Source of the DNA: Yuukianura sp. NJ FZ-2021 | Taxonomy: Eukaryota | Reading direction: 5' to 3' | NCBI GenBank assembly: GCA_046563655.1 | Contig: CM102286.1 | Coordinates: forward strand, 14,880,001 to 14,944,000 | DNA length: 64,000 nucleotides | Shown: one piece after another, positions 1-64,000 of the stretch | Layout of the letters: the number at the start of each line of letters is the position of its first letter | How positions within the stretch are numbered: the stretch's first letter is position 1 | Notes under the pieces: generated by a model | What the model saw: only the letters and a program-made list of their open reading frames with translations | Told to the model about the DNA's origin: nothing | Databases searched by the model: none | Position numbers and translations under genes: made by a program

Positions 1-115
1 CCCGATGAGAAGTTGCGTAAAAGAGTAGTAAATTACTAAATTACTACTTTCAATTCCAAATGCTCTGGAAGTAAACTAAAGTTTATTGAGGTCAATGACC
101 TTATAGTTTTGTACA

Positions 116-855
116 CTAAATCAGTACCAATGAAGTTCGTATGGAGTAGATTATGCAATTGGTAATTAAGTAAAATTGACCTTGTTGGATTCTGGTCCAG
201 GTCAAATAGAGAATTAGTAGTAGGGTTATGCCTGATTCTAGTTCGGAGTACAGCATGATGGTGGATTCCCTGTAGTTGTGTCCCAGAAGCTGCCAGAAAA
301 CGTATTCAATTCGTTCAAGAATAAAGAATGTCGTATTTTCCTGAACATTGAGTACAGAGAATACTGCGGAGATCCAAGTATAGTAAATGGCGGCAAGTTT
401 TGAGGAAATGTTGACAGTCGTCTTGAGATTTGTCTCTCGTTGTCGATTACAAGCATAGTTTGTAGCAACCAGTAAGATGGAGAACAGAATGCGTGGAGTC
501 AGAATCACAGCGCATGAGCAGAACATTGCAGATAACGGTGCGTCTATTGCGTAGGTTACAAGCCGGAAGATGGCATGGTAGACTACAATCTTCTGAACTA
601 AAATATTCGAAATCAAACAGTTGTACTGTACTCACACTCAATTACTAATTGAAATACCTTAAATTACTGTTTACCAGCTCTTAGGAAGATTCCGATGATG
701 ACGAGTGTACGCCTGAGATGACCTTGGTTTGACCTTTGACCTTCACCGGCAGAGTGAACGGAAGTGAGAATTCGCAGGTAAGTGCGAATTAAAATAGCTC
801 CGGTAACCAAAACGATTGACGCTACTGCGAAATTTAAAGAAAAAGTTAGCGGCAA
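116..855 (-). CDS. Putative multi-pass membrane protein, spliced and possibly running off the window start; family not identified
   Basis: Hydrophobic ORFs 664-855 and 116-616 are separated by a short AT-rich intron-like gap. No family motif was recognised and the start codon is unresolved. Confidence 0.3.
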
Positions 856-1595
856 ACTGATGTTGATTTAAATTGAAACTTTCAAGTTTCAAACTTACAA
901 AATTTTAACGTCGTTTCCAAAATATTCATTTTGTTCCACTCTCTTTATGTTTTTATGTTTCGTCCGGAAATGACAAAAGTTGTCCAGGCTTAACCCACTG
1001 CTGAATTTTTAGTTTAATTTTTCACTTTCACAACCTAAAACCACATCCTAATTAAAAGTCAATTGAACTTGTAGGAAATGGTTTTTACTTCAACACGGCT
1101 TTTTTGATGAAATGAATAAAGAATTAAGGTCAACTGAATTAATTTTTAGCAATTACTTTTTCAAAATTTCAATTCCAATTTGTAATGTTTACTAAAAAAT
1201 TGATGCGGCTCCATGCTACAAAGGAAGGTATGAAATCCATCCCACTCACGTTTATCTTTTAGTCAAACAAAGTTCCATTTATGGCACAATCTGGATGTTT
1301 TTAGTGTTTTAGTAATCAAATTGTTGATTAGGAATGAGTTCCGTTAAAAAATTATGATTTATGATTAGATCAGACGTTTCATTGCCATGACAACTGAAGG
1401 TCATGATGTTATGTTTGTCAACAATGTTAAATGTGTAAAAGCTTTTAGTAAGATGGCGTGGGATTTGTTGGAAGGGAGTGACTCCCAACGTGAGTGCGAC
1501 CAATTTCACTAATTTTGTAATAAATTTTGTACTTTTCGTTAGGATTTTTTGTAAAGATTTTGAGAATTTTGTAATATTTTGATACACTAAACAGA

Positions 1596-4500
1596 ATGCC
1601 TGAAGAGCTTGATTTGCAAGTGACTGGAGGAGGCCGCAGTGGTGTCAATCCTGCTGACACTTTCACACTCCGTAAAAAAACACAAAAAGTCTAAAGTTTT
1701 TTGTACTTTTCAAAAAAAAAGTTTCAAAATACACTTTGTTTCATTTTCTTCAGGGTACAAGATTCTGGGTGAGGTTGGAGAGGGATCGTATTCAAAAGTG
1801 TTGAAATGTCGCCATCGGGAAAGCGGAGAACTCTTTGCATGCAAACGCCTCAAACAAACCTACAAATCGTAAAAAAATTGCATACATTTCATAAATTGTT
1901 CAAAATTTTGACATTTTTGAAAATTTATTTAGTTGGAATCAAGTAGCCGACGTTCCAGAACTCGTCACTCTCCGAAAACTCATGAAGCATCCCAACATTC
2001 TCCAAATGTCGGAGATTCACTTGTAAGAAAATATTTCAAATTTATGTCAGTTCAATTACCTTGACCTTGACCTTGCCCTTTTGCAGTGACCCTGCTGCTG
2101 GCCGAGTAAGTCTCGTTTTTGAACTGATGGACATGAATCTCTATGAACTGATCAAAGATCGCAAACGGTGAGACAATTTTCACTCATTCACTACTTTCTT
2201 CCCATTTTTCAAAATTTTGTAAAATTTAGTAAGATTTTGATTTTTGGAGGTCTAGGTTACTGCAAGAGAGCAGAGTGAAGAATATGATTTTTCAATTGAT
2301 TCGTGGTTTACGTCATCTACACAAACAAGGAATTTTCCATCGAGATGGTCCGTTAACAAAAATAAAAACTGATAATTTTTCGAAAAAAAAATTCACTCTT
2401 TTTTTATTCCAGTCAAACCTGAAAATATTTTGCTCAAACGAGTGGAAGACGAAGTAATTTCAATTTTGTTTTCAATTTTAATTTCTTCAGTGGTTGACTA
2501 AACTTTTTTGTTTTCAGGAAGATGAAATTTTGAAATTGGGTGACCTTGGTTCTGTGCGTGGATTGTACAGTCGACCACCTTATACCGAGTACATCTCAAC
2601 CAGGTAAGTTTCAAAGCTAAATGCACAATTTTCTCACGTTTTGCTGAACATTGTGACCTTTGACCTTTGACCTAGATGGTACCGATCTCCAGAATGTCTC
2701 CTCACCCCGGGATTCTACTCTATCAAAATGGATATCTGGGCAACGGGATGTGTTTTCTATGAAGTGCTCACGTAAAAACACAAAATTTTCCTCAAGTAAA
2801 AATTTTTTTGTTAAAATTTTAAATTTTGGCACATTTGTGGTATTTAGGCTCCGCCCACTTTTTCCGGGAGCTTCCGAACTTGACCAAATCAATCGAATTC
2901 ACAACATCGTTGGACCTCCGCCGACCAATGTCCTAACTAAATTCATGCGATAGTAAGTTACATTAACTTACATAATGTAAGCTAAATAATGTAAGTTACA
3001 TTACAAACTAATCCGTTTGTATACGGTTCCAGTATCGATGAAAACCGAAATCAACCAATCCGACAATCCAAACAGACACGATTTGAAAACATGTACGACA
3101 TTTCCAAAACTTGACGAAACTTCCGTTTTTTGAATACAAAAATTTTTGAATACATCATAATTTGGGTTTTTAGTAAAAAGACGTTGCTGGATTTGAAAAA
3201 TGGAAATGGGTAAGGTACTTGAGCTGCTGCAATTTGAAGTTTAAACTCAAAGTTTAGTTTTAAATTGTACTTTTTAGGAAGCCAAGTTGTGATTGGTTCT
3301 TCGGCGGGAGTGCCGGCGGAGTGGAACGTCTGTTGCCCAATCACATTTCTCCTGAAGCACGTGACTTGCTAGCCACTTTGCTGCACTATGACCCTGACCT
3401 CAGACCTTCAGCTCACCGTGCTCTAGCACATCCATACTTCCATGGACTCAGACACGCTTCGCGCATGGCTCATCGTCGTGACGAACCAGCCGATGTCTTG
3501 GTGTCCATCGGAAGTTCAGTCAAAACGCTGTCAGAAGTGGACGGTTTAGCTGCTGACCTCAAAACGCTTGGAGATTTCAAACTTTCCAAAGTGAAAAGTC
3601 CTAAAAAACCACAAAACATTCCAAAAATTTATCTTTTTCTTAAATTTCAGCGTCTGCCACGAGAAATCCCGAGTAAGATTCCAGTGAGGTTGCCACCGAA
3701 ACCAGCAGTGACGGACAAGGATACTGCTGATGCTGTCCAACCTGTGCTTCCAGTGGGGGTCAAGTATCGTAAAAGTTCCATCAACACTTACAACTTAAAC
3801 AACGTCGAAGATGTGCTTCCGGCAGCATCTCGACTACTTCCGGCAGCATCCCGAGACGAAATCACTCCCGGAAAGAAAATCAAAACCTATGACGAATTTA
3901 GTCAAAAAGCAAAAGCTGCTCTACCTTATGAAATTGTACATATTGACCCCAGTCAACATCGTCCGATTGTCCAATCTCACCAGAAAGGTCAGGGGTCAAC
4001 TATTCCTCAAGGTCAAGGTCAAGGTCAAGGTCAAAGTCACGGTCAAGGTCAAGCTAGAATACAACCAGCTCCTGTGCGTCGATCTGTTGCGCATGTCCAG
4101 TCACAAACTCAAACACGAAATGAGAAGGTAGATGAATATTTTTTTAATTATTTATTTATTTTATTATTTTTATTATTTTATTGAGAAGGTCAATTCTGAG
4201 AGTCACTTCCACCAAACACACAAGTTGTCTCCAGCAACTATTCGCAGAATCAATGAAAATCGGAAACTGGCTCAACTTGAGCCAATTTCAAACATGGCTG
4301 ACAATGACGGTGACCTTGAGAGGTCAGCAGTGAAGGAAGTTGGGTCAAAGGTCAGCGGTGTCCAGCAGACACTGAATGTCAAGCAGAGTTCAAGAATCGG
4401 GGGGATCGGGGGCGTTCCGGCCAAAGAAAAGCAGCGAGAGAGGGAAATGACCCCAGTTCCAATTCCGCCGATCCGAGCAGTGGTTCAACCACCAAGAAAA

Positions 4501-5632
4501 CTAAGTTTTCAAGTACTAACTAAATTTCAAAAATTGAAAAACTTTTTTTTGAAATTTTAAAAATTTTGACATTTTAGTTTGCTGAAGAACGAATGCCACC
4601 ACCGGTGAGACAACACAAGAGTCTACACGTGCCAGATCAGAACTGGAACTACAGAAAAGTGCGAGAAGAAAATTTGACTCCGCCTCCACTCAATCAACGG
4701 CTCCATGTCCGCCGTGATGCTTCACCTAGTGGTTAGTTTTTTAAAAAATTAGCAAAAAAAATTTTCAAAAAATTTGAAATTTTTTAAAAACAGAACCTTC
4801 AGTAGTACGAAACAAAACACCAAGACCAGAAGGTCACGTGACGCTCAAAACTCATCTCAAGCCGTCGCTACTCGACTACCAACAATTTTCAGCTCGATAC
4901 AAAGAGCGCGGAAGTCAAATCATCAGAAAACGACGAGAAGAAACGCTGCCAGCATCAGACTCGTCATCTTCCGAGTATCAAAATGTGTCATACGAGCGTC
5001 GTTTGTCCAAAAACATGCAGAAACCGTCCGACATTCCGCGTCGACGAAACTCTCAGGTTTGTATCTTATACCGGTTTGAGTATCGTATCACAAAAACCGA
5101 AAATACGCGGGTTTTGTTTCAGATCCAGCCGTTGACGACAAGCCGGAAGCAGAAGGCGGAGCTACAGGGGGAGGAGCCACTCAAACTGAGTCGACTCAAA
5201 GAATTTATCAAAACGAATCTCGTGAATCCAACGACAGAAAAAGAACAAGATTTGGATTTGGATTCAAATTCGCGCCAATTCTACTCCCATCGTAACATCA
5301 GTCATGACCAAAGTAGTAAGTTTGAAGCTGAGGGTGGGAAAGAAGGACATCTCTTCATCACGAATTCAAACTCATACTATCCGAGTCTTCACGGAAAAAT
5401 CCGAGTGTCGAAACCATCTCTGTCCAACTCCATTCGATCTCCGTCTTCATCTCAACTTCATCCGCCACCACTCATTCGACACTCAGACAAAATCCCGTTT
5501 AGTCTCAATTTAAAAAATCCAAAAGACCCGCCAAAGTTTCAGCGTGAAACGCTCACGAAAAAAAAGTATTCGTTCCTGCATGACAAACAAGATTTTGTGT
5601 TTGTCAACAAATCCAAATTGAACGGCCTCTAA
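1596..5632 (+). CDS. MOK: MAPK/MAK/MRK-overlapping kinase (MOK/RAGE-1) with a long disordered C-terminal tail, multi-exon
   Basis: Spliced exons give YKILGEVGEGSYSKV, FACKRLKQ, LVFELMDMNLYELIK, IFHRDVKPENILL, LKLGDLGS, PPYTEYISTRWYRSPECLLT and PLFPGASELDQINRIH, which match MOK. ATG at 1596, TAA at 5630-5632. Confidence 0.9.
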
Positions 5633-5735
5633 AAACTATGATTTAAATAAATACAACTGTTTTTGTTTTCAAAATTTTACAAAAGACAGAAAACGTTAAG
5701 GGTTTAATTTACTGTATAGTTTTTGAAATAAAAAA

Positions 5736-7731
5736 TTAAGTTTTTTGAAACACTTTAATTTCTGTGATAGTTACAAACGGTTGAGCGGGAATTTGAATTT
5801 GAAAGCATTGAACTTTAGTTTGAGTGAGGAGCACATCGATGTCTCCATTTTCAAAAGTTCCCGCTAAATTCAAATCAGAACATCCTTTTTCTAATGCATT
5901 TTCTGAATTCAAATGAGATCCTGTGAGCAGTTTGGCGCCATGTTCAATTCGGTAGCGTCCCGAAAAAACAGCAATTCTCTCAATTTCTATTGGCTGTTTA
6001 TAGATGACGTCAAAAGTTTGACTTTGACTTGATTTTGACGTACCGTCAAACCAACCTGGCGCTGCGCTGTAAGCGTTTTCAGGTACACAGTCTTCTAAAG
6101 TCTGTTATAAAAAAAAAGCAAAATTCAAAATTTTGAAAAAAAAAATTGTCAGTTCACAAGTAAAACTTACAGTAAATGTGGAGCTGATGTAAACGGCTGG
6201 AGGATTTTTTAAATTTTCAAATTTTCGCACTCCTTGACCAAAGCTATCGTCAGTCAACTCTTGAACTTTGTTTGGAAGCGTAGACTTTTTGCCAATGTGT
6301 TGAAAAATTGATGGATTTCTGTTAACTACAGCACTGTTTGGCACGTTAGGATTCTAGAACAAGATTTTGCTTCAAAATTTGGACAAAATTTTAAGAAATT
6401 TTCAATTTTTGAAAAAGTACCTCTAGAGCAGTAAACGTTTTCATGAGAACGTCGACTGGATGCTCCTTGTGGAAAATGATTAAAAATTCGGTCAGTTTTT
6501 CCAAGTCTTTAGTTTTAAACAAAAGTCCAATTCCAACAAACTTGGCAAATTGCAGAGCACTCCATTTTGAATTGTCGCGCTTTTTTATGAGTAGAAAATC
6601 CTGGATTGCTGTTAAATACTGATTGGATGCTAAAATGTCGTCTTCTGCAACGACGTGGTACTCCGAGAGGTCATGTGATCGCACATATGTGAACAAAAAG
6701 ACAAAGTCAATGACTTGTTTTGTTCTCCAAATGACTCTGTCAATGCTGTCGTCATAAGTTCTTCGGTGGAGGACAAAGTCAAATGGCGGGTAAATTGAAG
6801 GAGGAGCTCGAATTATTTGAATGAAACCAGAAATTAACTCTGGACGGAAGTTGTCTTCAACTAGTTTCTGCTGCAAGTCTCTGAAAACACAGAAAAAAGA
6901 AACCAACTTAGCTCAATGGTTAGAGCGATTACCCTGAAACTACGGTATGGGTTCGAATCCCACTCTAGCCCCGTTTTTTTCTCTCGTTCTTGTATACAGT
7001 CGGTACAAACCAATTCTACATTGATTTCAATTAGGCCATTTTTCAGTTGCAAAATATTTGCAACTTTGCAAATTGTAAACGATGTGCAAAGTGACAATTT
7101 GGCACACGGCAAGGTCGTTTTTTAGCAAATTGTGGGAAGACACGGAACTAAACATTGAGAAAGTGACACACCGTATAATTTTCCAATTAAAATTTCTGGT
7201 TTCATCATTTCCGAGAATACAAACGCAAACTGTTCAAAATTTTAATTTTGGTTTTCAAAATTTTGAAATATATTTTCAACATTACCTACGTTCCTCATCA
7301 GTGTCAGCCAGAAAGATGACGATGGTGGCCAGTTGACGTTCCTCGGGCCAGGATTGGTTGACGAGTGACTGGAGTGTCGTTTTCAAATATTCCTCTTCTC
7401 TGTATACAGTTGAAATTCCAATAGTCAAAAACTTTTTAGCACTTTTCGTCGTCTCGTTTCCTCCCAAGGTCATTGACCCTCCTTGACCTTGAGACGCCTC
7501 CAAAAACAAACTTTGTTTCCAGTTCCAGGAAGTATGAGGCTGAGCCACGACGGAGTTGAAGTCCCACCGCCCAGGCCCCACGGAACTCCATCTGGTGGGG
7601 CCATACACCACAAAACCAAAACTGAGACACAGTAAAATCAAAACGGAAGTGACACAGAGACGCTGGAGTCGGCCAAAGGTGAAATGCATTTCGCTTGTTC
7701 TAAATTCGTTTTCATTTTGTGGTTTTTCCAT
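5736..7731 (-). CDS. MGAT4: GT54 alpha-1,3-mannosyl-glycoprotein 4-beta-N-acetylglucosaminyltransferase (MGAT4-like), 4 exons
   Basis: Type II TM anchor, then LTIGISTVYREEEYLKTTLQSL, IVIFLAD, WRTKQVIDF, AEDD and PSIFQHIG. The lectin-like C-terminus ends VTITEIKVFQKT*. Confidence 0.85.
6905..6992 (+). mobile_element. tRNA-derived element (SINE head or tRNA pseudogene) in the MGAT4 intron, antisense to the host gene
   Basis: A box TAGCTCAATGGTTAGAGC at 6909, B box GGTTCGAATCCC at about 6950, then a T-run and CTCTCGTTCTT. No convincing acceptor or anticodon stem. Confidence 0.6.
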
Positions 7732-8479
7732 TTTGAAATATGTTCCAAACTGCTTAATTTTTTCCAAACTGCGGCTGTAAACAATTTAACTATGTTGTGT
7801 CCTCCAGTGTTATGACAACTGAAGTTTGTTTTAACTGAAAAATATGCAGAAGCAGATCCACCTTGGAGGTCGATTGCGCAAGACACAAAATCCCGTATTA
7901 CCTTCCGTTAAATTTAACTTACTAATGCAACTTTAACTACTTTGCTGACTCTTCTTCCAAACTAAAAGCAACAAGTTACATAAATGTATAAACAATCCAT
8001 TACAATTGCTAAACCTCACTGTCGCTCCAAACGGAAAAATTTGAAACCAAAATTTCAAATTTTCCTCAACTTCTTACTGTTTTTTTGTTTCTAAGTTGAA
8101 ATGAATACTTTTTAATTTTATCAGAGTTTCTGGAATTAAATTTTTACGGACGAGTGGTCGTTAAATTTAATAACCACGATAGCTGTGCTACAAATTAGAA
8201 CAGAATTTTTTTTAAATACTTTTTTTTCACAAACTGTGTGGGAATTTTTTGACAATTGGAATTCAAAAGGACGTTGAGGCAATTTTGTGGTTGAAATTTG
8301 TGTTTCTGTTGAAAAGTCTTTCATAAAAGAAAAAAAATGTTTTGTGGTTTTCCTTTTGTTTTTTGACCTTTTGAAACTAAATTTAGAACAAATGTCAACA
8401 CACTGCAATGTTTGTATTTTTTTCAACTTTATTTGAAGCAGCAATAAGGTGATGATGATTTTTGTTTAAGAGATAAGAA

Positions 8480-8595
8480 GTGACTTGAACATTTTTGACT
8501 TGACCTTTGACCTTAACATTTTTTCCTTGACCTTTGACCATACAATTTTTGACTTGACCTTTGACCTTAACATTTATATTTGACATTTGACCTTG
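8480..8595. repeat. Degenerate ~25-bp tandem array of TTGACCTTTGACC units
   Basis: Perfect TGACCTTTGACCT at 8501 and 8555, near-perfect copies at 8528 and 8581. Confidence 0.8.
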
Positions 8596-8621
8596 CAGAA
8601 TTTGAGTATTTGAGACTGAAT

Positions 8622-10353
8622 TTATGCAACTAGGAAATTAATAGTGTAGTCGATAACGAGTGCAACAAAGCTTGAGCCTGAGAGTTTATGAAAGAGCGTG
8701 AATTGACCCATGTCAAGATGGATGAGTTTGGCAGCAGAGATTCTCTTTTCCAGCAACTCTTCAAAAGTTCCGGCCTTTTTGGCGACAGTGTTGCCATATT
8801 TGTTTTTCCATGATCGGAGCGTAGTAGCCGACTGCGCATGGACAGATCCGAGGCTCATGAGGAGGTTAGTGCAATTCTGGGTTCCAGCAGTTGCGAGGAA
8901 TGGGCAGCAAATCCATGCTCCAAAGGACAGTTGACTGTACAGTTTGATCGAGCCGTAGTTGGCGGCAGTTTGTGTAACGAATCCTGCTGCGCACTGACTT
9001 ACCAGAACAGTCGCATGAGTACTGTTGAACATCGCACAGAGCATATCCAGTTGCTGGTAGATTCTCCAAATGTTTTGAGGGCGCTGGAGTTGACATGTGT
9101 CGTCCACGGGGTCATTCAACGTCACCCTGAAAAAAAAAGTTAACCAAAAGTTAAAAAAATTACATAATAAGCAGAGTTGTCAAAAATATGTGCTAGAAAC
9201 CCCTGAAATATTGACAACAAAATAGATTCTTTAAATCTCCCTTCTTTAAATCGCCCAAATAATTACTTATTTAAAATTAAGGAAATCGGCAAATAAATAA
9301 ATATTTACCAACGAAATCAAATACTTTTTATTAACATTTAGGTTATAGTTTGTCTCTTTTCAGAAGGTAGTTTTCAAGTATGAAAAAAATTCAGTCGCCC
9401 TATGGAGCGTTAACATTAAAATTAATAATTTTTTTCAAATTTGGTGTATAATGTAGAAAGTGTTTTTAACTTTTCCATAAGCGTTTGCAATGGAATTAAA
9501 AAGGAAACGACGAAAGAAAATCGCTTTCTAAAACAGACAACCTAACCTATAAAGTTTGGAGACCAATTATGTTTGACATCCCTGATAACGATAAGACGTG
9601 TCAAAATTTGACAGAATTCGGCAAAGTTTCTCGGTTAAATCTATTTTTTAAACTTCTTTCTAAATCTTACTGAATTCGACGGAGCCAAAAATGAAGCGTT
9701 CCAGCGCCAACTTGAAAAAGTACTGGGACTGAAATGCAATTGTACCAACATTTGGCAATTATGCATGGTTCGAGCAGAGTTAAGCTCCAAAATGCAAAAA
9801 AATTTTGAATCCGATTTTCAGAAATTTCCAGAAATCCAGAGTAAAGGAATTGCGGCATATTCGGTGACTCGAAATGCAGGATGAGGATGGAGGCGGGAAT
9901 TAGGTAGACAGCAGTAACAGAAACTGCGATGATTGCGGCCAAATCAGGTATGAATTCAATCGATCCAATTTCAGACGAAAATTCTTGGCGCCGAAATTTG
10001 CAAAAATTTGAAATTTTGGCGAAGCAGGTTTCAAATTCTTTCATTGCAAAGAGCCAAGTGTAGTCGATGATTACGGCCAAGGCGGTGGGGCCCAAAAAGA
10101 AAATTTGAAACACAAATTGGCCAATTTTGTCATTGGTGTACAATTGGTACGTGCGGAAAATTAAGTAGATTAATTTTAGATGCACAATTAGTGCAAGACC
10201 AATCCACTGGGCCAAATGCTTCCAATTTTTAGTGGAAATGAAAACTTGGTTTTCGCGGTCCCACTCAAATGGAGTAAATTTGTAGTGTCGAAATTGACCA
10301 GCCAGATTGGCGTAACGGGTAAACGCTCTAAGTGACTTATCTTGAAACAACAT
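8622..10353 (-). CDS. Gustatory-receptor-like 7TM chemoreceptor, 2 exons (10353-9671, 9126-8622)
   Basis: Multiple TM helices, N-terminal PFEWD and C-terminal LDMGQFTLFHKLSGSSFVALVIDYTINFLVA, a GR-type TM7 region. GT-AG intron and a TATA-like CTATAAATA at 10431-10439. Confidence 0.65.
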
Positions 10354-10984
10354 GTCAAAAAAAAAAACTAAAAATTTTTGAAGTTTCGTTAGAGAAAATA
10401 AGAGAAATGCATGTGGGAGATGGCGAGTTGTATTTATAGGCTTTCAAGATGGAGTTTTAGTTTGCAAATAATTTAGTGAGTTTTTGCGAGTTTCACTCGT
10501 TTGATGCTTTTTAATCTGTCAATTTTCAAAGAAAGTTTCCTAAAACTCGTCAAAGTAAAACTCAATTCGAAGGAATATTTAATTAGACGGCTATAAAAAT
10601 TCCGTTGTAGCGAGAAAAAAAAGAAATTTCCAACCACTTTTTTTTTGTATACGGATCAGGGTTACTTCATAAATGAAACTAAAATTCGAAATGTTTGATC
10701 CTAGATATGTCTGATATGAGTGTTTGTCAGTCTCAAATTTAGGACAGAATTAGGCATTAGAAATTTGAACTCCCAATGCCAACGAATTGTTAAATAGGTA
10801 TTACAAAATAGCTTGGACTTAAATATTTAATACAATTTTAGCCGTAGATTTAGTTTTAGATTGCAATGTGAAGGTGACAGTTTAAACTCCGTAATAAGGG
10901 AACAAAATCAACAAATACTATAAAGTATATTAAAGTATAAATTATAAATATATTAATAAAATATATTTAAAGTTATAACAAATG

Positions 10985-12235
10985 TTAAAAGTTAGTTTCG
11001 ACAAAGGCAATTGACCTGCCCATGATCACAGTTTGAGCCAAATGTCGCTCCACTATTTCGTACAACTGAGATCTGGCTACAATTTTGTTTCCTAAGAAAT
11101 CCGTCTCAGCTTGCCTCAGAATCACTAATTGTTTCTTTCTCAACGTGGATTTAGTAACAGGAGGTGATAGGTCAGAGGTCATCTTTGTGTTGTCACTTTT
11201 TGTCTTTTCTCGCTCAAGCCCTTGTTTCAGTAGAGCTCTGATTCCAATGCGACATACTTCGACAGCATCTTCTGGACCATTGATCAAGTACCCCGTCGGA
11301 GTTCCTTTTCGCACAACTTGAAAATCTTTCTGGACAGAAGCATTTGGAGGTTGGTCGACTTTGGAAGATTTGGACAGAAGTTGACCAGATTTGAACGCTA
11401 GTTTCTCTTTGAGTGAATTGCCTCTACTTGTACTTCCGATACTTGCAGCATCTTCTGGTTCTCCAGTAGAAGTTACTGATGTTGATGCTGGACAAGTATT
11501 TGAGAGTGGAACAAGCTTGAGTCGCCGTCTTTGAAAAATTTCATCGACATCTTTAAGTATGAGGTTCCAGTGTTTGTCAAATCCGACGACAAATCCAGTG
11601 CAGTATCCCCGAATTCCAGTCGGATCTCTTCTCCATACTCTGATTCTATTAAATTTCAGTCTTGCTTGATTCAGTGCCTGAAGTGGACCATCACAGTCGT
11701 CCATCAGAGTCATCACATTCGGTTTTTTCTTGACCACGCGAGAGACAGGTACTGGCAATTGGTGAGGCAGAAACCGACGACCGGGTATTGGATAATCTTG
11801 ACTCGAAGCAGCTGATTGGTTTAAAGCTGAGTTAGGAAGGCTAGTTCCGGAAGTTGAAGGGGATTCGGTGTTGACTGATGCTGATACTGATGATAATGCT
11901 GAAACTGCTGAGCTCTTCGCCAGTACTTCTTGACGTGGAATCCTCGCCAGTACTTTCCGGTCTTTTTGAGAAACTGGAAACTTGGAAGGCGGTGTCCCTT
12001 CAACTTGTAGATTTGGAACACATTTGTCGAAATCTGGAAGACTGTGGTAGCGCGGTGCATCGGGAACGGGCAATTTAAAGTCTGTACATCCCAGGGCCAG
12101 AACGGGATTGAAATGTTTAGAACCAATCGAGAGACATTTGGTTGCTGCCAATGCAGGATCCGAATCGTGGTCTTCGATACTGTCCCAGGAGTCCGAGTCA
12201 CTACTGCTGGACGAGAGGTCAAATGTCAACGACAT
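10985..12235 (-). CDS. LSM11: U7 snRNA-associated Sm-like protein LSm11, single coding exon
   Basis: N-terminal SKHFNPVLAL..PVPDAP, Sm1 IRGYCTGFVVGFDKHWNLILKDVDE, a long insertion and Sm2 ERHLAQTVIMGRSIAFV. First ATG at 12235. Confidence 0.85.
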   Translation of the reverse strand: MSLTFDLSSSSSDSDSWDSIEDHDSDPALAATKCLSIGSKHFNPVLALGCTDFKLPVPDAPRYHSLPDFDKCVPNLQVEGTPPSKFPVSQKDRKVLARIPRQEVLAKSSAVSALSSVSASVNTESPSTSGTSLPNSALNQSAASSQDYPIPGRRFLPHQLPVPVSRVVKKKPNVMTLMDDCDGPLQALNQARLKFNRIRVWRRDPTGIRGYCTGFVVGFDKHWNLILKDVDEIFQRRRLKLVPLSNTCPASTSVTSTGEPEDAASIGSTSRGNSLKEKLAFKSGQLLSKSSKVDQPPNASVQKDFQVVRKGTPTGYLINGPEDAVEVCRIGIRALLKQGLEREKTKSDNTKMTSDLSPPVTKSTLRKKQLVILRQAETDFLGNKIVARSQLYEIVERHLAQTVIMGRSIAFVETNF

Positions 12236-12614
12236 TGTGACATTCTGTAATGGACAAAGTACATTAGTACATGGTAACGTCACTACTTCAGTTTCTTTCA
12301 AAATAACGATTAGAGATAGAATTTAAAAAAAAAACATACCTCTTTTTGTTGACTTTTATGGCAATGTTGATTAATTAATTAACCAATTTTCTAATTATTG
12401 TGATTAATTAAAGTAATTAACGTAGATGATGACGAGAATACTCAGAAAAATTAAACCCACATGTTTCATAAAAGAAAACAAACTATTATTTTATGAAGTT
12501 CGCGCTCAGTTGTTTCATTGTGTCAAAAGTGAGACAATGAAAGTAAATGTTTAGGACAATAACATTTATTTATTGTTTTAAAATTCCTAAATTTCCAGAA
12601 AAACCGGAAACGTT

Positions 12615-13475
12615 TTACTTTCCAAATCGCTGTTCACTTTGTTCGTAAATTCGGAGCCAGTTTTCCAAATCCTGTTCATCGCATTCCGGCATGTACTTGT
12701 TTTCGTAGTAGAATTCGGAGTAAACGGATTGCCAAATCAAAAACCCCGAGTTCCTGACAGTTCCTGAATCCTTGGCTCCAGTGCGTACAATCAAATCGGG
12801 TACGGGATACTCCTGTTCAGCCATCCAAACGTTCTTTGAAATTGCTTCGGCAGAAATTGGTTCAACAGAATCGGAATTTTGAATTTTTCGAATTGCTTCT
12901 ACAATGTCGTCTTGTCCTCCATAGTCCATTGCCAAGTTGAGACAATGTTCTGTTCTGGATTCAGTTTCAGTTTCAATTTTGATCATATTTTCAATTATGT
13001 TTTTTGGTAGTCTGTTCCTCTGTCCAATGAATCTCACTCGACTGTTGAATTTATCAGCAAGTTGTTTAATAATTGAAAACTGTCCAAGCACTAACTTGAA
13101 CAAAATTTCCAATTCCAATTTTGAACGGCCAAAGTTGTCTGTACTGAGAACCCAAAATGTAACTGTGTGAACCCCGAGTTCAAATGCTGCTTGCGCTGTT
13201 TTCAAAACGGCGTCTTTCCCGCGCGAGTATGCAGTTAATCCTGTCACGTTTGCTTGGCGGGAATACCGTCGGTTTCCGTCCGGAACAATTCCGAGGTGTT
13301 TCACTTTCGTCGTCAGTGTTCGGCCTGGTGCAGTTTTACCGCCATTTTGAGTATTGGGTACCGATTTCCAGCCATTTTTAGTATTGGGTACCGATTTCCA
13401 GCCATTTTGTGTATTGGATACCGATTTCCCTCCTTTTTTGGTATCGGTTGCCGATTTCCCGCAGTGATTTCCCAT
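12615..13475 (-). CDS. cis-prenyltransferase (UppS/undecaprenyl-PP synthase family), intronless, with a repetitive N-terminal extension
   Basis: KHLGIVPDGNRR, FWVLSTDNFGRS, LNLAMDYGGQDDI, PDLIVRTG, RNSGFLIWQSVYSE and C-terminal QRFGK. Confidence 0.9.
   Translation of the reverse strand: MGNHCGKSATDTKKGGKSVSNTQNGWKSVPNTKNGWKSVPNTQNGGKTAPGRTLTTKVKHLGIVPDGNRRYSRQANVTGLTAYSRGKDAVLKTAQAAFELGVHTVTFWVLSTDNFGRSKLELEILFKLVLGQFSIIKQLADKFNSRVRFIGQRNRLPKNIIENMIKIETETESRTEHCLNLAMDYGGQDDIVEAIRKIQNSDSVEPISAEAISKNVWMAEQEYPVPDLIVRTGAKDSGTVRNSGFLIWQSVYSEFYYENKYMPECDEQDLENWLRIYEQSEQRFGK
13341..13460. repeat. 30-bp coding tandem repeat, 4 copies (10-aa unit KSVPNTKNGW)
   Basis: Units of GCCATTTT-GTATTGGGTACCGATTTCCA type start at 13341, 13371, 13401 and 13431. 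Confidence 0.9.
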
Positions 13476-14377
13476 TTCAAAAATATTTTAGACGAAAAAG
13501 TATATGCCAACTTTGTAACACACCTTGAGCTTGTTGTTTCAATATTTAAAAAATTTAAAATTTAAATTTCCAAAATTTTGAAATCGTTTGTACGCGGAAA
13601 TGAAAAGACTTTTCTCGAACGTTTCAAAAGGGAAGTGAAGAACTGCCCTTGTGAATAATGTTCATACCACAGCCGACTTACGAGGAGTGGCTTTTAGAAT
13701 ATTTTTGAAAACGTTTTTAAAGCAGTGCGGAGTCTCACGATGAATGGGTCCTTGGCCGTTTCGCAAAATGTTTTTGTTTTTCTTAAAAAGTTCTCAAGAA
13801 AATCAAAGTAATGATGCACAGCAAGTTTTGAAATTTGAATGCATTTTGCATTCTTGATTCACATTAGATTGAGTAACCTAGCTACCACATGCAAAACGTA
13901 AGAATTTTCGAATGCAATTTAAAATTTAATCTTAATTTTAATTTAATTTAATTTTTTTAAACAAACTTTTATTGCCAAAAATTCTTATTAATTGTGAGAA
14001 ATGTTTTTACCGAATTAGTTGTTTTGAGAAACAAAAACAAGGTTATTTCGGCACTTACTTTTTTTTGAAAATCTGCACTCCTAACCCAACATTTGTTGAT
14101 GCAATTTTTCTTAACAGATTGCGACATAAATTATTACTACATGATGAAAATTCTTACGTAAACATATTTTCGTCGAATTGGTTTTAATTTTTTTTTTGGC
14201 TTAATAATTTAATTGGCATTTTGATAACTTAACTTTTATCTGACGAAAAAGTTGAAATTTTTGAGTCGATTGGTTTTAACTTATCTTTTGATCAGTTTGC
14301 GTCCACTTTGTATTGATTGCAAATTTTCATGTACCTCAATTCTGCGACATTTGTCAGTTTTTAGCTGTCTTTAAATC

Positions 14378-17300
14378 ATGTTTCCAATTTTGTTCCAACT
14401 GTTTTTTGTGTCAACTTTCGTTTTGACCGCTACCCCACTCCATTTAAGTTCAAGTGTTGAAGAATCTAGTTCAAAGGTCAATGACCCCGCGGGGTTTAGA
14501 GGTCACGGGGTGACCTTGACCCAGAGACTGCCTCGGGCGGTGGTTCCCAGTCACTATGACCTTGGCATCATCCCAATCATTGATCCACTGGACAAAGACT
14601 ATCTCAAGGCCGATGGACGCGTTGTCATCACCTTTACTTGCGTTGAGTCCGCCACATTCATTGTTCTCAATACAGCCGAAACGGAAATCCGAAGAAATCC
14701 TGTGGTAAAAATTTAAAAAACTACTTTTTAAAAAAGAATCAAATTTCAAAATTTGAAATTTCATTAGTTGAGTCCTGCGGTGACCGTGAATGGGTACACG
14801 CTAGATGCAGCAACTGAAACGCTCACGATAGAACTTGGAGCGCCGCTGGAAGTGGGCGAAATTTACACTGTTGAAATTTATTTTTTTTCAAGAGTTGCCG
14901 ACGACAGACAAGTTGGGCTGTATTTCAGCAAGTACTTGGATCCATCTACTGGGGAAATGAAGTAAGCACACGACTCAAAATTTTGAAAACATAAAATTTT
15001 CAAAATTTTCAACATTTATGACAGCTACCATGTCGCTACTCAATTTCAAGCAATAGAAGCGAGAAAAGCGTTTCCGTGTTTTGACGAACCAGAACTAAAA
15101 GCTACTTTTGTGATTCGAATTGGAAGACAAGTAAACCTGCATCGATCGCTTTCAAATATGCACCAAAATGGAGATCCTCAACCAATGTAATTAAATAATT
15201 TATATGATTATATTATATGAATATATTTTAATACATTTTAATTGATTGATACTGTTTTAGTCCAGGTAGACCTGATTACGTTTACGACATTTACCACGAG
15301 ACTCCAGTTCCAATGGCGACATACTTGGTAGCCATTGTGGTCATGTCGGATTTTCCAGCAGTCCTAGCCGATCCAGCAATCTACCCGGTTCCAGTTTCAG
15401 TACGAAAAAATTCAAAATTTTGAAAGAATTTTGTGCATTTTGAAATTTTTTTTAACATTATAGGTATGGGGTCCGAATTTTGTAGTGACGCAAGCTGATG
15501 GTCAACTATCTGCTGACACTGCAGCCAAAATGTTAGCGTTTTTTACAGAGTACACTGTACATCCCTACGATTTTGAAAAATTTGACTCTATAGCAGTTGG
15601 AGAATTTTACTACGGGTGAAATTTTGAAAAAAAAAAGGTCAAAAGTTTTAATTTCAATTTCAAATTTTGTTGAAATTTTGTTTTAGCGCCATGGAAAACT
15701 GGGGATTGAACATCTATGGAATGCAGAACTTGTTTTACATTGAACACGACATGACTATGGAAGACAAATGGCGAATTATGTCCGTCATTGCTCATGAAGT
15801 TTCTCATCAGGTGATTTTGACGTATTCGTCAAAAGTTGACGTCTACGTCAAAGTTAAAGTCGATGCATACGACAATTTACGTCATTTCGATGTACAATTA
15901 CGACACGTCATTTTGATGCATGACGTAAAAACGTCAAAGAACGTCAAAATTACGAATGACGTCAAAACCACGAATTACGTCAGTTTTTGGTCTGTTTTAG
16001 TGGTTTGGGAACGCGGTGACCTGTGATTGGTGGACAGACCTTTGGCTCAACGAGGGATTGGCCAACTACATGGACTTTGTTGGCACCGCCGCGGTCGTGC
16101 CGGAGTATGCACCGTGGGAACGGTTTGGCATTGACAACGCTCACAGTGCCCGCCTCAATGACGGCATGCCTAACGCCGCGCCCGTCCACGGTGACAATTT
16201 GACTCACTTTGAAGATCCGCCGGTGGCTCAAAAAGCTTCTGCACTCGTCAAAATGATGGAGGGATTTTTGACTCCAGGCACTTTGCAGCGGGGAATTCAA
16301 AAATACGTGGCGGACAAGTGAGTAAAATTCAAAAAACCAAGAAAAAAAGTTTCAAAATTTTGACTTTTTTTTTTAAATTTTCAGTCTTTATGGAAGTGTG
16401 CACCAAGATGACTTGTTTGAGGCATTGACTTACCAAGCTAACCAAGAAGGATTTGAAATTGACGTAAAAAAAATCATGGATCCATGGACAATCCAAAGTG
16501 GATTTCCGCTTCTACGTGTGTCAAGGATTTCAAAAACGATGATTTTCATTTCACAGGTTAGTTAATAAAATAAAATTTTCAAAAAATGGTTTTAAGGGTT
16601 CGACTTTTTGTTTTTAGGAAAGATTTTCAAATTCTAAAAGTTATGACTTGGATCCAATGTTTTGGCACATTCCAATTTCTTACATGGCTGCATCTGCGTC
16701 ACCTACAGACGATCATCATTTGCCAAAAACTTGGATGGACCAATCAGATCTCTCCATTTCACATGCAGTTGACAACACTGACGAATGGATACTGCTCAAC
16801 CCAGATGCTTACAGTACTTGCCAAAAAATATACACAAATTTTGAAAATTTTGAAAATTTTCTCTTTTTTAAAAATTTTTGAAAGATTTTTATCGTGTGCT
16901 GTACGACGATCACTTGCGTCAACTCCTCATTGCTCAGCTAGCTCAAGATCCCACAAAAATTTCAGCTCTGAGCAGAGGCCAACTAATTGACGACTACTTC
17001 AAAATTGCACTTGGCGGTAAAGTTTTACATTTTACATAAATTATACATTTATATATTTAAATATGTAAATATCATTTAATTGTAATATTTAAATATTTGC
17101 AGAGTACACAACAATCGATGTGGCTCTTGAGTTTACAGAATATTTGGACAAAGAAACTGAACTGGCCGTTTGGGTTACTTTGTTCGACAATATTCAAAAT
17201 ATTCACAACTTACTCAGCGAACATGGTCAACTTGGAACAGCATTTAGAGTAAAAATTTCAAAAATTTCAAAATTTCAAGATTTTTTATTTGGAAATTTCG

Positions 17301-18365
17301 AAATTTCAGGACCACTTTTTGGCCAAACTAAGTCCCACCTTTGAGTCGCTTGGTACTGAACCACTTCCTGACGACACTCCAGTAACAATTATGCTCAGAA
17401 GTCACTTACTGGACTGGGCATGCGCATTGAGTCACCCTGACTGCTTCACTTCAGCAAAAGAACAAGTTGACCTCTGGATGACCTCTGGAACCAATCCGTA
17501 AAATTTTCATTTCTAAAATTAAAAAAAAAATCAAAATTTTGAAAAATTTTAGGATATCACCTGACCTACAACCGATGATGTACTGTGCCTCTGTTTACGA
17601 CGGAGGGAGTAACTACTACGACTTTTTCTTGGAGTTGTTCCAAAATCCAGCAGCGTCTCCACGGCAACTGGGGCTGTTTCTGGAAGCTCTGTCTTGTCCA
17701 AGTGACCCAGAGCTCTTGACCAGGTAAACTTCAGAATAGAGCATGCTAGCTCAAGGGTTAGAGTTGGTTCCCGCATAGAAGAGACGTGGGTTCGAATCCC
17801 ACTCGGTCTCTCTTTTTACGCTCTCGTTCTTTGTCTGTCAAGCCATATGACCCGTCAACGTCACACAACCAAAGCCTAATGTTAACCTAACAAATTTAAC
17901 TTTATTAGGACTTTGGAACTGGCAATTTCGGACACTGTGTCACTTATATCCAAGACTGAAGACGCTGTGCGTGTGATGGGCCTCGTGACTCAAAATGTGG
18001 CGGGAAGAAATTTGGCATTTGAATTTGTGCGGTCAAAGGTCAACGACATTTTGGAGTCACGAGTGGGCGAAAGTGGAATCAAGAGTGTCATTTCCGCTCT
18101 CGGCAAATACTACAACACAGTTGCTCAACGAGATGAGGTTAGTCAATTTCAAAATTTCGAAAAAGTTTGCAAATTTTGAAAAAAGAAAAGAAATGTTGTA
18201 AATGAATTGTTTATTTCTTAGGTTAAGGCCTTCCTGGAGGAGAATCCAGAATTTAGTGCAGATTTAATTAACTCGATTAATACCACCATTGCACAAATTG
18301 AAGCAAATATCAAGTGGATGGAGGTTCATGAACCTGGACTCACTCGCTTCTTTTTTCCAAATTAA
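14378..18365 (+). CDS. M1 aminopeptidase N-like protein, multi-exon, with a signal peptide
   Basis: [64 protein letters not shown] and an ERAP1-like C-terminal domain ending IEANIKWM...FFPN*. Confidence 0.9.
15815..15985. repeat. Intronic degenerate array of ACGTCA/TGACGT motifs
   Basis: About 10 ACGTCA/TGACGT-like words within about 170 bp of the APN intron that follows the HEVSHQ exon. Confidence 0.6.
17743..17832 (+). mobile_element. tRNA-derived element (second copy) in an APN intron
   Basis: TAGCTCAAGGGTTAGAG at 17747, TGGGTTCGAATCCCACTC at 17787, then a T-run and CTCTCGTTCTT at 17821. Same blocks as the copy at 6905. Confidence 0.6.
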
Positions 18366-18547
18366 AAAAAAATTCAAATTCGAAATTTTAAAATTTTGAT
18401 TTTCGAAATTTTCGGTAGTTACATTAGGTGAATATATGTCAAATATTTTCGAAAAAAGACGTTACGAAGTTGAAGAAGTTGAAAAATTTTGTGACAAATC
18501 AAAGTAAAATGAAAATTAAATTGAAATTTTGTACTATTTTTTTGGTT

Positions 18548-20973
18548 TTAAAAAAGGCGGGCAATCAACCAGACACCAATGAGAATCAAAAAAGTTTGAA
18601 AAAATTTGTGGATCCACTTGAGTCTGAAAAAAAATTTCAGTAAAAATTATTTTTAAATTCAATTCGTTTTTTTTTTGAATGTTTCAAATTTTACCGGTTC
18701 ATTTTCTGCCTTGCTTTTGGTAGAGTTTTTTCGTCTTCCTTGAGCAAAAATTTTCGAATTCCTTGACAGTAAGTTTCCATAAAATTTTCCCACGGAACTT
18801 GTCGGATGTCAAAATTGAAAAATTTTTTGTCCTGCTCAGTCATGCGTCCAAGCAGCTCTTCGCTTCTGCGCGTCTCGAACTTCCAATCCTGAGTCGTGAA
18901 TGGACGTAAATCTTTGATTTTTGAAACATCGCGGTACAACTTTTTCATCCTAAATACACAATTGAGTCAACTTTTGAATTCGTCTGACATTTCCGATTTA
19001 TCTTAGGTTTAGACTTACCCTTTTGGTTTTCCCAAGGTGAATTCAAACAGGTACAAGAAGTGGATAGGGAGATACCGCCAGAGGAATTCCTTAATGGCGT
19101 ACCAAAATTCGGTAACTTCCTGGTCGGTACCGGGGTACCAAAGGGCTTTACTAAAGGGGTACTTGATCGTAAACTCTGTTGACCAATCAACGATGGTACC
19201 CCATGATATGGGGTTTCCATCTCCGCAGCAGCAGTTGTACACTTCTATGGGCTTGACCTTTGACCTTTGGAACAAAAAATAACAATAAGTTTTCTTTCAA
19301 AATAAGTGGGAAATGGGTACCCTGCAGAAGTGGTACCGGGGTACCACTTCTATGGACTTCAACTTTGACTTTTGGAACAAAAATACAATAAGTGTTGAAA
19401 TTTTTCAAAAAATTTTAAAAAGCGTACCCTGCAGAAAGTACCTGCGTGGTACCGCGGTACCACGCAGCCGCTAGGATCATGTTCACTGCAAGATCCAGTG
19501 GCATCAAGTCAACCATTTTGGAGGCGTCGCAAGGCAGAGTACGCAGAATCCCCATTCCATTGGCCACAATTGGCCCTGTGGCGCTGTTGAAGTTGTCTAC
19601 CCAACCAGGCTCAGGTTCTTTCCAAGTGGCTACAACTGAAATTCAAAATGGCGGCAAAATTTAAATTTTTGAATTTTCAAATTCCGCAACTTGAATTTAG
19701 GAATTCAAAAAAAAAACGGAATTTACCAATTGGAGGTCGAATGATACAAATCGGCAGATCTTCGGCTTCCTTCAAAATATGTTCTGCCAGTGACTTGGTG
19801 AATGTGTATGTGTTGGGTTTCGGATGAATCAGCCTGTTAAGAATTTCAAAAACCCCGAAATTTTGAAAATTTTTGAAAATTTGTTTCCTTAAGAAAAACT
19901 TACATCGGTGTGATTTTCTCGACCATCGGCTCAGTCAACGTTTCAAGACATTTTTCAAGATTTTCTGGATCGACGGTGACAGGATACACAGTCTCTTTAA
20001 TAGTTCTGAGGTCACTGTTTGCATAAGCAGTCGAAACATGAACCAGAACCTGAAAATTTAAAATTCAGGTCACAGGTCAAAGGTCAAAGGTCAACAAAAA
20101 CTCACCACAAGTTGTTTCATCTTGCGACACAAAGCAACCATGCGTTTTGTTCCGAGCGTGTTGATGTTAAACGCAAATTTCAACTTTTCGTCAAATTTTA
20201 CAGTTGCCGCACAATTGATCACAACGGAAACATTTTCTTGGAGAGTCTGCTGGTTTTCTGGGGTCAACCCAAGGTCAGGCAGACTCAGGTCACCGGCTAC
20301 AGGAATCACTTTGCTCAAAACTCCCGGGTTCTGAGACAGAACGGACTTGAACAACTAAAGGTCAAAGGTCAAAGGTCAAACTAAAATTTTGACTTGAAAA
20401 TTGAAAAAATTGAACTTACGGTGCTTTCCAACAAGGTTTTCAACCTGGAGTGGATGTCGAGTCCTCTCTTTGGGCGGAGGAGAATGTAAATACTACGAAC
20501 TTCTGAGCATGCGCGAAGCAGTTTCTCCAGAACTCCTTTCCCAATGAATCCAGTCGCTCCAGTCACAAAAACAGAACGATTTTTAAAAAAAGACACAATT
20601 TGAGAGACGTTTTCACCCAACATGGCATCTCCCTGTGTCCATTCTAAAAAAAAATCAAAATGGTTTTCAAAAACTTTGGAATGTTTTTGTTGAAAATCTA
20701 AGTTTTACCAAATTGGTCTGAAAAGTAGTTATGGAGAGAACCCATTACTGAAACTTTTGTATTATACTGATTGATCCAAATTAAGAACAAACGCAGGAGT
20801 TGCTTATATCTGTTTCTTAAACCAATTATTATCAGACTTAAATCGCCCTTCCCATTGGTCCGTTTCAAATGAAAAATAAACATGGTTTTCAAAAATCCTA
20901 TAAAACGTTGGTTTTTGTTCAAGTTCGAAATTTTACCTAATTGTTCTGCAAAGTAGCCTTCGAGAGAGCCCAT
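18548..20973 (-). CDS. Fatty acyl-CoA reductase (FAR), multi-exon
   Basis: [61 protein letters not shown] and a C-terminal [10 protein letters not shown] sterile domain. Stop TAA at 18550-18548. Confidence 0.92.
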
Positions 20974-21868
20974 GACACTGGAAATTTTGTGTGACCTTTT
21001 GGACTGACCAAGTTCAATTATATGCTATGACCAAAAACGAATTGACTCTGTAATTAAAAGTAATCTGAGATACTATGCTGGGCTACACTGCTTCAAACCT
21101 TATTCAAAAAGTTTCCGTTTCAAATTTTCCAAAATTTCTTTTTTTAAACTCTTTTTGAACCCTTTGTTCAAAGGTTAAAAACTAAAAATAACGAAGGCAG
21201 CGAAGTCACATTTGGTAAGAAACGAAAACAATGACAATTTCCTGGTTTTTCCAACTGGAAAATTTTATGCACAACGAAATCCACAAGCATGCTAAAAAAT
21301 GTCGTGCCTTTTGTATGTTTTTATTTTACAGTTTTGTGTAAATTGAGAAGAAAATGCAAAGTAAATGTTCTAAAATTTACTACAAAATAAAAAAAAAAGT
21401 TAAGTTGAATGACCTACATGGACATTTGAAGGGCACTGAAATTGCGTTTATTTGTGTCGGTGTTGCTGGCCTTGAAAAAAATGACTTGCATTCACCTGGA
21501 TTCTGGAAACTAATCTTTCAATTACTTTTTTTTACTCTTTGATTTTTACGATGCATCTTCCCTCATGCCTTGACAAAATCCCGTTACTAAATCCATACAA
21601 AATGCAAATCAAATGATAACTTGACTGCGTTTTTACTTGTGAAAAAAAAACTAAAATTTTGATTCCATGTCAAAATTTGCAACCATTTCACAACTTTCCT
21701 TCGTCCTGGAAGGAATAAGCTTTTGAAACTTTTGTTCACGTAACACAAATACGACAGTAGTTTACCGAAACCTCAAACTATAGTAAGTATTCAACTTTTT
21801 TGAAAATACTTTCAAAATTTTGATTATTCTTTTGAAAAGTTTCAGAAAAGTTTGAAGTTTAACGTGGA

Positions 21869-24800
21869 ATGGACTCCATGACGTTAAAGCGGGAAGTTGC
21901 AGCAGTGCTGCAGGACGTTCCGAATCATACTCTGCCGTTGTTCAAGTTTCGTGAAATGTTTGAACGGCGGTACCGTCGGTCCGTATCGACTTCCGACTTG
22001 TACCGAATGCGAGATGTCGTTTCGATTTCGGACAATTCCAATTCAGTCGGAATGGGCGGTAGGAAGATTTCACTTTCGGAGGAATGGACTGTCGAGGTAA
22101 CAAAAAAAAGACGGTTTCGATGTAAAATTTTGACCTTTGACCTTGACCTTTTAGGGTGACGATGGATTGAGTGTGTATTGTCACAGCCATCCTCCGTCGA
22201 TTCACGGTGGATTTGGATCAAACCGTCTCGGATGGGCCGAAAAAGAGATCGGTATTAATTTACCGAACGTGGAAATTGATTTTCGGACGTTGTCGGCACG
22301 GCTCGTGTCGGTTTTGGCTGCTCATCAAGGCGTATTTCCTCTATTCAGGTCCGTTTCACCCAAATTTAAAAAAAAACATAAAAAAACATGAAATTTTGAA
22401 ACTTTTTTTCCCCCCAAAATTTCAGTTTTTTGGATTGCTACGGTGCACAATTTGGTGGAATGAAGCGATTGGACGACGGCGGTGGTGTGCCATTGGAGCA
22501 CTTGATTGCGTCTGTGCATGGAGTGGAAATTACGCATGCGGAAAATGGAATGAAACGAGTTCAATGGAAGAACAAGGGAGAATTCGAAACTGGTAATTTC
22601 AAAATGTTTTTCAAGATTTTCTTTTTCTTTTTTTGAAATTTTTGGATTTGAAGGGTTCCCTGGTGGACATGTCCCGACCTACGACCCCTTAAGTCTCCCG
22701 CTGGCTCAACTGTCACGTGAATTGGTCGATCTGCTCAAAACGACTCCGCGCTGCTCAATTCCATTTTCAAAATTGATTCCCGCCTACCACCACCATTTCG
22801 GAAAACAGTGTCGTGTGGCAGACTATGGACATGTAACTCTCTCATCTCTTTTGCAAACACTGCCCAACACTATCCAAGTACTCGGAGAAGGAGCCAATCG
22901 GATCATCACTTTGGCACACAAGGCTCAAGTAAGGTCAAAGGTCATTGACCTTTTTTCGAAAACTGGCTTCCTGTTGTATTTGAAATGAAAGATGACTAAC
23001 CACTTATCACTTTCGCGAATCGCGACCACCTACCACTTATCACTTTCGCGAATCGCGACCACCTACCACTTTCCCGACCATTTATCACTTTTGCGAATCG
23101 CGACCACCTACCACTTTTCCGACCACTTATCACTTTTGCGAATCGCGACCACCTACCACTTTTCCGACCACTTATCACTTTTGCGAATCGCGACCACCTA
23201 CCACTTTTCCGACCACTTATCACTTTTGCGAATCGCGACCACCTACCACTTTTCCGACCACTTATCACTTTTGCGAATCGCGACCACCTACCACTTTTCC
23301 GACCACTTATCACTTTTGCGAATCGCGACCACCTACCACTTTTCCGACCACTTATCACTTTTGCGAATCGCGACCACCTACCACTTTCCCGATCACTTAT
23401 CACTTTCGCGAATCGCGACCACCTACCACTTTCCCGACCATTTATCACTTTCGCGACCACCACCTACCACTCTCCCACAGACCCTTTCCAAAAATTATAG
23501 AAAATTATTGACTTTTTGTTGTAATTAAAGTCAAACGTCATTGACCTTTTCTTAACAAAGTAATTGACTTTTTGTTGGATTTCACGTCAAACGTCATTGA
23601 GTTTTTTTCAAGAATGACTTTTTGTGGCATTTAAGGTCGAAAGTCATTGACCTTTTTAATAAATTGTTGACATTTTGCTATGTTTTAGATGAAACGTTTT
23701 GCCTCCGATGTGTTCCGAGTGCTCAAAGGTCAACCGGGAATCAAAAAGCAGATTCGAGTGGCTGACTTTCCGCAGTTGTTTGCTGTGACCTTTCCCTCCA
23801 GAAGTTTTTGTCCAGAAGACTACGGACTTTGCTTTTTTTCTGATCTTGTCACGGAATTAGTCGACCACTTTTCAATGATCACTTTGGTCCACAATGACCT
23901 CGGAGAAGAGATGCTTGCGATTCCCAAAAGAGAACAAACGCTGCATGAACAACAGAAAATGAAGATTTTCGCTGCCGAAGTCAGTTTTAAGCATTGCATT
24001 TAAAAATTTGTTTTCGGAAAGTCAAAATTTGTAATTTTGTTCAGGTTGTGGAACTCTTGCGACATTCCATCCGGTGTGAAATGCAATTTTCGAAATTCAT
24101 TCCCTCGTATCACCACCATTTTGGAAAACAATGCAGAGTGTCTGATTATGGATTTACGAAATTAGCGGAACTTTTTGACGCAATTTCGGACACCGTGAGT
24201 TGCGAATTCGCAAATTGTGCAATCGAGGCCACCACGGAAGAAAAAATTCTGCGTTTGACTCCTAAGGAACAAGTGAAGGTAAAACTTTTTCAATTTTTGC
24301 ACATGTGCAGTACTGATTTTAAAAAGTTTCTTTGCAGGTCGTTGGAGGTCAAATCCGAGAAGTTGTTGAAAAGCAACTGGAGATCGGACTTGTGACGAGA
24401 GTTAGTGACCTTGAAGAAATTTTTCTGGCTCAACATGGATTTGCACTGAGAGTTGACCTCTGCGGAGCCTCTGACCTGCGTGACCTTTTGCATCGACTGT
24501 TGTTCCCCTGGGTCAAGGTGGAGGGGGAAGTGATTCGGATTGTGGCAGAGGAGGAGAAGCGACTGCGCATGACGGGGGAGGAGCTTATTGCGACTTACGC
24601 GGGAACTGGAGTCTTTGAAATGGAAAAAGGCTTTGGGCAGTTGGACATTGGAGAGCAGGGCATGACCTCCGCTGACCTTGAAGAAAAATTTAACAAACTC
24701 CGAATTTTCGGAGAGGAAGTCCGAACTTTGCTAGAGGAAGCGGGAGGGTACTTGGGAATTCAAAATATTGAGGCAGCATATAGTCAAAAGTAAGAATTCG

Positions 24801-25826
24801 GAGTTTTGGAGACAAAAAAAAAATTTCAAAATTTCAAATTTTTAAAATTGAAAATTTTCAGATATGGGCGACCACTGATCCCTAGTGTTTTTGGCTGCAA
24901 TTCGTTGATGACCTTGCTCCAATCCATTCCAGAAGTTGCTTCACTGCGAGGAAAATTTCGATCCAGAAGAATTCTTGTTCTGAACAAAGTGAATACCGGT
25001 GAAAACCGAAATCACGGGGGCGGGGCTTACCGTGGCGGGAAATTTTTCGGTTCTGAAAACCGAAACCAAGATGGCGGGCACAACACTGCCCGCAATGCAC
25101 ACAACGGGCACAACAACGTTCATTCTGTGCCGACGCAACCGCAAACTGTTCCTCCACCACTGTTTTCACCCATTCTGCCGTCACCGGCTTTCCGACCACG
25201 TGACACGAACATTTTCAATTTTGAACAAGCAACTTCTCTCAGTTCACCGGTAAGTTTTAAAAAAATTCAAATTTTTGAAAAAAAGATTTCAAAAACGAAC
25301 TTTTTCAAAATTTTATGATAGGTGTATGACATTTGGGTTGGAGACAACGGTGCCCAGGGTTCACCACCCCCGTCATCCCCATCGTTTGTCTGGGCTTACC
25401 ATCCATTTTGCTACCCACCGCCCCCACCCCCTCAGGGGTCGCCAAACATGTTCGTAAGTTCAATTAGTTTAACTAATTTAACTAACTTTAACACTAAAAT
25501 ATTTTAACTTTTAGTTTAACTTTTACTTTTAACTTTTACTTTTAACTTTTACTTTTAACTTTTACTTTTAACTTTTACTTTTAACTTTTACTTTTAACTT
25601 TTACTTTTAACTTTTACTTTTAACTTTTACTTTTAACTTTTACTTTTAACTTTTACTTTTAACTTTTACTTTTAACTTTTACTTTTAACTTTTACTTTTA
25701 ACTTTTACTTTTTAGATTCCAAGTTTCTCCTATGCTCTCTGGAACTCAAATCAGCCCAGCCAACCACCCCTGATGAGTCCACCAGCATTTGAAGTTGAGC
25801 GTCCACCGCCAGCTCCAGTGCAGTAG
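21869..25826 (+). CDS. MARF1: MARF1/Limkain-b1-like protein made of OST-HTH (LOTUS) repeats, multi-exon
   Basis: LPLFKFREMFERRY, PFSKLIPAYHHHFGKQCRVADYG, QVLGEGANRIITLAHKAQMKRF, FSKFIPSYHHHFGKQCRVSDYGFTKL and a Pro-rich tail. TAG at 25824-25826. Confidence 0.85.
22998..23472. repeat. 45-bp minisatellite, about 10 copies, inside a MARF1 intron
   Basis: Unit GACCACTTATCACTTTTGCGAATCGCGACCACCTACCACTTTTCC, with near-identical copies. Confidence 0.95.
25515..25712. repeat. 13-bp tandem repeat (TTTTAACTTTTAC)n, about 15 copies, in the last MARF1 intron
   Basis: Directly visible. It ends at the TTTTAG acceptor at about 25715. Confidence 0.95.
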
Positions 25827-25983
25827 TGACCTCTTGACCTCGTCAAAGTCACACCCTGACTGAAAACTTCAGATTTAAACTATTCTGCACAAAATTTTAT
25901 TTGAGTTTTGTTTAGAATTAGTAAATCAGGAAGATTTTTCAGAAAACTGCCCACAAATGCTCTTTTATTTTGAAATTTAGAAT

Positions 25984-28028
25984 TCAAGTGATTTGTTGAT
26001 GAGCAGAGACGACTGGAGAAGAGTTGTCCAGTGTATCAAATTGCTCACGATCTTTCTGTTTGGCCAAAACAGCCATAACTTCACACACGTGATCATCCAG
26101 AGCAAAAGAAGCAATTATCACGTTAGCAATCGCAACAAAAAACAGTCCGAAAATTAAAAATGAATTTGTTTTGTCCAGAGTTCGTTCCGAGAATTCAAAA
26201 CGAGACACAATCACGTAACCGATTCCGACCATAATCTACAAAAAGTAAAAACAAAAGTTAGGAAAATCCCGAGGTCAGAACAGATAAAACATCAGACAAA
26301 GTCAAAAGTCGGCGATGGTCAGGAAAGTCAAATGTCAGGAAAAGTCAAAAGTCATCAAAGTTCAAATGTAAAAAAAGTCAAAAAGTCATGCAGTAAACGG
26401 CAAAAAAGTCAAACGGTCAGTAAAAGTCAGATGTCAAAAAAGGTAAAAAATCAACAAAGGTCAAGCAAAATCTTAAGGCAGTCAGAAGTCAAATTTCAGC
26501 AAAAGTCAAAAGTCACTAAAGTTCGAAGCCCGAAAAAAGCAGCAAAAGTCAAAGGTCAAAAGTCAGCAAAAGTCAAAGGTCAAAAGAGGTCAAATGTGCC
26601 CTTACTTCGACGAAGATACAAGAGCAGATGAGGAAGTAGTTGAGAGCAGGGTAGGAGTGAGCATTAGAGTAGGCGACGACGAAGCGTAGTTGAGAGGCTG
26701 ATGCTGAGAGGAGAGCTAGCGTCATGATGGCGTGTGAGAGGGCCATGGACTTGCGCTGAACGAGTAAACTCGCTGCAGCAGCCCCAGCCAGCCCCTCAGG
26801 GCTGTTTAGATGTTTAGTCTTGGTTGACCCGTAAGGGGGTCCATATCCCCCTCCTACCGATTCCACAATTGAGTCTGAGTTCTTGAAAGGTCAAAGGTCA
26901 ACTTTAGAATGTTACGTACATGGTCCTCAAAGGAAGGGAGAGGAGCGTGAGTCAGAGGCCCAACGGCCCCACGTCTTACAGAAAGGTAGCGACGAAAAGC
27001 GTCCACGTCAGTCACACACTCCGGGATTTCTATCGGCAGAGTAGGCAGGTCGTGACGTGTCAACTGCTGATTGGACGAATTCCCGGCTCCTCCCCCTCCA
27101 CGACTGTTTCCGACACTTCCCGAACGATTTACGCGGGCATTTGAGCCTGAGGCGAGGTAGTTTCCATTTCCACTCAGAGAAGCTCCGGATCCTACAAAAT
27201 TCAAAATTTTAGAGGGAGTAACTATTTCCTGAAAAATAGTCTAAAAAAGTTAATGGAGGGAGTAACTATTTCTCGAAAATTAACCATATCGCTTACCGCC
27301 GCGGTCTCGGCTGCTTCTTTTTGCATCCGAATTCCCTTGACCTTGGTTGACCTCTTTGCTTTTACTTGTTTTTCGTGTCACTTTTTTGTCTTCACTTTGA
27401 CCTCTGTCTCTGTCCCGACCTGTACTGCTGCTCGTCCCTCCAGAACCCTTCTTGATGTTCACTTGTTTGTCCTTTCTGGTCAACTTTGGATCACGATTTC
27501 TGCTCTGCGTGCGACTCATTCTGAGCGACGTGCTGGATTCGTACTGGTCGTTGTCCTCTTCGTCGTCATCCTCCTCAGGCTCAGCTCCATCTTCGTCAAA
27601 ATCTTCATCTCGATCCGAATATCGGTCAGAAGTTGTAGATTTCTGAGGAAGTGGCGAAGGCATGCGCAGAATGGATGCTCCAAGACGTGGACTTGGTGCT
27701 GGCACTGGGGCTGGACTGCGCTCAGCTGATCCGAGATCGGTTCTGCTCTGACTCTGTCGGTCGTAGTACGAGAATGGATTGGCGGGAATGTCAAACGGTC
27801 GCTGATGTCGCCCGACTGGACGGCTCAGCTCGTCTTCAGCCTAAAAAAAAATAAATTTTAGAACAGTTTTGTTTGAAATTTTGAATTTGGCGGGATTACC
27901 TCATCGTCTTCTGTGATTGGTGGACGACGAGAAGAGAGACTGTAGGCAGCAGCAGCAGCTTCTTCCTCTTCCACTTCTCGTTGATGGTTGACCGTATTGG
28001 TCAACTTTTTGGCCAACTTCCGATTCAT
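25984..28028 (-). CDS. Ninjurin-family protein with a long disordered N-terminal extension, 5 exons, about 500 aa
   Basis: C-terminal RKSMALSHAIMTLALLSASASQLRFVV..FLICSCIFVE|IMVGIGYVIV..LDKTNSFLIFGLFFVAIANVIIASF matches the ninjurin pattern. Upstream exons splice in frame from the ATG at 28028. Confidence 0.75.
26262..26595. repeat. Intronic degenerate array of AAAAGTCA(AA) words
   Basis: More than 15 AAGTCA/AGGTCA words, all on one strand, in the last ninjurin intron. Confidence 0.7.
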
Positions 28029-28407
28029 TGTCCCAATTTACAAAAATGCGGCTTCAGCACAATGGCAAATAAAAACTAAAATACGGAGAAAAAATAAAAT
28101 TCAACAACGATCAGCTTTCCGAAAAAAAAACTTGTAAAAAACAAACAGCGACTTTGGTCGTTGTCCGTGACAACAAATTTTGATCACAATTAAAAATCAT
28201 GAAATAGAATATATAAAATAAAGTCAGAAAACACAAAAATAAGCGAGATTTTAAACTTTGACGAAAGTGAGTATTACTGGTAACATGACTTGAGGGAGAT
28301 CATTAGTTAAGTAAAGCTTTGCAGTTCGCTGCAACGCTCATTACTTTAAAATTTTGATAAAAATCTTTCAAAATATTTGCTGATTTTTGTAAGATTGTGG
28401 TGGAATG

Positions 28408-29925
28408 TTAGATTTTCTTGGTGAGGATGTAGAGACTGAAACGAACAGAGCCAACGCCCTCTCGTGAGTAGTACAAATCCATGTTTTCCTCAAACGCTCT
28501 GCAAATCACTGGAATGAAAACATCATCTAGAAAGAAAAAAGTAAAAAATCAGTCCATATTTTGAGATATCGATGGATAAAATTGGATAAGTTATCGAAAT
28601 ATCTTGGATAAACTGACGAGTGGGGTCATTGAATTGGACGAAGATGTACGGAGTCCAGTTCCAGCGCCCTTTCTTGTCCTTGAGGTTGTCCGGCTTCCCT
28701 TGTTTCTTGATTCCTTCCTTAAATACGGCTACTGGAACGCCTGGAGCTGGATAGTAGGTCACGCTGCCCATCGTCGTTTCCTCGGGCCCGTCCGGCATGC
28801 AGTGAATTCCGACATGAGTTTTCTGGAGAATTGAAATTTTAAACATTTTCGTGCAACAGTTGTAGTTTTTGGCTCAAAAGTTAGAAGTGTTTACTACCAT
28901 AAAATCAGTCCGAGCTTTCTGGTTGTTGTAGGGCGCATGTTTTTTCATTGCTTCCATGTAAACGTTGAAGTAACGACGGGAGGGGTCGGCATTGTCGTAG
29001 TTCTTTTTCAAATAGGATTCGAGTTTAGCCATTGGTTTTGGTTGCCAGTCGAAAATCTGTTGAGAAATAACGTATTTTGTAAACTTGATGTCACGTGACA
29101 CGTAATGTTAAAAAATGGAAGTTACGTGGTTGAAACGAATGAGAACACAGGGTTTGCCGTCTTTGTAGCCAAAGTTGTTGGCTGCAGTGCAGCCACCGGC
29201 ATTTCCCACATCTGTCGAGAGATAACAAAGTTAGGAGATAAAAAGTATCCGATATTGTAAGATAATCGATGAAATATCGGTAAGATACTTGGTCTTACTG
29301 TACTGATTGATTTCAGAAACAGTTTTCCCGAGTCGTTTGCTGTAGATTTCCCAGCTGTTTGAGATGTTGAGACTGTAGTAAATTGTGTAGCTCTGGATTC
29401 GTTCAAAGTCTTTGGCTTTCGACGTGATCGGAGCAGTGGGAAATACACTCAGCCCAGTAGCAGTACCCAGAATGACCGGTTCTGCTCTGCTCAGGCCCGT
29501 AATTCCTGGCTTCAGGTCACCCGAAGTCTGGATCAGAATGATCAACCAGAGGAAGAAGAACGTGAACACGAAAAAGTAGTACATGATGTAGAAGATGAAG
29601 ATTTGCACTGAAATAACAACAATATAACATCCATAGTACATCAGTATCCAGCCAATTGGTGGTAGAGGTTACATAATCAGCTGATCAACTCACACCAACT
29701 GATTCCACCTCTGCCCAGAACCCGTTTTGTGGTGGGATTGTAGATGAACTCTCCGAGCTGGGCCATTTTGGACTTGTCTTCGTCTTCCATTCCAGTCATG
29801 TCCAATTTGGAAGGAGCCATGGACTCCCCCGGTAACTGCTCACCACCATCCTTGGCTCTTGATTCAGTCGGAGCCGGTGGAGCTTCACCTTTGACATCAT
29901 TCGGCTCAGTACCTTCGCTGGCCAT
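28408..29925 (-). CDS. Na+/K+-ATPase beta-subunit-like (nervana family, divergent), multi-exon
   Basis: FIYNPTTKRVLGRGGISW, a TM helix, GCTAANNFGYKDGKPCVLIRFNH|IFDWQP, YYP, PYIFVQF and ICRAF..GSVRFSL. Confidence 0.85.
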
Positions 29926-30528
29926 CGTCAATCAGTCGATCTATGAAAAAGAGATGGTAGATTAATCACAAAAACTTAAGTTAATTGATCGCATGTTGAG
30001 TAATAATGAATCTCACCACGAACGACGATAAACAAAGAACGAGATATTTGAAAAGTTTCACTCCCGCCTGCTTGCTACACACAAAGAGACGTCTCAAAGA
30101 GGGGGTTGACAAATCGCGAGAATCGCAGATTCTCGCGGGAATAAAAAACGTAAAGTGCGGGAAATCTAATTCCGCCAATCAAGGTTGGTTGGTAGAGCAG
30201 CCGTTTTGAAAAAAAAACATACTTTTTGAGCTGGCTGACTGCAATCAGCTAACTGCATCTGTTGCTATGACGATTTTTAATTTTTAATTTCAGAGCGATG
30301 AATGGAAATGCACTTGTGATGTAGGATGAGGAAGAGGATTTATGTGAAGAAAATATTATATAGTAATTATGATAGTTTTTATTGTGCCAATTCGGTTTAT
30401 GGTACTTTTTTAAATATTAAATATCAATAAATTAAGTATAATTTATAAGTTATAAATTATAATTTATAAATATAAATCAGAATTTTCCAGTGAAAGTGGT
30501 TATAGCTAATAGAATTTTTGCTTTTGTT

Positions 30529-31332
30529 TTAGCATTTGCAACCAACGGAGCACTTTGATCCTTCTGAGTCTCCGCACTTGCAAGTTACCTCGCAGCATTT
30601 TCCAGCATCTCCGCACTTGCATGTCACTGTGCAGCAATTTCCAGCATCTCCGCACTTGCAAGTTACCTCGCAGCATTTTTCAGCATCGCCGCACTTGCAA
30701 GATACTGTCAACGTGCAGCAGTCGGGTTTTCCAGCATCTTCACACTTGCAAGTCACTGTGAAGACGCAGCATTCCGGTTTTCCAGCATCTCCGCATTTGC
30801 AAGATACTGTCGCTGTGCAGCAGTCGGAATTATCTCCGCACTTGGAAGTCGTCACCGTGCAGCAATCGGATTTTCCAGCATCTCCGCACTTGGAAGTTGT
30901 CACTGTGCAGCAGTCGGACTTTCCAGCATCTCCGCCCTTGCAAGTTATAACGCAGCAGTCGCATTTCTCAGCATCTCCGCACTTGCAAGATACTGTGAAG
31001 ACGCAGCATTTTCCAGCATCTCCTCGCTTGCCGGATACTGTCAACACACAGCAGTCGGATTTTCCAGCATTTCCGCACTTGCAGGCTACTGTTATTTTGC
31101 AGCAGTCGGATTTTCCAGTTGCTTCACACGATTGAGCAGTTGTGGTTTCTGTAAATGGAAAAAAGTTACAATCGTGCTAGGAATTTAGAAAATTCGTTAA
31201 AAAAAAACTTGAAAAGAAGAGTTGTAGAAAGGCAAATTTTGAAAAGAAGAGTTGAAAAAAGGCAAATTTAAAAAAGAACAATTTTAAGAAATGAAGATTT
31301 TGAAAAGTTGACTTACTTTGACAGCAGGACAT
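30529..31332 (-). CDS. Long repeat-built metallothionein-like protein, 211 aa with 50 Cys, 2 exons (31332-31317, 31148-30529)
   Basis: MSCCQ|K.. followed by about 13 CC-x3-5-CKC-GDAGK-type repeats. No signal peptide, almost no aromatic residues, and an MRE cluster upstream. Confidence 0.85.
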
Positions 31333-31425
31333 TTTTGAAGAATGTTTTTTTCGTGGTAATACTTTGAGAAGTTTGTAGAAAAGTGAATTGGAAGTTAAGT
31401 TGAGCAAGTGAGTTAAGAACGGGAG

Positions 31426-31555
31426 CTTTTATATGATTTGCTTCCCCTTTTAGCGTTTGTTACTCTAACAAAGTGTCGAGTGCAAAATGAAGTGAGCCGT
31501 GTGCAACATTTTTAGTATCTACGGGCGGTGTGCAAAAGCAGAAGTTCCTCGTGCA
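31426..31555 (-). promoter_or_regulatory. Metallothionein promoter: TATA box plus three perfect and one near-perfect metal response elements (MTF-1 sites)
   Basis: Minus-strand TATAAAA at about 31427-31433, TGCACTC at 31484-31478, TGCACAC(GGC) at 31505-31499, TGCACAC(CGCCC) at 31534-31528 and TGCACGA at 31555-31549. Confidence 0.8.
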
Positions 31556-31886
31556 AACATTTTTCAACATAAGTGAGTAACAGGACAATGCCTCGCATGT
31601 AATTTCCATTGCTTCTTGCATTTCATAAGTTAAAGTTAAATTAATTTAGTTCCAATGGGTTTCTTATGCAACTAAAATTAAAAGCCAATGCAGGTTATCC
31701 GTTTTCGAAGCGCGTAAATTCAAAAATCGTGCATTTCAAATTCCAAAATGCTTCACTCCAAAAAAACATTTAAAAAAACTGTTACGTACTCTCGTCTCGG
31801 GAAAGAATTAGACGAAATTTAATACTTATAATTAATACCAATTATCATCCATCATTAATCATTACAAATCCAGTCCTGTTGGTTCA

Positions 31887-32104
31887 GTAATTGTACTTTC
31901 GTTGTAATTGTACTTTCGTTGTAATTGTACTTTCGTTGTAATTGAACTTTCGTTGTAATTGTACTTTCGTTGTAATTGTACTTTCGTTGTAAATGGACTT
32001 TCGTTGTAAATGGACTTTCGTTGTAATTGGCTTCGGGGTAATTGGACTTTCGTTGTAATTGTTTTCGGGGAAATTCATTCGTGGTAATTCACTTCGTTGT
32101 AATT
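31887..32104. repeat. 17-bp minisatellite GTAATTGTACTTTCGTT, about 12 copies, degenerating to the right
   Basis: Directly visible. Confidence 0.95.
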
Positions 32105-32396
32105 CATTTGATGAAATGGCGTGCTCCCGTTTAAAACCTAGTCCAGTTTAAAAAAAAATGTTATGTGAAAGAAAAGTTTTCTATAAACTAAAATCTAAAA
32201 ATATACCTTTTGAACATAGTGGAAAAGGTAAAAAATAGTTGCTTCCATTTTTAAAAATTCATTAGCACAACAAATGAGAATTTTTACCTTGTTCCAAAAT
32301 TGTGGTACTTCTACCTCCAAATTTTCGCCTAAGAAAACTCCAATCTCTGTGTTTCCAAAAGTCATTTTGAAAACAAAAATTGTGAACATTTTAAAA

Positions 32397-33391
32397 ATGT
32401 GGTGTTGTGTGTCAACGCTTACAAACTGCATATTTGTTGTAACACTGCTAACAGTTACACGCTGCTTGAAATCGGAGGAAGCTAAAGGTCAAGGTCAAGC
32501 TAGAACATTTTTTAGGAAACTCAAAATTCCAAGAGGTAAAATTTATTTATTAGTGTTTTAACAAAAAGTATGGAGGAAAAGGTGGCATTTTTGCATTTTG
32601 TTCAAATTTTTGTGCAGGAAGCAGTCTGTCCCTGACGGCACAAGTGAGTCGTCCTAAACTCCTCCCGGAATTCATGGTAAACAAAGACGCAGTAATCAGT
32701 AAGTAAAAGAATTAATTGTTGTTCTAAGTTAATTAATTAAGTTGTTTAATTAAATTTCTTATTGCAGTGGACGGCGTAGTTGAATTGCCAATGTGGCTGG
32801 ACATTGACCGAATGGCAGACGCCCTCTATGGTGACACTGACGAAGATGGACCCACTGGACCAAAGTCTAACAACAACAAAATTCCACAGTTCAGAGGGAA
32901 AGAGCGGTACGTTTAAATTCCAGCAGTATTTTTAATTGTACATTTTTAAATTTATTAATTTGTAATAAATTGTTATCGTTTTAGGTGTTTACTTTACGAA
33001 GGATTGGCGTCAGCCCTGTCAACCTTGTTTTTCCTTCCAACCAAAAAGTCAAAATCATGTGTTCTTCGCGCCATTTGCGAAATGCATGAAGTCAAAACGT
33101 ACTACTTCCCCCACCAATGCCCAAGTTTTACATTTGAGATGATACTGCTCGTCTTGTCGTAAGTTTTTAATTAGTAAATAACTTATTTAACTTAACTACA
33201 ATTAGTTTAATTGTAGACCAAGCCTCGGCGGGAGACACGAATGCCATCAAGAGTACAGATCAGCTGAAGACGCAGGAATAAATGGCGCCTGTCACAAATC
33301 AACCACCGCTTGTCCATTTAACGTGTCTGCCCTCATTTTCAAAAAATTAGTTCCTCGTAATTGGATTCAGGATAATTTGATTAAAAAATAA
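32397..33391 (+). CDS. DM4/DM12-family secreted protein, 5 exons
   Basis: Hydrophobic N-terminus. The spliced product contains ER|CLLYEGLASAL..SCVLRAICEM and EYRSAEDAGINGACHKSTTACP. Confidence 0.7.
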
Positions 33392-33772
33392 TTTTTACTC
33401 AATTAACTAATTGATTATTTTAAAGTTCCTGCCTATCCCTGCGTGGCTACCTAATTCGTGGGGATAGGCAGAAACTGTTTGAAATCTCCATAAAAATCTG
33501 AAGAATTTTGCTATTGAAAACAAAAGTTTGAAGTTGTCTCAAAGTGCCTCTGGGTAGAATTTTCATGGCGCGTAATTCATATTCGCATGCTGTGAAAATC
33601 TTGATTTCAAAAATTTTCATTTTTTTCTGTATCACGTTTTTGTTTTATTCTCCAGTTTTCATTTTAATTGTTACTGATTAATCGTTTTTATGTCAATTAT
33701 AAGTTCAGCTTGCTAACCAATTACTTAAGGTGGTGCAACAATCAACCGGTATTTTGAAAAAGAGGAATTCAA

Positions 33773-36767
33773 ATGGGTCGTGTCAGAAATTCCAATCAAA
33801 TTCCGCATCGTGCAGGTAAAACTTGACATCTTGTCCGCATTTGATTGCAAAATTCCAGTTTTTAGCTACTTCTGTAATTACTAAACTTGATTAATTGATT
33901 TCAGGACCATTGGTTCAAGCAAACAAGAAACATAAGGCTGGAAAGCACAGAACCAAGGGAGCAATTGACAAAGAAACTCGAGGTAAGGTTTTTACAAGTC
34001 ACCAATCACTTTAGATGGACTGATTTAGTTAGTTTAACTAATTTCTTTGATTAATTAGGACGGACGACTTCTATCGGGTCAGGCGGAAGACCAGGGAAGC
34101 AGCATGTCAAGAGAGCTGAGAGGAAGAAGCAGGCTGCTGCAGACAGAATCAAGAAAATCCAGGACATCATGGACAAGAAACGAGCTCAAGGAGGGATTCG
34201 AGGGGCTCCGATATCCGTAGCCATGATTCCGTTATCAGCTACTTGCAATGTCAACTTGATTCATCAACATGTCGTCCAGAATTGTCAGTCATTTGCAAGT
34301 ATTCTTGGATCCACTGCAAATACGACACAGCTCAAGTAACATTTCAGACTAATCGATTAAAAAACGTTATCAAATCTAAAATGATTTTGGTTACAGGATG
34401 AGTAACGGCAAAAACCTAAGTTTGCTTACTCCTCCAACCAATGACATCTGGGCAGTCCTGGATACACTGAAGTTGAGCGACGTCGCTCTGTTTGTGATGC
34501 CCACACTGGAACCAATTTCTGAAGTCGGACGAACGTTGTTGCAGTGTGCTAAAGAGCAAGGATGTCCCACCAAATTTATCGGTGTTGCTGTTGAGTTTAC
34601 GAAGGCCGAAGAGAAACAATTTTTAAAATCAGTGTCCAAAGTCCTTCCGGTAGAAAAAATCTTTCCAATTGTCAACCCAGGTCAAATTGCACATCTCCTC
34701 AGAATGATCACAGTAGCCAAGATCAGTACACCGAAACAGTATGACCTTCGATCCGGAATGCTAATTGAGCAATGTCAACTCGTCCATCTAGATGGTCCTA
34801 CTCTGTCATCTCTTTTGCCTAACATGACAGATGATCCAGATTCTGTTGGGCCCGCTGTCCTTCAAGTGACAGGTCACATTCGCAAGAGAAATTTGAATCC
34901 ACATCGACCTGTCCATATCCCTGGGCATGGAAACTTCCAAATACTGCGTATCGATGTCACTCCCATCCAGGATGTCAAGAATCTTCCAAGAAGAGATCCA
35001 GGCGACTTGCTGGAAGTTCCAACACTGGAGGCTGTCGCTCTTCCTCGATTTATGTTTAATCCAAATGATATTCCAGAGGAAGTTGAAACTGGAATGGACG
35101 AAGAGATGTCAGTAGGTACTCGTGACATGGACAGTATGAGTCAAGGGACAGTTGAAGATGATGACGAAGGTGCGGACGGAATGGAAACAACAAAACTGTT
35201 CCCCAAGGGGACTTCGGAGTACCAGGCAGATTGGTTAGTCGATTCGGATTCAGAGAGAGAGAAGGAACTGATCAGTGAGGATGATGAATTAGAGAGTTTG
35301 AAGGGAAGTGACGAAGGAGAAGAAGAAGAAAGTGATGAGGATGACATGGACTGGGAAGAGGAGCAGAAGCAGCTTCAACTGGCCAAAGGTAAGAACTAAC
35401 TTAATTTTATGATTAATGATTAATCAATTTACCAAGTTTTGTTTCTGAATTGTGAAGCTGCTCGAACGGAAGCTGAGTTCCCAGATTGGATTGATACTCC
35501 GCAAGATGTTGCAGCGAAAGAGCGATTCCAGCGCTACAGAGGTCTCCAGTCGTTCAAAACATCTCCCTGGGATGTTCACGAAAACTTACCAAAGGAGTAC
35601 AGCAAGATTGTCCAGTTTCAAAATTACCGCCACACTTACAAAACAGCTGTCGTCAAGGATCCAGAAGACGGTCCAATGTTTATTCCCGTAAGTGAGGCAT
35701 ATTGACCTTCACCGTGACCTTGTTTTTGACCTTGACCTTTAGTATGTAAAAATGCAATTGGTTTCTTATGATTCTGAAGGTTGGCCAAAGAGTGACGATG
35801 ATTCTGCGTCCGTTGGAGGCTGGAACTAGAGTTGGTCCGGTCATAGGTCAATCACAACCAGTAGCTCTGTTTTCTCTGTTTACTCATGAGGGCAAAATGT
35901 CCGTGCTAAATCTCCATCTCAATTTGACTCAAGTCGTCAAGAACAAGGAAAATCTTTTGTTCCAAGTGGGATTCTATCGATTCCAGGCCAAACCAATCCT
36001 AAGTGAAGTCTCTCCGGGGAACAAGCACAAGGTAAAGTAATTTGAACTAAAAAAAATTGCAATTACGAAAGTAATTGTAATTACATTAATTACGAATTAC
36101 GTGAACTACTTAACTGAAAGTCACAACTGATAATCACTTTTGACTGTTTTCAGATGCTGCGTTTTGGTCAAGCCAATTCAAGCTGCATGGCCACCATCTT
36201 TGCTCCGATTATGTTTCCAGTTGCATCGGTCCTTGCCTTCAAGACATCTGAAACTTCACTAGTAAGTAATTAACTGTGAATTACTTAATTTAGTTTAGTT
36301 AATTAACTTTTTAACTAATTAACATTTGTAACTTAGGTACATGTGGGAAGTGGGCATATCTTCTCCCTGGATCCAAGCAGACTAGTGATCAAGCGAGTTC
36401 TGTTGAGTGGATATCCCTTCAGAGTCCACGGTAGAAAGTCCACTGTCCGCTTCATGTTCTTCAATCGTCAGGACATTGAGTGGTTCAAACCAGTGGAACT
36501 CAAGACACGATATGGCAGAAGAGGACACATCAAGGAACCGCTAGGTAATTAATCACTCAATTAACTTAATCAACTAATTCACAACTAATTACTCATTGAA
36601 TTACTTTTTACTTTTTAGGAACGCATGGTCACATGAAGTGCGTTTTTGACGGAGCGCTCAAATCCCAAGACACAATTCTGATGCCACTTTATAAAAGAGT
36701 ATTTCCCAAGTGGAACTACGATCCATTCGTACCTCCTTATGCCCTGTTCGATCGATACGATAACTAA
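33773..36767 (+). CDS. TSR1: Pre-rRNA-processing protein TSR1, multi-exon
   Basis: QANKKHKAGKHRTKG, PKGTSEYQADW, EFPDWIDTP..AKERFQRYRGLQSFKTSPWD, VRFMFFNRQDIEWFKPVEL..GHIKEPLG|THGHMKC and YKRVFPKW. Confidence 0.95.
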
Positions 36768-37178
36768 TTAATCAATTAACTAAGAATTTTAAAAAAATTA
36801 AAAAGTTTTATTTTTAAAATTTAGAACCAGAAATTAGTTGTTTAAAAGAAAAGATGAAGATTTTATTGACCTTGAGAAATTCTTTGCTTATCCCACATTT
36901 TAAAATTTAGTTGAGATATGTGGAATTTACACAGTCAAGGTAATTACGATTTGTGTAATTACTTAATTACTAATTACAATTGAGTTAATTACTAAATTAC
37001 TTGTTATTTGTAATTATAGTAATTCACTAAATGTATGTTGAATTACATTAATAAATAAAATTCGGACGGCATGACCTGCAAAAATGTTAGGTTGGACTGG
37101 AAACCTAGCTTTTTGAACACGTTTAGTGTTTTTTTAAAAATGTGCATTTTTTTAAATGTCAATTTTTTAAAACATTTG

Positions 37179-38305
37179 TTATACAAATTCCATTTCGAGT
37201 GGACTTTCATCGTCATCTGTCGAAGCCAAGTCGTCAGTCGTGTTTCTCCTAAGTTTATGTTTCCGTTGTTTCTCCACTTTGTTTTGTTTGGTCCAGTGCA
37301 AAATGGCGGCAAACTTTTCAAAAAACCAATGATCATCTTTTTCCTTATGGAAGATCACAAATAGCATCGTGAGCACTGGGTAGCCAATGATCATGGCCAC
37401 AAACATCCACTTCAAAGTCACCCACTCGTTCCACGGAGTCGGTTCTTCTGCGCAGGATCTTGACTCATCTCCGTCATGCGACATTCCTCCGTCATGCGAC
37501 ATTCCTCTGCGACATTCACACTTTCCCGCAGTAGAACAAACAGCTCCTCGCCTCCAGTCTTGGCAGTCGGAATCTGTCCGACAATTCAGTGGTTTGGTCA
37601 GACTTTGTTCTTGGACGAGGTCACACCGTCCATTGCTCTCGGTGACCTTTGACCCTCCGAAGGTCAGGGGACATTTGCATCTCTTCTCAAGGTCATCGCA
37701 GATGAGGGGGATTGAAGAATTTATAAACTGAGAATCTACTTCTCTGCAGTCTGCATCTGATTCACATTTGAGCGTCGAAGACTCTTCAGTTTTTGCCAAT
37801 CTGAAAAGTTACCAAAAAAAAAAAAAAATTTTTTTACATTCAATTTTTTTGCAAAAGAAGTGTTGAGCACATAACTTTTGATTAATCACACTTCAAGGTT
37901 AACATTTGACCTTGAAGTGTGTCTAAAGTCTGAAGTAAATCCACTCCAAACTATTTAACACTTCAAAAATTGTTGCAAATTGAAATTTTTGGAATTCTAC
38001 GTCAAGGTCAAAGGTCACGGACGCTGGCGGCATCACTTCCGATTTCGAAATTGCAAATTTAAACTTTGGTGTTGCAAAATTTGACAATTAAAAATTGGAG
38101 TATGACAAACAGTACTTGGATTTTGATGTTTAATTTTACAACTGACCTAGAAAGTTAACTTTCTATAAATATTTAACGCCCTAGTTAACTTTTAAGTGTT
38201 GAATTACCTAAGAGTGGTTTCGCTTGTGTGCCCATTTGTCGCAGTAGTTACTACACACACTCCGAAGTACAGTAAGAACCACAAATCACGAACAATAGTT
38301 GGCAT
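37179..38305 (-). CDS. Type I membrane protein with two Cys-rich (EB/EGF-like) modules, 2 exons (38305-38208, 37800-37179)
   Basis: The signal peptide MPTIVRDLWFLLYFGVCVVTTA splices in phase to CESDADC..CKC..C and CRTDSDC..C..CEC..C, followed by a TM segment and a basic/acidic tail. Confidence 0.65.
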
Positions 38306-38939
38306 TGCAAGTATTACAAAACGCAATGTTCCAACTAAAATTGTTCTGCTTAGAGGTGTGAAAATTGGCACTCCCACATAGCCATCCAGGAAATCACTAC
38401 AGCAAAAGCACGCAAATGTTAAAATAAAATTGTAAAAGTTGAAAATCCAGAAGTTTTGAAGATGGCAAGGTCAGTTTGTCCACTATTGAGTAATCCAAAA
38501 CTAATTAGCACTTCTTCTTGTTAAACCAGTTTTGAAAATAAAGGGGAAACTTTTGTGTTTGTTCTGGAAGGACGCAGTGAACTGTGTTAATTGAATCAAC
38601 TCAAACCTTGGAGTAACTCTGTGCTTTTAGTGGAAGTACAAATGCAGTCGAGTGTGGCTCATATCAATTTACAAGAGGTCATGACACACTCCGTTAACAT
38701 TTAGTCCTGTCAGCATCACCACCACACTTTACTTTTCATTATCAACTCACAAGTAATCACACTAATTGATAATGACACAGGAAAGAGATTCAGTTTCACT
38801 GAAAAAGACAATGACACTGTACTTTTGCAATTTTTCACTTTTCAACTCATTTCCTCACTTTTTCACTTTTTCCAACTCAATTCTCCATTTTTTCAACTTT
38901 TATCTAAATTCGACACTTTTTCACTTTCCTCAATTCAAT

Positions 38940-39020
38940 TCGTCAGTTTTTCACTTACAAAATTCGTCACTTTTTCAACAAAATTCGTCACTTTTTCAAC
39001 AAAATTCGTCACTTTTTCAC
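38940..39020. repeat. Short ~21-bp tandem repeat (AAAATTCGTCACTTTTTCAAC) in a CT-rich low-complexity tract
   Basis: About three copies are visible. Confidence 0.7.
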
Positions 39021-40456
39021 TGTTTTTGAAACTAAATTTTCCACTTTTCAACTCTTTCGCTTAATTCTCCACTTTTTCCTTTAGGTATTCAACGCTTCGA
39101 TTTTTTTCAGTTTTTCGCTTGTATTCTCCAGTCATTGACACTGCTCTGAACTTTTATTTTTAGAGCATTGGACTTTGAAATTGGAATTTGAAAGTTTCAA
39201 ATGACGTTGATGAATAGAAAATGAGGTTGTGTAATTTTTTGAATTCTGAATATTTTTGTATGAAAATTGAAATTCTGACAGTGAAGTTTGAGGAGGAGTG
39301 ACTGAAGTTGTAGCTTTTGCAAACTGTTTTAACTTTCTGTTTCCTTTTTTCCCCAGTTTTATGGATTTGGAAAATTAATTCTTAATTATTCACCAGCAGA
39401 GGCTCTTTTCTGCTGTACTTTTGTTCCATGTAAATTGAATTTCCACAAAAACAGTTTATAGAATTTTAGTAAAAGAGAGAAACTGCTTTCGTGCAGACTT
39501 TGGTTTGTTGAGAGTCCTTGTACTTGTACTGTTGTGTTTTAATTGAAGAGTCGTAATTATTTAATTGTCGATTGGAAACGGATACAAAAGTGAACAACTC
39601 AAAAAGAACGAACCGCCTCCTCTAATGAATCAATTCCCCACTAAACTCTGCATAATTTCTATTGAACAGTTTTCTAATTAACTGAATTTTATTTACAGAA
39701 ATTCTTTCATTAAAAAAATACGCCAGAACTAAATTTTTAGTCGAAAAATTGGTTGAATACGAACAGGCGGTTGAATACTAACTGATGAAAAGAAGCAAAG
39801 TACTGAGCAAAAAATGACTAAAAAAGTTCCAGTGGAAGACAAGGTCAGCATTTAAACTCCGTTTTTTGTTTTTGGATGAGTTTTTTTAGTAGGCGAATTC
39901 TGAAAAAGTGGTTTTTGCCTTTCAAATTTTTTGTTCAAAAATTCATTTCCTCCAAAACATCATTTTTGACGAAAGCTTCATTGATTTTTTATTCAAGTCG
40001 TTCTAAAAAAATTTAGCGATGTGGAAATATTCGACATTTGAAGTAAAAGTAGCCCAATTTTTAGGTTTTACAAAAAAAAATAGGACATTTTTTAACTTTT
40101 ACAAAAACTTGAGCATTTTTTTTTACTTTTACTAAAAAGTGAGCATTTTTTTACTTTTCCAAGGTTAGCCTGCTGCCCTACTGTGCGAGTAATGAATTGA
40201 CATGACCATGCCCGGATACAGACACAGTAAATTAAAATTTCAAAAAATATCTAAACTTTAAATCATTTTTATATAATTAAAATTGACGTATAGACGGGTG
40301 TTGAAATGAAATGAATTTATGGTTAAATTGTGCAAGGGAGTTTGAAGGTCAACAGTTTCGCATTGTTCCAGCCATGGAATGGTTTTAATCAAACCTATAA
40401 AGTTTAAACTTCATTACAATTTTTTTAGTTTTCAAAATTTTGCAAAAGCTTGCAAA

Positions 40457-41271
40457 ATGTTTAGCCGTATTGTATTACCGTTTTTGTTCATTTTCATTTT
40501 TAGTTGCTTTTTTAAACAAATTTTAAGCGAAACTGAAGAACAATGGGAAAAGCAACTGATTGGAAGCGGCGGGAGAGGAATTGGGAGAAGAAATGGATCA
40601 AAATTTGAGGTCAGAGGTCAAATCTGCAAAAAATTTTGAAAATTCCACAATTTTTGTTTTCAAAAAATGTATTTTTCAAAAATTTGAAATCTTAGCCGCC
40701 GAAAGCTGTTATAAACGGAACTCGATTTGTGAATCACGTGTACAGCCACATCAGACAGCACATTGACTTATTCGGACTGAACTCCATTCCGCTGCCAGAC
40801 GTGACCTTTGTCCTCGGGCAGAACCGCGTTGCCATGGAGAACGGCACGGTTCGGAATCTTTTTAGTGTCCAACCTGTTGGTGACACTTTGGTCACCGTGA
40901 CCTTGACAGCCACTTACTTGCAATCAGCATTCGGGTGGCTCAATGTGTCAATCGAGAGTGACCTTGACATTGAGACTAAAAACGAGGTCAAGGATGGGTA
41001 CATGTACGGGTCAGTGGACAATGTCACTGTGTTTTATGTCGTGAAGTTTGATCACTTGACCCAGACACCCTCCCTGGACAAGTTTGAAACGAGCATTGGG
41101 CGGGTCGAGGTCAAGGTCACGGGGTTAGGCGAGGATCTGGACAACGGGACTCAGTTTGGCACGGAAGTTGCAAACAAGGTCAAAGGCCCACTTTTATTTG
41201 TGTTTAACAACGTCTTTAGACTGCTCGTCAATTTTGCACTTCAAGCTGCCAGGGCGGGAGCTGTTGGCTAA
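40457..41271 (+). CDS. Secreted group-7-allergen/TULIP-like lipid-binding protein, 2 exons
   Basis: Signal peptide, then FVNHVYSHIRQHIDLFGLNSIPLPD..MENGTVRNLFSVQPVGD..VEVKVTGLG, with a beta-rich body and a C-terminal helix. Confidence 0.55.
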
Positions 41272-41314
41272 TTTAAATATTTTATTTAAAATAATATAAT
41301 AAATGTATGTTATA

Positions 41315-42980
41315 TTAATTTATATTTGTTTGTTCTGAGTAAAAGTTAAGTGATGCCAAAGCATCTACTCTGCCATGCCCAGCAGCGTTATTTGGAAACT
41401 GAGTTTCAGGAATTCCACCACAATTTTTCCCCGGTAAATTCAAATTTTGAAAAGCTCCCGCTTCTAAAATTTTCAAAATTTCTGAAAATTCAAGATCGAG
41501 ATTGGCCGATTTCAAAATTGCTACGGTTCCCGCCACGTGTGGGGCCGCCATAGAAGTTCCCTTCATCACTTCATAGTCATTGTCTCCAGTATTAGTTGCC
41601 GACCGAATTCCGACTCCTGGAGCCACCAAATTCGGTTTGATTGTTCCGTTCGTGGTGGGGCCAAGCCCACTATCTTCTGCCAGTGTTTCATCCTCCGTGG
41701 TGGCTCCAACGGCAATGACCTTGGGGTAGTCGGCTGGTGACCTTCCAGAAGAGCAGGCGGGGCCAGTGTTTCCATTGGAGAATACCGGAGTGATTCCAGC
41801 AGCAGTCCAGGCGTCTATGACTCCATGATAAGCTGGATTGTTCCACCCGCCACCCCAACTGCAGTTGATGACGTGAGGAGCCTTGGAGCAGTCAGGGCGG
41901 GTAAAATCTGGCAGAGTTGGGCACAACATGAACTGTCCACATTTGATCAAGTTTGAAGAGGCACAGAGGTCATAGTAACAACCTTTGCATGACATCCACT
42001 TTGATTTTGGCGCCACTCCAATTCCCCCTGGGGGAAAATTCAAACTTTAAAAACTCAAGGTCACCAAGTCTAACTTCAATTTTAAAAAAATGCTTACCAC
42101 TTCCAGCTATTATGCCCATGACATGCTAAAATGTTTAAAGAATGAGAAATGAAAAATTGAAAATTTGAATTTTTGAAAAAAAAACTTTTTTTTTTATCGT
42201 GAATTTATTTTGAGTTTTCGTACTGTTCCATGACCATTTTGGTCGTTTGGTTCTGCCGTTTCATGCCACGGATCGTACCAGCCATGCGCAGAAGGTCCAA
42301 CATAGTTACTGCGCAGTGCAGAATGATTTCCTAAAACACCGCTGTCGATACTGCCAACTAAAACGCCTTCTCCGAAGTATCCCAACTTCCAAGCTCCGGG
42401 GGCTTGAATTCGTTCGATGTTCCACTCAACGCCGCTGAAATTTTTTACAACAACTTTTGAAAATTTGGAATTACTATAAAGTTAAATGGATATCGCTTTC
42501 TAAGGTTGATTTAAGTTGATACCTATTTGAATTTTTGGAGTCCTTAAATTTCGTAGGAGAATCAAGAGTTATGAATTCGTCTTCATAGATTTCAGTAATT
42601 TGTGGAAAGGTCATCAACCTCTGGACCAAATTTAAGCTTGCTGATTGCACAAAAAGTTGATTTGAAATCCAGAAACTCTCAAATTTGAGTGGTGGATTAA
42701 AAATTTTCAAAAAATCGACCACTTCCGCCTGTGCTGATTTTGTATTTTGCATTAGCGTCTGTGCAACTCTGCTGATTCTGTCTGACCTTGACTCAAACTT
42801 GACTTTTGAAATCGTTTTAAGTTCAGCTTGAATTTTTTGGAGATCAAATGACACTAAAATGTTCGCCGTAGCTCCATCACGAGCACGCAGTGTTCTAAAA
42901 AGAGCAGGATCTACGTAAGCTACTACGTAATTGCACCAAAACAGGCACAGAAACAACGAAAATAAAATTTTGAATTCCAT
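41315..42980 (-). CDS. Secreted S8 subtilisin (bacillopeptidase F/oomycete-like), 4 exons
   Basis: Signal peptide, prodomain VDPALFRTLRA..FESFWISNQLFV, and catalytic motifs VGSIDSGV, NGHGT|HVMG and GTSMAAPHVAG. Also VINCSWGG and KPNLVAPG. Confidence 0.92.
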
Positions 42981-43320
42981 TTCAAATTTTGAAAAAAAGC
43001 AGAAAGGAACTTACTTTTCTTGTTTTTAAAAAACTCTTCATTTTATACATTGTACTAACTAAGTTTATTTCCTGTTTCCTGACAAATAATTTCATTCGAA
43101 AATTCTTGTGTAGAGGTCATGAACTTTAGTGCTTTAAGTACGTTGTGTCACTAATTAAGTAATTAACAACTTCAATTAACTTTGCATTTTGTTTAATTAA
43201 TTAAACTTTAGTTAACCTCTAATCTTTCCTTGTTTACAAACAGAAGCCACTCAATGTCAATGTGACCGATAAGCACTGCAATTTTGAAGGAAGTTTGCAT
43301 TTGCAAAGTTTGATAAAATT

Positions 43321-44713
43321 TTAGTAGATTGCAGAAGTTTTGTTAGTAAATTCCCAAAGGAAAGACAAATCACTTTCTCCGCGTCTACCACAAATCGGAA
43401 GTGAAACTGGTTGTCCATTTCTTCAAATTCAAAGTAAATTGTTAGCTTTTCAAAAAACAAAAAAAAAGACTTTAGATTTTGAAATTTTTATAATATTTTA
43501 CCCATTGCTTTTGAGACATTGAGTAGCCCTTCTGCCAACGATGTACTGAATCCTGTACTTTGAATTTCCCACGGCAACAAATCTGTAGCCGCTCTGACTC
43601 CCGCCATTTCCACGCTCAGTGATGAAATTGTTCTGGTTCTCTCCCGATGTCAATGTAAACAGCCAACTCTCTAATGACAACATAAATTTTATCAATAAAT
43701 TTTGTTAGTGCTCAGAATGCTAAGCATGCGTGCTGGGGCCTCGCCCCAACCCGTTTAATCCTCCAAATTTTTCAGCCTAACGATCATTATTTCCAAAAAA
43801 CAATGTTTTGGAATTTTTGAATTTGTCATAAATTAGGAAAAGACACTTGAGTGATTTTCTCAGCCTAATCGTGACTTTTCCAAAATTCCTCCTGTAGAAA
43901 GTTAGAAGGTGTCATAGTGTATTGGAAAAACAATATTTTGGAAAATTTCAATCTGTCATGAAAAAGGAAGTTACACTTTAGTGAAGTTTTCAGCCTAATC
44001 GTCACTTTTTCCAAATGCCTTCTCTAGAAAGTTAGAAGGTGTGATGGTGTATTGAAAAAACAACATTTTGGAAAATTTCAATTTTTCATGATTAAGGAAA
44101 ATACATTTTTGGGAAATTGTTATCCTAATCATGACTTTGTCCAAAAGTCCTCCTGCAGAGAGTTAGAAAATGAGATGGTGTTTTAAAATATCAATGTTTT
44201 GGAATTTCTTAAAATTCTCATAAACGAGGAAAATACACTTCATAGCATAGCCCAGAAACTGTGATATAAACCAGTAAAGTCGAGAGTAAGCAAATCAATT
44301 AGTAACAATGCAATTCCGGAATTATCTCTCAGCTGTAACTTCTCATTAGTATAAAAAGACCTAAAATATATATTTGAAATTTTCAACTAACTTCTCTTAA
44401 CTGTCCAGTGGAACGGAGCAGTTTCGTCATATTTTTTCACCGTAACGTCACCAGTATTACTTCCTTCCTTTGCTTTCTCTGCGTACAGAGAGAATCCCTG
44501 TGTCAATTTTTCAAAAAGTAAAGATTTGTTCAAAATTTAAAATTTTTAGTTCAAAAAAAGTTCACTCACTTCATCTTCACTGTCCGATTGCTTGAGAGCA
44601 CTGGTGATGATGTAAGTCCCCTCGGCTATTGGTGATTGTTGCGATTTCACAAACACCAAAAAACTTTCACTCAAAATGAAAATTGTGAAAGCGAAAAATA
44701 AAAATCGACCCAT
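43321..44713 (-). CDS. Small secreted protein with a ricin-B/beta-trefoil-like C-terminal motif, about 4 exons
   Basis: Signal peptide MGRFLFFAFTIFILSESFLVFVKS, then IAEGTYIITS. The spliced end reads YRIQY..QCLKSNGNGQPVSLPICG..FLWEF. A TATA-like site lies at about 44772. The middle exon junction is uncertain. Confidence 0.5.
43770..44240. repeat. ~130-bp tandem repeat, about 3.5 diverged copies, intronic
   Basis: CAGCCTAATC at 43861 and 43991, TATCCTAATC at 44121, and shared GAAAGTTAGAAGGTG and TTTTGGAAAATTTC blocks. Confidence 0.85.
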
Positions 44714-45122
44714 TTTCGAAAAATGCTTAGTAAAAAAGTGGAAATACGAAGAACTTCTTTTGGAGTTGGCCTTTTATACGTATCCTTGAAATTGTCAATA
44801 TTCGAAAACTGTCAAAATTTTCCACAATAAAAATTATTCAACAGCAGGAGCCAACATACAATGCCAAAATTTGTCAATATTTTTTTGTAGCTTTAGAAGC
44901 ATTGTGAGAATTGATAAATAACAAATTTCTCAGAATTGAAAGCGAATCGGAAGCAACTGCTGCATAATTTTCAACAATAAAATTCATAAGTCAATGTTCA
45001 ATGAGAAATGTTGAATTTCAATTTATTGTCAAATTGTTCTTTCTGTCCAAAGTCACTGTAGTTACTCCCTCTGCCCAAAATAATTTTTACAGTTACTCCC
45101 TCTACCCAAAATACTTTTACAG

Positions 45123-46188
45123 TTACTCCCTCTGGGCATGTTTGTTAACATACACGAGAGATGCATCCATGGTCTCTACGTCTGCGCTGTAATCAGCAGC
45201 ATTTCCACTCATCCCGCCTTCTAAATTTGCTGCAACGTTGGTAGGTTCGAAAGATTCAAATTTCACCAACTTCCGTTCTCGCATTTTCCTTCTGAGTTTG
45301 GTCAAATCTCGCATGTCCAAGGACGACTTCCGCTTTTCCTTTTTTCAAAATTTTCAAAAGTTTAAAACAACTTTTTTAGCAACCTATTTCGAACATTACC
45401 CCACTTTCCATCCCACAAAAAACGCCATAGCCAGTAGCAGCTCCCAAAAACGATCCCAAAAAAATTGACACAAGTCCAATTCCGTTGAGAACGCGAATCA
45501 AAATTTCTTCCCAAAGTTGCAGTTCCATTACAAGTTCTAAATTTACGATTTACAATTTACTGTTTACGATTTACGTAATTTTGTAAATCCAACAGTTCAC
45601 TGACCTTGACCTTCATCACGGTCAGCGGAATTGTCGTTCTTTGTTCCCTGTGATTCTACAAATATTTCTGGAAAGCACACCAGGAAGTGGGCCGTGATGT
45701 TTACAATGTGAAGTGACATGGCCATGTGGAGCCTAAACAGTAAAAAGTAAAGGTCAAAGGTCAATTTCAAAAAAAGTGAAGGTCAAAGGTCAATTTTTAA
45801 AAAAATTGTCATAAAATAGGAGTTTCACCAGCAGTAGTTTGGTTCTTTGACGGCCAGAAGCGTAATGACGCCACACAAAATTTCAATTCCGGAAACCAAA
45901 AGTCCAACTGTGATGACATTTGAGCCAGAAGCTGCAGCGGGGTTTGAAGTCACAGACAGATCGCTGTAGAGAGTGACCTGCAAAAAATGAAAGGTCAATG
46001 ACCTTTGACCTTTCAAAAAATTTGAAGTGACTTACATATAGTCCCAGTGACACTAAACCAAGTAGCCCCTGAATCCAGCAGAGGGAGGCAAAGAGGCGTG
46101 ACCTGTAAATGACCCCAGAAGGCAAATCTTTTGTAAATTGAATCACCCCGATACAAGTTCTCGTCCGACACGATTGACCCGCCTCCAT
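45123..46188 (-). CDS. Four-TM membrane protein (CD20/MS4A-like topology), multi-exon
   Basis: Spliced hydrophobic segments LCWIQGLLGLVSLGLY, LLVSGIEILCGVITLLA, LHMAMSLHIVNITAHFL and LNGIGLVSIFLGSFLGAA, followed by a charged tail. Confidence 0.45.
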
Positions 46189-47000
46189 TTTTTCAAAATT
46201 TCGAAATTTTTTACAGAAAAAAAAAAGATTGAGCACGAATGAAAATTTTGAATCAAAGGGAATTGGAAGACTTATGCTAAAATTGAGAACTGTACCGGAA
46301 CTGCCCTTGAAAAACTTTTTTTTAATCTCCTGTGAATTCTGATATTTTTGTTATGAAGATTCGCATTTTACTTTTCATTTTTTGACATTTGCGTGTTTGA
46401 GTGCCCAATTAGTAACAAACTCTCGTTGTGTTCCCAGAGTCAAAGGATCAAACTAATTCATTGTTACAACTTTCCAGAATAGATGAAATAATATATTAAA
46501 AATAATTTTGAAAAATATAGAAAACTTTAAATAAGTCAACAACGTCAAGGTCGATAAAAAAAAATAGTTTGGTCTCAAAATTGTGAGCATGCCTGTATTC
46601 TAATTTCAACACCATTTGAATTTATGTTACTCATGTAGATGCTAATTGTCTGTAATTTGTTATGTACATGTGTAAACTATTTCACTGTTTAGTAAAGTTG
46701 CCTCTAAAAAGTTAGTTCTGCAAAACACATTTCAAGTATTTTTAGACATTCTGATTTCAACTACTTGAAATTGTTTGAATTATGAGCAATTGGCGAGATG
46801 ATCTGTCGACTAATCCACTTCAAATTTTTACTTGGCGTGCAACATTTAAAACTTTTACATCACTGCATTGCTTTTTATGATCAGCTACCATTTACATCAT
46901 CATTGGATTCAGAATAATTGAAGCACTTTATAATTCACTTTTCAATCTAAAATTTTAGTTTTATTCAGTTTTTTTGGAAAGTTGGAAGTTTAATACCAAG

Positions 47001-48863
47001 ATGTGGTTGTTGGTTGTGCTAAGTATAATTTTAATTTTACTCACAACTTTAGTTGTGTATGCCCGTTGGAACTACGGTGTGCTGGAGGAACTGGGAATTC
47101 CAGTCGTAAAAACTTCATTCATCCTCGGAAGTACACCGGATTTGCACAAAAAAGTGGCACATTTTGAAGATATTGAAAGATTCAAAAAATATGGGAGCAT
47201 TTATGGGGTAAAATTTGAATCAAAATGAAATTCAGAAGATCAAGATTCAGAAATTTTGTATTTTTACTTTCATGTTTTATCATTTCAGCTTTTAGCTTTT
47301 GACATTTGTTTGTTTATATTTTCAGGTTTATGAAGGTCGACGACCTCAAATTCACATTGTTGATCCAGCACTTGTGCGAGAAATTTTTGTGAAAGATTTT
47401 GAGCATTTTTACAACCGAAGAGATCTGGATTTGGGCGATCCGATTTTAAACGAAATTTTAGATTTTGTTCCAGGTCAGTCAGATTTTTTCTCAAAAGTCA
47501 TAGAAAGGTATACAATTTTTGAAGTTTTGTGCGTCAAAAGGTGAGAAATGGAAACGGTTAAGGAGTGAACTAACACCGATGTTCTCGGGGTCAAAGGTCA
47601 AACACATGATTTCACTTACTGAAAAAGTTGCACAAGATTTCTCAAATCACCTCCGGTCGGACATTTTAAAAAACGGAGGAACTTTGAAAATTGAGGCTCG
47701 AGAGTAAGCAAGTTTTTGAGATATGATAGAAATCAAAATTCATTTGAAAATTTAAGTTATCTGAAACTATATTTTTCTAGTCAAATTGCCTGCTTGGTCA
47801 TAGATTTCTTGCTTCAGTGTTCATTTGGAATCAAAATCGGAGATGCTCATGAGCCTAACAACTTTTTTGTCAAAAACTTCAAACTCCTTTCCGGAAACGA
47901 CGGTGACTTTGGCCTACTCTACAACCTGTCTCGTGAGTCACAGAAAATGTCTAATTTTTAAAAATTTTCAAAACTTCGGAAAACCATTGAGAAACTTTTT
48001 TTTTTAAATTTTCAGTGACGTTTCCATTCCTCACAAAATTTTCTCCAACACTTGACAATTCCGGATCGGCACCGCTGGCTGCCGCTCTCAAAGAAATCAT
48101 GTACAAGCGTATGCAGGATCCGAGTTACTCCAGAACCAAACTAATTGATTTAGCCGACAAACTTATCGAAATGCTTGAAATGGTTAATTCTTCGGATCCC
48201 GAGTACAAACGACTCGGAATCACCGAAAACACGGTTTTAGCTCAAGCCGTTGGCGGATTCTTCCTGGCTGCTTACGACTCCATCATCACCGTTATCACCA
48301 TGACTCTCTACTACTTGGCTCAGAATCCACAGAAACAGGAAAGAGTCCAACAGGAAGTTGACTCTTTCTTTGAGACTCACGATGAGTCAAGTGAGTCAGG
48401 AGTCACTCTTGACTCACTCAATGAAATGCCCTACTTGTGGGCCTGTATCAAAGAGACTCTTCGGCTAGTTCCTCCGTTCATTAGACCTGAACGAGTCTGC
48501 ACTAAAGATTGGACCAATGGGAAGCTGAAGATCAAGAAAGGAATGATTGTGATGCTGCCAGCATGGGCTTATCACAGGAATCCACAGATTTATGTCGATC
48601 CGGATGAATTCCATCCGGAACGATACTTCGGAACGGTGGACAAGAAAGTTTCGGATCCGTATGCTTTCGGTACTTATGGATTTGGACCAAGGAAGTGTCC
48701 AGGGGAACGCTTTGCTAACGAGGCCATGAAAATGTGCTTGGCCTACATTTTAAAAAATTTTGAATTTAAAGTCAGAAGTGACACCGAAGTGAAGTTCAAA
48801 CCAGGCGTTTTATTTTTAATCATGTACGACCCCATTTACTTGGACGTGACAACTCGTTTTTGA
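47001..48863 (+). CDS. Cytochrome P450, CYP3 clan-like, 5 exons
   Basis: N-terminal anchor, WKRLR, I-helix FFLAAYDS, KETLR, PERY and heme motif YGFGPRKCPG. Confidence 0.95.
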
Positions 48864-48890
48864 AATAAACCTTTGTAAACGCAGTATCTA

Positions 48891-49220
48891 AGTAGCGAAA
48901 GTTACACTAAGGTTTATGAGGGTGACACTCATATATTTGAGGCACCATGTCAAAGGTCAAGGTCACCCATATAAAAGTTGTTTGTATCAATGAGATGAAC
49001 AACTTTCGTAGCGGTCATTTCTTCCATTTACGTTAAAATAGTATTTGGCCTTGACCTTTGACTCCAACTTCCGAGTAAAACTGAAAACTATTTGATCAAC
49101 TCTAGACCAGATGCATCGACAGTTATTGTGACTAGTACACAGACAAAGAGAGAGGCGGACGGACGGACAGACAGACACACGGACAAAACCATAAAGGTGG
49201 ACTGGTTTCGCTACCTAATA
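48891..49220 (+). mobile_element. Non-autonomous DINE-1/Helentron-like element
   Basis: Inverted termini GTAGCGAAA (48892) and TTTCGCTAC (49206), an internal (GGAC/AGAC)n microsatellite at 49157-49185, and AGGTCA and TGACCTTTGAC words. Confidence 0.55.
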
Positions 49221-49262
49221 ATTTTTCGAAATTGCGAAAAATGGAGATTCTTAACAATTGTG

Positions 49263-50644
49263 TCAGTTTAGAGAAGGTTCTGTCAGCACAAGGAGATTGA
49301 TGACACTGTCGCTGATCATGTGGGCGAGAATAAGAAAAGTTGACTTGGACATGACATGAAAGTGACCAACGTTGAAGGTCAAAGGTCGGCATGACTTGAG
49401 ATGTTTTCGGTCAAACGAGGTCAATGACCTCTGGTACGCTCCTCTGCAGTAAATTGTAGACAACTTGGACACTGATCGGCAAAAACAACAGCTGAAATGG
49501 AGGGAAGCGAGTATGAGAAGGGCACAGGAAGTGACGAGGAACAGCGACATAGCATTAAGGAACTTGTGGAGTCGGATGGAGGTAAAAGTGGACAGAACGA
49601 TGGATACGAACATGACAGGGAAGTGGATGGGAGTAAAGTACAGGAAAAAGTCCAGCAGGAGACTGTGCAACACTTGCAGCGTCCGGTATGACCTTTGACC
49701 TGTTCCATTTCCAAGGTCTTCAGTAGGACTGAGTCTTCAAAACAAAAACGAATCAGTTGTATTTTACGGTATTTTGAGAAACTAGATCTGGGTTTATTTC
49801 AAGCAGTCTGTGCCGGTCGCATAATAAGGGGACCGGCCTTGACTGTTTACCTGCGTAGCCAAAATGCTGTTGAATTCAAATGAACGAAAGTTGGCAGCAA
49901 ATTTGTAAAGTAGGAGGAAATGTCAAACCAGTAGCCAATAGTCCACATCAGAATCAGCGGAATATTCAAATTTTGTTGAGCGGCATCTGTGTTAAAAAAT
50001 CTGAAAAATGGATATTTATGCCTTGCTGCGACAATGAACCCAGGGGGCAACATGAGACCGGTGAGGACCGCAGAGACGAATAGCAAACGCAATTTTACTT
50101 CAGCCCCATCTTTCGAATTTGGAGATACTTTTAACGTTTTGCCTAAAACACCAAATTTTAAGCAGTTTAAATTAATTTGTTATATTGTAATGTTAGTATT
50201 TTAATATCCTATTAATATCTTTTACCTAATTCCTTAGTGAGTTGCAGTAGACAGTTGAAGTTGGCCACTCTGAGGTCCAAGGTGACAAAAGCATAAGATA
50301 GGTGGATAATGCCCAGCAGTGTGTTGGAGATGCACAGGGTTCCCATGGCAACGTCCCCTGCCCAACTCTGTTCCTCCATTTTTGTGTTGTAGACCAAGGC
50401 ATAAGTGACCCACGGAATAAATGCAAGTCGCGTTGCCACAATTCCCAAGCAGTACGATATCCATATCCACTTTTTAAATTTTGCCGCCCTTGACACAACC
50501 CATTTTTTCCCACCAAGTTGATTTTTTTGAGAAAGGGCATTTTGTACAACTCCGGTGACTTGGTTCCACCGAATCGGAATGACACCAAGGACCAAACCGA
50601 TTTTAAATGCCCAAATAAAAGTTTGCAGAGTTGCTCGAAATCAT
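49263..50644 (-). pseudogene. GR-like chemoreceptor paralog 1, with a 2-bp frameshift after codon 6 and otherwise intact 3 exons
   Basis: Colinear with paralog 2: ATG ATT TCG AGC AAC TCT --G CAA versus TCT TTG CAA. C-terminal SCRPLTFNVGHF..STFL..VINLLV. Confidence 0.7.
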
Positions 50645-51268
50645 TTTCAAAATTGCCCAACCTTCTCGAAAAATTTTCTTTATCTTCCACCACTTTCCAG
50701 TAAGGAAAAACTTGGACTAACGTAAAAATCTTTCATGTTGTTTACGAACATTGCTCAAACGATGTTTACTAAAACACAAAATTAGCAAAAATTTCATTAG
50801 TGGAAAAGGGATTGGTAAGAAAGGAAGGTCATGTGTAGAATTAAGCTTGAAAAAGAATTTTTGAAATAATGATTTTTGAACTGTGGAGAAAGTGACTTTC
50901 ACTTGTTCCATTTCTCGCCACAAGCCCCGCCCATGTCAAATTGACCACGCCCCTCTACAACATCAATCTTCTCAGCTTTCCAAAAAAAAATACAAGGCTG
51001 CATGGGAGTTTCCTGTTTTTATATTTATAATTTATATTTATTTATTTTTTATATATTTTTTTATATTTTTGTATTTTAATAGTGGCATTCTTTTCTTTTT
51101 GACAAAATGTGTATTGGTCTAAGATATGTACTAGATAGCATTTTGTTTCATGCTAGGTGCCATTCCACCGCTGGAATTCGGTACGTAATGAAAATAAAGA
51201 GTTACAAGATTAAAACTCCTTTTTGAAATAATTAATTTTTCGAATGATATTTTTTCTACTCTTTTACT

Positions 51269-52690
51269 CTAGTCTAGAGACGGTTCTGTTAACACAAGAA
51301 GGTTGATGACACTGCTGATGATCAAGTGGACGAGATTAGGAAAAGTTGACTTGGACATAACATGGACGTTGCCCACGTTGAAGGTCAAAGGTCGACATGA
51401 CCTGAGATGTTTTAGGTCAAACGAGGTCATTGACCCCTTGTAGGACCCTCCTCTGCAGTAAACTGACGATAACTTAGACACAGATCGGCACAAAAAGCAG
51501 CTCAAGTGGAGAGCAGTGAGGAGCAGAACGGCACAGGAAGTGCCGAAGGTGAGTGACATAACACTGAGGAACTGGTGAAGTCGATTGGAGATGAAGGTAG
51601 ACAGGACGATGGACACGAACAGCATCGGGAAGTAGGTGGGAGCAAAGTACTGGAAAAAGTCAAGTAGGAGACTGTGCAGCACTTGCAGTGTCCGGTATGA
51701 CCTTTGACCTGTTCCAACCCTTCGAAATCCAGTAAAATTGAGCCTACAATAGAAAAGGATTATATTTGTAGCTTTACAGTATCTCTACATTTTAGAATTT
51801 AAAATTTACACTAAAAATCTGAGTTTATTTGTAGCAGTCTGCGAAGGTCGCAAAATAAAGGGACCATCCTAGACTGTTTACCTGCGTAGCCAAAATACAG
51901 TCGAATTTAAATGAACGAGAATTAGTAGCAAATTGGTGAATTGCGAGGCAATGTCAAACCAGTAGCCAAAAGTCCACATCAGAGTCAGCGGAATGTTCAA
52001 ATTTTCCTGGGCGGCATCCGTATTTAAAAAGCGGAAAAATGGGTATTTGTATTTTGCCGCAAAAATGAACCATGGGGGCAACATGAGACCAACGACTACT
52101 ACTGACACGAATAGGAAACGCAGTATTACTTCGCCTCCATCCTTTGAATCCGGAGCTACCCTTAGCGTTTTGCCTAAAACCAAATTTAAATTAATTAGAC
52201 TATATGCTTACGAGGGAAACCTTTTGTCAAAAGGTTTCCCTTGTTAATAAATTATAGTATTTTTGTCACATAATTGTGCAGTGAGTTGAAGTAGACTGTT
52301 GAAGTCGACCACTCTGCGGTCCATAGTGACAAAACCATAAGATCAGCTGACGATGCCCAGCAGTGTGTTGGAGATAGAGAGTGTTCCTGTGGCGATGTCC
52401 CCTGCCCAACTCTGTTCTTCCGTTTTCGTTTTATAGACCAAGACATAAGTGGCCCATGGAATGGTAGTAACTCGAGCTGCTAAAATTCCCAAGTAGAACA
52501 GGATCCAGAACCACTTTTTGAATTTTGCCGCCTTTGAAACAAGCCAATTTTTCCCGCCGTATGGATTTTTTTGAGAAACGACATTTTCTGCAACTCCAGT
52601 GACTTTGTTCCACCGAATCGGAATGACACCAAGGGCCAAACCGATCTTAAATATCCAAATGCAAGTTTGCAAAGAATTGCTCGAAATCAT
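51269..52690 (-). pseudogene. GR-like chemoreceptor paralog 2, with an in-frame TGA at 52345-52343 and otherwise intact 3 exons
   Basis: GIVS*SYGFVTMDRRV aligns to GIIHLSYAFVTLDLRV of paralog 1. Splice sites and downstream exons are intact. Confidence 0.7.
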
Positions 52691-52902
52691 TTCAAAATTT
52701 TTACAAATTTTTCCAATTGCGTTTGCACAATCTTTCTTTCACTTTCACCGCTTTTCTATAAAATTCCCTCCCAAAATTTCACAAAGTAAATTTTTGTGAA
52801 CATTGTTTGAGCAATGTTTACAAACAACGCAAGGTCAAATGTGGAATTTAGTTTAAAAATGAATTTAAAAGTTTAAACGGGAGTTATTGGTTTTTTGGAA
52901 TG

Positions 52903-52995
52903 TAGAGAAAGTGACTTTCACTTGTGCCATTCCTCGCTATACAAGCCACGCCCATGTCAAATAGACCACGCCCCTCTGTGATATCAATCTTCTCA
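52903..52995 (-). promoter_or_regulatory. Conserved upstream block shared by both GR paralogs (second copy at about 50885-50975)
   Basis: GAGAAAGTGACTTTCACTTG..CAAGCC.CGCCCATGTCAAAT.GACCACGCCC..ATCAATCTTCTCA occurs upstream of both genes. Confidence 0.55.
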
Positions 52996-53912
52996 ATTTC
53001 AAAAAAATGTATTGTGTTACACGGGAGTTTCCTGTTTTTACATTTCACGGTCTTTTGACATAACTTTCTCCTTGTTTTCATGCTTTGCATTTTCTAAAAA
53101 AAATATGTTACTGAAAAAAGTTGCTTGTATTTTTTTTTTCTTGAAAACTAGTTTTTGGTCCAAGACAAACAGTATTTTTTACTTTTGTTTTTGGTGCCAA
53201 GCTACTACTGGAATTTTTTAATGAAAAAAGTACTACAAGATGGAAACAAAGAGAAGAAGATGCAGCATCTGTCTGTCATGGACTTCATCTCCTCATCTTT
53301 AAAAATAACTTCCTCTCCTTCCTCTCTTTCCTAATATACTTTACCAGTTCAAAATTAAACACCACAAATTGCTTCTTTTCGGCTCAAACAGAAAAACTAA
53401 TGCCCACTCCTCCAGCCACACAAAAAAAAATCAGGGTTCATCGGACACTTTCGGAAAACCGGAACAAACTGTGAAGAAACTGAGTAAAAGTACAAAAAAA
53501 AAGAGAAATGATCAAAAATTGAATAAAGTCTTCAAATTCTTAGCTCAACTATAAAATGGAACTTTTGAAAAGTTAAAAAGTTGAAAAGTTAAAAAGTAAA
53601 TTGTTTTTGTCTGGCGTTTAGTCACTCCCCAGCTTAGCTCTTGTATAATTTTGTGGAGAGATCGGCCTAACCCTGCTCTGTCTCAAAAGTTTGGCATTTT
53701 GAATTTTATTTTTAGAAAAGCAGGATGATGATGATGGTGGGGCAGAGTATGCGAATAGTTTGAACAGAAAATGAATGGAAAAACCAACCAACACAAAGTA
53801 GTCACTTTTCAGACATCTTGCTTTTTCAAAGTTTCCAAAGTAGCAGTAAAATAGTAGACGTTTTTCAAAAAATCTATTTTTTAAAAATTAACTTAGATTT
53901 TATTATTTAAAA

Positions 53913-59197
<5,285 letters not shown>

Positions 59198-59292
59198 ATT
59201 TAATAATTAATTTAGTAAAATTGATTCATTACTACTTCAAATAAACATTTAGCAATGTGGAAGTTTTCGAAACTATAAAAAATGAAAAGTGC

Positions 59293-59535
59293 GGAATTAC
59301 ATCTTCCCATTAGTATTATAATTACAATTAATACTAATGAGAAGATGTAAGTCCGGAGTTACATTTTTCCATTAGTATTGTAATTGGTAACTTCAAGGCC
59401 GGAATTACATCTTCCCATTAGTATTATACTTGATACTAATGAGAAGTTGTAAGTCCAGAGTTACATTTTCCCTTTAGTATTGTATTGGTAACTCATAGTG
59501 TCATAGTCCGGAATCACATCTTCTCATTAGTATTG
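59293..59535. repeat. ~108-bp tandem unit built from inverted copies of TTACATCTTCCCATTAGTATT
   Basis: GGAATTACATC starts at 59293 and 59401, with a variant at about 59510. Each full unit contains the inverted AATACTAATGAGAAGATGTAA-type arm. Confidence 0.8.
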
Positions 59536-60269
59536 TTAAACACAAGACGCTCTTGTTCGTGGCGCCATCTATACGAAATTTCAAACCCCGGAAAAGGCGG
59601 GAATTTGTTTAAACTTTTCACAGATGTTTTTTTTAGCAAAAAAAAATGCAGAACCACGTTTTTGGGTAAAAACTTCGCAAAAAAAAATCAAAACAAACAG
59701 AATCTGCGAGATTAGGAAGTCTGTGTATTGTGCACTCCTGATTTTATTTTAATTAGTTTATTAGTAGTTTAGATTTAGCAAATGAGTTGACTTGTTTTGG
59801 TCAGGATCGCGGTTAGAGCTAAAAGCTGATGTTTCACTTGAGGTCAACTGATTAAAGGTAAAGGTAACTTCGTGCATTATTTTAACAAAATACAACACAT
59901 TTTACAAATTGCTAAGCATAGCAAATCCCAGTGTGATTGACCTTATCGTTGAATGACCTATTTCCAAAGTGTGTACCATGTTTGGAGTGGTGTTTACATA
60001 AGCGAATTTGCTTTGTCTGTCAGAAGTGATATTTCTGTGGGCCATTGCTACAAAGTACAAGAGATTTGAGAACTAAAGTTAAGTTCAGTAGTGTTTTGGA
60101 AGTGGGATCAGTTTGTTGACTGGTGGTTGGGAGAAGTGTCTGTCTATTTTGTAAATGTGTCAACAAGTGTCACGATAACTTTCTGTGGTTTGCTTAATTT
60201 AATGTCTTATCTTTCCAATTTCGGAATATCCTGACGTGGTTTTTATCCTTTTCTTGTTGTTTCCAGCGG

Positions 60270-63200
60270 ATGACATTAATTTCACCGAAGTTTATTAAAT
60301 TCCTGATCGTCACATCATCGTCATCACTTCCACGACTACCAACTGCCAGGACTTCCACGGTTCCACGGAGGTCACTACAGATTCATCGTCTACTTGGAGT
60401 TAGAACCACAGAAACACAATCTTTAGTCTTTATTCACACCTCATCGAAGTGGTTCTGTACTGAAAACTTCACTTCAGATGAGAATCCAAACGTACATCAA
60501 ACGATTACCAAAATGACATCGACCGAGAGTCACACAGCTACTCACATGGACGAACCAGTCAGGGATGTGGGCACCAGTCCAGGTCAAGTTCAAGGTCACC
60601 GTCAATTCTACCAGTTTGCCAAAGAGGAGACAAGCACAGTAGATGCTGCCGAAGATGGACCGAATACTGCCAGTACTTCTGCCTCCGCAAGTGGGAAAAT
60701 TACTGGTGGGCCATCGGCGATCAAGAAACGATCAAAATCGTACAGATTTCGGGGCAATTCAAGAGAATTGATTGAAATGGTGGAACGTAATATTATTGGA
60801 CGTGACACGGGCTTCCAAGGGCCATTTGGACCGAGACGAGGTATGTGTAATGAATTAACTTAGCTAATTAATTACGAAACTTGGTTGTTGTTTTAATCTC
60901 TTCCTCATTCCTATTCAAGATGTTTCGCAATTCACTCTCATTCCCGACGCATTAAATTTAAAATTAAAGATTATGTAACGACTTGTTGAGTAACTGCCAA
61001 ATTGCATGTCCAACTCCAGGAACTTTTTTATTTTGCCACTTCTGGGAAGTGCTAAGATAACAAGAGTGACATTGACAACTTGAGTCTCATCCTTTGTCTT
61101 TATCCAAGGCATTTGCAAACTCCAAATGACTTGGATAAATCAACTGCAATTAATTAACTGATGTTTGTCTGTTTTTAAGCTGTCTATATGGACCATACAG
61201 CGTCTGGCCAACCTCTGCGATGCATCGAGGATTTTCTAAGAGATCATGTTCTGCCATATTATGGAAACACACACACAACAACAACTCTCACGTCATCACA
61301 AACTACCATGTACAGGTACGCTCAAAATCGCTGAAAATCGCTGGAAAAGGAAATTCTGAAAATAAGACCATTTATACGACTTTGTCCGTCTGTCTGTCTG
61401 TCTGTTTGTACCAACGAAAACAAAGAGCTTCTTTTTAGCTTTCATAAACATCGTAAATGCTTGTCAGATGTTATAAAAAGTGCAGCAGATCTGTGATCTC
61501 TTGCAAATTTTGCAATGATGTTGAAATATTATTTGTTTTTTTGTAGACATGAGGCAAGAGACATCATTCGGAATGCCGTTGGAGCTTGTGAGCAAGACGC
61601 TGTGATTTTCTGTGGAAATGGTTCCACATCTGCAATCCATACGATTGTGCATGCCTTGGCAGGAGATTTCAACCAACCGCGCCCTGTCGTCTTCCTTGGT
61701 CCACATGAACATCACTCCAACATTCTTCCATGGAGAGACATTGGAGCCAAAGTAATTAAAAATATGACCAAAAGAGAAAAAGTTAAAACAACATGTTTAC
61801 TACTAAAGGAAACAGTTTTGGATAAAACTGCTTTTCCTTTTACAACGTAAATTCCAAAGTTCAATGTCATTTTAAGTTTCCGCGTGCCAAAGAATCCAGG
61901 TCAATTTCCATTGTAAATTTTATGGTTGAAAATGAAAAGTGTTTTGGAATTTGAGTTTTTCTGTGGGCGGGAGTAACTTTCCGTGATATTTTTTTCAAAC
62001 ATTTTTTTTAGAAAAAATGTTAACTGTTTTGTTTTTGTGTTTTTTAGTTGGTGAATGTTCCCGAAGATGCTAATGGTCTCCTTGACCTCAATTTCTTGGA
62101 AGAGAGGTTAAAAGAAGCCTCGGAGAAGAGGGATGATCTGATTGGTGGAGAGGGGAAACGGAGGCTTCTAATTGGTGCTTTCTCGGCCGCTTCCAACATT
62201 AGTGGAATTCCAACGAATGATGTTGCAGTGACTGTTCTGATGCACAAATATGGTGGGATTGCACTGTGGGACTACTCTGCAGCAGCCCCGCATGTTCAAG
62301 TGGTCATGAATCCAGTAGTCTTCAGTTCGAATCAACCTCAGGGAGCGGCTAAAAAAGATGCTCTATATTTCTCTGGTCATAAGTTTGTTGGTGGACCACA
62401 AACGCCTGGTGAGTTATTGCGAAACTTACAAAAATTATCACCAATTTTTTGGCAATAACCACACAGCTCCACGTGCCTGCTTGGTGTGAAAAACAAAAAG
62501 AAAAAATAGCTTTTAGTTTTGTTTTTTGCAAAAAGTTTTGCATATAGCCCATCTTACTTACAGTTTTCTTGCATTTGCTGTAATTTTTGCACATTGATGC
62601 TGGAGGGATCTCAACTAGATCTGTTTTTTGTTTGTTGTTCTTTGTCTGGTTTGAGTTGGGATGAAAATGAAGCGTGAGAAATTCCATTAGGATTTTGAGA
62701 GATGAAGAGATGAAGGTCACCTTTAGAAGATTGCCTGTCAATGTGCGATTGGACTCGGAGGAAGTGAGTCGTGCTCACAAAAGTCGTTAAAGTTATTTTT
62801 AGTTTCCTTTTGAGACAAAGTGATTTTGACTTTGGGAGTTAACTGACAGCTTGAGGTTGAAAGTGTTAATTTCTCAATTAGCAAATACTTTAATTAGCTA
62901 AATTTTTGGTTTTTCGCAGGGGTACTTGTTGCAAAGAAATCCTTGTTTGAAAATAGAAGTTCAAGTGTTGGTGGAGGTGGAACAGTTTTCTTTGTCACTG
63001 CTGACTCACATCGATACTTGAAGGTTAGTGGATTTTAATTTTAAATTTAAACTTTTTAAGTTTCGAAACCTACTTTATGCATTTACCGTGTCTGTCTGTT
63101 GGCCACAATTATCTCGAATTTCCCAATATTTCCGGAATCTGTTAAATTCGTTCCTGGTCAAAGGTCTTTTTTTCAAAAGGTCAAAGGTCAACTTTTTCAT

Positions 63201-64000
63201 GTTACCGTTCATAAAACCATAGTATACTTAAGTTCAAAAGGGCATGGCCTTGTCACAAGTCGTTTGGGAATGCGTCTTTCGCTACTTTCGTACACTCTGG
63301 GTTACATCCGGATTTTTATTAATATATTACTCCCATTTGATATATGTTAGTACGTTTTTGTTCGCTTGACCTGAATTTTCATGTGAGAACAGAAAGTGGA
63401 ATCTCTGGGTGTTGAAATTTGGAGAATCATTTATTTTTGTAACTTTTGCTTTTATTTTTGCAGAATGTTGAGTTTCGAGAAGAGGGCGGAACGCCAGGGA
63501 TTTTAGAGAGCATTCGACTTGGTTTGGTCTTTCGTCTTCAACAAACTGTTGGATTCCAAAATATTATTTCACGTGAAGCAGTTTACGTCAAGTGAGAAAC
63601 AAGGAAAAATCAAAAATTTAAAAGAAACAAGATTTTGAGTGTCAAAATGAGTCATTTGGGAAATTAAAAATTTGGATTGTGGTTTTTGTCTATTAGGAAA
63701 ACACTTGCGGATTGGTCAAAAATTCCAGAAATCAAGGTTTTAGGACCAACTCACTCTGCACGTTTGCCCATTTTATCATTTCTGATTGAACATGGTCCAT
63801 CGGTGAGTTGACAATTTTGTTTTGTACTTTTTTGATGTTGGTCATTTTGACTTTTTTGTTTACCCAACAATAATTTTTAGTAAACAAAAAGTTAATTAAA
63901 ATGTCATTTTGTGTGTAAATAGGGATACTTTCTACACTACAACTTTGTTACTGCTGTTCTCAATGATTTGTTTGGAATTCAAAGTCGAGGTGGATGTGGC
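60270..64000 (+). CDS. Class-V PLP aminotransferase / cysteine desulfurase-like protein, truncated at the window end
   Basis: GPFGPRR|AVYMDHTASG, YGNTHT, HEHHSNILPW, AFSAASNISG, WDYSAAAPH, FSGHKFVGGPQTPG (PLP Lys), EEGGTP and LNDLFGIQSRGGC. Confidence 0.9.
63055..63290 (-). mobile_element. Second, diverged DINE/Helentron-like copy in reverse orientation inside an intron
   Basis: CGAAACC..CTTTATG..CCGTGTCTGTCTGT at one end and TTTCGCTACT at 63277 mirror the 48891-49220 element. It carries AGGTCAAAGGTCA at 63178. Confidence 0.45.

Follow-up and report, generated by a model that had tools for sequence, protein, structure and literature searches.

AGGTCA is the classic docking hexamer of hormone receptors. 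As a direct repeat with 1 bp between half-sites (DR1) it is bound by RXR/USP, HNF4, COUP-TF and PPAR-RXR, and as an inverted repeat of the same spacing (IR1) by EcR-USP and FXR-RXR; natural nuclear-receptor elements are degenerate. Bacterial exact words (uptake sequences, Chi and the cyanobacterial HIP1 palindrome) are enriched many-fold both within and outside coding DNA, exceed codon-shuffled expectation and have few near-variants, with drives from uptake bias or recombination known or suspected. The nematode pairing-centre and X-recognition motifs and the fly MSL recognition elements are short protein-binding words, dense over long chromosome stretches, confined to one chromosome or region and lying mostly outside exons. 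A structural report describes a 13-mer IR1 element crystallised with FXR-DBD/RXR-DBD, with the EcR/RXR heterodimer also binding the IR1 13-mer by EMSA (PMC10242635). Two further reports describe a large genomic excess for the Alu-borne DR2 retinoic-acid elements and HNF4 sites of primates (PMC1785376, PMC3252374).

The window analysed here is a 64,000-nt stretch of Yuukianura sp. NJ FZ-2021 (GCA_046563655.1, CM102286.1:14,880,001-14,944,000, forward strand). It shares with nuclear-receptor response elements the DR1 13-mer, an IR1 13-mer matching the crystallised FXR/RXR element (PMC10242635), and a preference for spacing 1, direct and inverted. It differs from them in carrying about one half-site per 310 bp, equally in exons and ORF-free DNA, in being enriched in the exact consensus only, with no degenerate variants, and in that binding here is putative. 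A large excess of consensus sites is common to the window and the primate genomes; whereas the primate sites are reportedly repeat-borne, the sites in the window lack flank homology and extend into domain-coding exons. Like the bacterial words, AGGTCA is exact, enriched in all DNA, above codon shuffles and poor in near-variants, but the locus is an intron-bearing animal one and the word has a dimer grammar. The nematode and fly motifs are likewise short and dense, often in small clusters, although mostly outside exons, whereas copies in the window lie equally in ORFs. Short interstitial telomeric repeats and microsatellites also form head-to-tail arrays of 6/7-bp units, sometimes coding; the arrays in the window, in contrast, end at 2-4 units, IR1 and singletons are enriched, and the window has no canonical telomere-type dimer.

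An exact hexamer with dimer spacing

All 22 perfect 13-mers that the original prediction had placed in the window were recovered, with no further ones, when both strands were scanned for AGGTCAAAGGTCA, and none occurred in 100 dinucleotide-preserving shuffles (mean 0.00, maximum 0). Markov models, with 20 simulated sequences per order, gave 0.0 exact 13-mers at orders 1 and 3, 0.15 at order 4 and 0.5 at order 5. The observed count is 44-fold over the order-5 model (22 vs 0.5), so that the excess persists with hexamer frequency built into the background and the finding withstands a higher-order comparison. Near-matches are plentiful, as had been claimed, with 20 sites at one mismatch and 17 at two (order-5 expectation 2.25 and 11.05, respectively); none of the 20 single mismatches falls at positions 5, 6, 8 or 10-12.

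The hexamer itself, as AGGTCA/TGACCT, occurs 205 times against 29 expected (about 7x; 108 on the plus and 97 on the minus strand), which ranks it first in enrichment among the 2080 canonical hexamers of the window. At least one copy is present in 30 of 32 2-kb bins, in agreement with the earlier description of the signal as window-wide. Markov models of orders 4 and 5 return 152.7 and 200.6 hexamers, a trivial match because they contain the hexamer itself. The enrichment is sharp: all 18 one-mismatch variants stand at 0.3-1.5x, including the tolerated receptor-site variants GGGTCA (1.5x), AGTTCA (0.9x) and AGGTGA (0.8x), and some neighbours are depleted (AGGTCC 0.3x, AGGTCT 0.4x, AGATCA 0.5x, AGCTCA 0.6x), as measured against order-1 expectation over 64 kb only. 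The copies divide into 50 multi-copy clusters and 72 singletons, the latter still about 2.5x the chance expectation for the whole window, with a flank logo informative only at positions -3 to -1. An unrelated second word, GGCGGG, is enriched 6.1x and in every compartment, which hints at a general process instead of one special protein. The window may not be representative of its genome.

Adjacent exact pairs fall into three arrangements, DR1 (26), DR0 (10) and IR1 (7, all with an A/T centre); DR2 and DR3 occur once each, every other inverted spacing has at most one pair, and no everted pair of spacing 1 is found in the window. Exact (AGGTCAA)n arrays occupy 12 loci (n=2 in 10, n=3 in 2, none longer) and (AGGTCA)n arrays eight (n=2 in seven, n=4 in one), so the DR0 runs reported earlier are real, for example (AGGTCA)4 at 4010. 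A 22-mer composite of DR1 and IR1, with two direct half-sites and one inverted, is present in three copies. The unit is thus the hexamer with a DR1/DR0/IR1 dimer grammar and not the 13-mer alone. Perfect DR1/DR0/IR1 pairs number 43, singletons with a one-mismatch partner at the same spacings about 12, and by these counts decayed copies appear too scarce for neutral birth and decay. In unrelated metagenome DNA, (AGGTCAA)n arrays reach 3 to 8 units, some adjoining TTAGGG-like repeats, and 71 of 120 (AGGTCAA)3 loci lie in dispersed repeat families. The features of the window are as follows.

89..63190, unstranded: span of the 205 AGGTCA/TGACCT hexamers (72 singletons, 50 clusters)
89..101, unstranded: perfect IR1 palindrome AGGTCA-A-TGACCT
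719..742, minus: three half-sites, a perfect DR1 (730-742) among them; a plus-strand GTAAGT donor lies about 45 nt downstream
2654..2673, minus: triple DR1 array at the 3' end of plus-strand candidate intron 2604-2675; sense strand TGACCT x3, then AG
3986..4051, plus: six half-sites including the (AGGTCA)4 DR0 array at 4010; translated as QGQGQG in a kinase gene's C-terminal ORF
8501..8593, minus: six half-sites in a 27-bp tandem repeat, two perfect DR1; non-ORF DNA between two minus-strand genes
19254..19266, minus: perfect DR1 in the first copy of a 105-bp tandem duplication; the second differs by three substitutions, without indel
20067..20093, plus: four half-sites, DR1 x3 (one C spacer), within minus-strand intron 20050-20105; sense TGACCT
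20359..20378, plus: triple DR1 array at the 3' end of minus-strand intron 20355-20419; sense TGACCT
22131..22149, minus: DR1 and DR0, then TTTTAG; by eye, 3' end of a plus-strand intron
22931..22952, plus: 22-mer composite DR1 + IR1, copy 1 of 3; begins at a GTAAGG donor
26888..26900, plus: perfect DR1
35703..35738, minus: four TGACCT on the plus (sense) strand; candidate intron 35688-35742 of the TSR1 gene
38005..38017, plus: perfect DR1 in ORF-free DNA
41716..41743, minus: two half-sites in an exon of a subtilase domain, made by codon choice; peptide ...SPADYPKVIAVGA..., without low-complexity insert
45751..45792, plus: two perfect DR1, 16 bp apart, in ORF-free DNA
45991..46012, minus: 22-mer composite DR1 + IR1, copy 2 of 3, within minus-strand intron 45978-46035
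49418..49430, unstranded: perfect IR1 in an ORF of a membrane-protein gene; one-mismatch version in the paralog
49689..49701, minus: perfect DR1, read as GQRS where a conserved block begins; the paralog has the identical element
51698..51710, minus: perfect DR1, paralogous to 49689
54114..54126, plus: DR1 with C spacer by codon choice, kinase domain
54473..54558, unstranded: two perfect IR1 (54491-54503, 54546-54558) and one half-site; ORF-free gap within the kinase gene
54890..54911, minus: 22-mer composite DR1 + IR1, copy 3 of 3, within plus-strand intron 54872-54927
56214..56244, plus: three half-sites, a perfect DR1 among them, read as VKGH within a 1079-codon exon
63178..63190, plus: perfect DR1

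Copies in exons, duplicated sequences and short introns

The word is enriched 6.6x across 27 long ORF segments and 7.0x across 25 ORF-free stretches. In coding DNA there are 73 copies, where 200 synonymous-codon shuffles give 19.2 +- 3.9 (z 13.9, 3.8-fold), AGGTCA being the strongest outlier of all hexamers in this comparison, and the eight ORFs of at least 250 aa hold 28 against 7.3 expected from synonymous shuffles; the exonic copies therefore stand well above codon-shuffled controls. In ORFs, 46 copies read AGGTCA and 37 TGACCT on the sense strand, and all frames are used. With both strands, all frames and the excess over codon shuffles in agreement, the original view of a DNA-level rather than protein-level signal is supported. 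The peptides it had named are all present in ORF translations: QGQGQG (3264-4184), GQRS and RPLTF (49263-49736 and 51269-51784), VKGH and VKGQ (54914-58153) and SKVK (47504-47704). Its gene names fared unevenly, as a Pfam search confirmed p450 and Pkinase domains, whereas the 'GR' label is unsupported: nothing in Pfam matched at E<=0.001, and with the cutoff relaxed to E<=1, five of seven ORFs of exon size still had no match and two had weak unrelated matches, with no gustatory-receptor family among them. Exons of the subtilase, kinase, P450 and TSR1 domains bear copies that encode ordinary domain sequence without low-complexity inserts.

The copies are independent of any dispersed repeat. Self-blastn of the window returned no dispersed family, only tandem arrays and one gene duplication, and the motif-masked flanks (+-120 bp) of the 50 clusters gave six similar pairs, three of them from paralogs, against 1-15 in five random control sets. 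The DR1 elements at 49689 and 51698 are identical between paralogs that are 74-78% identical overall, and five of eight hexamer sites are in common, which is not significantly above exon conservation alone. In the 105-bp tandem duplication, the DR1 of copy 1 differs from its twin at 3 of 13 bases against 15% overall divergence, and the second copy would seem from this to be under no visible constraint. The paralog and tandem-duplicate differences are single substitutions to or from AGGTCA.

Short introns are the densest class. Of 30 candidate introns chosen automatically (2,230 nt in all), six carry the word, with 17 TGACCT against one AGGTCA on the sense strand and 8.1 copies per kb against 3.2 per kb in the window, mostly no more than about 30 nt from the 3' splice site; the other 24 are without any copy. 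Outside this set, intron 45978-46035 has two AGGTCA and one TGACCT on its sense strand, and an intron starting at 22941, read by eye, has a sense-strand AGGTCA; the strand bias is therefore nearer 19:5 than 17:1. Since intronic copies are strand-biased relative to transcription, a filter or use at the level of RNA is also at work in them. TGACCT in the sense orientation avoids AG and GT dinucleotides and resembles a branch point plus pyrimidine tract, and many word-free introns end TGAC-AG or TAAC-AG. Short introns contain about nine of the 22 perfect 13-mers, and intron copies make up about one tenth of the 205. The hexamer unit and its dimer grammar, the intronic strand bias and the lack of enrichment of one-mismatch variants had escaped the original prediction, whose interpretation is partly supported overall. 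Of the three origins it suggested, TE seeding is rejected for the window, and a chromatin or structural mark or a motif-generating process may each account for the word.

Possible origins of the word

The explanation we tentatively place first is that a dimeric protein of nuclear-receptor type recognises AGGTCA as a strand-symmetric DNA word, whose exact form selection or drive preserves. A rather unlikely alternative is a simple sequence that generates itself without any reader protein, its exact 6- or 7-bp units being written by a templated or slippage process and then decaying; candidate writers are replication slippage, telomerase-type or reverse-transcriptase tail insertions and reintegration of satellite circles. 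Head-to-tail arrays of periods 7 and 6 do predominate among the non-AT-rich short tandem repeats of the window, yet they stop at three units of the 7-mer and four of the 6-mer, and the seven IR1 palindromes and three composite 22-mers are impossible head-to-tail. An exact word without enriched tolerated variants is what template copying would be expected to leave, and the near-equal 13-mer mismatch classes 0/1/2 (22/20/17) are roughly as steady birth and decay predicts, but the internal positions of the 13-mer are without single mismatches and the singletons are themselves in excess. Coding arrays yield low-complexity peptides such as QGQGQG, although copies in domain exons encode ordinary sequence, and exons, which should purge insertions, are as dense as ORF-free DNA. 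The longer metagenome arrays, some beside TTAGGG-like repeats, speak for such a process.

A word-specific drive without organismal function, in which repair or conversion bias or a lower mutation rate turns near-matches into AGGTCA, is unlikely. Bacterial very-short-patch repair acts in much this way, raising the number of its target words; we know of no such system in animals. Like enrichment in ORFs and ORF-free DNA, exonic copies at positions tolerated by the protein, single-base differences between duplicates and the similar behaviour of GGCGGG are consistent with a drive, as is the depletion of the four neighbours, even if this last is relative to an order-1 expectation from 64 kb only. 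Hexamer drive alone leaves the DR1/DR0/IR1 spacing unexplained unless a dimeric protein guides it, and a drive guided in this way merges with the explanation placed first.

It is very unlikely that splicing at the RNA level is primary, with (U)UGACCU(U) repeats in very short introns providing the branch point together with the pyrimidine tract, and copies elsewhere being spill-over. The density, strand bias and 3' placement of the intronic copies, their share of the perfect 13-mers and the endings of word-free introns all suit this proposal; against it stand the two introns with sense AGGTCA, the empty majority of the candidate introns, the small intronic share of all copies, the lack of strand bias in ORFs (46 vs 37), the 7.0x enrichment of ORF-free stretches and the IR1 palindromes, which are senseless as a splicing signal.

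Seeding by one motif-carrying transposable-element family, inferred in the original prediction, is highly improbable and is refuted for the window by self-blastn and the masked-flank comparison, which revealed no family common to the sites; the singleton flank logo adds no longer shared context, even though such elements are a known route to many nuclear-receptor-type sites, as with Alu for DR2/HNF4 sites in primates (PMC1785376, PMC3252374), and the metagenome (AGGTCAA)3 loci lie largely in dispersed families. Chance or base/codon composition has a negligible probability, being refuted by the shuffles, the order-5 model and the codon-shuffle z of 13.9; only the trivial hexamer counts of orders 4 and 5 favour it.

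A putative binding platform

Several observations sit uneasily with recognition by a dimeric receptor-type protein: the exactness is more readily explained by copying from a template or by a drive than by ordinary selection on transcription-factor sites, regulatory function would not predict equal enrichment in exons and ORF-free DNA, the intron strand bias is an RNA-level force that binding does not need, the second tandem-copy DR1 is under no visible constraint and paralog site sharing does not significantly exceed that from exon conservation alone. The excess, its sharpness and grammar, its independence from repeats, the codon-level signal in exons and the intron strand bias are observed; the reader protein, its nuclear-receptor type and the maintenance of the copies are inferred. 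Under this dimeric-protein explanation, AGGTCA would be a double-stranded-DNA recognition word, paired by preference head-to-tail at a distance of 1 or 0 bp, or head-to-head at a distance of exactly 1 bp, which is the grammar of sites for a dimeric C4 zinc-finger protein of nuclear-receptor type (RXR/USP, HNF4, COUP-TF or EcR-like). The copies could be maintained by weak selection spread over many sites, or else by a repair or gene-conversion bias that is linked to binding. In short introns a second, RNA-level layer would act as well, the copies there being denser and nearly all reading TGACCT in the sense orientation, close to the 3' splice site. The exact consensus is equally dense in coding and ORF-free DNA, so a blanket reading is suggested, in which the copies would form a putative binding platform on the chromatin of the whole genome or of one chromosome rather than ordinary enhancers.

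Abundance and exactness of AGGTCA

Of the DNA sites on which hormone receptors dock, AGGTCA is the best known. The core half-site of nuclear-receptor response elements, RGGTCA, is found in the window as AGGTCA or its reverse complement TGACCT in 205 copies, 108 on the forward and 97 on the reverse strand, against an order-1 expectation of 29 (7.1x), which is the highest ratio of observed to expected among all 2080 canonical hexamers of the window. Whereas receptor elements show degenerate variation (RGKTSA), such variation is not seen here, with all 18 one-mismatch variants of AGGTCA lying within 0.3x-1.5x, including those usually tolerated by receptors (GGGTCA 1.5x, AGTTCA 0.9x and AGGTGA 0.8x). 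At least one copy of the word is present in 30 of the 32 2-kb bins; the part from 28 to 32 kb is nearly free of it. Seventy-two copies are isolated, with no second exact copy within 30 bp, and the remaining 133 fall into 50 clusters of 2 to 6. The flanks of the isolated copies are informative solely at positions -3 to -1 (Y, M, R), beyond which no fixed-distance signal of the small-RNA-promoter type was found within ±45 nt.

The original prediction had listed 22 perfect copies of the 13-mer AGGTCAAAGGTCA, a DR1 element in which two direct half-sites are separated by 1 bp, and all of these were found exactly where it had placed them. In Markov backgrounds of orders 1, 3, 4 and 5, with 20 simulated sequences per order, the exact 13-mer reached 0.0, 0.0, 0.15 and 0.5 copies, respectively. 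Copies with one mismatch numbered 20 against 0.2 to 2.25 simulated, and those with two mismatches 17 against 2.3 to 11.05, over the four orders. Since the order-5 model already includes the frequency of the hexamer itself, the dimer arrangement is in its own right about 44-fold in excess.

Coding sequence and gene content

The 64-kb window comes from an animal, presumably an invertebrate, with short introns, and exons for P450, protein-kinase, subtilase, TSR1, MGAT4 and LOTUS domains were recognised in it; Rfam and tRNA scans of the window found nothing, and CpG observed/expected is 0.88. A codon-bias exon map was too weak for gene models, so compartments were approximated by long ORFs, ORF-free stretches (25, each of at least 300 nt) and rule-based short introns. 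Receptor elements sit in regulatory non-coding DNA, whereas here ORFs are as enriched as ORF-free DNA (6.6x and 7.0x, respectively, against the composition of each compartment, and 7.1x overall). The 28 long ORF segments, read from stop to stop (20.1 kb) and perhaps extending by a few bases into introns, contain 83 copies against 21.9±3.8, with a maximum of 32, in 500 synonymous-codon shuffles done within each ORF. When all hexamers were compared by codon shuffling in a trimmed ORF set (19.5 kb), AGGTCA was the strongest outlier (73 vs 19.2±3.9, z 13.9), followed by words that overlap it. By the same type of shuffle, the eight ORFs of at least 250 aa hold 28 copies against 7.3 expected, and one exon of 1079 codons holds 12 copies well inside it against 1.7 expected.

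The kinase, subtilase, P450 and TSR1 exons contain copies of the word that encode ordinary domain peptide with no low-complexity inserts, as in ...SPADYPKVIAVGA... (subtilase), an 11-residue kinase peptide and FSGSKVKHM (P450); the peptides quoted in the original prediction are likewise present in translations of the window. Three AGGTCA sites lie in a TSR1 exon that aligns to a homologue. A search with TSR1 gave a springtail protein (44% identity) as its best and sole match, and the P450 exon is best matched by a JGI protein (41%), then by moth P450s at about 30%. Other gene features and the long tandem arrays are as follows.

Genes and tandem arrays in the window.
116-631, 8622-10443 and 49263-52738, reverse strand: multi-pass membrane-protein genes, for which Pfam at E<=1 gave no convincing match, whether to gustatory receptors or to another family
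12615-13472, reverse strand: intronless bacterial-type undecaprenyl-diphosphate synthase gene (TIGR00055, 155.5 bits, cut-off 109.55)
41315-43010, reverse strand: subtilisin-type S8 peptidase gene, with archaeal or bacterial subtilisins as best solved-structure and NCBIfam matches
23032-23471: tandem array, 45-bp unit x9.9, 96% matches
25502-25712: tandem array, 13-bp unit x16.3, 98% matches
30569-31118: tandem array, 51-bp unit x9, coding for a Cys-rich repeat protein

The label 'GR' previously given to the membrane-protein genes was not supported, as no Pfam family was matched at E<=0.001 and weak unrelated matches appeared at E<=1 in two of seven ORFs. Two of these genes are tandem paralogs of 74-78% identity (49265-50654 against 51271-52699, 78% by self-blastn). 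The undecaprenyl-diphosphate synthase gene, set among intron-bearing animal genes, has named database matches that are bacterial or archaeal (29-40% identity), carries an N-terminal 30-bp x4 coding repeat (13341-13459), contains no copy of AGGTCA and is a candidate for horizontal transfer. The S8 peptidase gene may be a second foreign gene, and the ORF beside it (40696-41271) shows a weak, sub-threshold match to the mite 'Group 7 allergen' (E 0.024). AT-rich near-palindromes such as AAAATTTTGAAA and TCAAAATTTTGA, each found at 5-9 dispersed places in non-coding DNA window-wide, make up the second class among repeated 14-16-mers.

Pairing, arrays and possible maintenance of the word

The dimer geometry of receptor elements, in which half-sites repeat directly or inverted at a set distance, is also found in the window. 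Adjacent exact direct pairs comprise 26 DR1, 10 DR0, one DR2, one DR3 and four DR4, and inverted pairs occur seven times at a spacing of exactly 1 bp (IR1, AGGTCA-N-TGACCT) and at most once at any other inverted spacing, with no everted pair at spacing 1 among adjacent exact copies. The central base of IR1 is A/T in all seven cases; three further near-IR1 elements (7467, 14475 and 51423) are one base off, with C for the final T, and a 22-mer composite of DR1 and IR1 is present in three copies, each in a separate short intron. According to extracts of PMC10242635, the IR1 13-mer of the window is the element that was crystallised with the DNA-binding domains of FXR and RXR; by this identity the element is a candidate for binding by receptor domains. 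The DR1 13-mer is reported as the oligonucleotide employed in work on PPAR, RXR and TR4.

Exact head-to-tail arrays remain short: (AGGTCAA)n has 12 loci, ten with n=2 and two with n=3, and (AGGTCA)n has eight, seven with n=2 and one with n=4, so that 17 of the 20 consist of two units and the maximum is four. Interstitial telomeric repeats share their unit with the telomeres of the organism; dimers of the telomere types TTAGG, TTAGGG, TTAGGC, TCAGG and TTGGG are absent from the window. A second exact word, GGCGGG/CCCGCC, ranks second among the hexamers with 36 copies (6.1x), 20 of them as GGCGGGA, and is in excess in ORFs (20 vs 4.1 by codon shuffle, z 8.5), each copy having a unique context (for example at 25019-25078 and 41099-41901). 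This second word, the exactness of AGGTCA and its uniformity across compartments favour an origin by some process acting on the DNA. A templated or slippage origin is regarded as unlikely. Microsatellites are head-to-tail arrays that vary in length; the 20 exact arrays may in part be of this kind, and the 72 singletons and seven IR1 pairs fall outside it. Biased repair or gene conversion, to which the same favourable observations apply, is considered distinctly unlikely as the origin of the word.

The evidence on age and maintenance is divided. Under neutral birth and decay of perfect dimers, one-mismatch dimers would be expected to match perfect dimers roughly in number; 43 perfect DR1, DR0 and IR1 pairs were found, against about 12 singletons with a one-mismatch partner at the same spacings, some of these by chance. 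The single mismatches of the 13-mer (n=20) fall at positions 1 (6), 2 (3), 3, 4, 7 (4), 9 (3) and 13 (2), and none at positions 5, 6, 8, 10, 11 or 12. The two paralogs have the same DR1 sequence at 49689 and 51698, though the genes are 74-78% identical, and five of eight hexamer sites are common to both paralogs, the other three differing by single substitutions. This conservation is not clearly above that due to coding constraint alone, which counts against maintenance, as do the about equal 13-mer classes with zero, one and two mismatches (22, 20 and 17) and a 105-bp tandem duplication of 15% overall divergence, in which one DR1 is perfect and its twin carries three substitutions.

Introns, mobile elements and a proposed reading of the word

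Short introns were screened by a GTRAG donor, a YAG acceptor, a length of 38-115 nt, stops in all three frames inside and, on either side, an open frame of no fewer than 25 codons, which gave 30 candidates summing to 2,230 nt. The word is present in six of them, at an overall density of 8.1 per kb and mostly about 30 nt or less from the 3' splice site, with 17 sense TGACCT against one sense AGGTCA. Two introns outside the screened set, 45978-46035 and one starting at 22941 that was read by eye, each hold two sense AGGTCA and one TGACCT and run counter to the bias, so that the tally comes closer to 19 against 5. Four sense TGACCT lie in the TSR1 intron 35688-35742, whose flanking exons were set by tblastn with a homologue. 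Introns are mostly 55-75 nt long, and many end in TGAC-AG, TAAC-AG or TAAT-AG, so that a branch-site-like word directly abuts the acceptor.

Example introns with such ends.
44498-44569, reverse strand
62735-62778, reverse strand
19834-19903, reverse strand

Because many introns that lack the word terminate in TGAC-AG or TAAC-AG, sense TGACCT looks like the branch-site and pyrimidine surroundings found there; this orientation also avoids AG and GT dinucleotides. The strand bias of introns probably reflects an RNA-level filter or use on top of the DNA-level excess. Splicing as the primary role of the word, which this bias favours, is judged quite improbable, since ORFs, in which every frame is used, are without strand bias (46 sense AGGTCA vs 37 TGACCT) and a splicing signal is inapplicable to ORF-free DNA; with no such bias in either compartment, an RNA-level layer cannot explain everything.

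Seeding by transposable elements (TEs) is highly improbable. Self-blastn of the window returned tandem arrays and the one gene duplication only. When the 50 clusters were compared all against all over ±120 bp of flank, with the word masked, six similar pairs were found, three of them from the gene duplication, against 1, 7, 8, 14 and 15 pairs in five random sets of equal size; Alu-type seeding was therefore rejected for the window, the sites having no common repeat-family flanks and the masked flanks being no better than random. A metagenome scan with a 20-mer covering DR1-DR1 and DR1-IR1 returned at least 120 loci with a triple half-site. The third half-site is exact and direct in 133 of 153 matches and a one-base variant in the remainder, with no IR1 form among them. 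The (AGGTCAA)n arrays of these loci have 3-8 units and in several cases (for example L004, L013, L021, L056 and L087) adjoin TTAGGG-like repeats, and 71 of the 120 loci listed belong to dispersed repeat families, the two biggest of which have 45 and 13 members. Outside the array itself, the loci resemble the window in neither DNA nor protein; TE-borne (AGGTCAA)n arrays thus occur in other DNA, and these loci are irrelevant to the present organism. The only receptor-site expansions found in the literature, in extracts of PMC1785376 and PMC3252374, are TE-borne and in primates. No TE-independent genome-wide saturation with AGGTCA, DR1 or IR1 was found in a search limited to open-access papers without their supplements, and one apparent match, PMC5730564, was set aside as merely a primer. 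Chance is practically negligible as an explanation, the 22 perfect copies of the 13-mer comparing with none in 100 dinucleotide-preserving shuffles.

Together, strand symmetry, an exact word, set head-to-tail and head-to-head spacings, arrays that end after two or three units and the lack of any tie to repeats point to a dimeric reader of the nuclear-receptor type. It is tentatively proposed that AGGTCA is a word of double-stranded DNA that would be read by a putative dimeric nuclear-receptor-type protein, with a blanket role or with a drive that writes the word. The high density and the equal enrichment of exons argue against ordinary enhancers and favour such a blanket role or word-writing drive. 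A wider claim appears somewhat unlikely, namely that an animal genome, or one chromosome, carries a hyper-abundant exact word saturating exons, introns and spacers free of TEs, owing either to a blanket chromatin or chromosome-recognition factor of the nuclear-receptor family or to a protein-guided repair or conversion bias that writes its own site. On this wider claim, AGGTCA would be comparable to the hyper-abundant exact words of bacteria; chromosome-recognition motifs, for their part, are enriched on a single chromosome or region.

If the pattern is genome-wide, animal coding sequence would be shaped, where changes are synonymous or tolerated, by a DNA word that has nothing to do with the encoded proteins, and in motif-based enhancer prediction for such genomes perfect 'response elements' would be background rather than signal. 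The consequence may be that a nuclear-receptor-type protein has a new role in which it covers chromatin rather than switching single genes, or, alternatively, that a eukaryote has a sequence-specific drive.

Follow-up and report, generated by a model that had tools for sequence, protein, structure and literature searches.

The window, i.e. the whole 64-kb stretch of animal DNA analysed here, contains a gene that we read as encoding a functional, host-integrated homodimeric cis-prenyltransferase (cis-PT) of the UppS family, which an animal lineage acquired long ago from bacteria through horizontal transfer and which serves specialised terpenoids. As a whole this reading is given a probability of about 0.6. 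The gene is a single open reading frame (ORF) on the minus strand (12615-13475), which runs without interruption from ATG to stop and specifies 286 aa. The original prediction had described a single-exon ORF with the motifs IVPDGNRR, WVLSTDNFGRS and RFGK, and these were indeed found at residues 63-70, 108-118 and 283-286 (the C-terminus), respectively. A stop codon is located 4 codons upstream of the ATG and the frame from stop to stop comprises 290 aa. At this base composition the computed rate of stops is about 0.066 per random codon, and the ORF matches its Pfam family from end to end. This implies that an open frame of 286 codons did not arise by chance. The features of the locus are as follows.

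12615..13475, minus strand: complete single-exon coding sequence of an UppS-type cis-prenyltransferase, 286 codons plus TAA
12618..13310, minus strand: catalytic cis-PT (zeta-fold) domain, residues 56-286 (from Pfam 64-285, AF2 pLDDT and Foldseek)
13311..13475, minus strand: N-terminal extension, residues 1-55, predicted to be disordered (pLDDT 44-52; alignment A1)
13455..13475, minus strand: start codon in a GAAATGG context, followed by G2...C5 (MGNHCGK)
13341..13459, no strand assigned: 30-bp tandem repeat, 4.0 copies, 86% matches
13266..13280, minus strand: DGNRR, the putative catalytic Asp66 and allylic-diphosphate-binding loop (from homolog conservation)
12765..12776, minus strand: clade-specific 4-residue insertion A234-S237, just before R241/S243
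12621..12629, minus strand: C-terminal RxG motif R283-F-G285
12565..12574, minus strand: two overlapping AATAAA hexamers, candidate poly(A) signals 41 and 45 nt past the stop

The ORF was matched by the full PF01255 profile (positions 1-219 of 219; E 7.5e-53; 179.7 bits, cut-off 27 bits). No other domain was found in it by the Pfam search, which includes the absence of a terpene-synthase domain from the same chain. TIGR00055 (uppS), with 155.4 bits and a cut-off of 109.55 bits, was the only one of 16 NCBIfam matches to exceed its own cut-off. When the ORF was compared with the sequences in the PDB, a bacterial UPPS (111.3 bits) and a tomato NDPS1 chimera (111.1 bits) were the best matches, whereas human DHDDS reached only 72.9 bits in an alignment that ended at residue 265. 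In 78 non-fusion homologs nine columns show no variation, and the ORF conforms to all of them; it also has the RxG motif. D66, G67, N68 and R70 are invariant in 78/78 of these homologs; S111, N114 and R117 of the S-x-[ED]-N region, which are invariant or nearly so in the same set, are present, and the IPP-site residues R231, R241, S243 and E254 are retained. The chain ends in R283-F-G285-K286, the Arg of RxG being found in 59 and the Gly in 73 of 77 other homologs. Tyr83 replaces a His, a natural variant that occurs in 27/77 homologs, and the Glu adjoining the insertion (conserved in 65/77) is Thr239 in the query and Lys, Lys and Thr in the fusion proteins described below. Judged by its sequence, the ORF is a full-length, prokaryote-type and self-sufficient cis-PT with its own RxG.

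The AF2 model had a pLDDT of 86.5 and a pTM of 0.82, with residues 61-280 mostly at 92-98. Foldseek matched it to UPPS, LPPS and NDPS1 with E values of 4e-21 to 1e-18, and the target-normalised TM scores to UPPS and LPPS were 0.85-0.92. Prediction of a homodimer gave a score of 0.80 against 0.00 for the best of three controls. Of 30 proteins with solved one-chain pairs 20 attain the mark, and of 23 with solved single chains one does. The positive score may nevertheless reflect what the predictor has learned from similar UPPS complexes, which have already been solved. The runs agreed in at least 92% of the contacts and the partner pLDDT was at least 87. The predicted interface includes residues 237-244, and the clade-specific insertion lies at this interface. 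The cis-PT is predicted from these models to be a homodimer. The idea of a prokaryotic-type enzyme that carries its own RxG was thus upheld, both by the higher score with UPPS than with human DHDDS and by the predicted homodimer.

With bacterial UppS (PDB 6acs, 1jp3, 4h8e) the query shares the full-length PF01255 domain, DGNRR, the Arg/Arg/Ser/Glu of the IPP site and the C-terminal RxG, as well as the zeta fold and the homodimeric state, which for the query are both predictions. It differs in residing in an animal genome, in its 55-residue disordered, repeat-bearing and probably acylated N-terminus, in the 4-residue insertion at the dimer interface with loss of the adjacent conserved Glu, and in its identity to solved UPPS of at most ~30%. 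The superfamily and the fold are also those of animal DHDDS/NgBR(NUS1) (PDB 6w2l, 6z1n; Foldseek 3.6e-19). However, the query scores 72.9 bits with DHDDS against 111 with UPPS, has a terminal RxG of its own and is without the long C-terminal extension of DHDDS. In the mechanism that we propose, Asp66 of DGNRR together with Mg2+ would ionise the allylic diphosphate primer, and IPP would be held by R231, R241, S243 and E254 and by R283-x-G285 of the partner subunit. Head-to-tail addition of IPP would create a new Z double bond and the cycle would be repeated up to the final chain length. The resulting Z-prenyl diphosphates would be supplied to specialised terpenoid metabolism and not to dolichol synthesis.

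Two very large searches yielded no protein more than 44% identical to the query. Among prokaryotes no identity exceeds 41%, and the best named one is at 38%. The closest relatives, P0272, P0273 and P0122, consist of a PF19086 terpene synthase (TS) and a C-terminal PF01255 domain in one chain. They are encoded on gene-sparse metagenome contigs, whose long-ORF fraction is 0.47-0.64 compared with 0.99 for a prokaryotic contig. The 4-residue insertion is present in 4 of the 20 rows of alignment A1, namely the query and these three fusions, and its columns are empty in 77/77 other homologs. Because the query belongs to a clade in which cis-PT domains follow class-I terpene synthases, and shares the insertion uniquely with them, we infer a role in specialised terpenoids rather than in housekeeping glycosylation; the query would be the stand-alone counterpart of the fusions. 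The specialised isoprenoid role that had been suggested for it is in this way supported by the nearest relatives and not by the window, in which the TS part of P0122 found nothing better than E 3.1. As the window contains no terpene synthase, the link to these enzymes comes entirely from the relatives. Among 8000 candidates scored against the TS half of P0272, the one match was P0272 itself.

The TS domains of the fusions belong to PF19086, as do the terpene synthases of microbial type known from springtails and mites. Such enzymes, many of them encoded by intronless genes, set a precedent for terpenoid genes of this type in the genomes of soil micro-arthropods (PMC13638087, PMC11665903). Both papers treat terpene synthases, whereas the query is a cis-PT; 'prenyltransferase' is a word that PMC13638087 does not use in its main text (0 occurrences) and that PMC11665903 contains a single time, among its references. 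P0272, P0273 and P0122 resemble the bifunctional prenyltransferase-terpene synthases of fungi and bacteria, such as fusicoccadiene or variediene synthase (PMC12130500, PMC11474042), in that a cyclase and a prenyltransferase domain are joined in one chain, with the cyclase N-terminal. In those known enzymes the prenyltransferase is of the trans (alpha-fold) type, whereas that of the three fusions is of the cis (zeta-fold) type; the query itself is not fused.

Homomeric bacterial-type cis-PTs in a eukaryote are represented by the short-chain enzymes of plant plastids (NDPS1, zFPS and CPT2; PDB 7vpc, 5hxo, 8wu6). They feed Z-prenyl diphosphates to terpene synthases, as the query may do, and their scores with the query (105-111 bits) equal those of UPPS. 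Since UPPS and the short-chain NDPS1 and zFPS score alike, the chain length of the product does not follow from similarity. The plant enzymes are of plastid ancestry and are equipped with plastid transit peptides. In contrast, the query is animal-encoded, begins with an N-terminus of the acylation type and falls close to CPR-type bacteria in the tree.

The reading that would otherwise account best for these data, although we consider it unlikely, is that of a homomeric ~C45-C60 synthase for housekeeping or alternative polyprenol supply, which would provide polyprenyl/dolichyl carriers or cuticular polyprenoids and have no link to terpene synthases. It agrees with the uppS score by TIGR00055, with the C55 and C50 enzymes among the best PDB matches and with the lack of a terpene synthase nearby in the window. 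Linear [7-9]-terpenes are moreover abundant in springtails (PMC11321324). Against this, short-chain NDPS1 and zFPS score about equally and the nearest relatives carry fused terpene synthases. Animals in general also already possess DHDDS/NUS1.

The original prediction had further raised irregular head-to-middle coupling, of the lavandulyl or cyclolavandulyl type, which is now very improbable. Springtail cuticular terpenes do include the irregularly branched nitidane and viaticene (PMC11129290). The lavandulyl-PP synthase 5hc8 was the top Foldseek match (4.4e-21), but the E values for UPPS, NDPS1 and Rv2361 were within one order of it. In LPPS a His occupies the position of the Asn in S-x-[DE]-N. 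The query has kept this Asn (N114) together with all IPP-site columns, and its sequence scores are 93.5 bits with LPPS and 35.3 bits with CLDS, as against 111 with UPPS; the cyclolavandulyl-PP synthase, at 35 bits, is distant.

The origin of the gene was studied in a maximum-likelihood (ML) tree. The query and four fusion domains were united with UFBoot/SH-aLRT supports of 96/93, or 96/90 when P0009 was added, and this clade nested in a CPR-rich bacterial group of 48 rows (100/95). Every row that bears a Levybacteria, Saccharimonadota (L050), Patescibacteria or Woesebacteria label falls into this group. Its internal branches are weakly supported (20-83), and with no more than 38% identity to the best named prokaryote no donor is singled out. 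In a protein atlas the clusters nearest to the query were all prokaryotic. The comparison with DHDDS gave a divided answer: the free ML tree parted the query clade from the DHDDS-like row by branches supported at 100/95 and 93/95, whereas AU tests did not reject joining the query alone (p 0.053, lnL -17.4) or the whole clade (p 0.15, lnL -15.3) to P0163, a single DHDDS-like row with a very long branch in a tree that includes no plant, algal or metazoan cis-PT. Since neither test rejects it, the tree formally leaves room for an origin on the DHDDS side. What stood of the horizontal-transfer claim is thus the nesting in bacteria, the animal gene flanks and the signs of domestication; the AU tests withhold formal support.

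The corresponding alternative, an old eukaryotic cis-PT lineage (DHDDS-related or organelle-derived) that came down by vertical descent and disappeared from most animals, could draw on these AU results, on the depth of the clade (at most 44% identity) and on the 'NF' instead of 'NW' that follows the catalytic Ser-x-Asp/Glu in both the query and P0163. However, 'NF' also occurs in 12/77 other homologs, Thermus rows among them, and the query has its own RxG, whereas human DHDDS aligns with it no further than residue 265. Furthermore, the free ML tree placed the query in the bacterial group, and no animal homolog was present among the best 150 of 9355 matches. Vertical descent is hence hardly probable, and the most likely route by which the cis-PT gene reached the animal lineage is an old horizontal transfer from bacteria.

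In the assembly the cis-PT gene is physically embedded among animal genes. Its immediate downstream neighbour, 314 bp away, is an LSM-domain ORF (10985-12301, 438 aa), and on the other side the first Peptidase_M1 exon follows at ~900 bp, beyond the interval 13475-14378. The Pfam profiles of MGAT4, Peptidase_M1, P450, Tsr1 and subtilase are each covered piecewise by separate ORFs in the window. The neighbours had been called mostly intron-rich, which agrees with these five split animal genes, the LSM-domain gene being the unsplit exception as one long ORF. The GC3 of the cis-PT was 0.406 compared with 0.34-0.48 in eight host ORFs, its codon log-odds 0.077 compared with 0.027-0.076, and its composition equals that of the flanks. 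Codon usage was discarded as a test for foreignness, because it is a weak one: AT-rich CPR genes score 0.096 under host preferences. The start context, A(-3)/G(+4), is host-like. The AATAAA pair after the stop is only suggestive of a poly(A) signal, the background being 0.73 AATAAA per kb per strand. Rfam families were absent from the whole window. For the Tsr1 exon, the protein atlas gave Eukaryota, with Chordata as the most frequent group.

The N-terminal extension has no equivalent in the prokaryotic relatives in alignment A1. The repeat encodes three 10-aa units, KSV[SP]NT[QK]NG[WG], at residues 17-46, and behind them a fourth, degenerate one, KTAPGRTLTT, at residues 47-56. The MGNHCGK start presumably fits the N-myristoylation pattern PROSITE PS00008, with a nearby Cys for palmitoylation; this MG..C start is probably acylated and would tether the enzyme to a membrane. 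We propose that the disordered, repeat-bearing arm was added by the host. That the locus stems from chimeric assembly or contamination, or is a decaying gene that no longer functions, is scarcely credible, in view of the animal ORFs 314 bp and ~900 bp away inside a 64-kb animal window, a composition like that of the flanks, an N-terminal extension that resembles nothing in the prokaryotic relatives, a host-like start context, the lack of any prokaryote above 41% identity, and an intact frame in which every invariant residue is retained.

To our knowledge, animals make cis-polyprenyl chains solely by the heteromeric DHDDS/NUS1, for dolichol. In a survey of cis-IDS in mealybugs, the sole UPPS-type enzyme reported in the accessible text was that of the bacterial symbiont (PMC10960109). 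A nuclear, domesticated and self-sufficient bacterial-type cis-PT would, if our reading is true, open up to its host another supply of prenyl diphosphates, independent of the first. Springtails widely possess terpene synthases of microbial type (PMC13638087), and the unusual long, branched terpenes of these animals are at present ascribed to the ubiquinone pathway (PMC11321324). It is conceivable, albeit doubtful, that the query and its TS-fused relatives form a soil micro-arthropod cis-PT clade for specialised terpenes, in which polyprenyl diphosphates with a Z double bond next to the diphosphate would have their head group cyclised directly by class-I terpene synthases, giving the head-cyclised or branched [6-9]-terpenes that are typical of springtail cuticles; this would be a route distinct from the proposed ubiquinone (all-trans) origin. 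The fusion of cis-PT and terpene synthase, an architecture not found in the literature searched, would be a new bifunctional one. Together, the cis-PT gene and the related fusions make the question of the source of springtail terpenes directly testable by experiment.

The cis-prenyltransferase (cis-PT) gene was found as one uninterrupted ORF of 286 codons at 12615-13475 on the minus strand, running from an ATG, with an upstream stop four codons before it, to a TAA. All three motifs named in the original prediction were present in its product: IVPDGNRR (residues 63-70), WVLSTDNFGRS (108-118) and the C-terminal RFGK (283-286). Pfam family PF01255 was matched over its full length (residues 64-285, profile 1-219 of 219, E 7.5e-53). 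Of 16 NCBIfam matches only TIGR00055 (uppS) exceeded its curated cut-off (155.4 versus 109.55 bits), the remaining 15 being species-level equivalogs below their high cut-offs. Comparison with the PDB gave 111.3 bits for bacterial undecaprenyl-diphosphate synthase (UPPS) versus 72.9 bits for human DHDDS, the alignment of which ended at residue 265. These results, together with R283-x-G285, bear out the proposal of a prokaryote-type enzyme with its own C-terminal RxG motif. The ORF is a genuine and probably functional bacterial-type cis-PT gene that was domesticated in an animal genome.

The protein has the fold of its family and an intact catalytic inventory. Residues 56-286 were confidently predicted as a cis-PT fold (mean pLDDT 86.5, pTM 0.82) and residues 1-55 as disordered (pLDDT 44-52). 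In an 82-row alignment all columns invariant in 78 non-fusion homologs were kept (D66, G67, N68, R70, N114, G151, R231, R241 and S243), as were S111, R117, E121, E254 and R283-x-G285; Tyr83 replaces the His of most homologs, a substitution that is common in nature (27 of 77). Two departures were seen, a 4-residue insertion (A234-S237) just ahead of R241/S243, and Thr at position 239, a Glu in 65 of 77 homologs. A two-copy model scored 0.80, whereas the best control out of three scored 0.00 (of the known homomers 20 of 30 reach this mark, of the single chains 1 of 23), with at least 92% agreement in contacts between dimer runs and a partner pLDDT of at least 87; because UPPS dimers have already been solved, the predictor may here be reproducing known structures and not giving new evidence. 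As the predicted interface includes residues 237-244, the insertion would be placed at the dimer interface. The N-terminal arm is absent from the aligned prokaryotic relatives. Within it, 4.0 copies of a 30-bp tandem repeat (86% matches) code for three units of 10 residues each and, after them, a fourth, degenerate one. The arm begins with M-G-N-H-C-G-K (start context GAAATGG), and this MG...C start fits the N-myristoylation pattern, leaving the Cys free for palmitoylation. The putatively acylated N-terminus would be a candidate membrane anchor.

Among the matches listed in two very large searches and a search among longer proteins, the closest was at most 44% identical. The word-indexed search gave 342 matches at E<=0.001 among 696 candidates (identity at most 41% in the best 120), the exhaustive representative search 9355 at E<=0.001, 79 of them at <=1e-30 (at most 41% in the best 150), and the search among longer proteins three among 1312 candidates. 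The best overall matches, both from this last search, were P0272 (705 aa, 44%) and P0273 (686 aa, 40%); P0122 (663 aa, 40%) was among the best 150 of the 9355. These three proteins combine an N-terminal microbial-type terpene synthase (TS) domain (PF19086), in which the DDxx[DE] and NDxxxxxxE motifs are visible, with a C-terminal PF01255 domain. ORFs of this fusion type, and a second TS ORF, lie as follows on gene-sparse metagenome contigs:

L001:391-2505, uninterrupted fusion ORF of P0272, on a 7.6-kb metagenome contig
L001:6722-7594, second TS ORF, 4.2 kb downstream of the fusion and running off the contig end
L002:2-1282, fusion ORF

Only these three fusions and a copy on L002, 82% identical, have the 4-residue insertion in common with the Yuukianura protein (in alignment A1, 4 of the 20 rows have it, namely the Yuukianura protein and three fusions; in all 77 of 77 other homologs the columns hold gaps). 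Among 274 stored proteins the loop was lengthened by at least four residues in the Yuukianura protein, the three fusions and P0009 (five residues) only; in P0245 and P0247 it exceeds the canonical length by two. Long ORFs and Pfam matches are lacking over several kb of L001, and the fraction of sequence in ORFs of at least 100 aa was 0.47 in L001, 0.64 in L002 and 0.50 in the window versus 0.99 in the prokaryotic locus L003; therefore the fusion genes look eukaryotic. By sequence, the clade is small and deep, marked by its unique insertion at the predicted interface, and its other known members are TS fusions.

Other additions to cis-PT domains were also encountered. P0274 (617 aa, from NCBI), GC-rich and bacterial-looking, has PF10776, presumably the YtpB/tetraprenyl-beta-curcumene-synthase family, fused to a cis-PT domain 30% identical to that of Yuukianura; if this assignment is right, a cyclase and a cis-PT would have been joined a second time, independently. 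In many CPR-type UppS proteins an N-terminal acylphosphatase (PF00708) is present, or about 190 residues without Pfam match are added at the C-terminus (for instance P0132, P0138 and P0156; P0003, P0015 and others of about 426 aa).

Named prokaryotic relatives were at best 38% identical and scattered over Patescibacteria/CPR, DPANN and other archaea, Clostridia, Actinomycetota and others (best 80 of at least 585 relatives among at least 600 pattern matches). The nearest atlas clusters were all prokaryotic (Nanobdellota, Pseudomonadota, Saccharimonadota). A FastTree phylogeny of 227 rows comprised the Yuukianura protein, four fusion domains (P0122 included), the 81 loci L003-L083, 7 of the 120 word-search matches and 134 of the 149 representatives P0123-P0271 (15 without a motif-anchor match were left out). 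It joined the Yuukianura protein to the fusion domains with support 87, and these to P0009 with 97. With IQ-TREE (LG+C20+F+G4 PMSF; 71 hand-chosen rows, the 46 nearest in FastTree and 25 diverse others) the corresponding values were 96/93 and 96/90, the bootstrap being not fully settled (correlation 0.979). A 48-row group (100/95) held every Levybacteria, Saccharimonadota (L050), Patescibacteria and Woesebacteria row and two Bacteroidota MAGs; because support inside it was poor (20-83), no donor can be named. Five UppS homologs of this group (P0135, P0145, P0172, P0173 and P0179) have N-terminal signal-peptide-like or TM-like extensions, unusual for a cytoplasmic enzyme.

A derivation from animal DHDDS was weighed with P0163 (480 aa), the only DHDDS-type row in the trees and AU tests, which is a single chain in which a DHDDS-like domain is tandemly duplicated, with no C-terminal RxG and on a very long branch. 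The AU test did not reject the grouping of this single long-branch row with the Yuukianura protein alone (p 0.053, delta lnL 17.4) or with the clade in its entirety (p 0.15, delta lnL 15.3). Therefore the phylogeny favours, without proving, a DHDDS-independent bacterial origin, and the case against DHDDS is made mainly by the protein's own RxG, the passed uppS model and the PDB scores. The horizontal acquisition originally predicted is likely, though not formally proven; in the maximum-likelihood tree the protein nests within the bacterial group (100/95).

Across the window, stop-to-stop ORFs matched animal families partly and piecewise (MGAT4 in two ORFs, Peptidase_M1, LOTUS, Tsr1, EB module, subtilase, P450 and protein kinase); therefore the window is intron-bearing animal DNA. 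The first exon of the Peptidase_M1 gene lies in divergent orientation about 900 bp from the cis-PT ATG. Further features are:

10985-12301, minus strand, 438-aa LSM-domain ORF (weak match, E 1.2e-4, below the Pfam cut-off), starting 314 bp from the cis-PT stop on the same strand
23032-23471, 9.9 copies of a 45-bp tandem repeat (96% matches), open in several frames and directly behind a LOTUS-domain exon
25502-25712, 13-bp repeat (16 copies)
54914-58153, plus strand, uninterrupted 1079-aa stop-to-stop ORF, its first 74 residues matching the end of a protein-kinase domain

The LSM-domain neighbour, directly downstream, likewise consists of a single long ORF; it is rich in Ser, and most of it matches no family. 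GC skew swings strongly at 23-26 kb, and beyond residue 74 the 1079-aa ORF has no Pfam match and a strong AT skew (0.24-0.35). No Rfam families were found in the window, and the atlas assigned the Tsr1 exon to Eukaryota, no more narrowly. The GC content at 12-14 kb (0.37) equals that of the surroundings, and the GC3 of the cis-PT gene (0.406) falls within the 0.34-0.48 of eight host ORFs. Its fit to host codon preferences was 0.077 (core 0.099) versus 0.027-0.076 in these ORFs; because AT-rich CPR genes fit about equally well (up to 0.096), this is weak evidence. Two overlapping AATAAA signals occur 41 and 45 nt past the stop (background 0.73 per kb per strand).

The enzyme would catalyse Mg2+-dependent, head-to-tail, Z-selective condensation of IPP, presumably as a homodimer that may be membrane-tethered through its acylated N-terminus. 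Similarity does not reveal how long the product chain is, because C55, C50, C20, C15 and C10 enzymes score alike (98-111 bits; Foldseek E 1e-18 to 4e-21). The irregular coupling suggested originally is not favoured. Although lavandulyl-PP synthase ranks first with Foldseek, it does so by a narrow margin only; in sequence, cyclolavandulyl-PP synthase matches distantly (35 bits), and nothing is missing from the IPP site.

Microbial-type TS genes are reported from springtails, mites and fungus gnats (PMC11665903); another study reports 277 of them, 55% containing introns, spread over 21 of 26 springtail genomes (PMC13638087), and the word 'prenyltransferase' is absent from its main text. Springtail cuticular [6-9]-terpenes are linear, head-cyclised or branched, with a proposed ubiquinone-pathway origin (PMC11321324), and an irregular nitidane with Z double bonds is present in springtail cuticles (PMC11129290). 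In a mealybug survey the cis-IDS candidates were DHDDS-like and the sole UPPS was that of a symbiont (PMC10960109). Among the papers listed by the literature searches, none describes a UppS-type gene within the nuclear genome of an arthropod, or a TS fused to a cis-PT, which would be a cis-PT version of the bifunctional architecture. TS-like sequence was not found within the window (TS part of P0122 by tblastn, best E 3.1).

The Yuukianura enzyme is a variant within a known kind of enzyme. The strongest clue to its function, an evolutionary one read from sequence, is the TS fusion in its sisters. Since such a fusion is understandable only if the product of the cis-PT domain is passed to the cyclase, the sister domains would supply their fused class-I TS. 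By analogy with these metagenome relatives, and about as likely as not within the explanation as a whole, the stand-alone enzyme may supply Z-prenyl diphosphates to specialised terpenoid metabolism.

Follow-up and report, generated by a model that had tools for sequence, protein, structure and literature searches.

Does a cysteine-rich tandem-repeat gene in the springtail Yuukianura sp. NJ FZ-2021 encode a metallothionein (MT), and how does its repeat unit compare with those of the long MTs already described? The gene lies in a 64,000-nt stretch of DNA, hereafter the window (GCA_046563655.1, CM102286.1:14,880,001-14,944,000, forward strand). We consider it likely, with a probability of about 0.8, that the product is functional, acts in the cytosol as a metallothionein-type chelator, is inducible by metals and arose by tandem expansion of a four-cysteine unit. 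The original prediction had proposed MT-like function under MRE control; this is well supported by the layout of the gene, the statistics of its promoter and conservation between paralogues, while metal binding and metal induction are what we infer from established MT biology, and the independent elongation also proposed there is likewise an inference.

Gene structure and protein composition

The spliced minus-strand model bears out the two-exon gene that had been proposed, with a first exon of only 16 coding nucleotides (Table 1). Its coding sequence of 636 nt specifies a protein of 211 amino acids and 21.2 kDa with 50 cysteines (23.7%); exon 2 carries the rest of unit 1, 12 repeat units and a C-terminal cysteine cap. 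CC or CxC motifs hold 45 of the 50 cysteines, and 43 of 49 in the paralogue described below. There are 27 basic and 26 acidic residues, with 26 Lys, three Asn and two Pro; the aromatic residues are two Phe, and His, Trp and Tyr are absent. Complete or near-complete absence of aromatic residues is one of the criteria for MTs. Val, Thr and Ile together make up 20% of the protein; spacers this rich in these residues are unusual for MTs, which, with the two Phe, weighs against the MT reading. The predicted lack of a signal peptide is in agreement with a Kyte-Doolittle scan, which by hydropathy detected no hydrophobic N-terminal segment, the best 11-residue mean (1.4) being internal and driven by cysteines. 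The cysteine content, the CC/CxC grouping and the lack of a signal-like segment fit the MT superfamily definition as given in the accessible text of PMC7826182, which includes a cysteine content of around 15-30%.

Table 1. Positions of gene, promoter, repeat and duplication features within the window.
Feature	Position	Strand	Details
Exon 1, coding part	31317..31332	(-)	16 nt: Met-Ser-Cys-Cys-Gln plus one base; ATG at 31332
Intron	31149..31316	(-)	168 nt, GT-AG, phase 1; against paralogue 162 identities, 5 mismatches, 3 gap positions
Exon 2	30529..31148	(-)	620 nt: 2 nt completing split codon, 205 whole codons, TAA
Units 2-7, first six-unit block	30823..31104	(-)	20 Cys
Units 8-13, second six-unit block, and cap	30532..30822	(-)	24 Cys, plus 3 in cap
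AATAAA polyadenylation signal	30378..30383	(-)	~145 nt past stop; also in paralogue
TATA box, TATAAAA	31427..31433	(-)	~100 nt 5' of ATG; identical in paralogue
MRE-a, TGCACTC	31478..31484	(-)	TGCRCNC consensus
MRE-b, TGCACAC	31499..31505	(-)	TGCRCNC consensus
MRE-c, TGCACAC	31528..31534	(-)	TGCRCNC consensus
MRE-d, TGCACGA	31549..31555	(-)	Near-consensus, final base mismatched
Duplicated block	30352..31778	(-)	Copy at G000:C4:14948067-14949516; takes in promoter, exons 1 and 2, intron and 3' UTR

The neighborhood of the gene holds several further features. Directly downstream lies a Na/K-ATPase beta-subunit-like gene (window 29231-29931, minus strand), which falls below the Pfam cut-off on one exon. 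A 45-bp minisatellite of ~10 copies with 96% matches (22999-23471) sits within a multi-exon gene and leaves several frames open. At 12615-13487 (minus strand), a single frame with an N-terminal Met-Gly and a 10-residue tandem repeat matches cis-prenyltransferase PF01255 (E 7.9e-53). A secreted subtilase (PF00082, 41315-43010, minus strand) has a prodomain exon and is possibly of a horizontally acquired type. In the region 49265-52700, multi-pass membrane genes form a tandem duplication with 78% identity across 1.4 kb; we take them to resemble gustatory-receptor-like genes. A repeat element with a 130-bp unit (43795-44240) has an inverted copy, 81-84% identical, some 34 kb away at G000:C4:14958354-14958757.

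Organization of the repeat array

The repeat unit has four cysteines in the arrangement CC-x3-5-CKC, followed by a spacer of the GDAGK type. Cutting the protein at every CC yields 13 units of 13-18 residues, which agrees with the roughly 13 repeats first proposed, though the full motif is kept in eight of the 13; unit 1 is divergent. Both CxC cysteines are gone from unit 3, and units 5-7 lack one each, so that five cysteines are missing from the first six-unit block, a loss that we counted against the MT reading. The CC pairs persist in all 13 units here and in 12 of the paralogue, and the cysteine-loss variants GKR, CKG and TSKC that had been singled out are real and common to both copies. 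The cap adds three cysteines and the protein terminates in CKC; CxCC occurs once, between units 4 and 5.

Units 2-7 and units 8-13 are 73% identical, and TRF reports periods of 39, 51 and 282 nt in the array. The block identity and the 282-nt period together show that the array includes a doubling of a six-unit block. Divergence between repeats gave pS 0.32 against pN 0.12 over anchored core columns, an anchoring that favors conserved columns.

Promoter and MRE cluster

A TATA box preceded by three or four co-oriented TGCRCNC elements within about 130 bp had been predicted and was found as three consensus sites and one with a single mismatch, the farthest of which spans 129 bp to the TATA box. 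All four point in the sense direction, their starts 21, 29 and 21 bp apart (21, 28 and 21 bp in the paralogue). Single MRE heptamers are common: the window holds 14, and shuffled sequence 28.2 on average. By contrast, none of 300 first-order Markov resamples of the 64 kb contained three co-oriented MREs in a stretch of 51 bp. A search of all 98.7 Mb of the genome for MRE-MRE-TATA returned 31 matches, against three for the control. Of the 31, 26 lie in satellite arrays of the TGCGCA type, two at the two MT-like promoters and three elsewhere, with no cysteine-rich frame near these last three. A triple-MRE pattern, modeled on the promoter and thus partly circular, likewise gave 31 matches, 29 of them in tandem arrays and two at these promoters. 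The promoter sequence itself matches only two genomic loci. No match to three MTF-1 motifs was found in the genome by a search that is sensitive to introns and ran without a positive control.

The TGCGCA-type satellites are dispersed and repeatedly match the MRE consensus; the copy at G000:C1:6532896 adjoins a retroelement-like frame. Transposon-like elements with inverted arms of 19-24-bp tandem units containing TGCACAC were also found (G000:C2:2912101-2913558, C3:7407745-7410761, C6:969098-976581, C3:7583293 and C4:7960458). These elements could confer metal responsiveness on neighboring genes or be metal-responsive themselves. An origin of the MREs from such arms was considered and rejected: the best match was 15 of 16 nt (E=0.32), and no significant likeness of the elements to the MT promoter was found.

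Duplication of the transcription unit

Genome matches to the protein fall in exactly two genes. The second copy, absent from the original prediction, lies 37.7 kb away, just outside the window (G000:C4:14948247-14948870), and encodes 216 amino acids with 49 cysteines (22.7%), with one extra Ser codon in exon 1 and the same donor site. It retains the intron, the TATA box, all four MRE-type sites and the AATAAA signal. The duplicated block is 92.5% identical over 1458 columns, and the whole transcription unit has recently been duplicated at the DNA level; since the flanks are unrelated and only 1.46 kb is common, this is a true duplication and not an uncollapsed haplotype. About 110 bp past the upstream edge of the block, at window 31887-32062, is a 17-bp minisatellite of 10.5 copies. 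Tail to tail with the second copy stands a cysteine-desulfurase-like gene (window 60198-64000, continuing to G000:C4:14947826) that runs into a TtcA-like domain.

Over 504 colinear nucleotides of exon 2 the copies differ at seven positions, six of them synonymous (p=0.0006, 20,000 simulations), and the reading frame is under purifying selection. One antisense frame, devoid of Met, has its wobble position in common with the coding frame and gives a similar score; the test by itself therefore cannot fix the strand. Because both copies carry identical cysteine losses, these are not errors; they arose before the duplication and are tolerated. Each copy has turned over its last three units independently, and the C-terminal third has diverged.

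Searches for relatives and structural modeling

Pfam returned no family, and no metallothionein profile, for exon 2, two sub-regions of it or the paralogue. Exon 2 found no match among 1130 near-length candidates (E<=0.001) or among 2593 longer ones (E<=10), and there were no matches to PDB sequences at E<=10. The atlas search with the whole protein or its C-terminal part gave no usable match, and none of 71 pattern matches in metagenome contigs was confirmed. The 50%-cluster library gave 14 weak matches of 20-37% identity; the five of these 14 that were examined were all unrelated periodic repeats and were set aside. The absence of homologues is weak evidence of novelty, because the libraries hold mainly metagenomic gene calls and cysteine-rich, low-complexity queries score poorly. 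Assignment to the MT family draws on composition and promoter, as there is no Pfam family, PDB match or credible homologue.

Within the genome, 12 of the 16 matches to the repeat pattern belong to the two genes and four are due to chance. None of nine matches to a CCG..CKC pattern combines an MT-like frame with an MRE cluster, and all eight matches to the C-terminal 63 residues (E<=10) fell in the two genes. Narrow pattern searches found no shorter metallothionein, and searches with PF00131 and PF02067 found no other MT, although they detected none of 14 controls. The share of the gene's words in one RNA metatranscriptome was 0.14, which we counted as no evidence of expression. Two AlphaFold2 runs produced unreliable models (mean pLDDT 49.5 and 44.0), both drawing about one strand for each unit of the C-terminal half, and none of the 42 Foldseek rows reached E<=0.001. 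Given the low pLDDT and the lack of a fold match, the models neither support nor exclude a beta-meander.

Comparison with known metallothioneins

At 211 and 216 residues, both copies exceed the length of classical short MTs (<100 residues). The MT of Orchesella cincta has 77 residues, the MTC protein of another springtail, Folsomia candida, is cysteine-rich, repetitive and much longer than MTs, and an annelid tandem-repeat protein has a longer repeat unit than ours. This annelid protein, from a soil invertebrate, is alike in mass (21 kDa here), in its tandem repeats and in cadmium induction, which is predicted here; the comparison is by description. MTC, the 'MT-like motif containing protein', is strongly induced by metals, up to ~200-fold by silver, according to the accessible text of PMC6512762 and PMC5097105, where it serves as a marker. 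Compared by description only, it and the Yuukianura protein may be related; MTC was not among the matches of our homologue search, which covered mainly metagenomic libraries and in which low-complexity queries score poorly, and PMC9543370 and PMC5490193 contain nothing on it.

A parallel in promoter structure is the O. cincta mt gene, described in the available parts of PMC1913499, PMC4987106 and PMC3081431 as having a proximal, sense-oriented MRE cluster with conserved TGCACAC cores, as here. The two promoters differ in that the O. cincta promoter is described with an initiator and DPE and ours has a TATA box; O. cincta also has a single-copy mt gene, in contrast to the two copies here.

Long tandem-repeat MTs are known from other arthropods. 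Millipede MT1L proteins exceed 130 residues, and GminMT1La of Glomeridella minima has 169 residues and 40 cysteines and binds 16-19 Cd (PMC12800444). The Yuukianura protein resembles MT1L, as there portrayed, in its length, its imperfect tandem repeats, the gain or loss of cysteines (loss here), its paralogous isoforms and its occurrence in a soil detritivore arthropod. The MT1L repeat, however, is the nine-cysteine D1a (four CxC plus C), whereas here a four-cysteine unit is repeated 13 times with CC alternating with CxC; by inspection, the runs of four CxC motifs seen in the published D1a and D1b are absent from the 211-residue protein. Spiders and horseshoe crabs also have long tandem MTs (PMC13168519). 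In spider MT3S and MT3L, a short repeat of seven cysteines, often with one lost, arose de novo and is present in three or in five to six copies (PMC13168519). Its published D3 pattern, Cx3[CxC]x2[CxCC]x4C, is absent here, and the units here are smaller and more numerous.

Among molluscs, the snail Alinda AbiMT4 has 319 residues and binds 30 Cd, and a limpet gamma domain contains CC pairs (PMC7826182, PMC11645667). In these accounts capacity scales with repeat number and CC-pair clusters bind Cd, and tandem expansion N-terminal to a distinct C-terminal cap is shared with the Yuukianura protein. The snail repeats are autonomous nine-cysteine domains, in contrast to the four-cysteine units here. 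Long modular MTs had been listed beforehand from some molluscs, tunicates, fungi and ciliates, a list that left out two published arthropod cases, the millipede MT1L and the five-repeat spider MT3L. The claim that the repeat unit is unusual held, as the unit matches no full D1a, D1b, D2, D3, CRS, Drosophila, malacostracan or branchiopod pattern in the accessible text of PMC12800444 and PMC13168519. Our literature search, with most subscription journals outside its reach, found no springtail MT with this repeat.

Proposed mechanism and origin

In the MT reading, an excess of Zn, Cd or Cu would activate an MTF-1-type zinc-finger factor, which would bind the three to four MREs cooperatively and raise transcription. 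The unfolded apo-peptide would then wrap metal ions in thiolate clusters, each probably spanning two or three adjoining units because a unit has only about four cysteines. Clusters of this kind would explain the loss of single CxC cysteines while CC pairs persist. Many CC pairs, high Lys with low Asn and the absence of His serve as a heuristic for Cd/Zn preference, and with 26 Lys, three Asn and no His our weak guess is that the protein would prefer these metals. The seven-cysteine spider D3 repeat is likewise suspected to be too small for an autonomous domain (PMC13168519, accessible text). Formation of metal-thiolate clusters with fewer than four cysteines per M2+ is used as an MT criterion, and myriapod MTs measured 2.5-3.0 (PMC12800444). 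At these ratios 50 cysteines would hold ~17-20 divalent ions, and ~12 at 4:1. By analogy with O. cincta, where gut-based Cd handling offers a physiological model (PMC1913499, PMC4987106, PMC3081431), the protein would act in the gut epithelium, which would be shed when the animal moults.

To judge from its sequence, the array probably has its source in a pancrustacean-type MT, whose opening CC-xn-CxC pair was expanded and of which the last unit and cap may be a remnant. Of the five elements in the malacostracan N-terminal domain pattern given in PMC12800444, four recur in this last unit and cap, a likeness of pattern only that suggests N-terminal amplification of the CC-xn-CxC pair; N-terminal duplication has been described for snail MTs (PMC7826182). 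Growth would have proceeded from unit expansion through doubling of the six-unit block to duplication of the gene.

Alternative explanations

It is conceivable, if unlikely, that a short hexapod MT gave way to a protein of de novo origin that has no relation to F. candida MTC, and whose Val/Thr-rich beta-meander aligns CKC with CC pairs at the turns into two unbroken metal-thiolate rows. Such a scaffolded, non-modular store, if true, would be unlike the autonomous-domain MTs described so far.

The main rival, which we also doubt, is that the gene encodes a metal-regulated thiol protein that forms no clusters, either with separate Cys4 sites at each CKC-spacer-CC on beta-meander turns (~12 ions, 4:1) or as a redox thiol buffer. 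The alternating Val/Thr/Ile-rich spacers, the roughly four cysteines per unit and the single strand per unit in the C-terminal half of both AlphaFold2 runs would suit it, but the unreliability of those models and the empty Foldseek search weaken the structural argument, and cysteine losses in four units would wreck isolated Cys4 sites, yet are common to both copies. There is also a precedent in the centipede cysteine-rich repeat protein LforCRSa, which did not hold up as an MT when tested as a recombinant protein, so that a metal-binding test matters for MT membership (PMC12800444).

Other identities for the protein fare worse. CC-rich tandem repeats occur in disulfide-cross-linked structural proteins, and an intracellular protein of this kind, such as one found in sperm or in cornified layers, its MRE-like sites being fortuitous, would be in keeping with the lack of homology to MT families; it is improbable because the MRE cluster, far beyond chance, immediately precedes the TATA box in both copies, and because there are only two Pro and no Tyr. 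That the protein is a Thr-x-Thr ice-binding beta-solenoid like the insect antifreeze proteins is very hard to credit: seven TxT motifs and regular cysteine spacing recall that fold, but the units are irregular (13-18 residues), the promoter bears MREs, no fold match was found, and disulfides are unlikely as there is no signal peptide. Equally remote is an artefact, whether a minisatellite open by chance, a decaying pseudogene showing its decay in the cysteine losses, or an uncollapsed haplotype, since the two further frames open across the array on the plus strand (200 and 206 codons) lack any Met, start, splice sites, stop, TATA box and polyadenylation signal all fit the minus-strand frame, the copies differ synonymously and their flanks are unrelated.

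Significance

We return to the metallothionein-type chelator. On the strength of its sequence, the 211-residue protein would work like a long multidomain MT and is very probably a metal-inducible chelator; the repeat variant is new and the design recurrent, and the finding overturns no principle. Hexapod MTs outside insects are almost uncharted, and the 2026 arthropod surveys, in their accessible parts, depict only Insecta for Hexapoda (PMC12800444, PMC13168519). The longest insect MT clade averages 62 residues (bioRxiv 10.1101/2020.06.25.172213), so that 211 residues would be more than three times that average and would represent another independent gain of capacity through tandem repeats. 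As the unit is too small for an autonomous domain, the protein tests whether long MTs need modular, independent domains. The compact promoter, with two MRE pairs each 21 bp apart, offers a probe for the springtail MTF-1, called 'still putative' in O. cincta (PMC3081431). The paralogue pair, with its shared cysteine losses and diverged C-terminal third, amounts to a natural experiment, and the gene and its promoter are a candidate biomarker for metals in soil.
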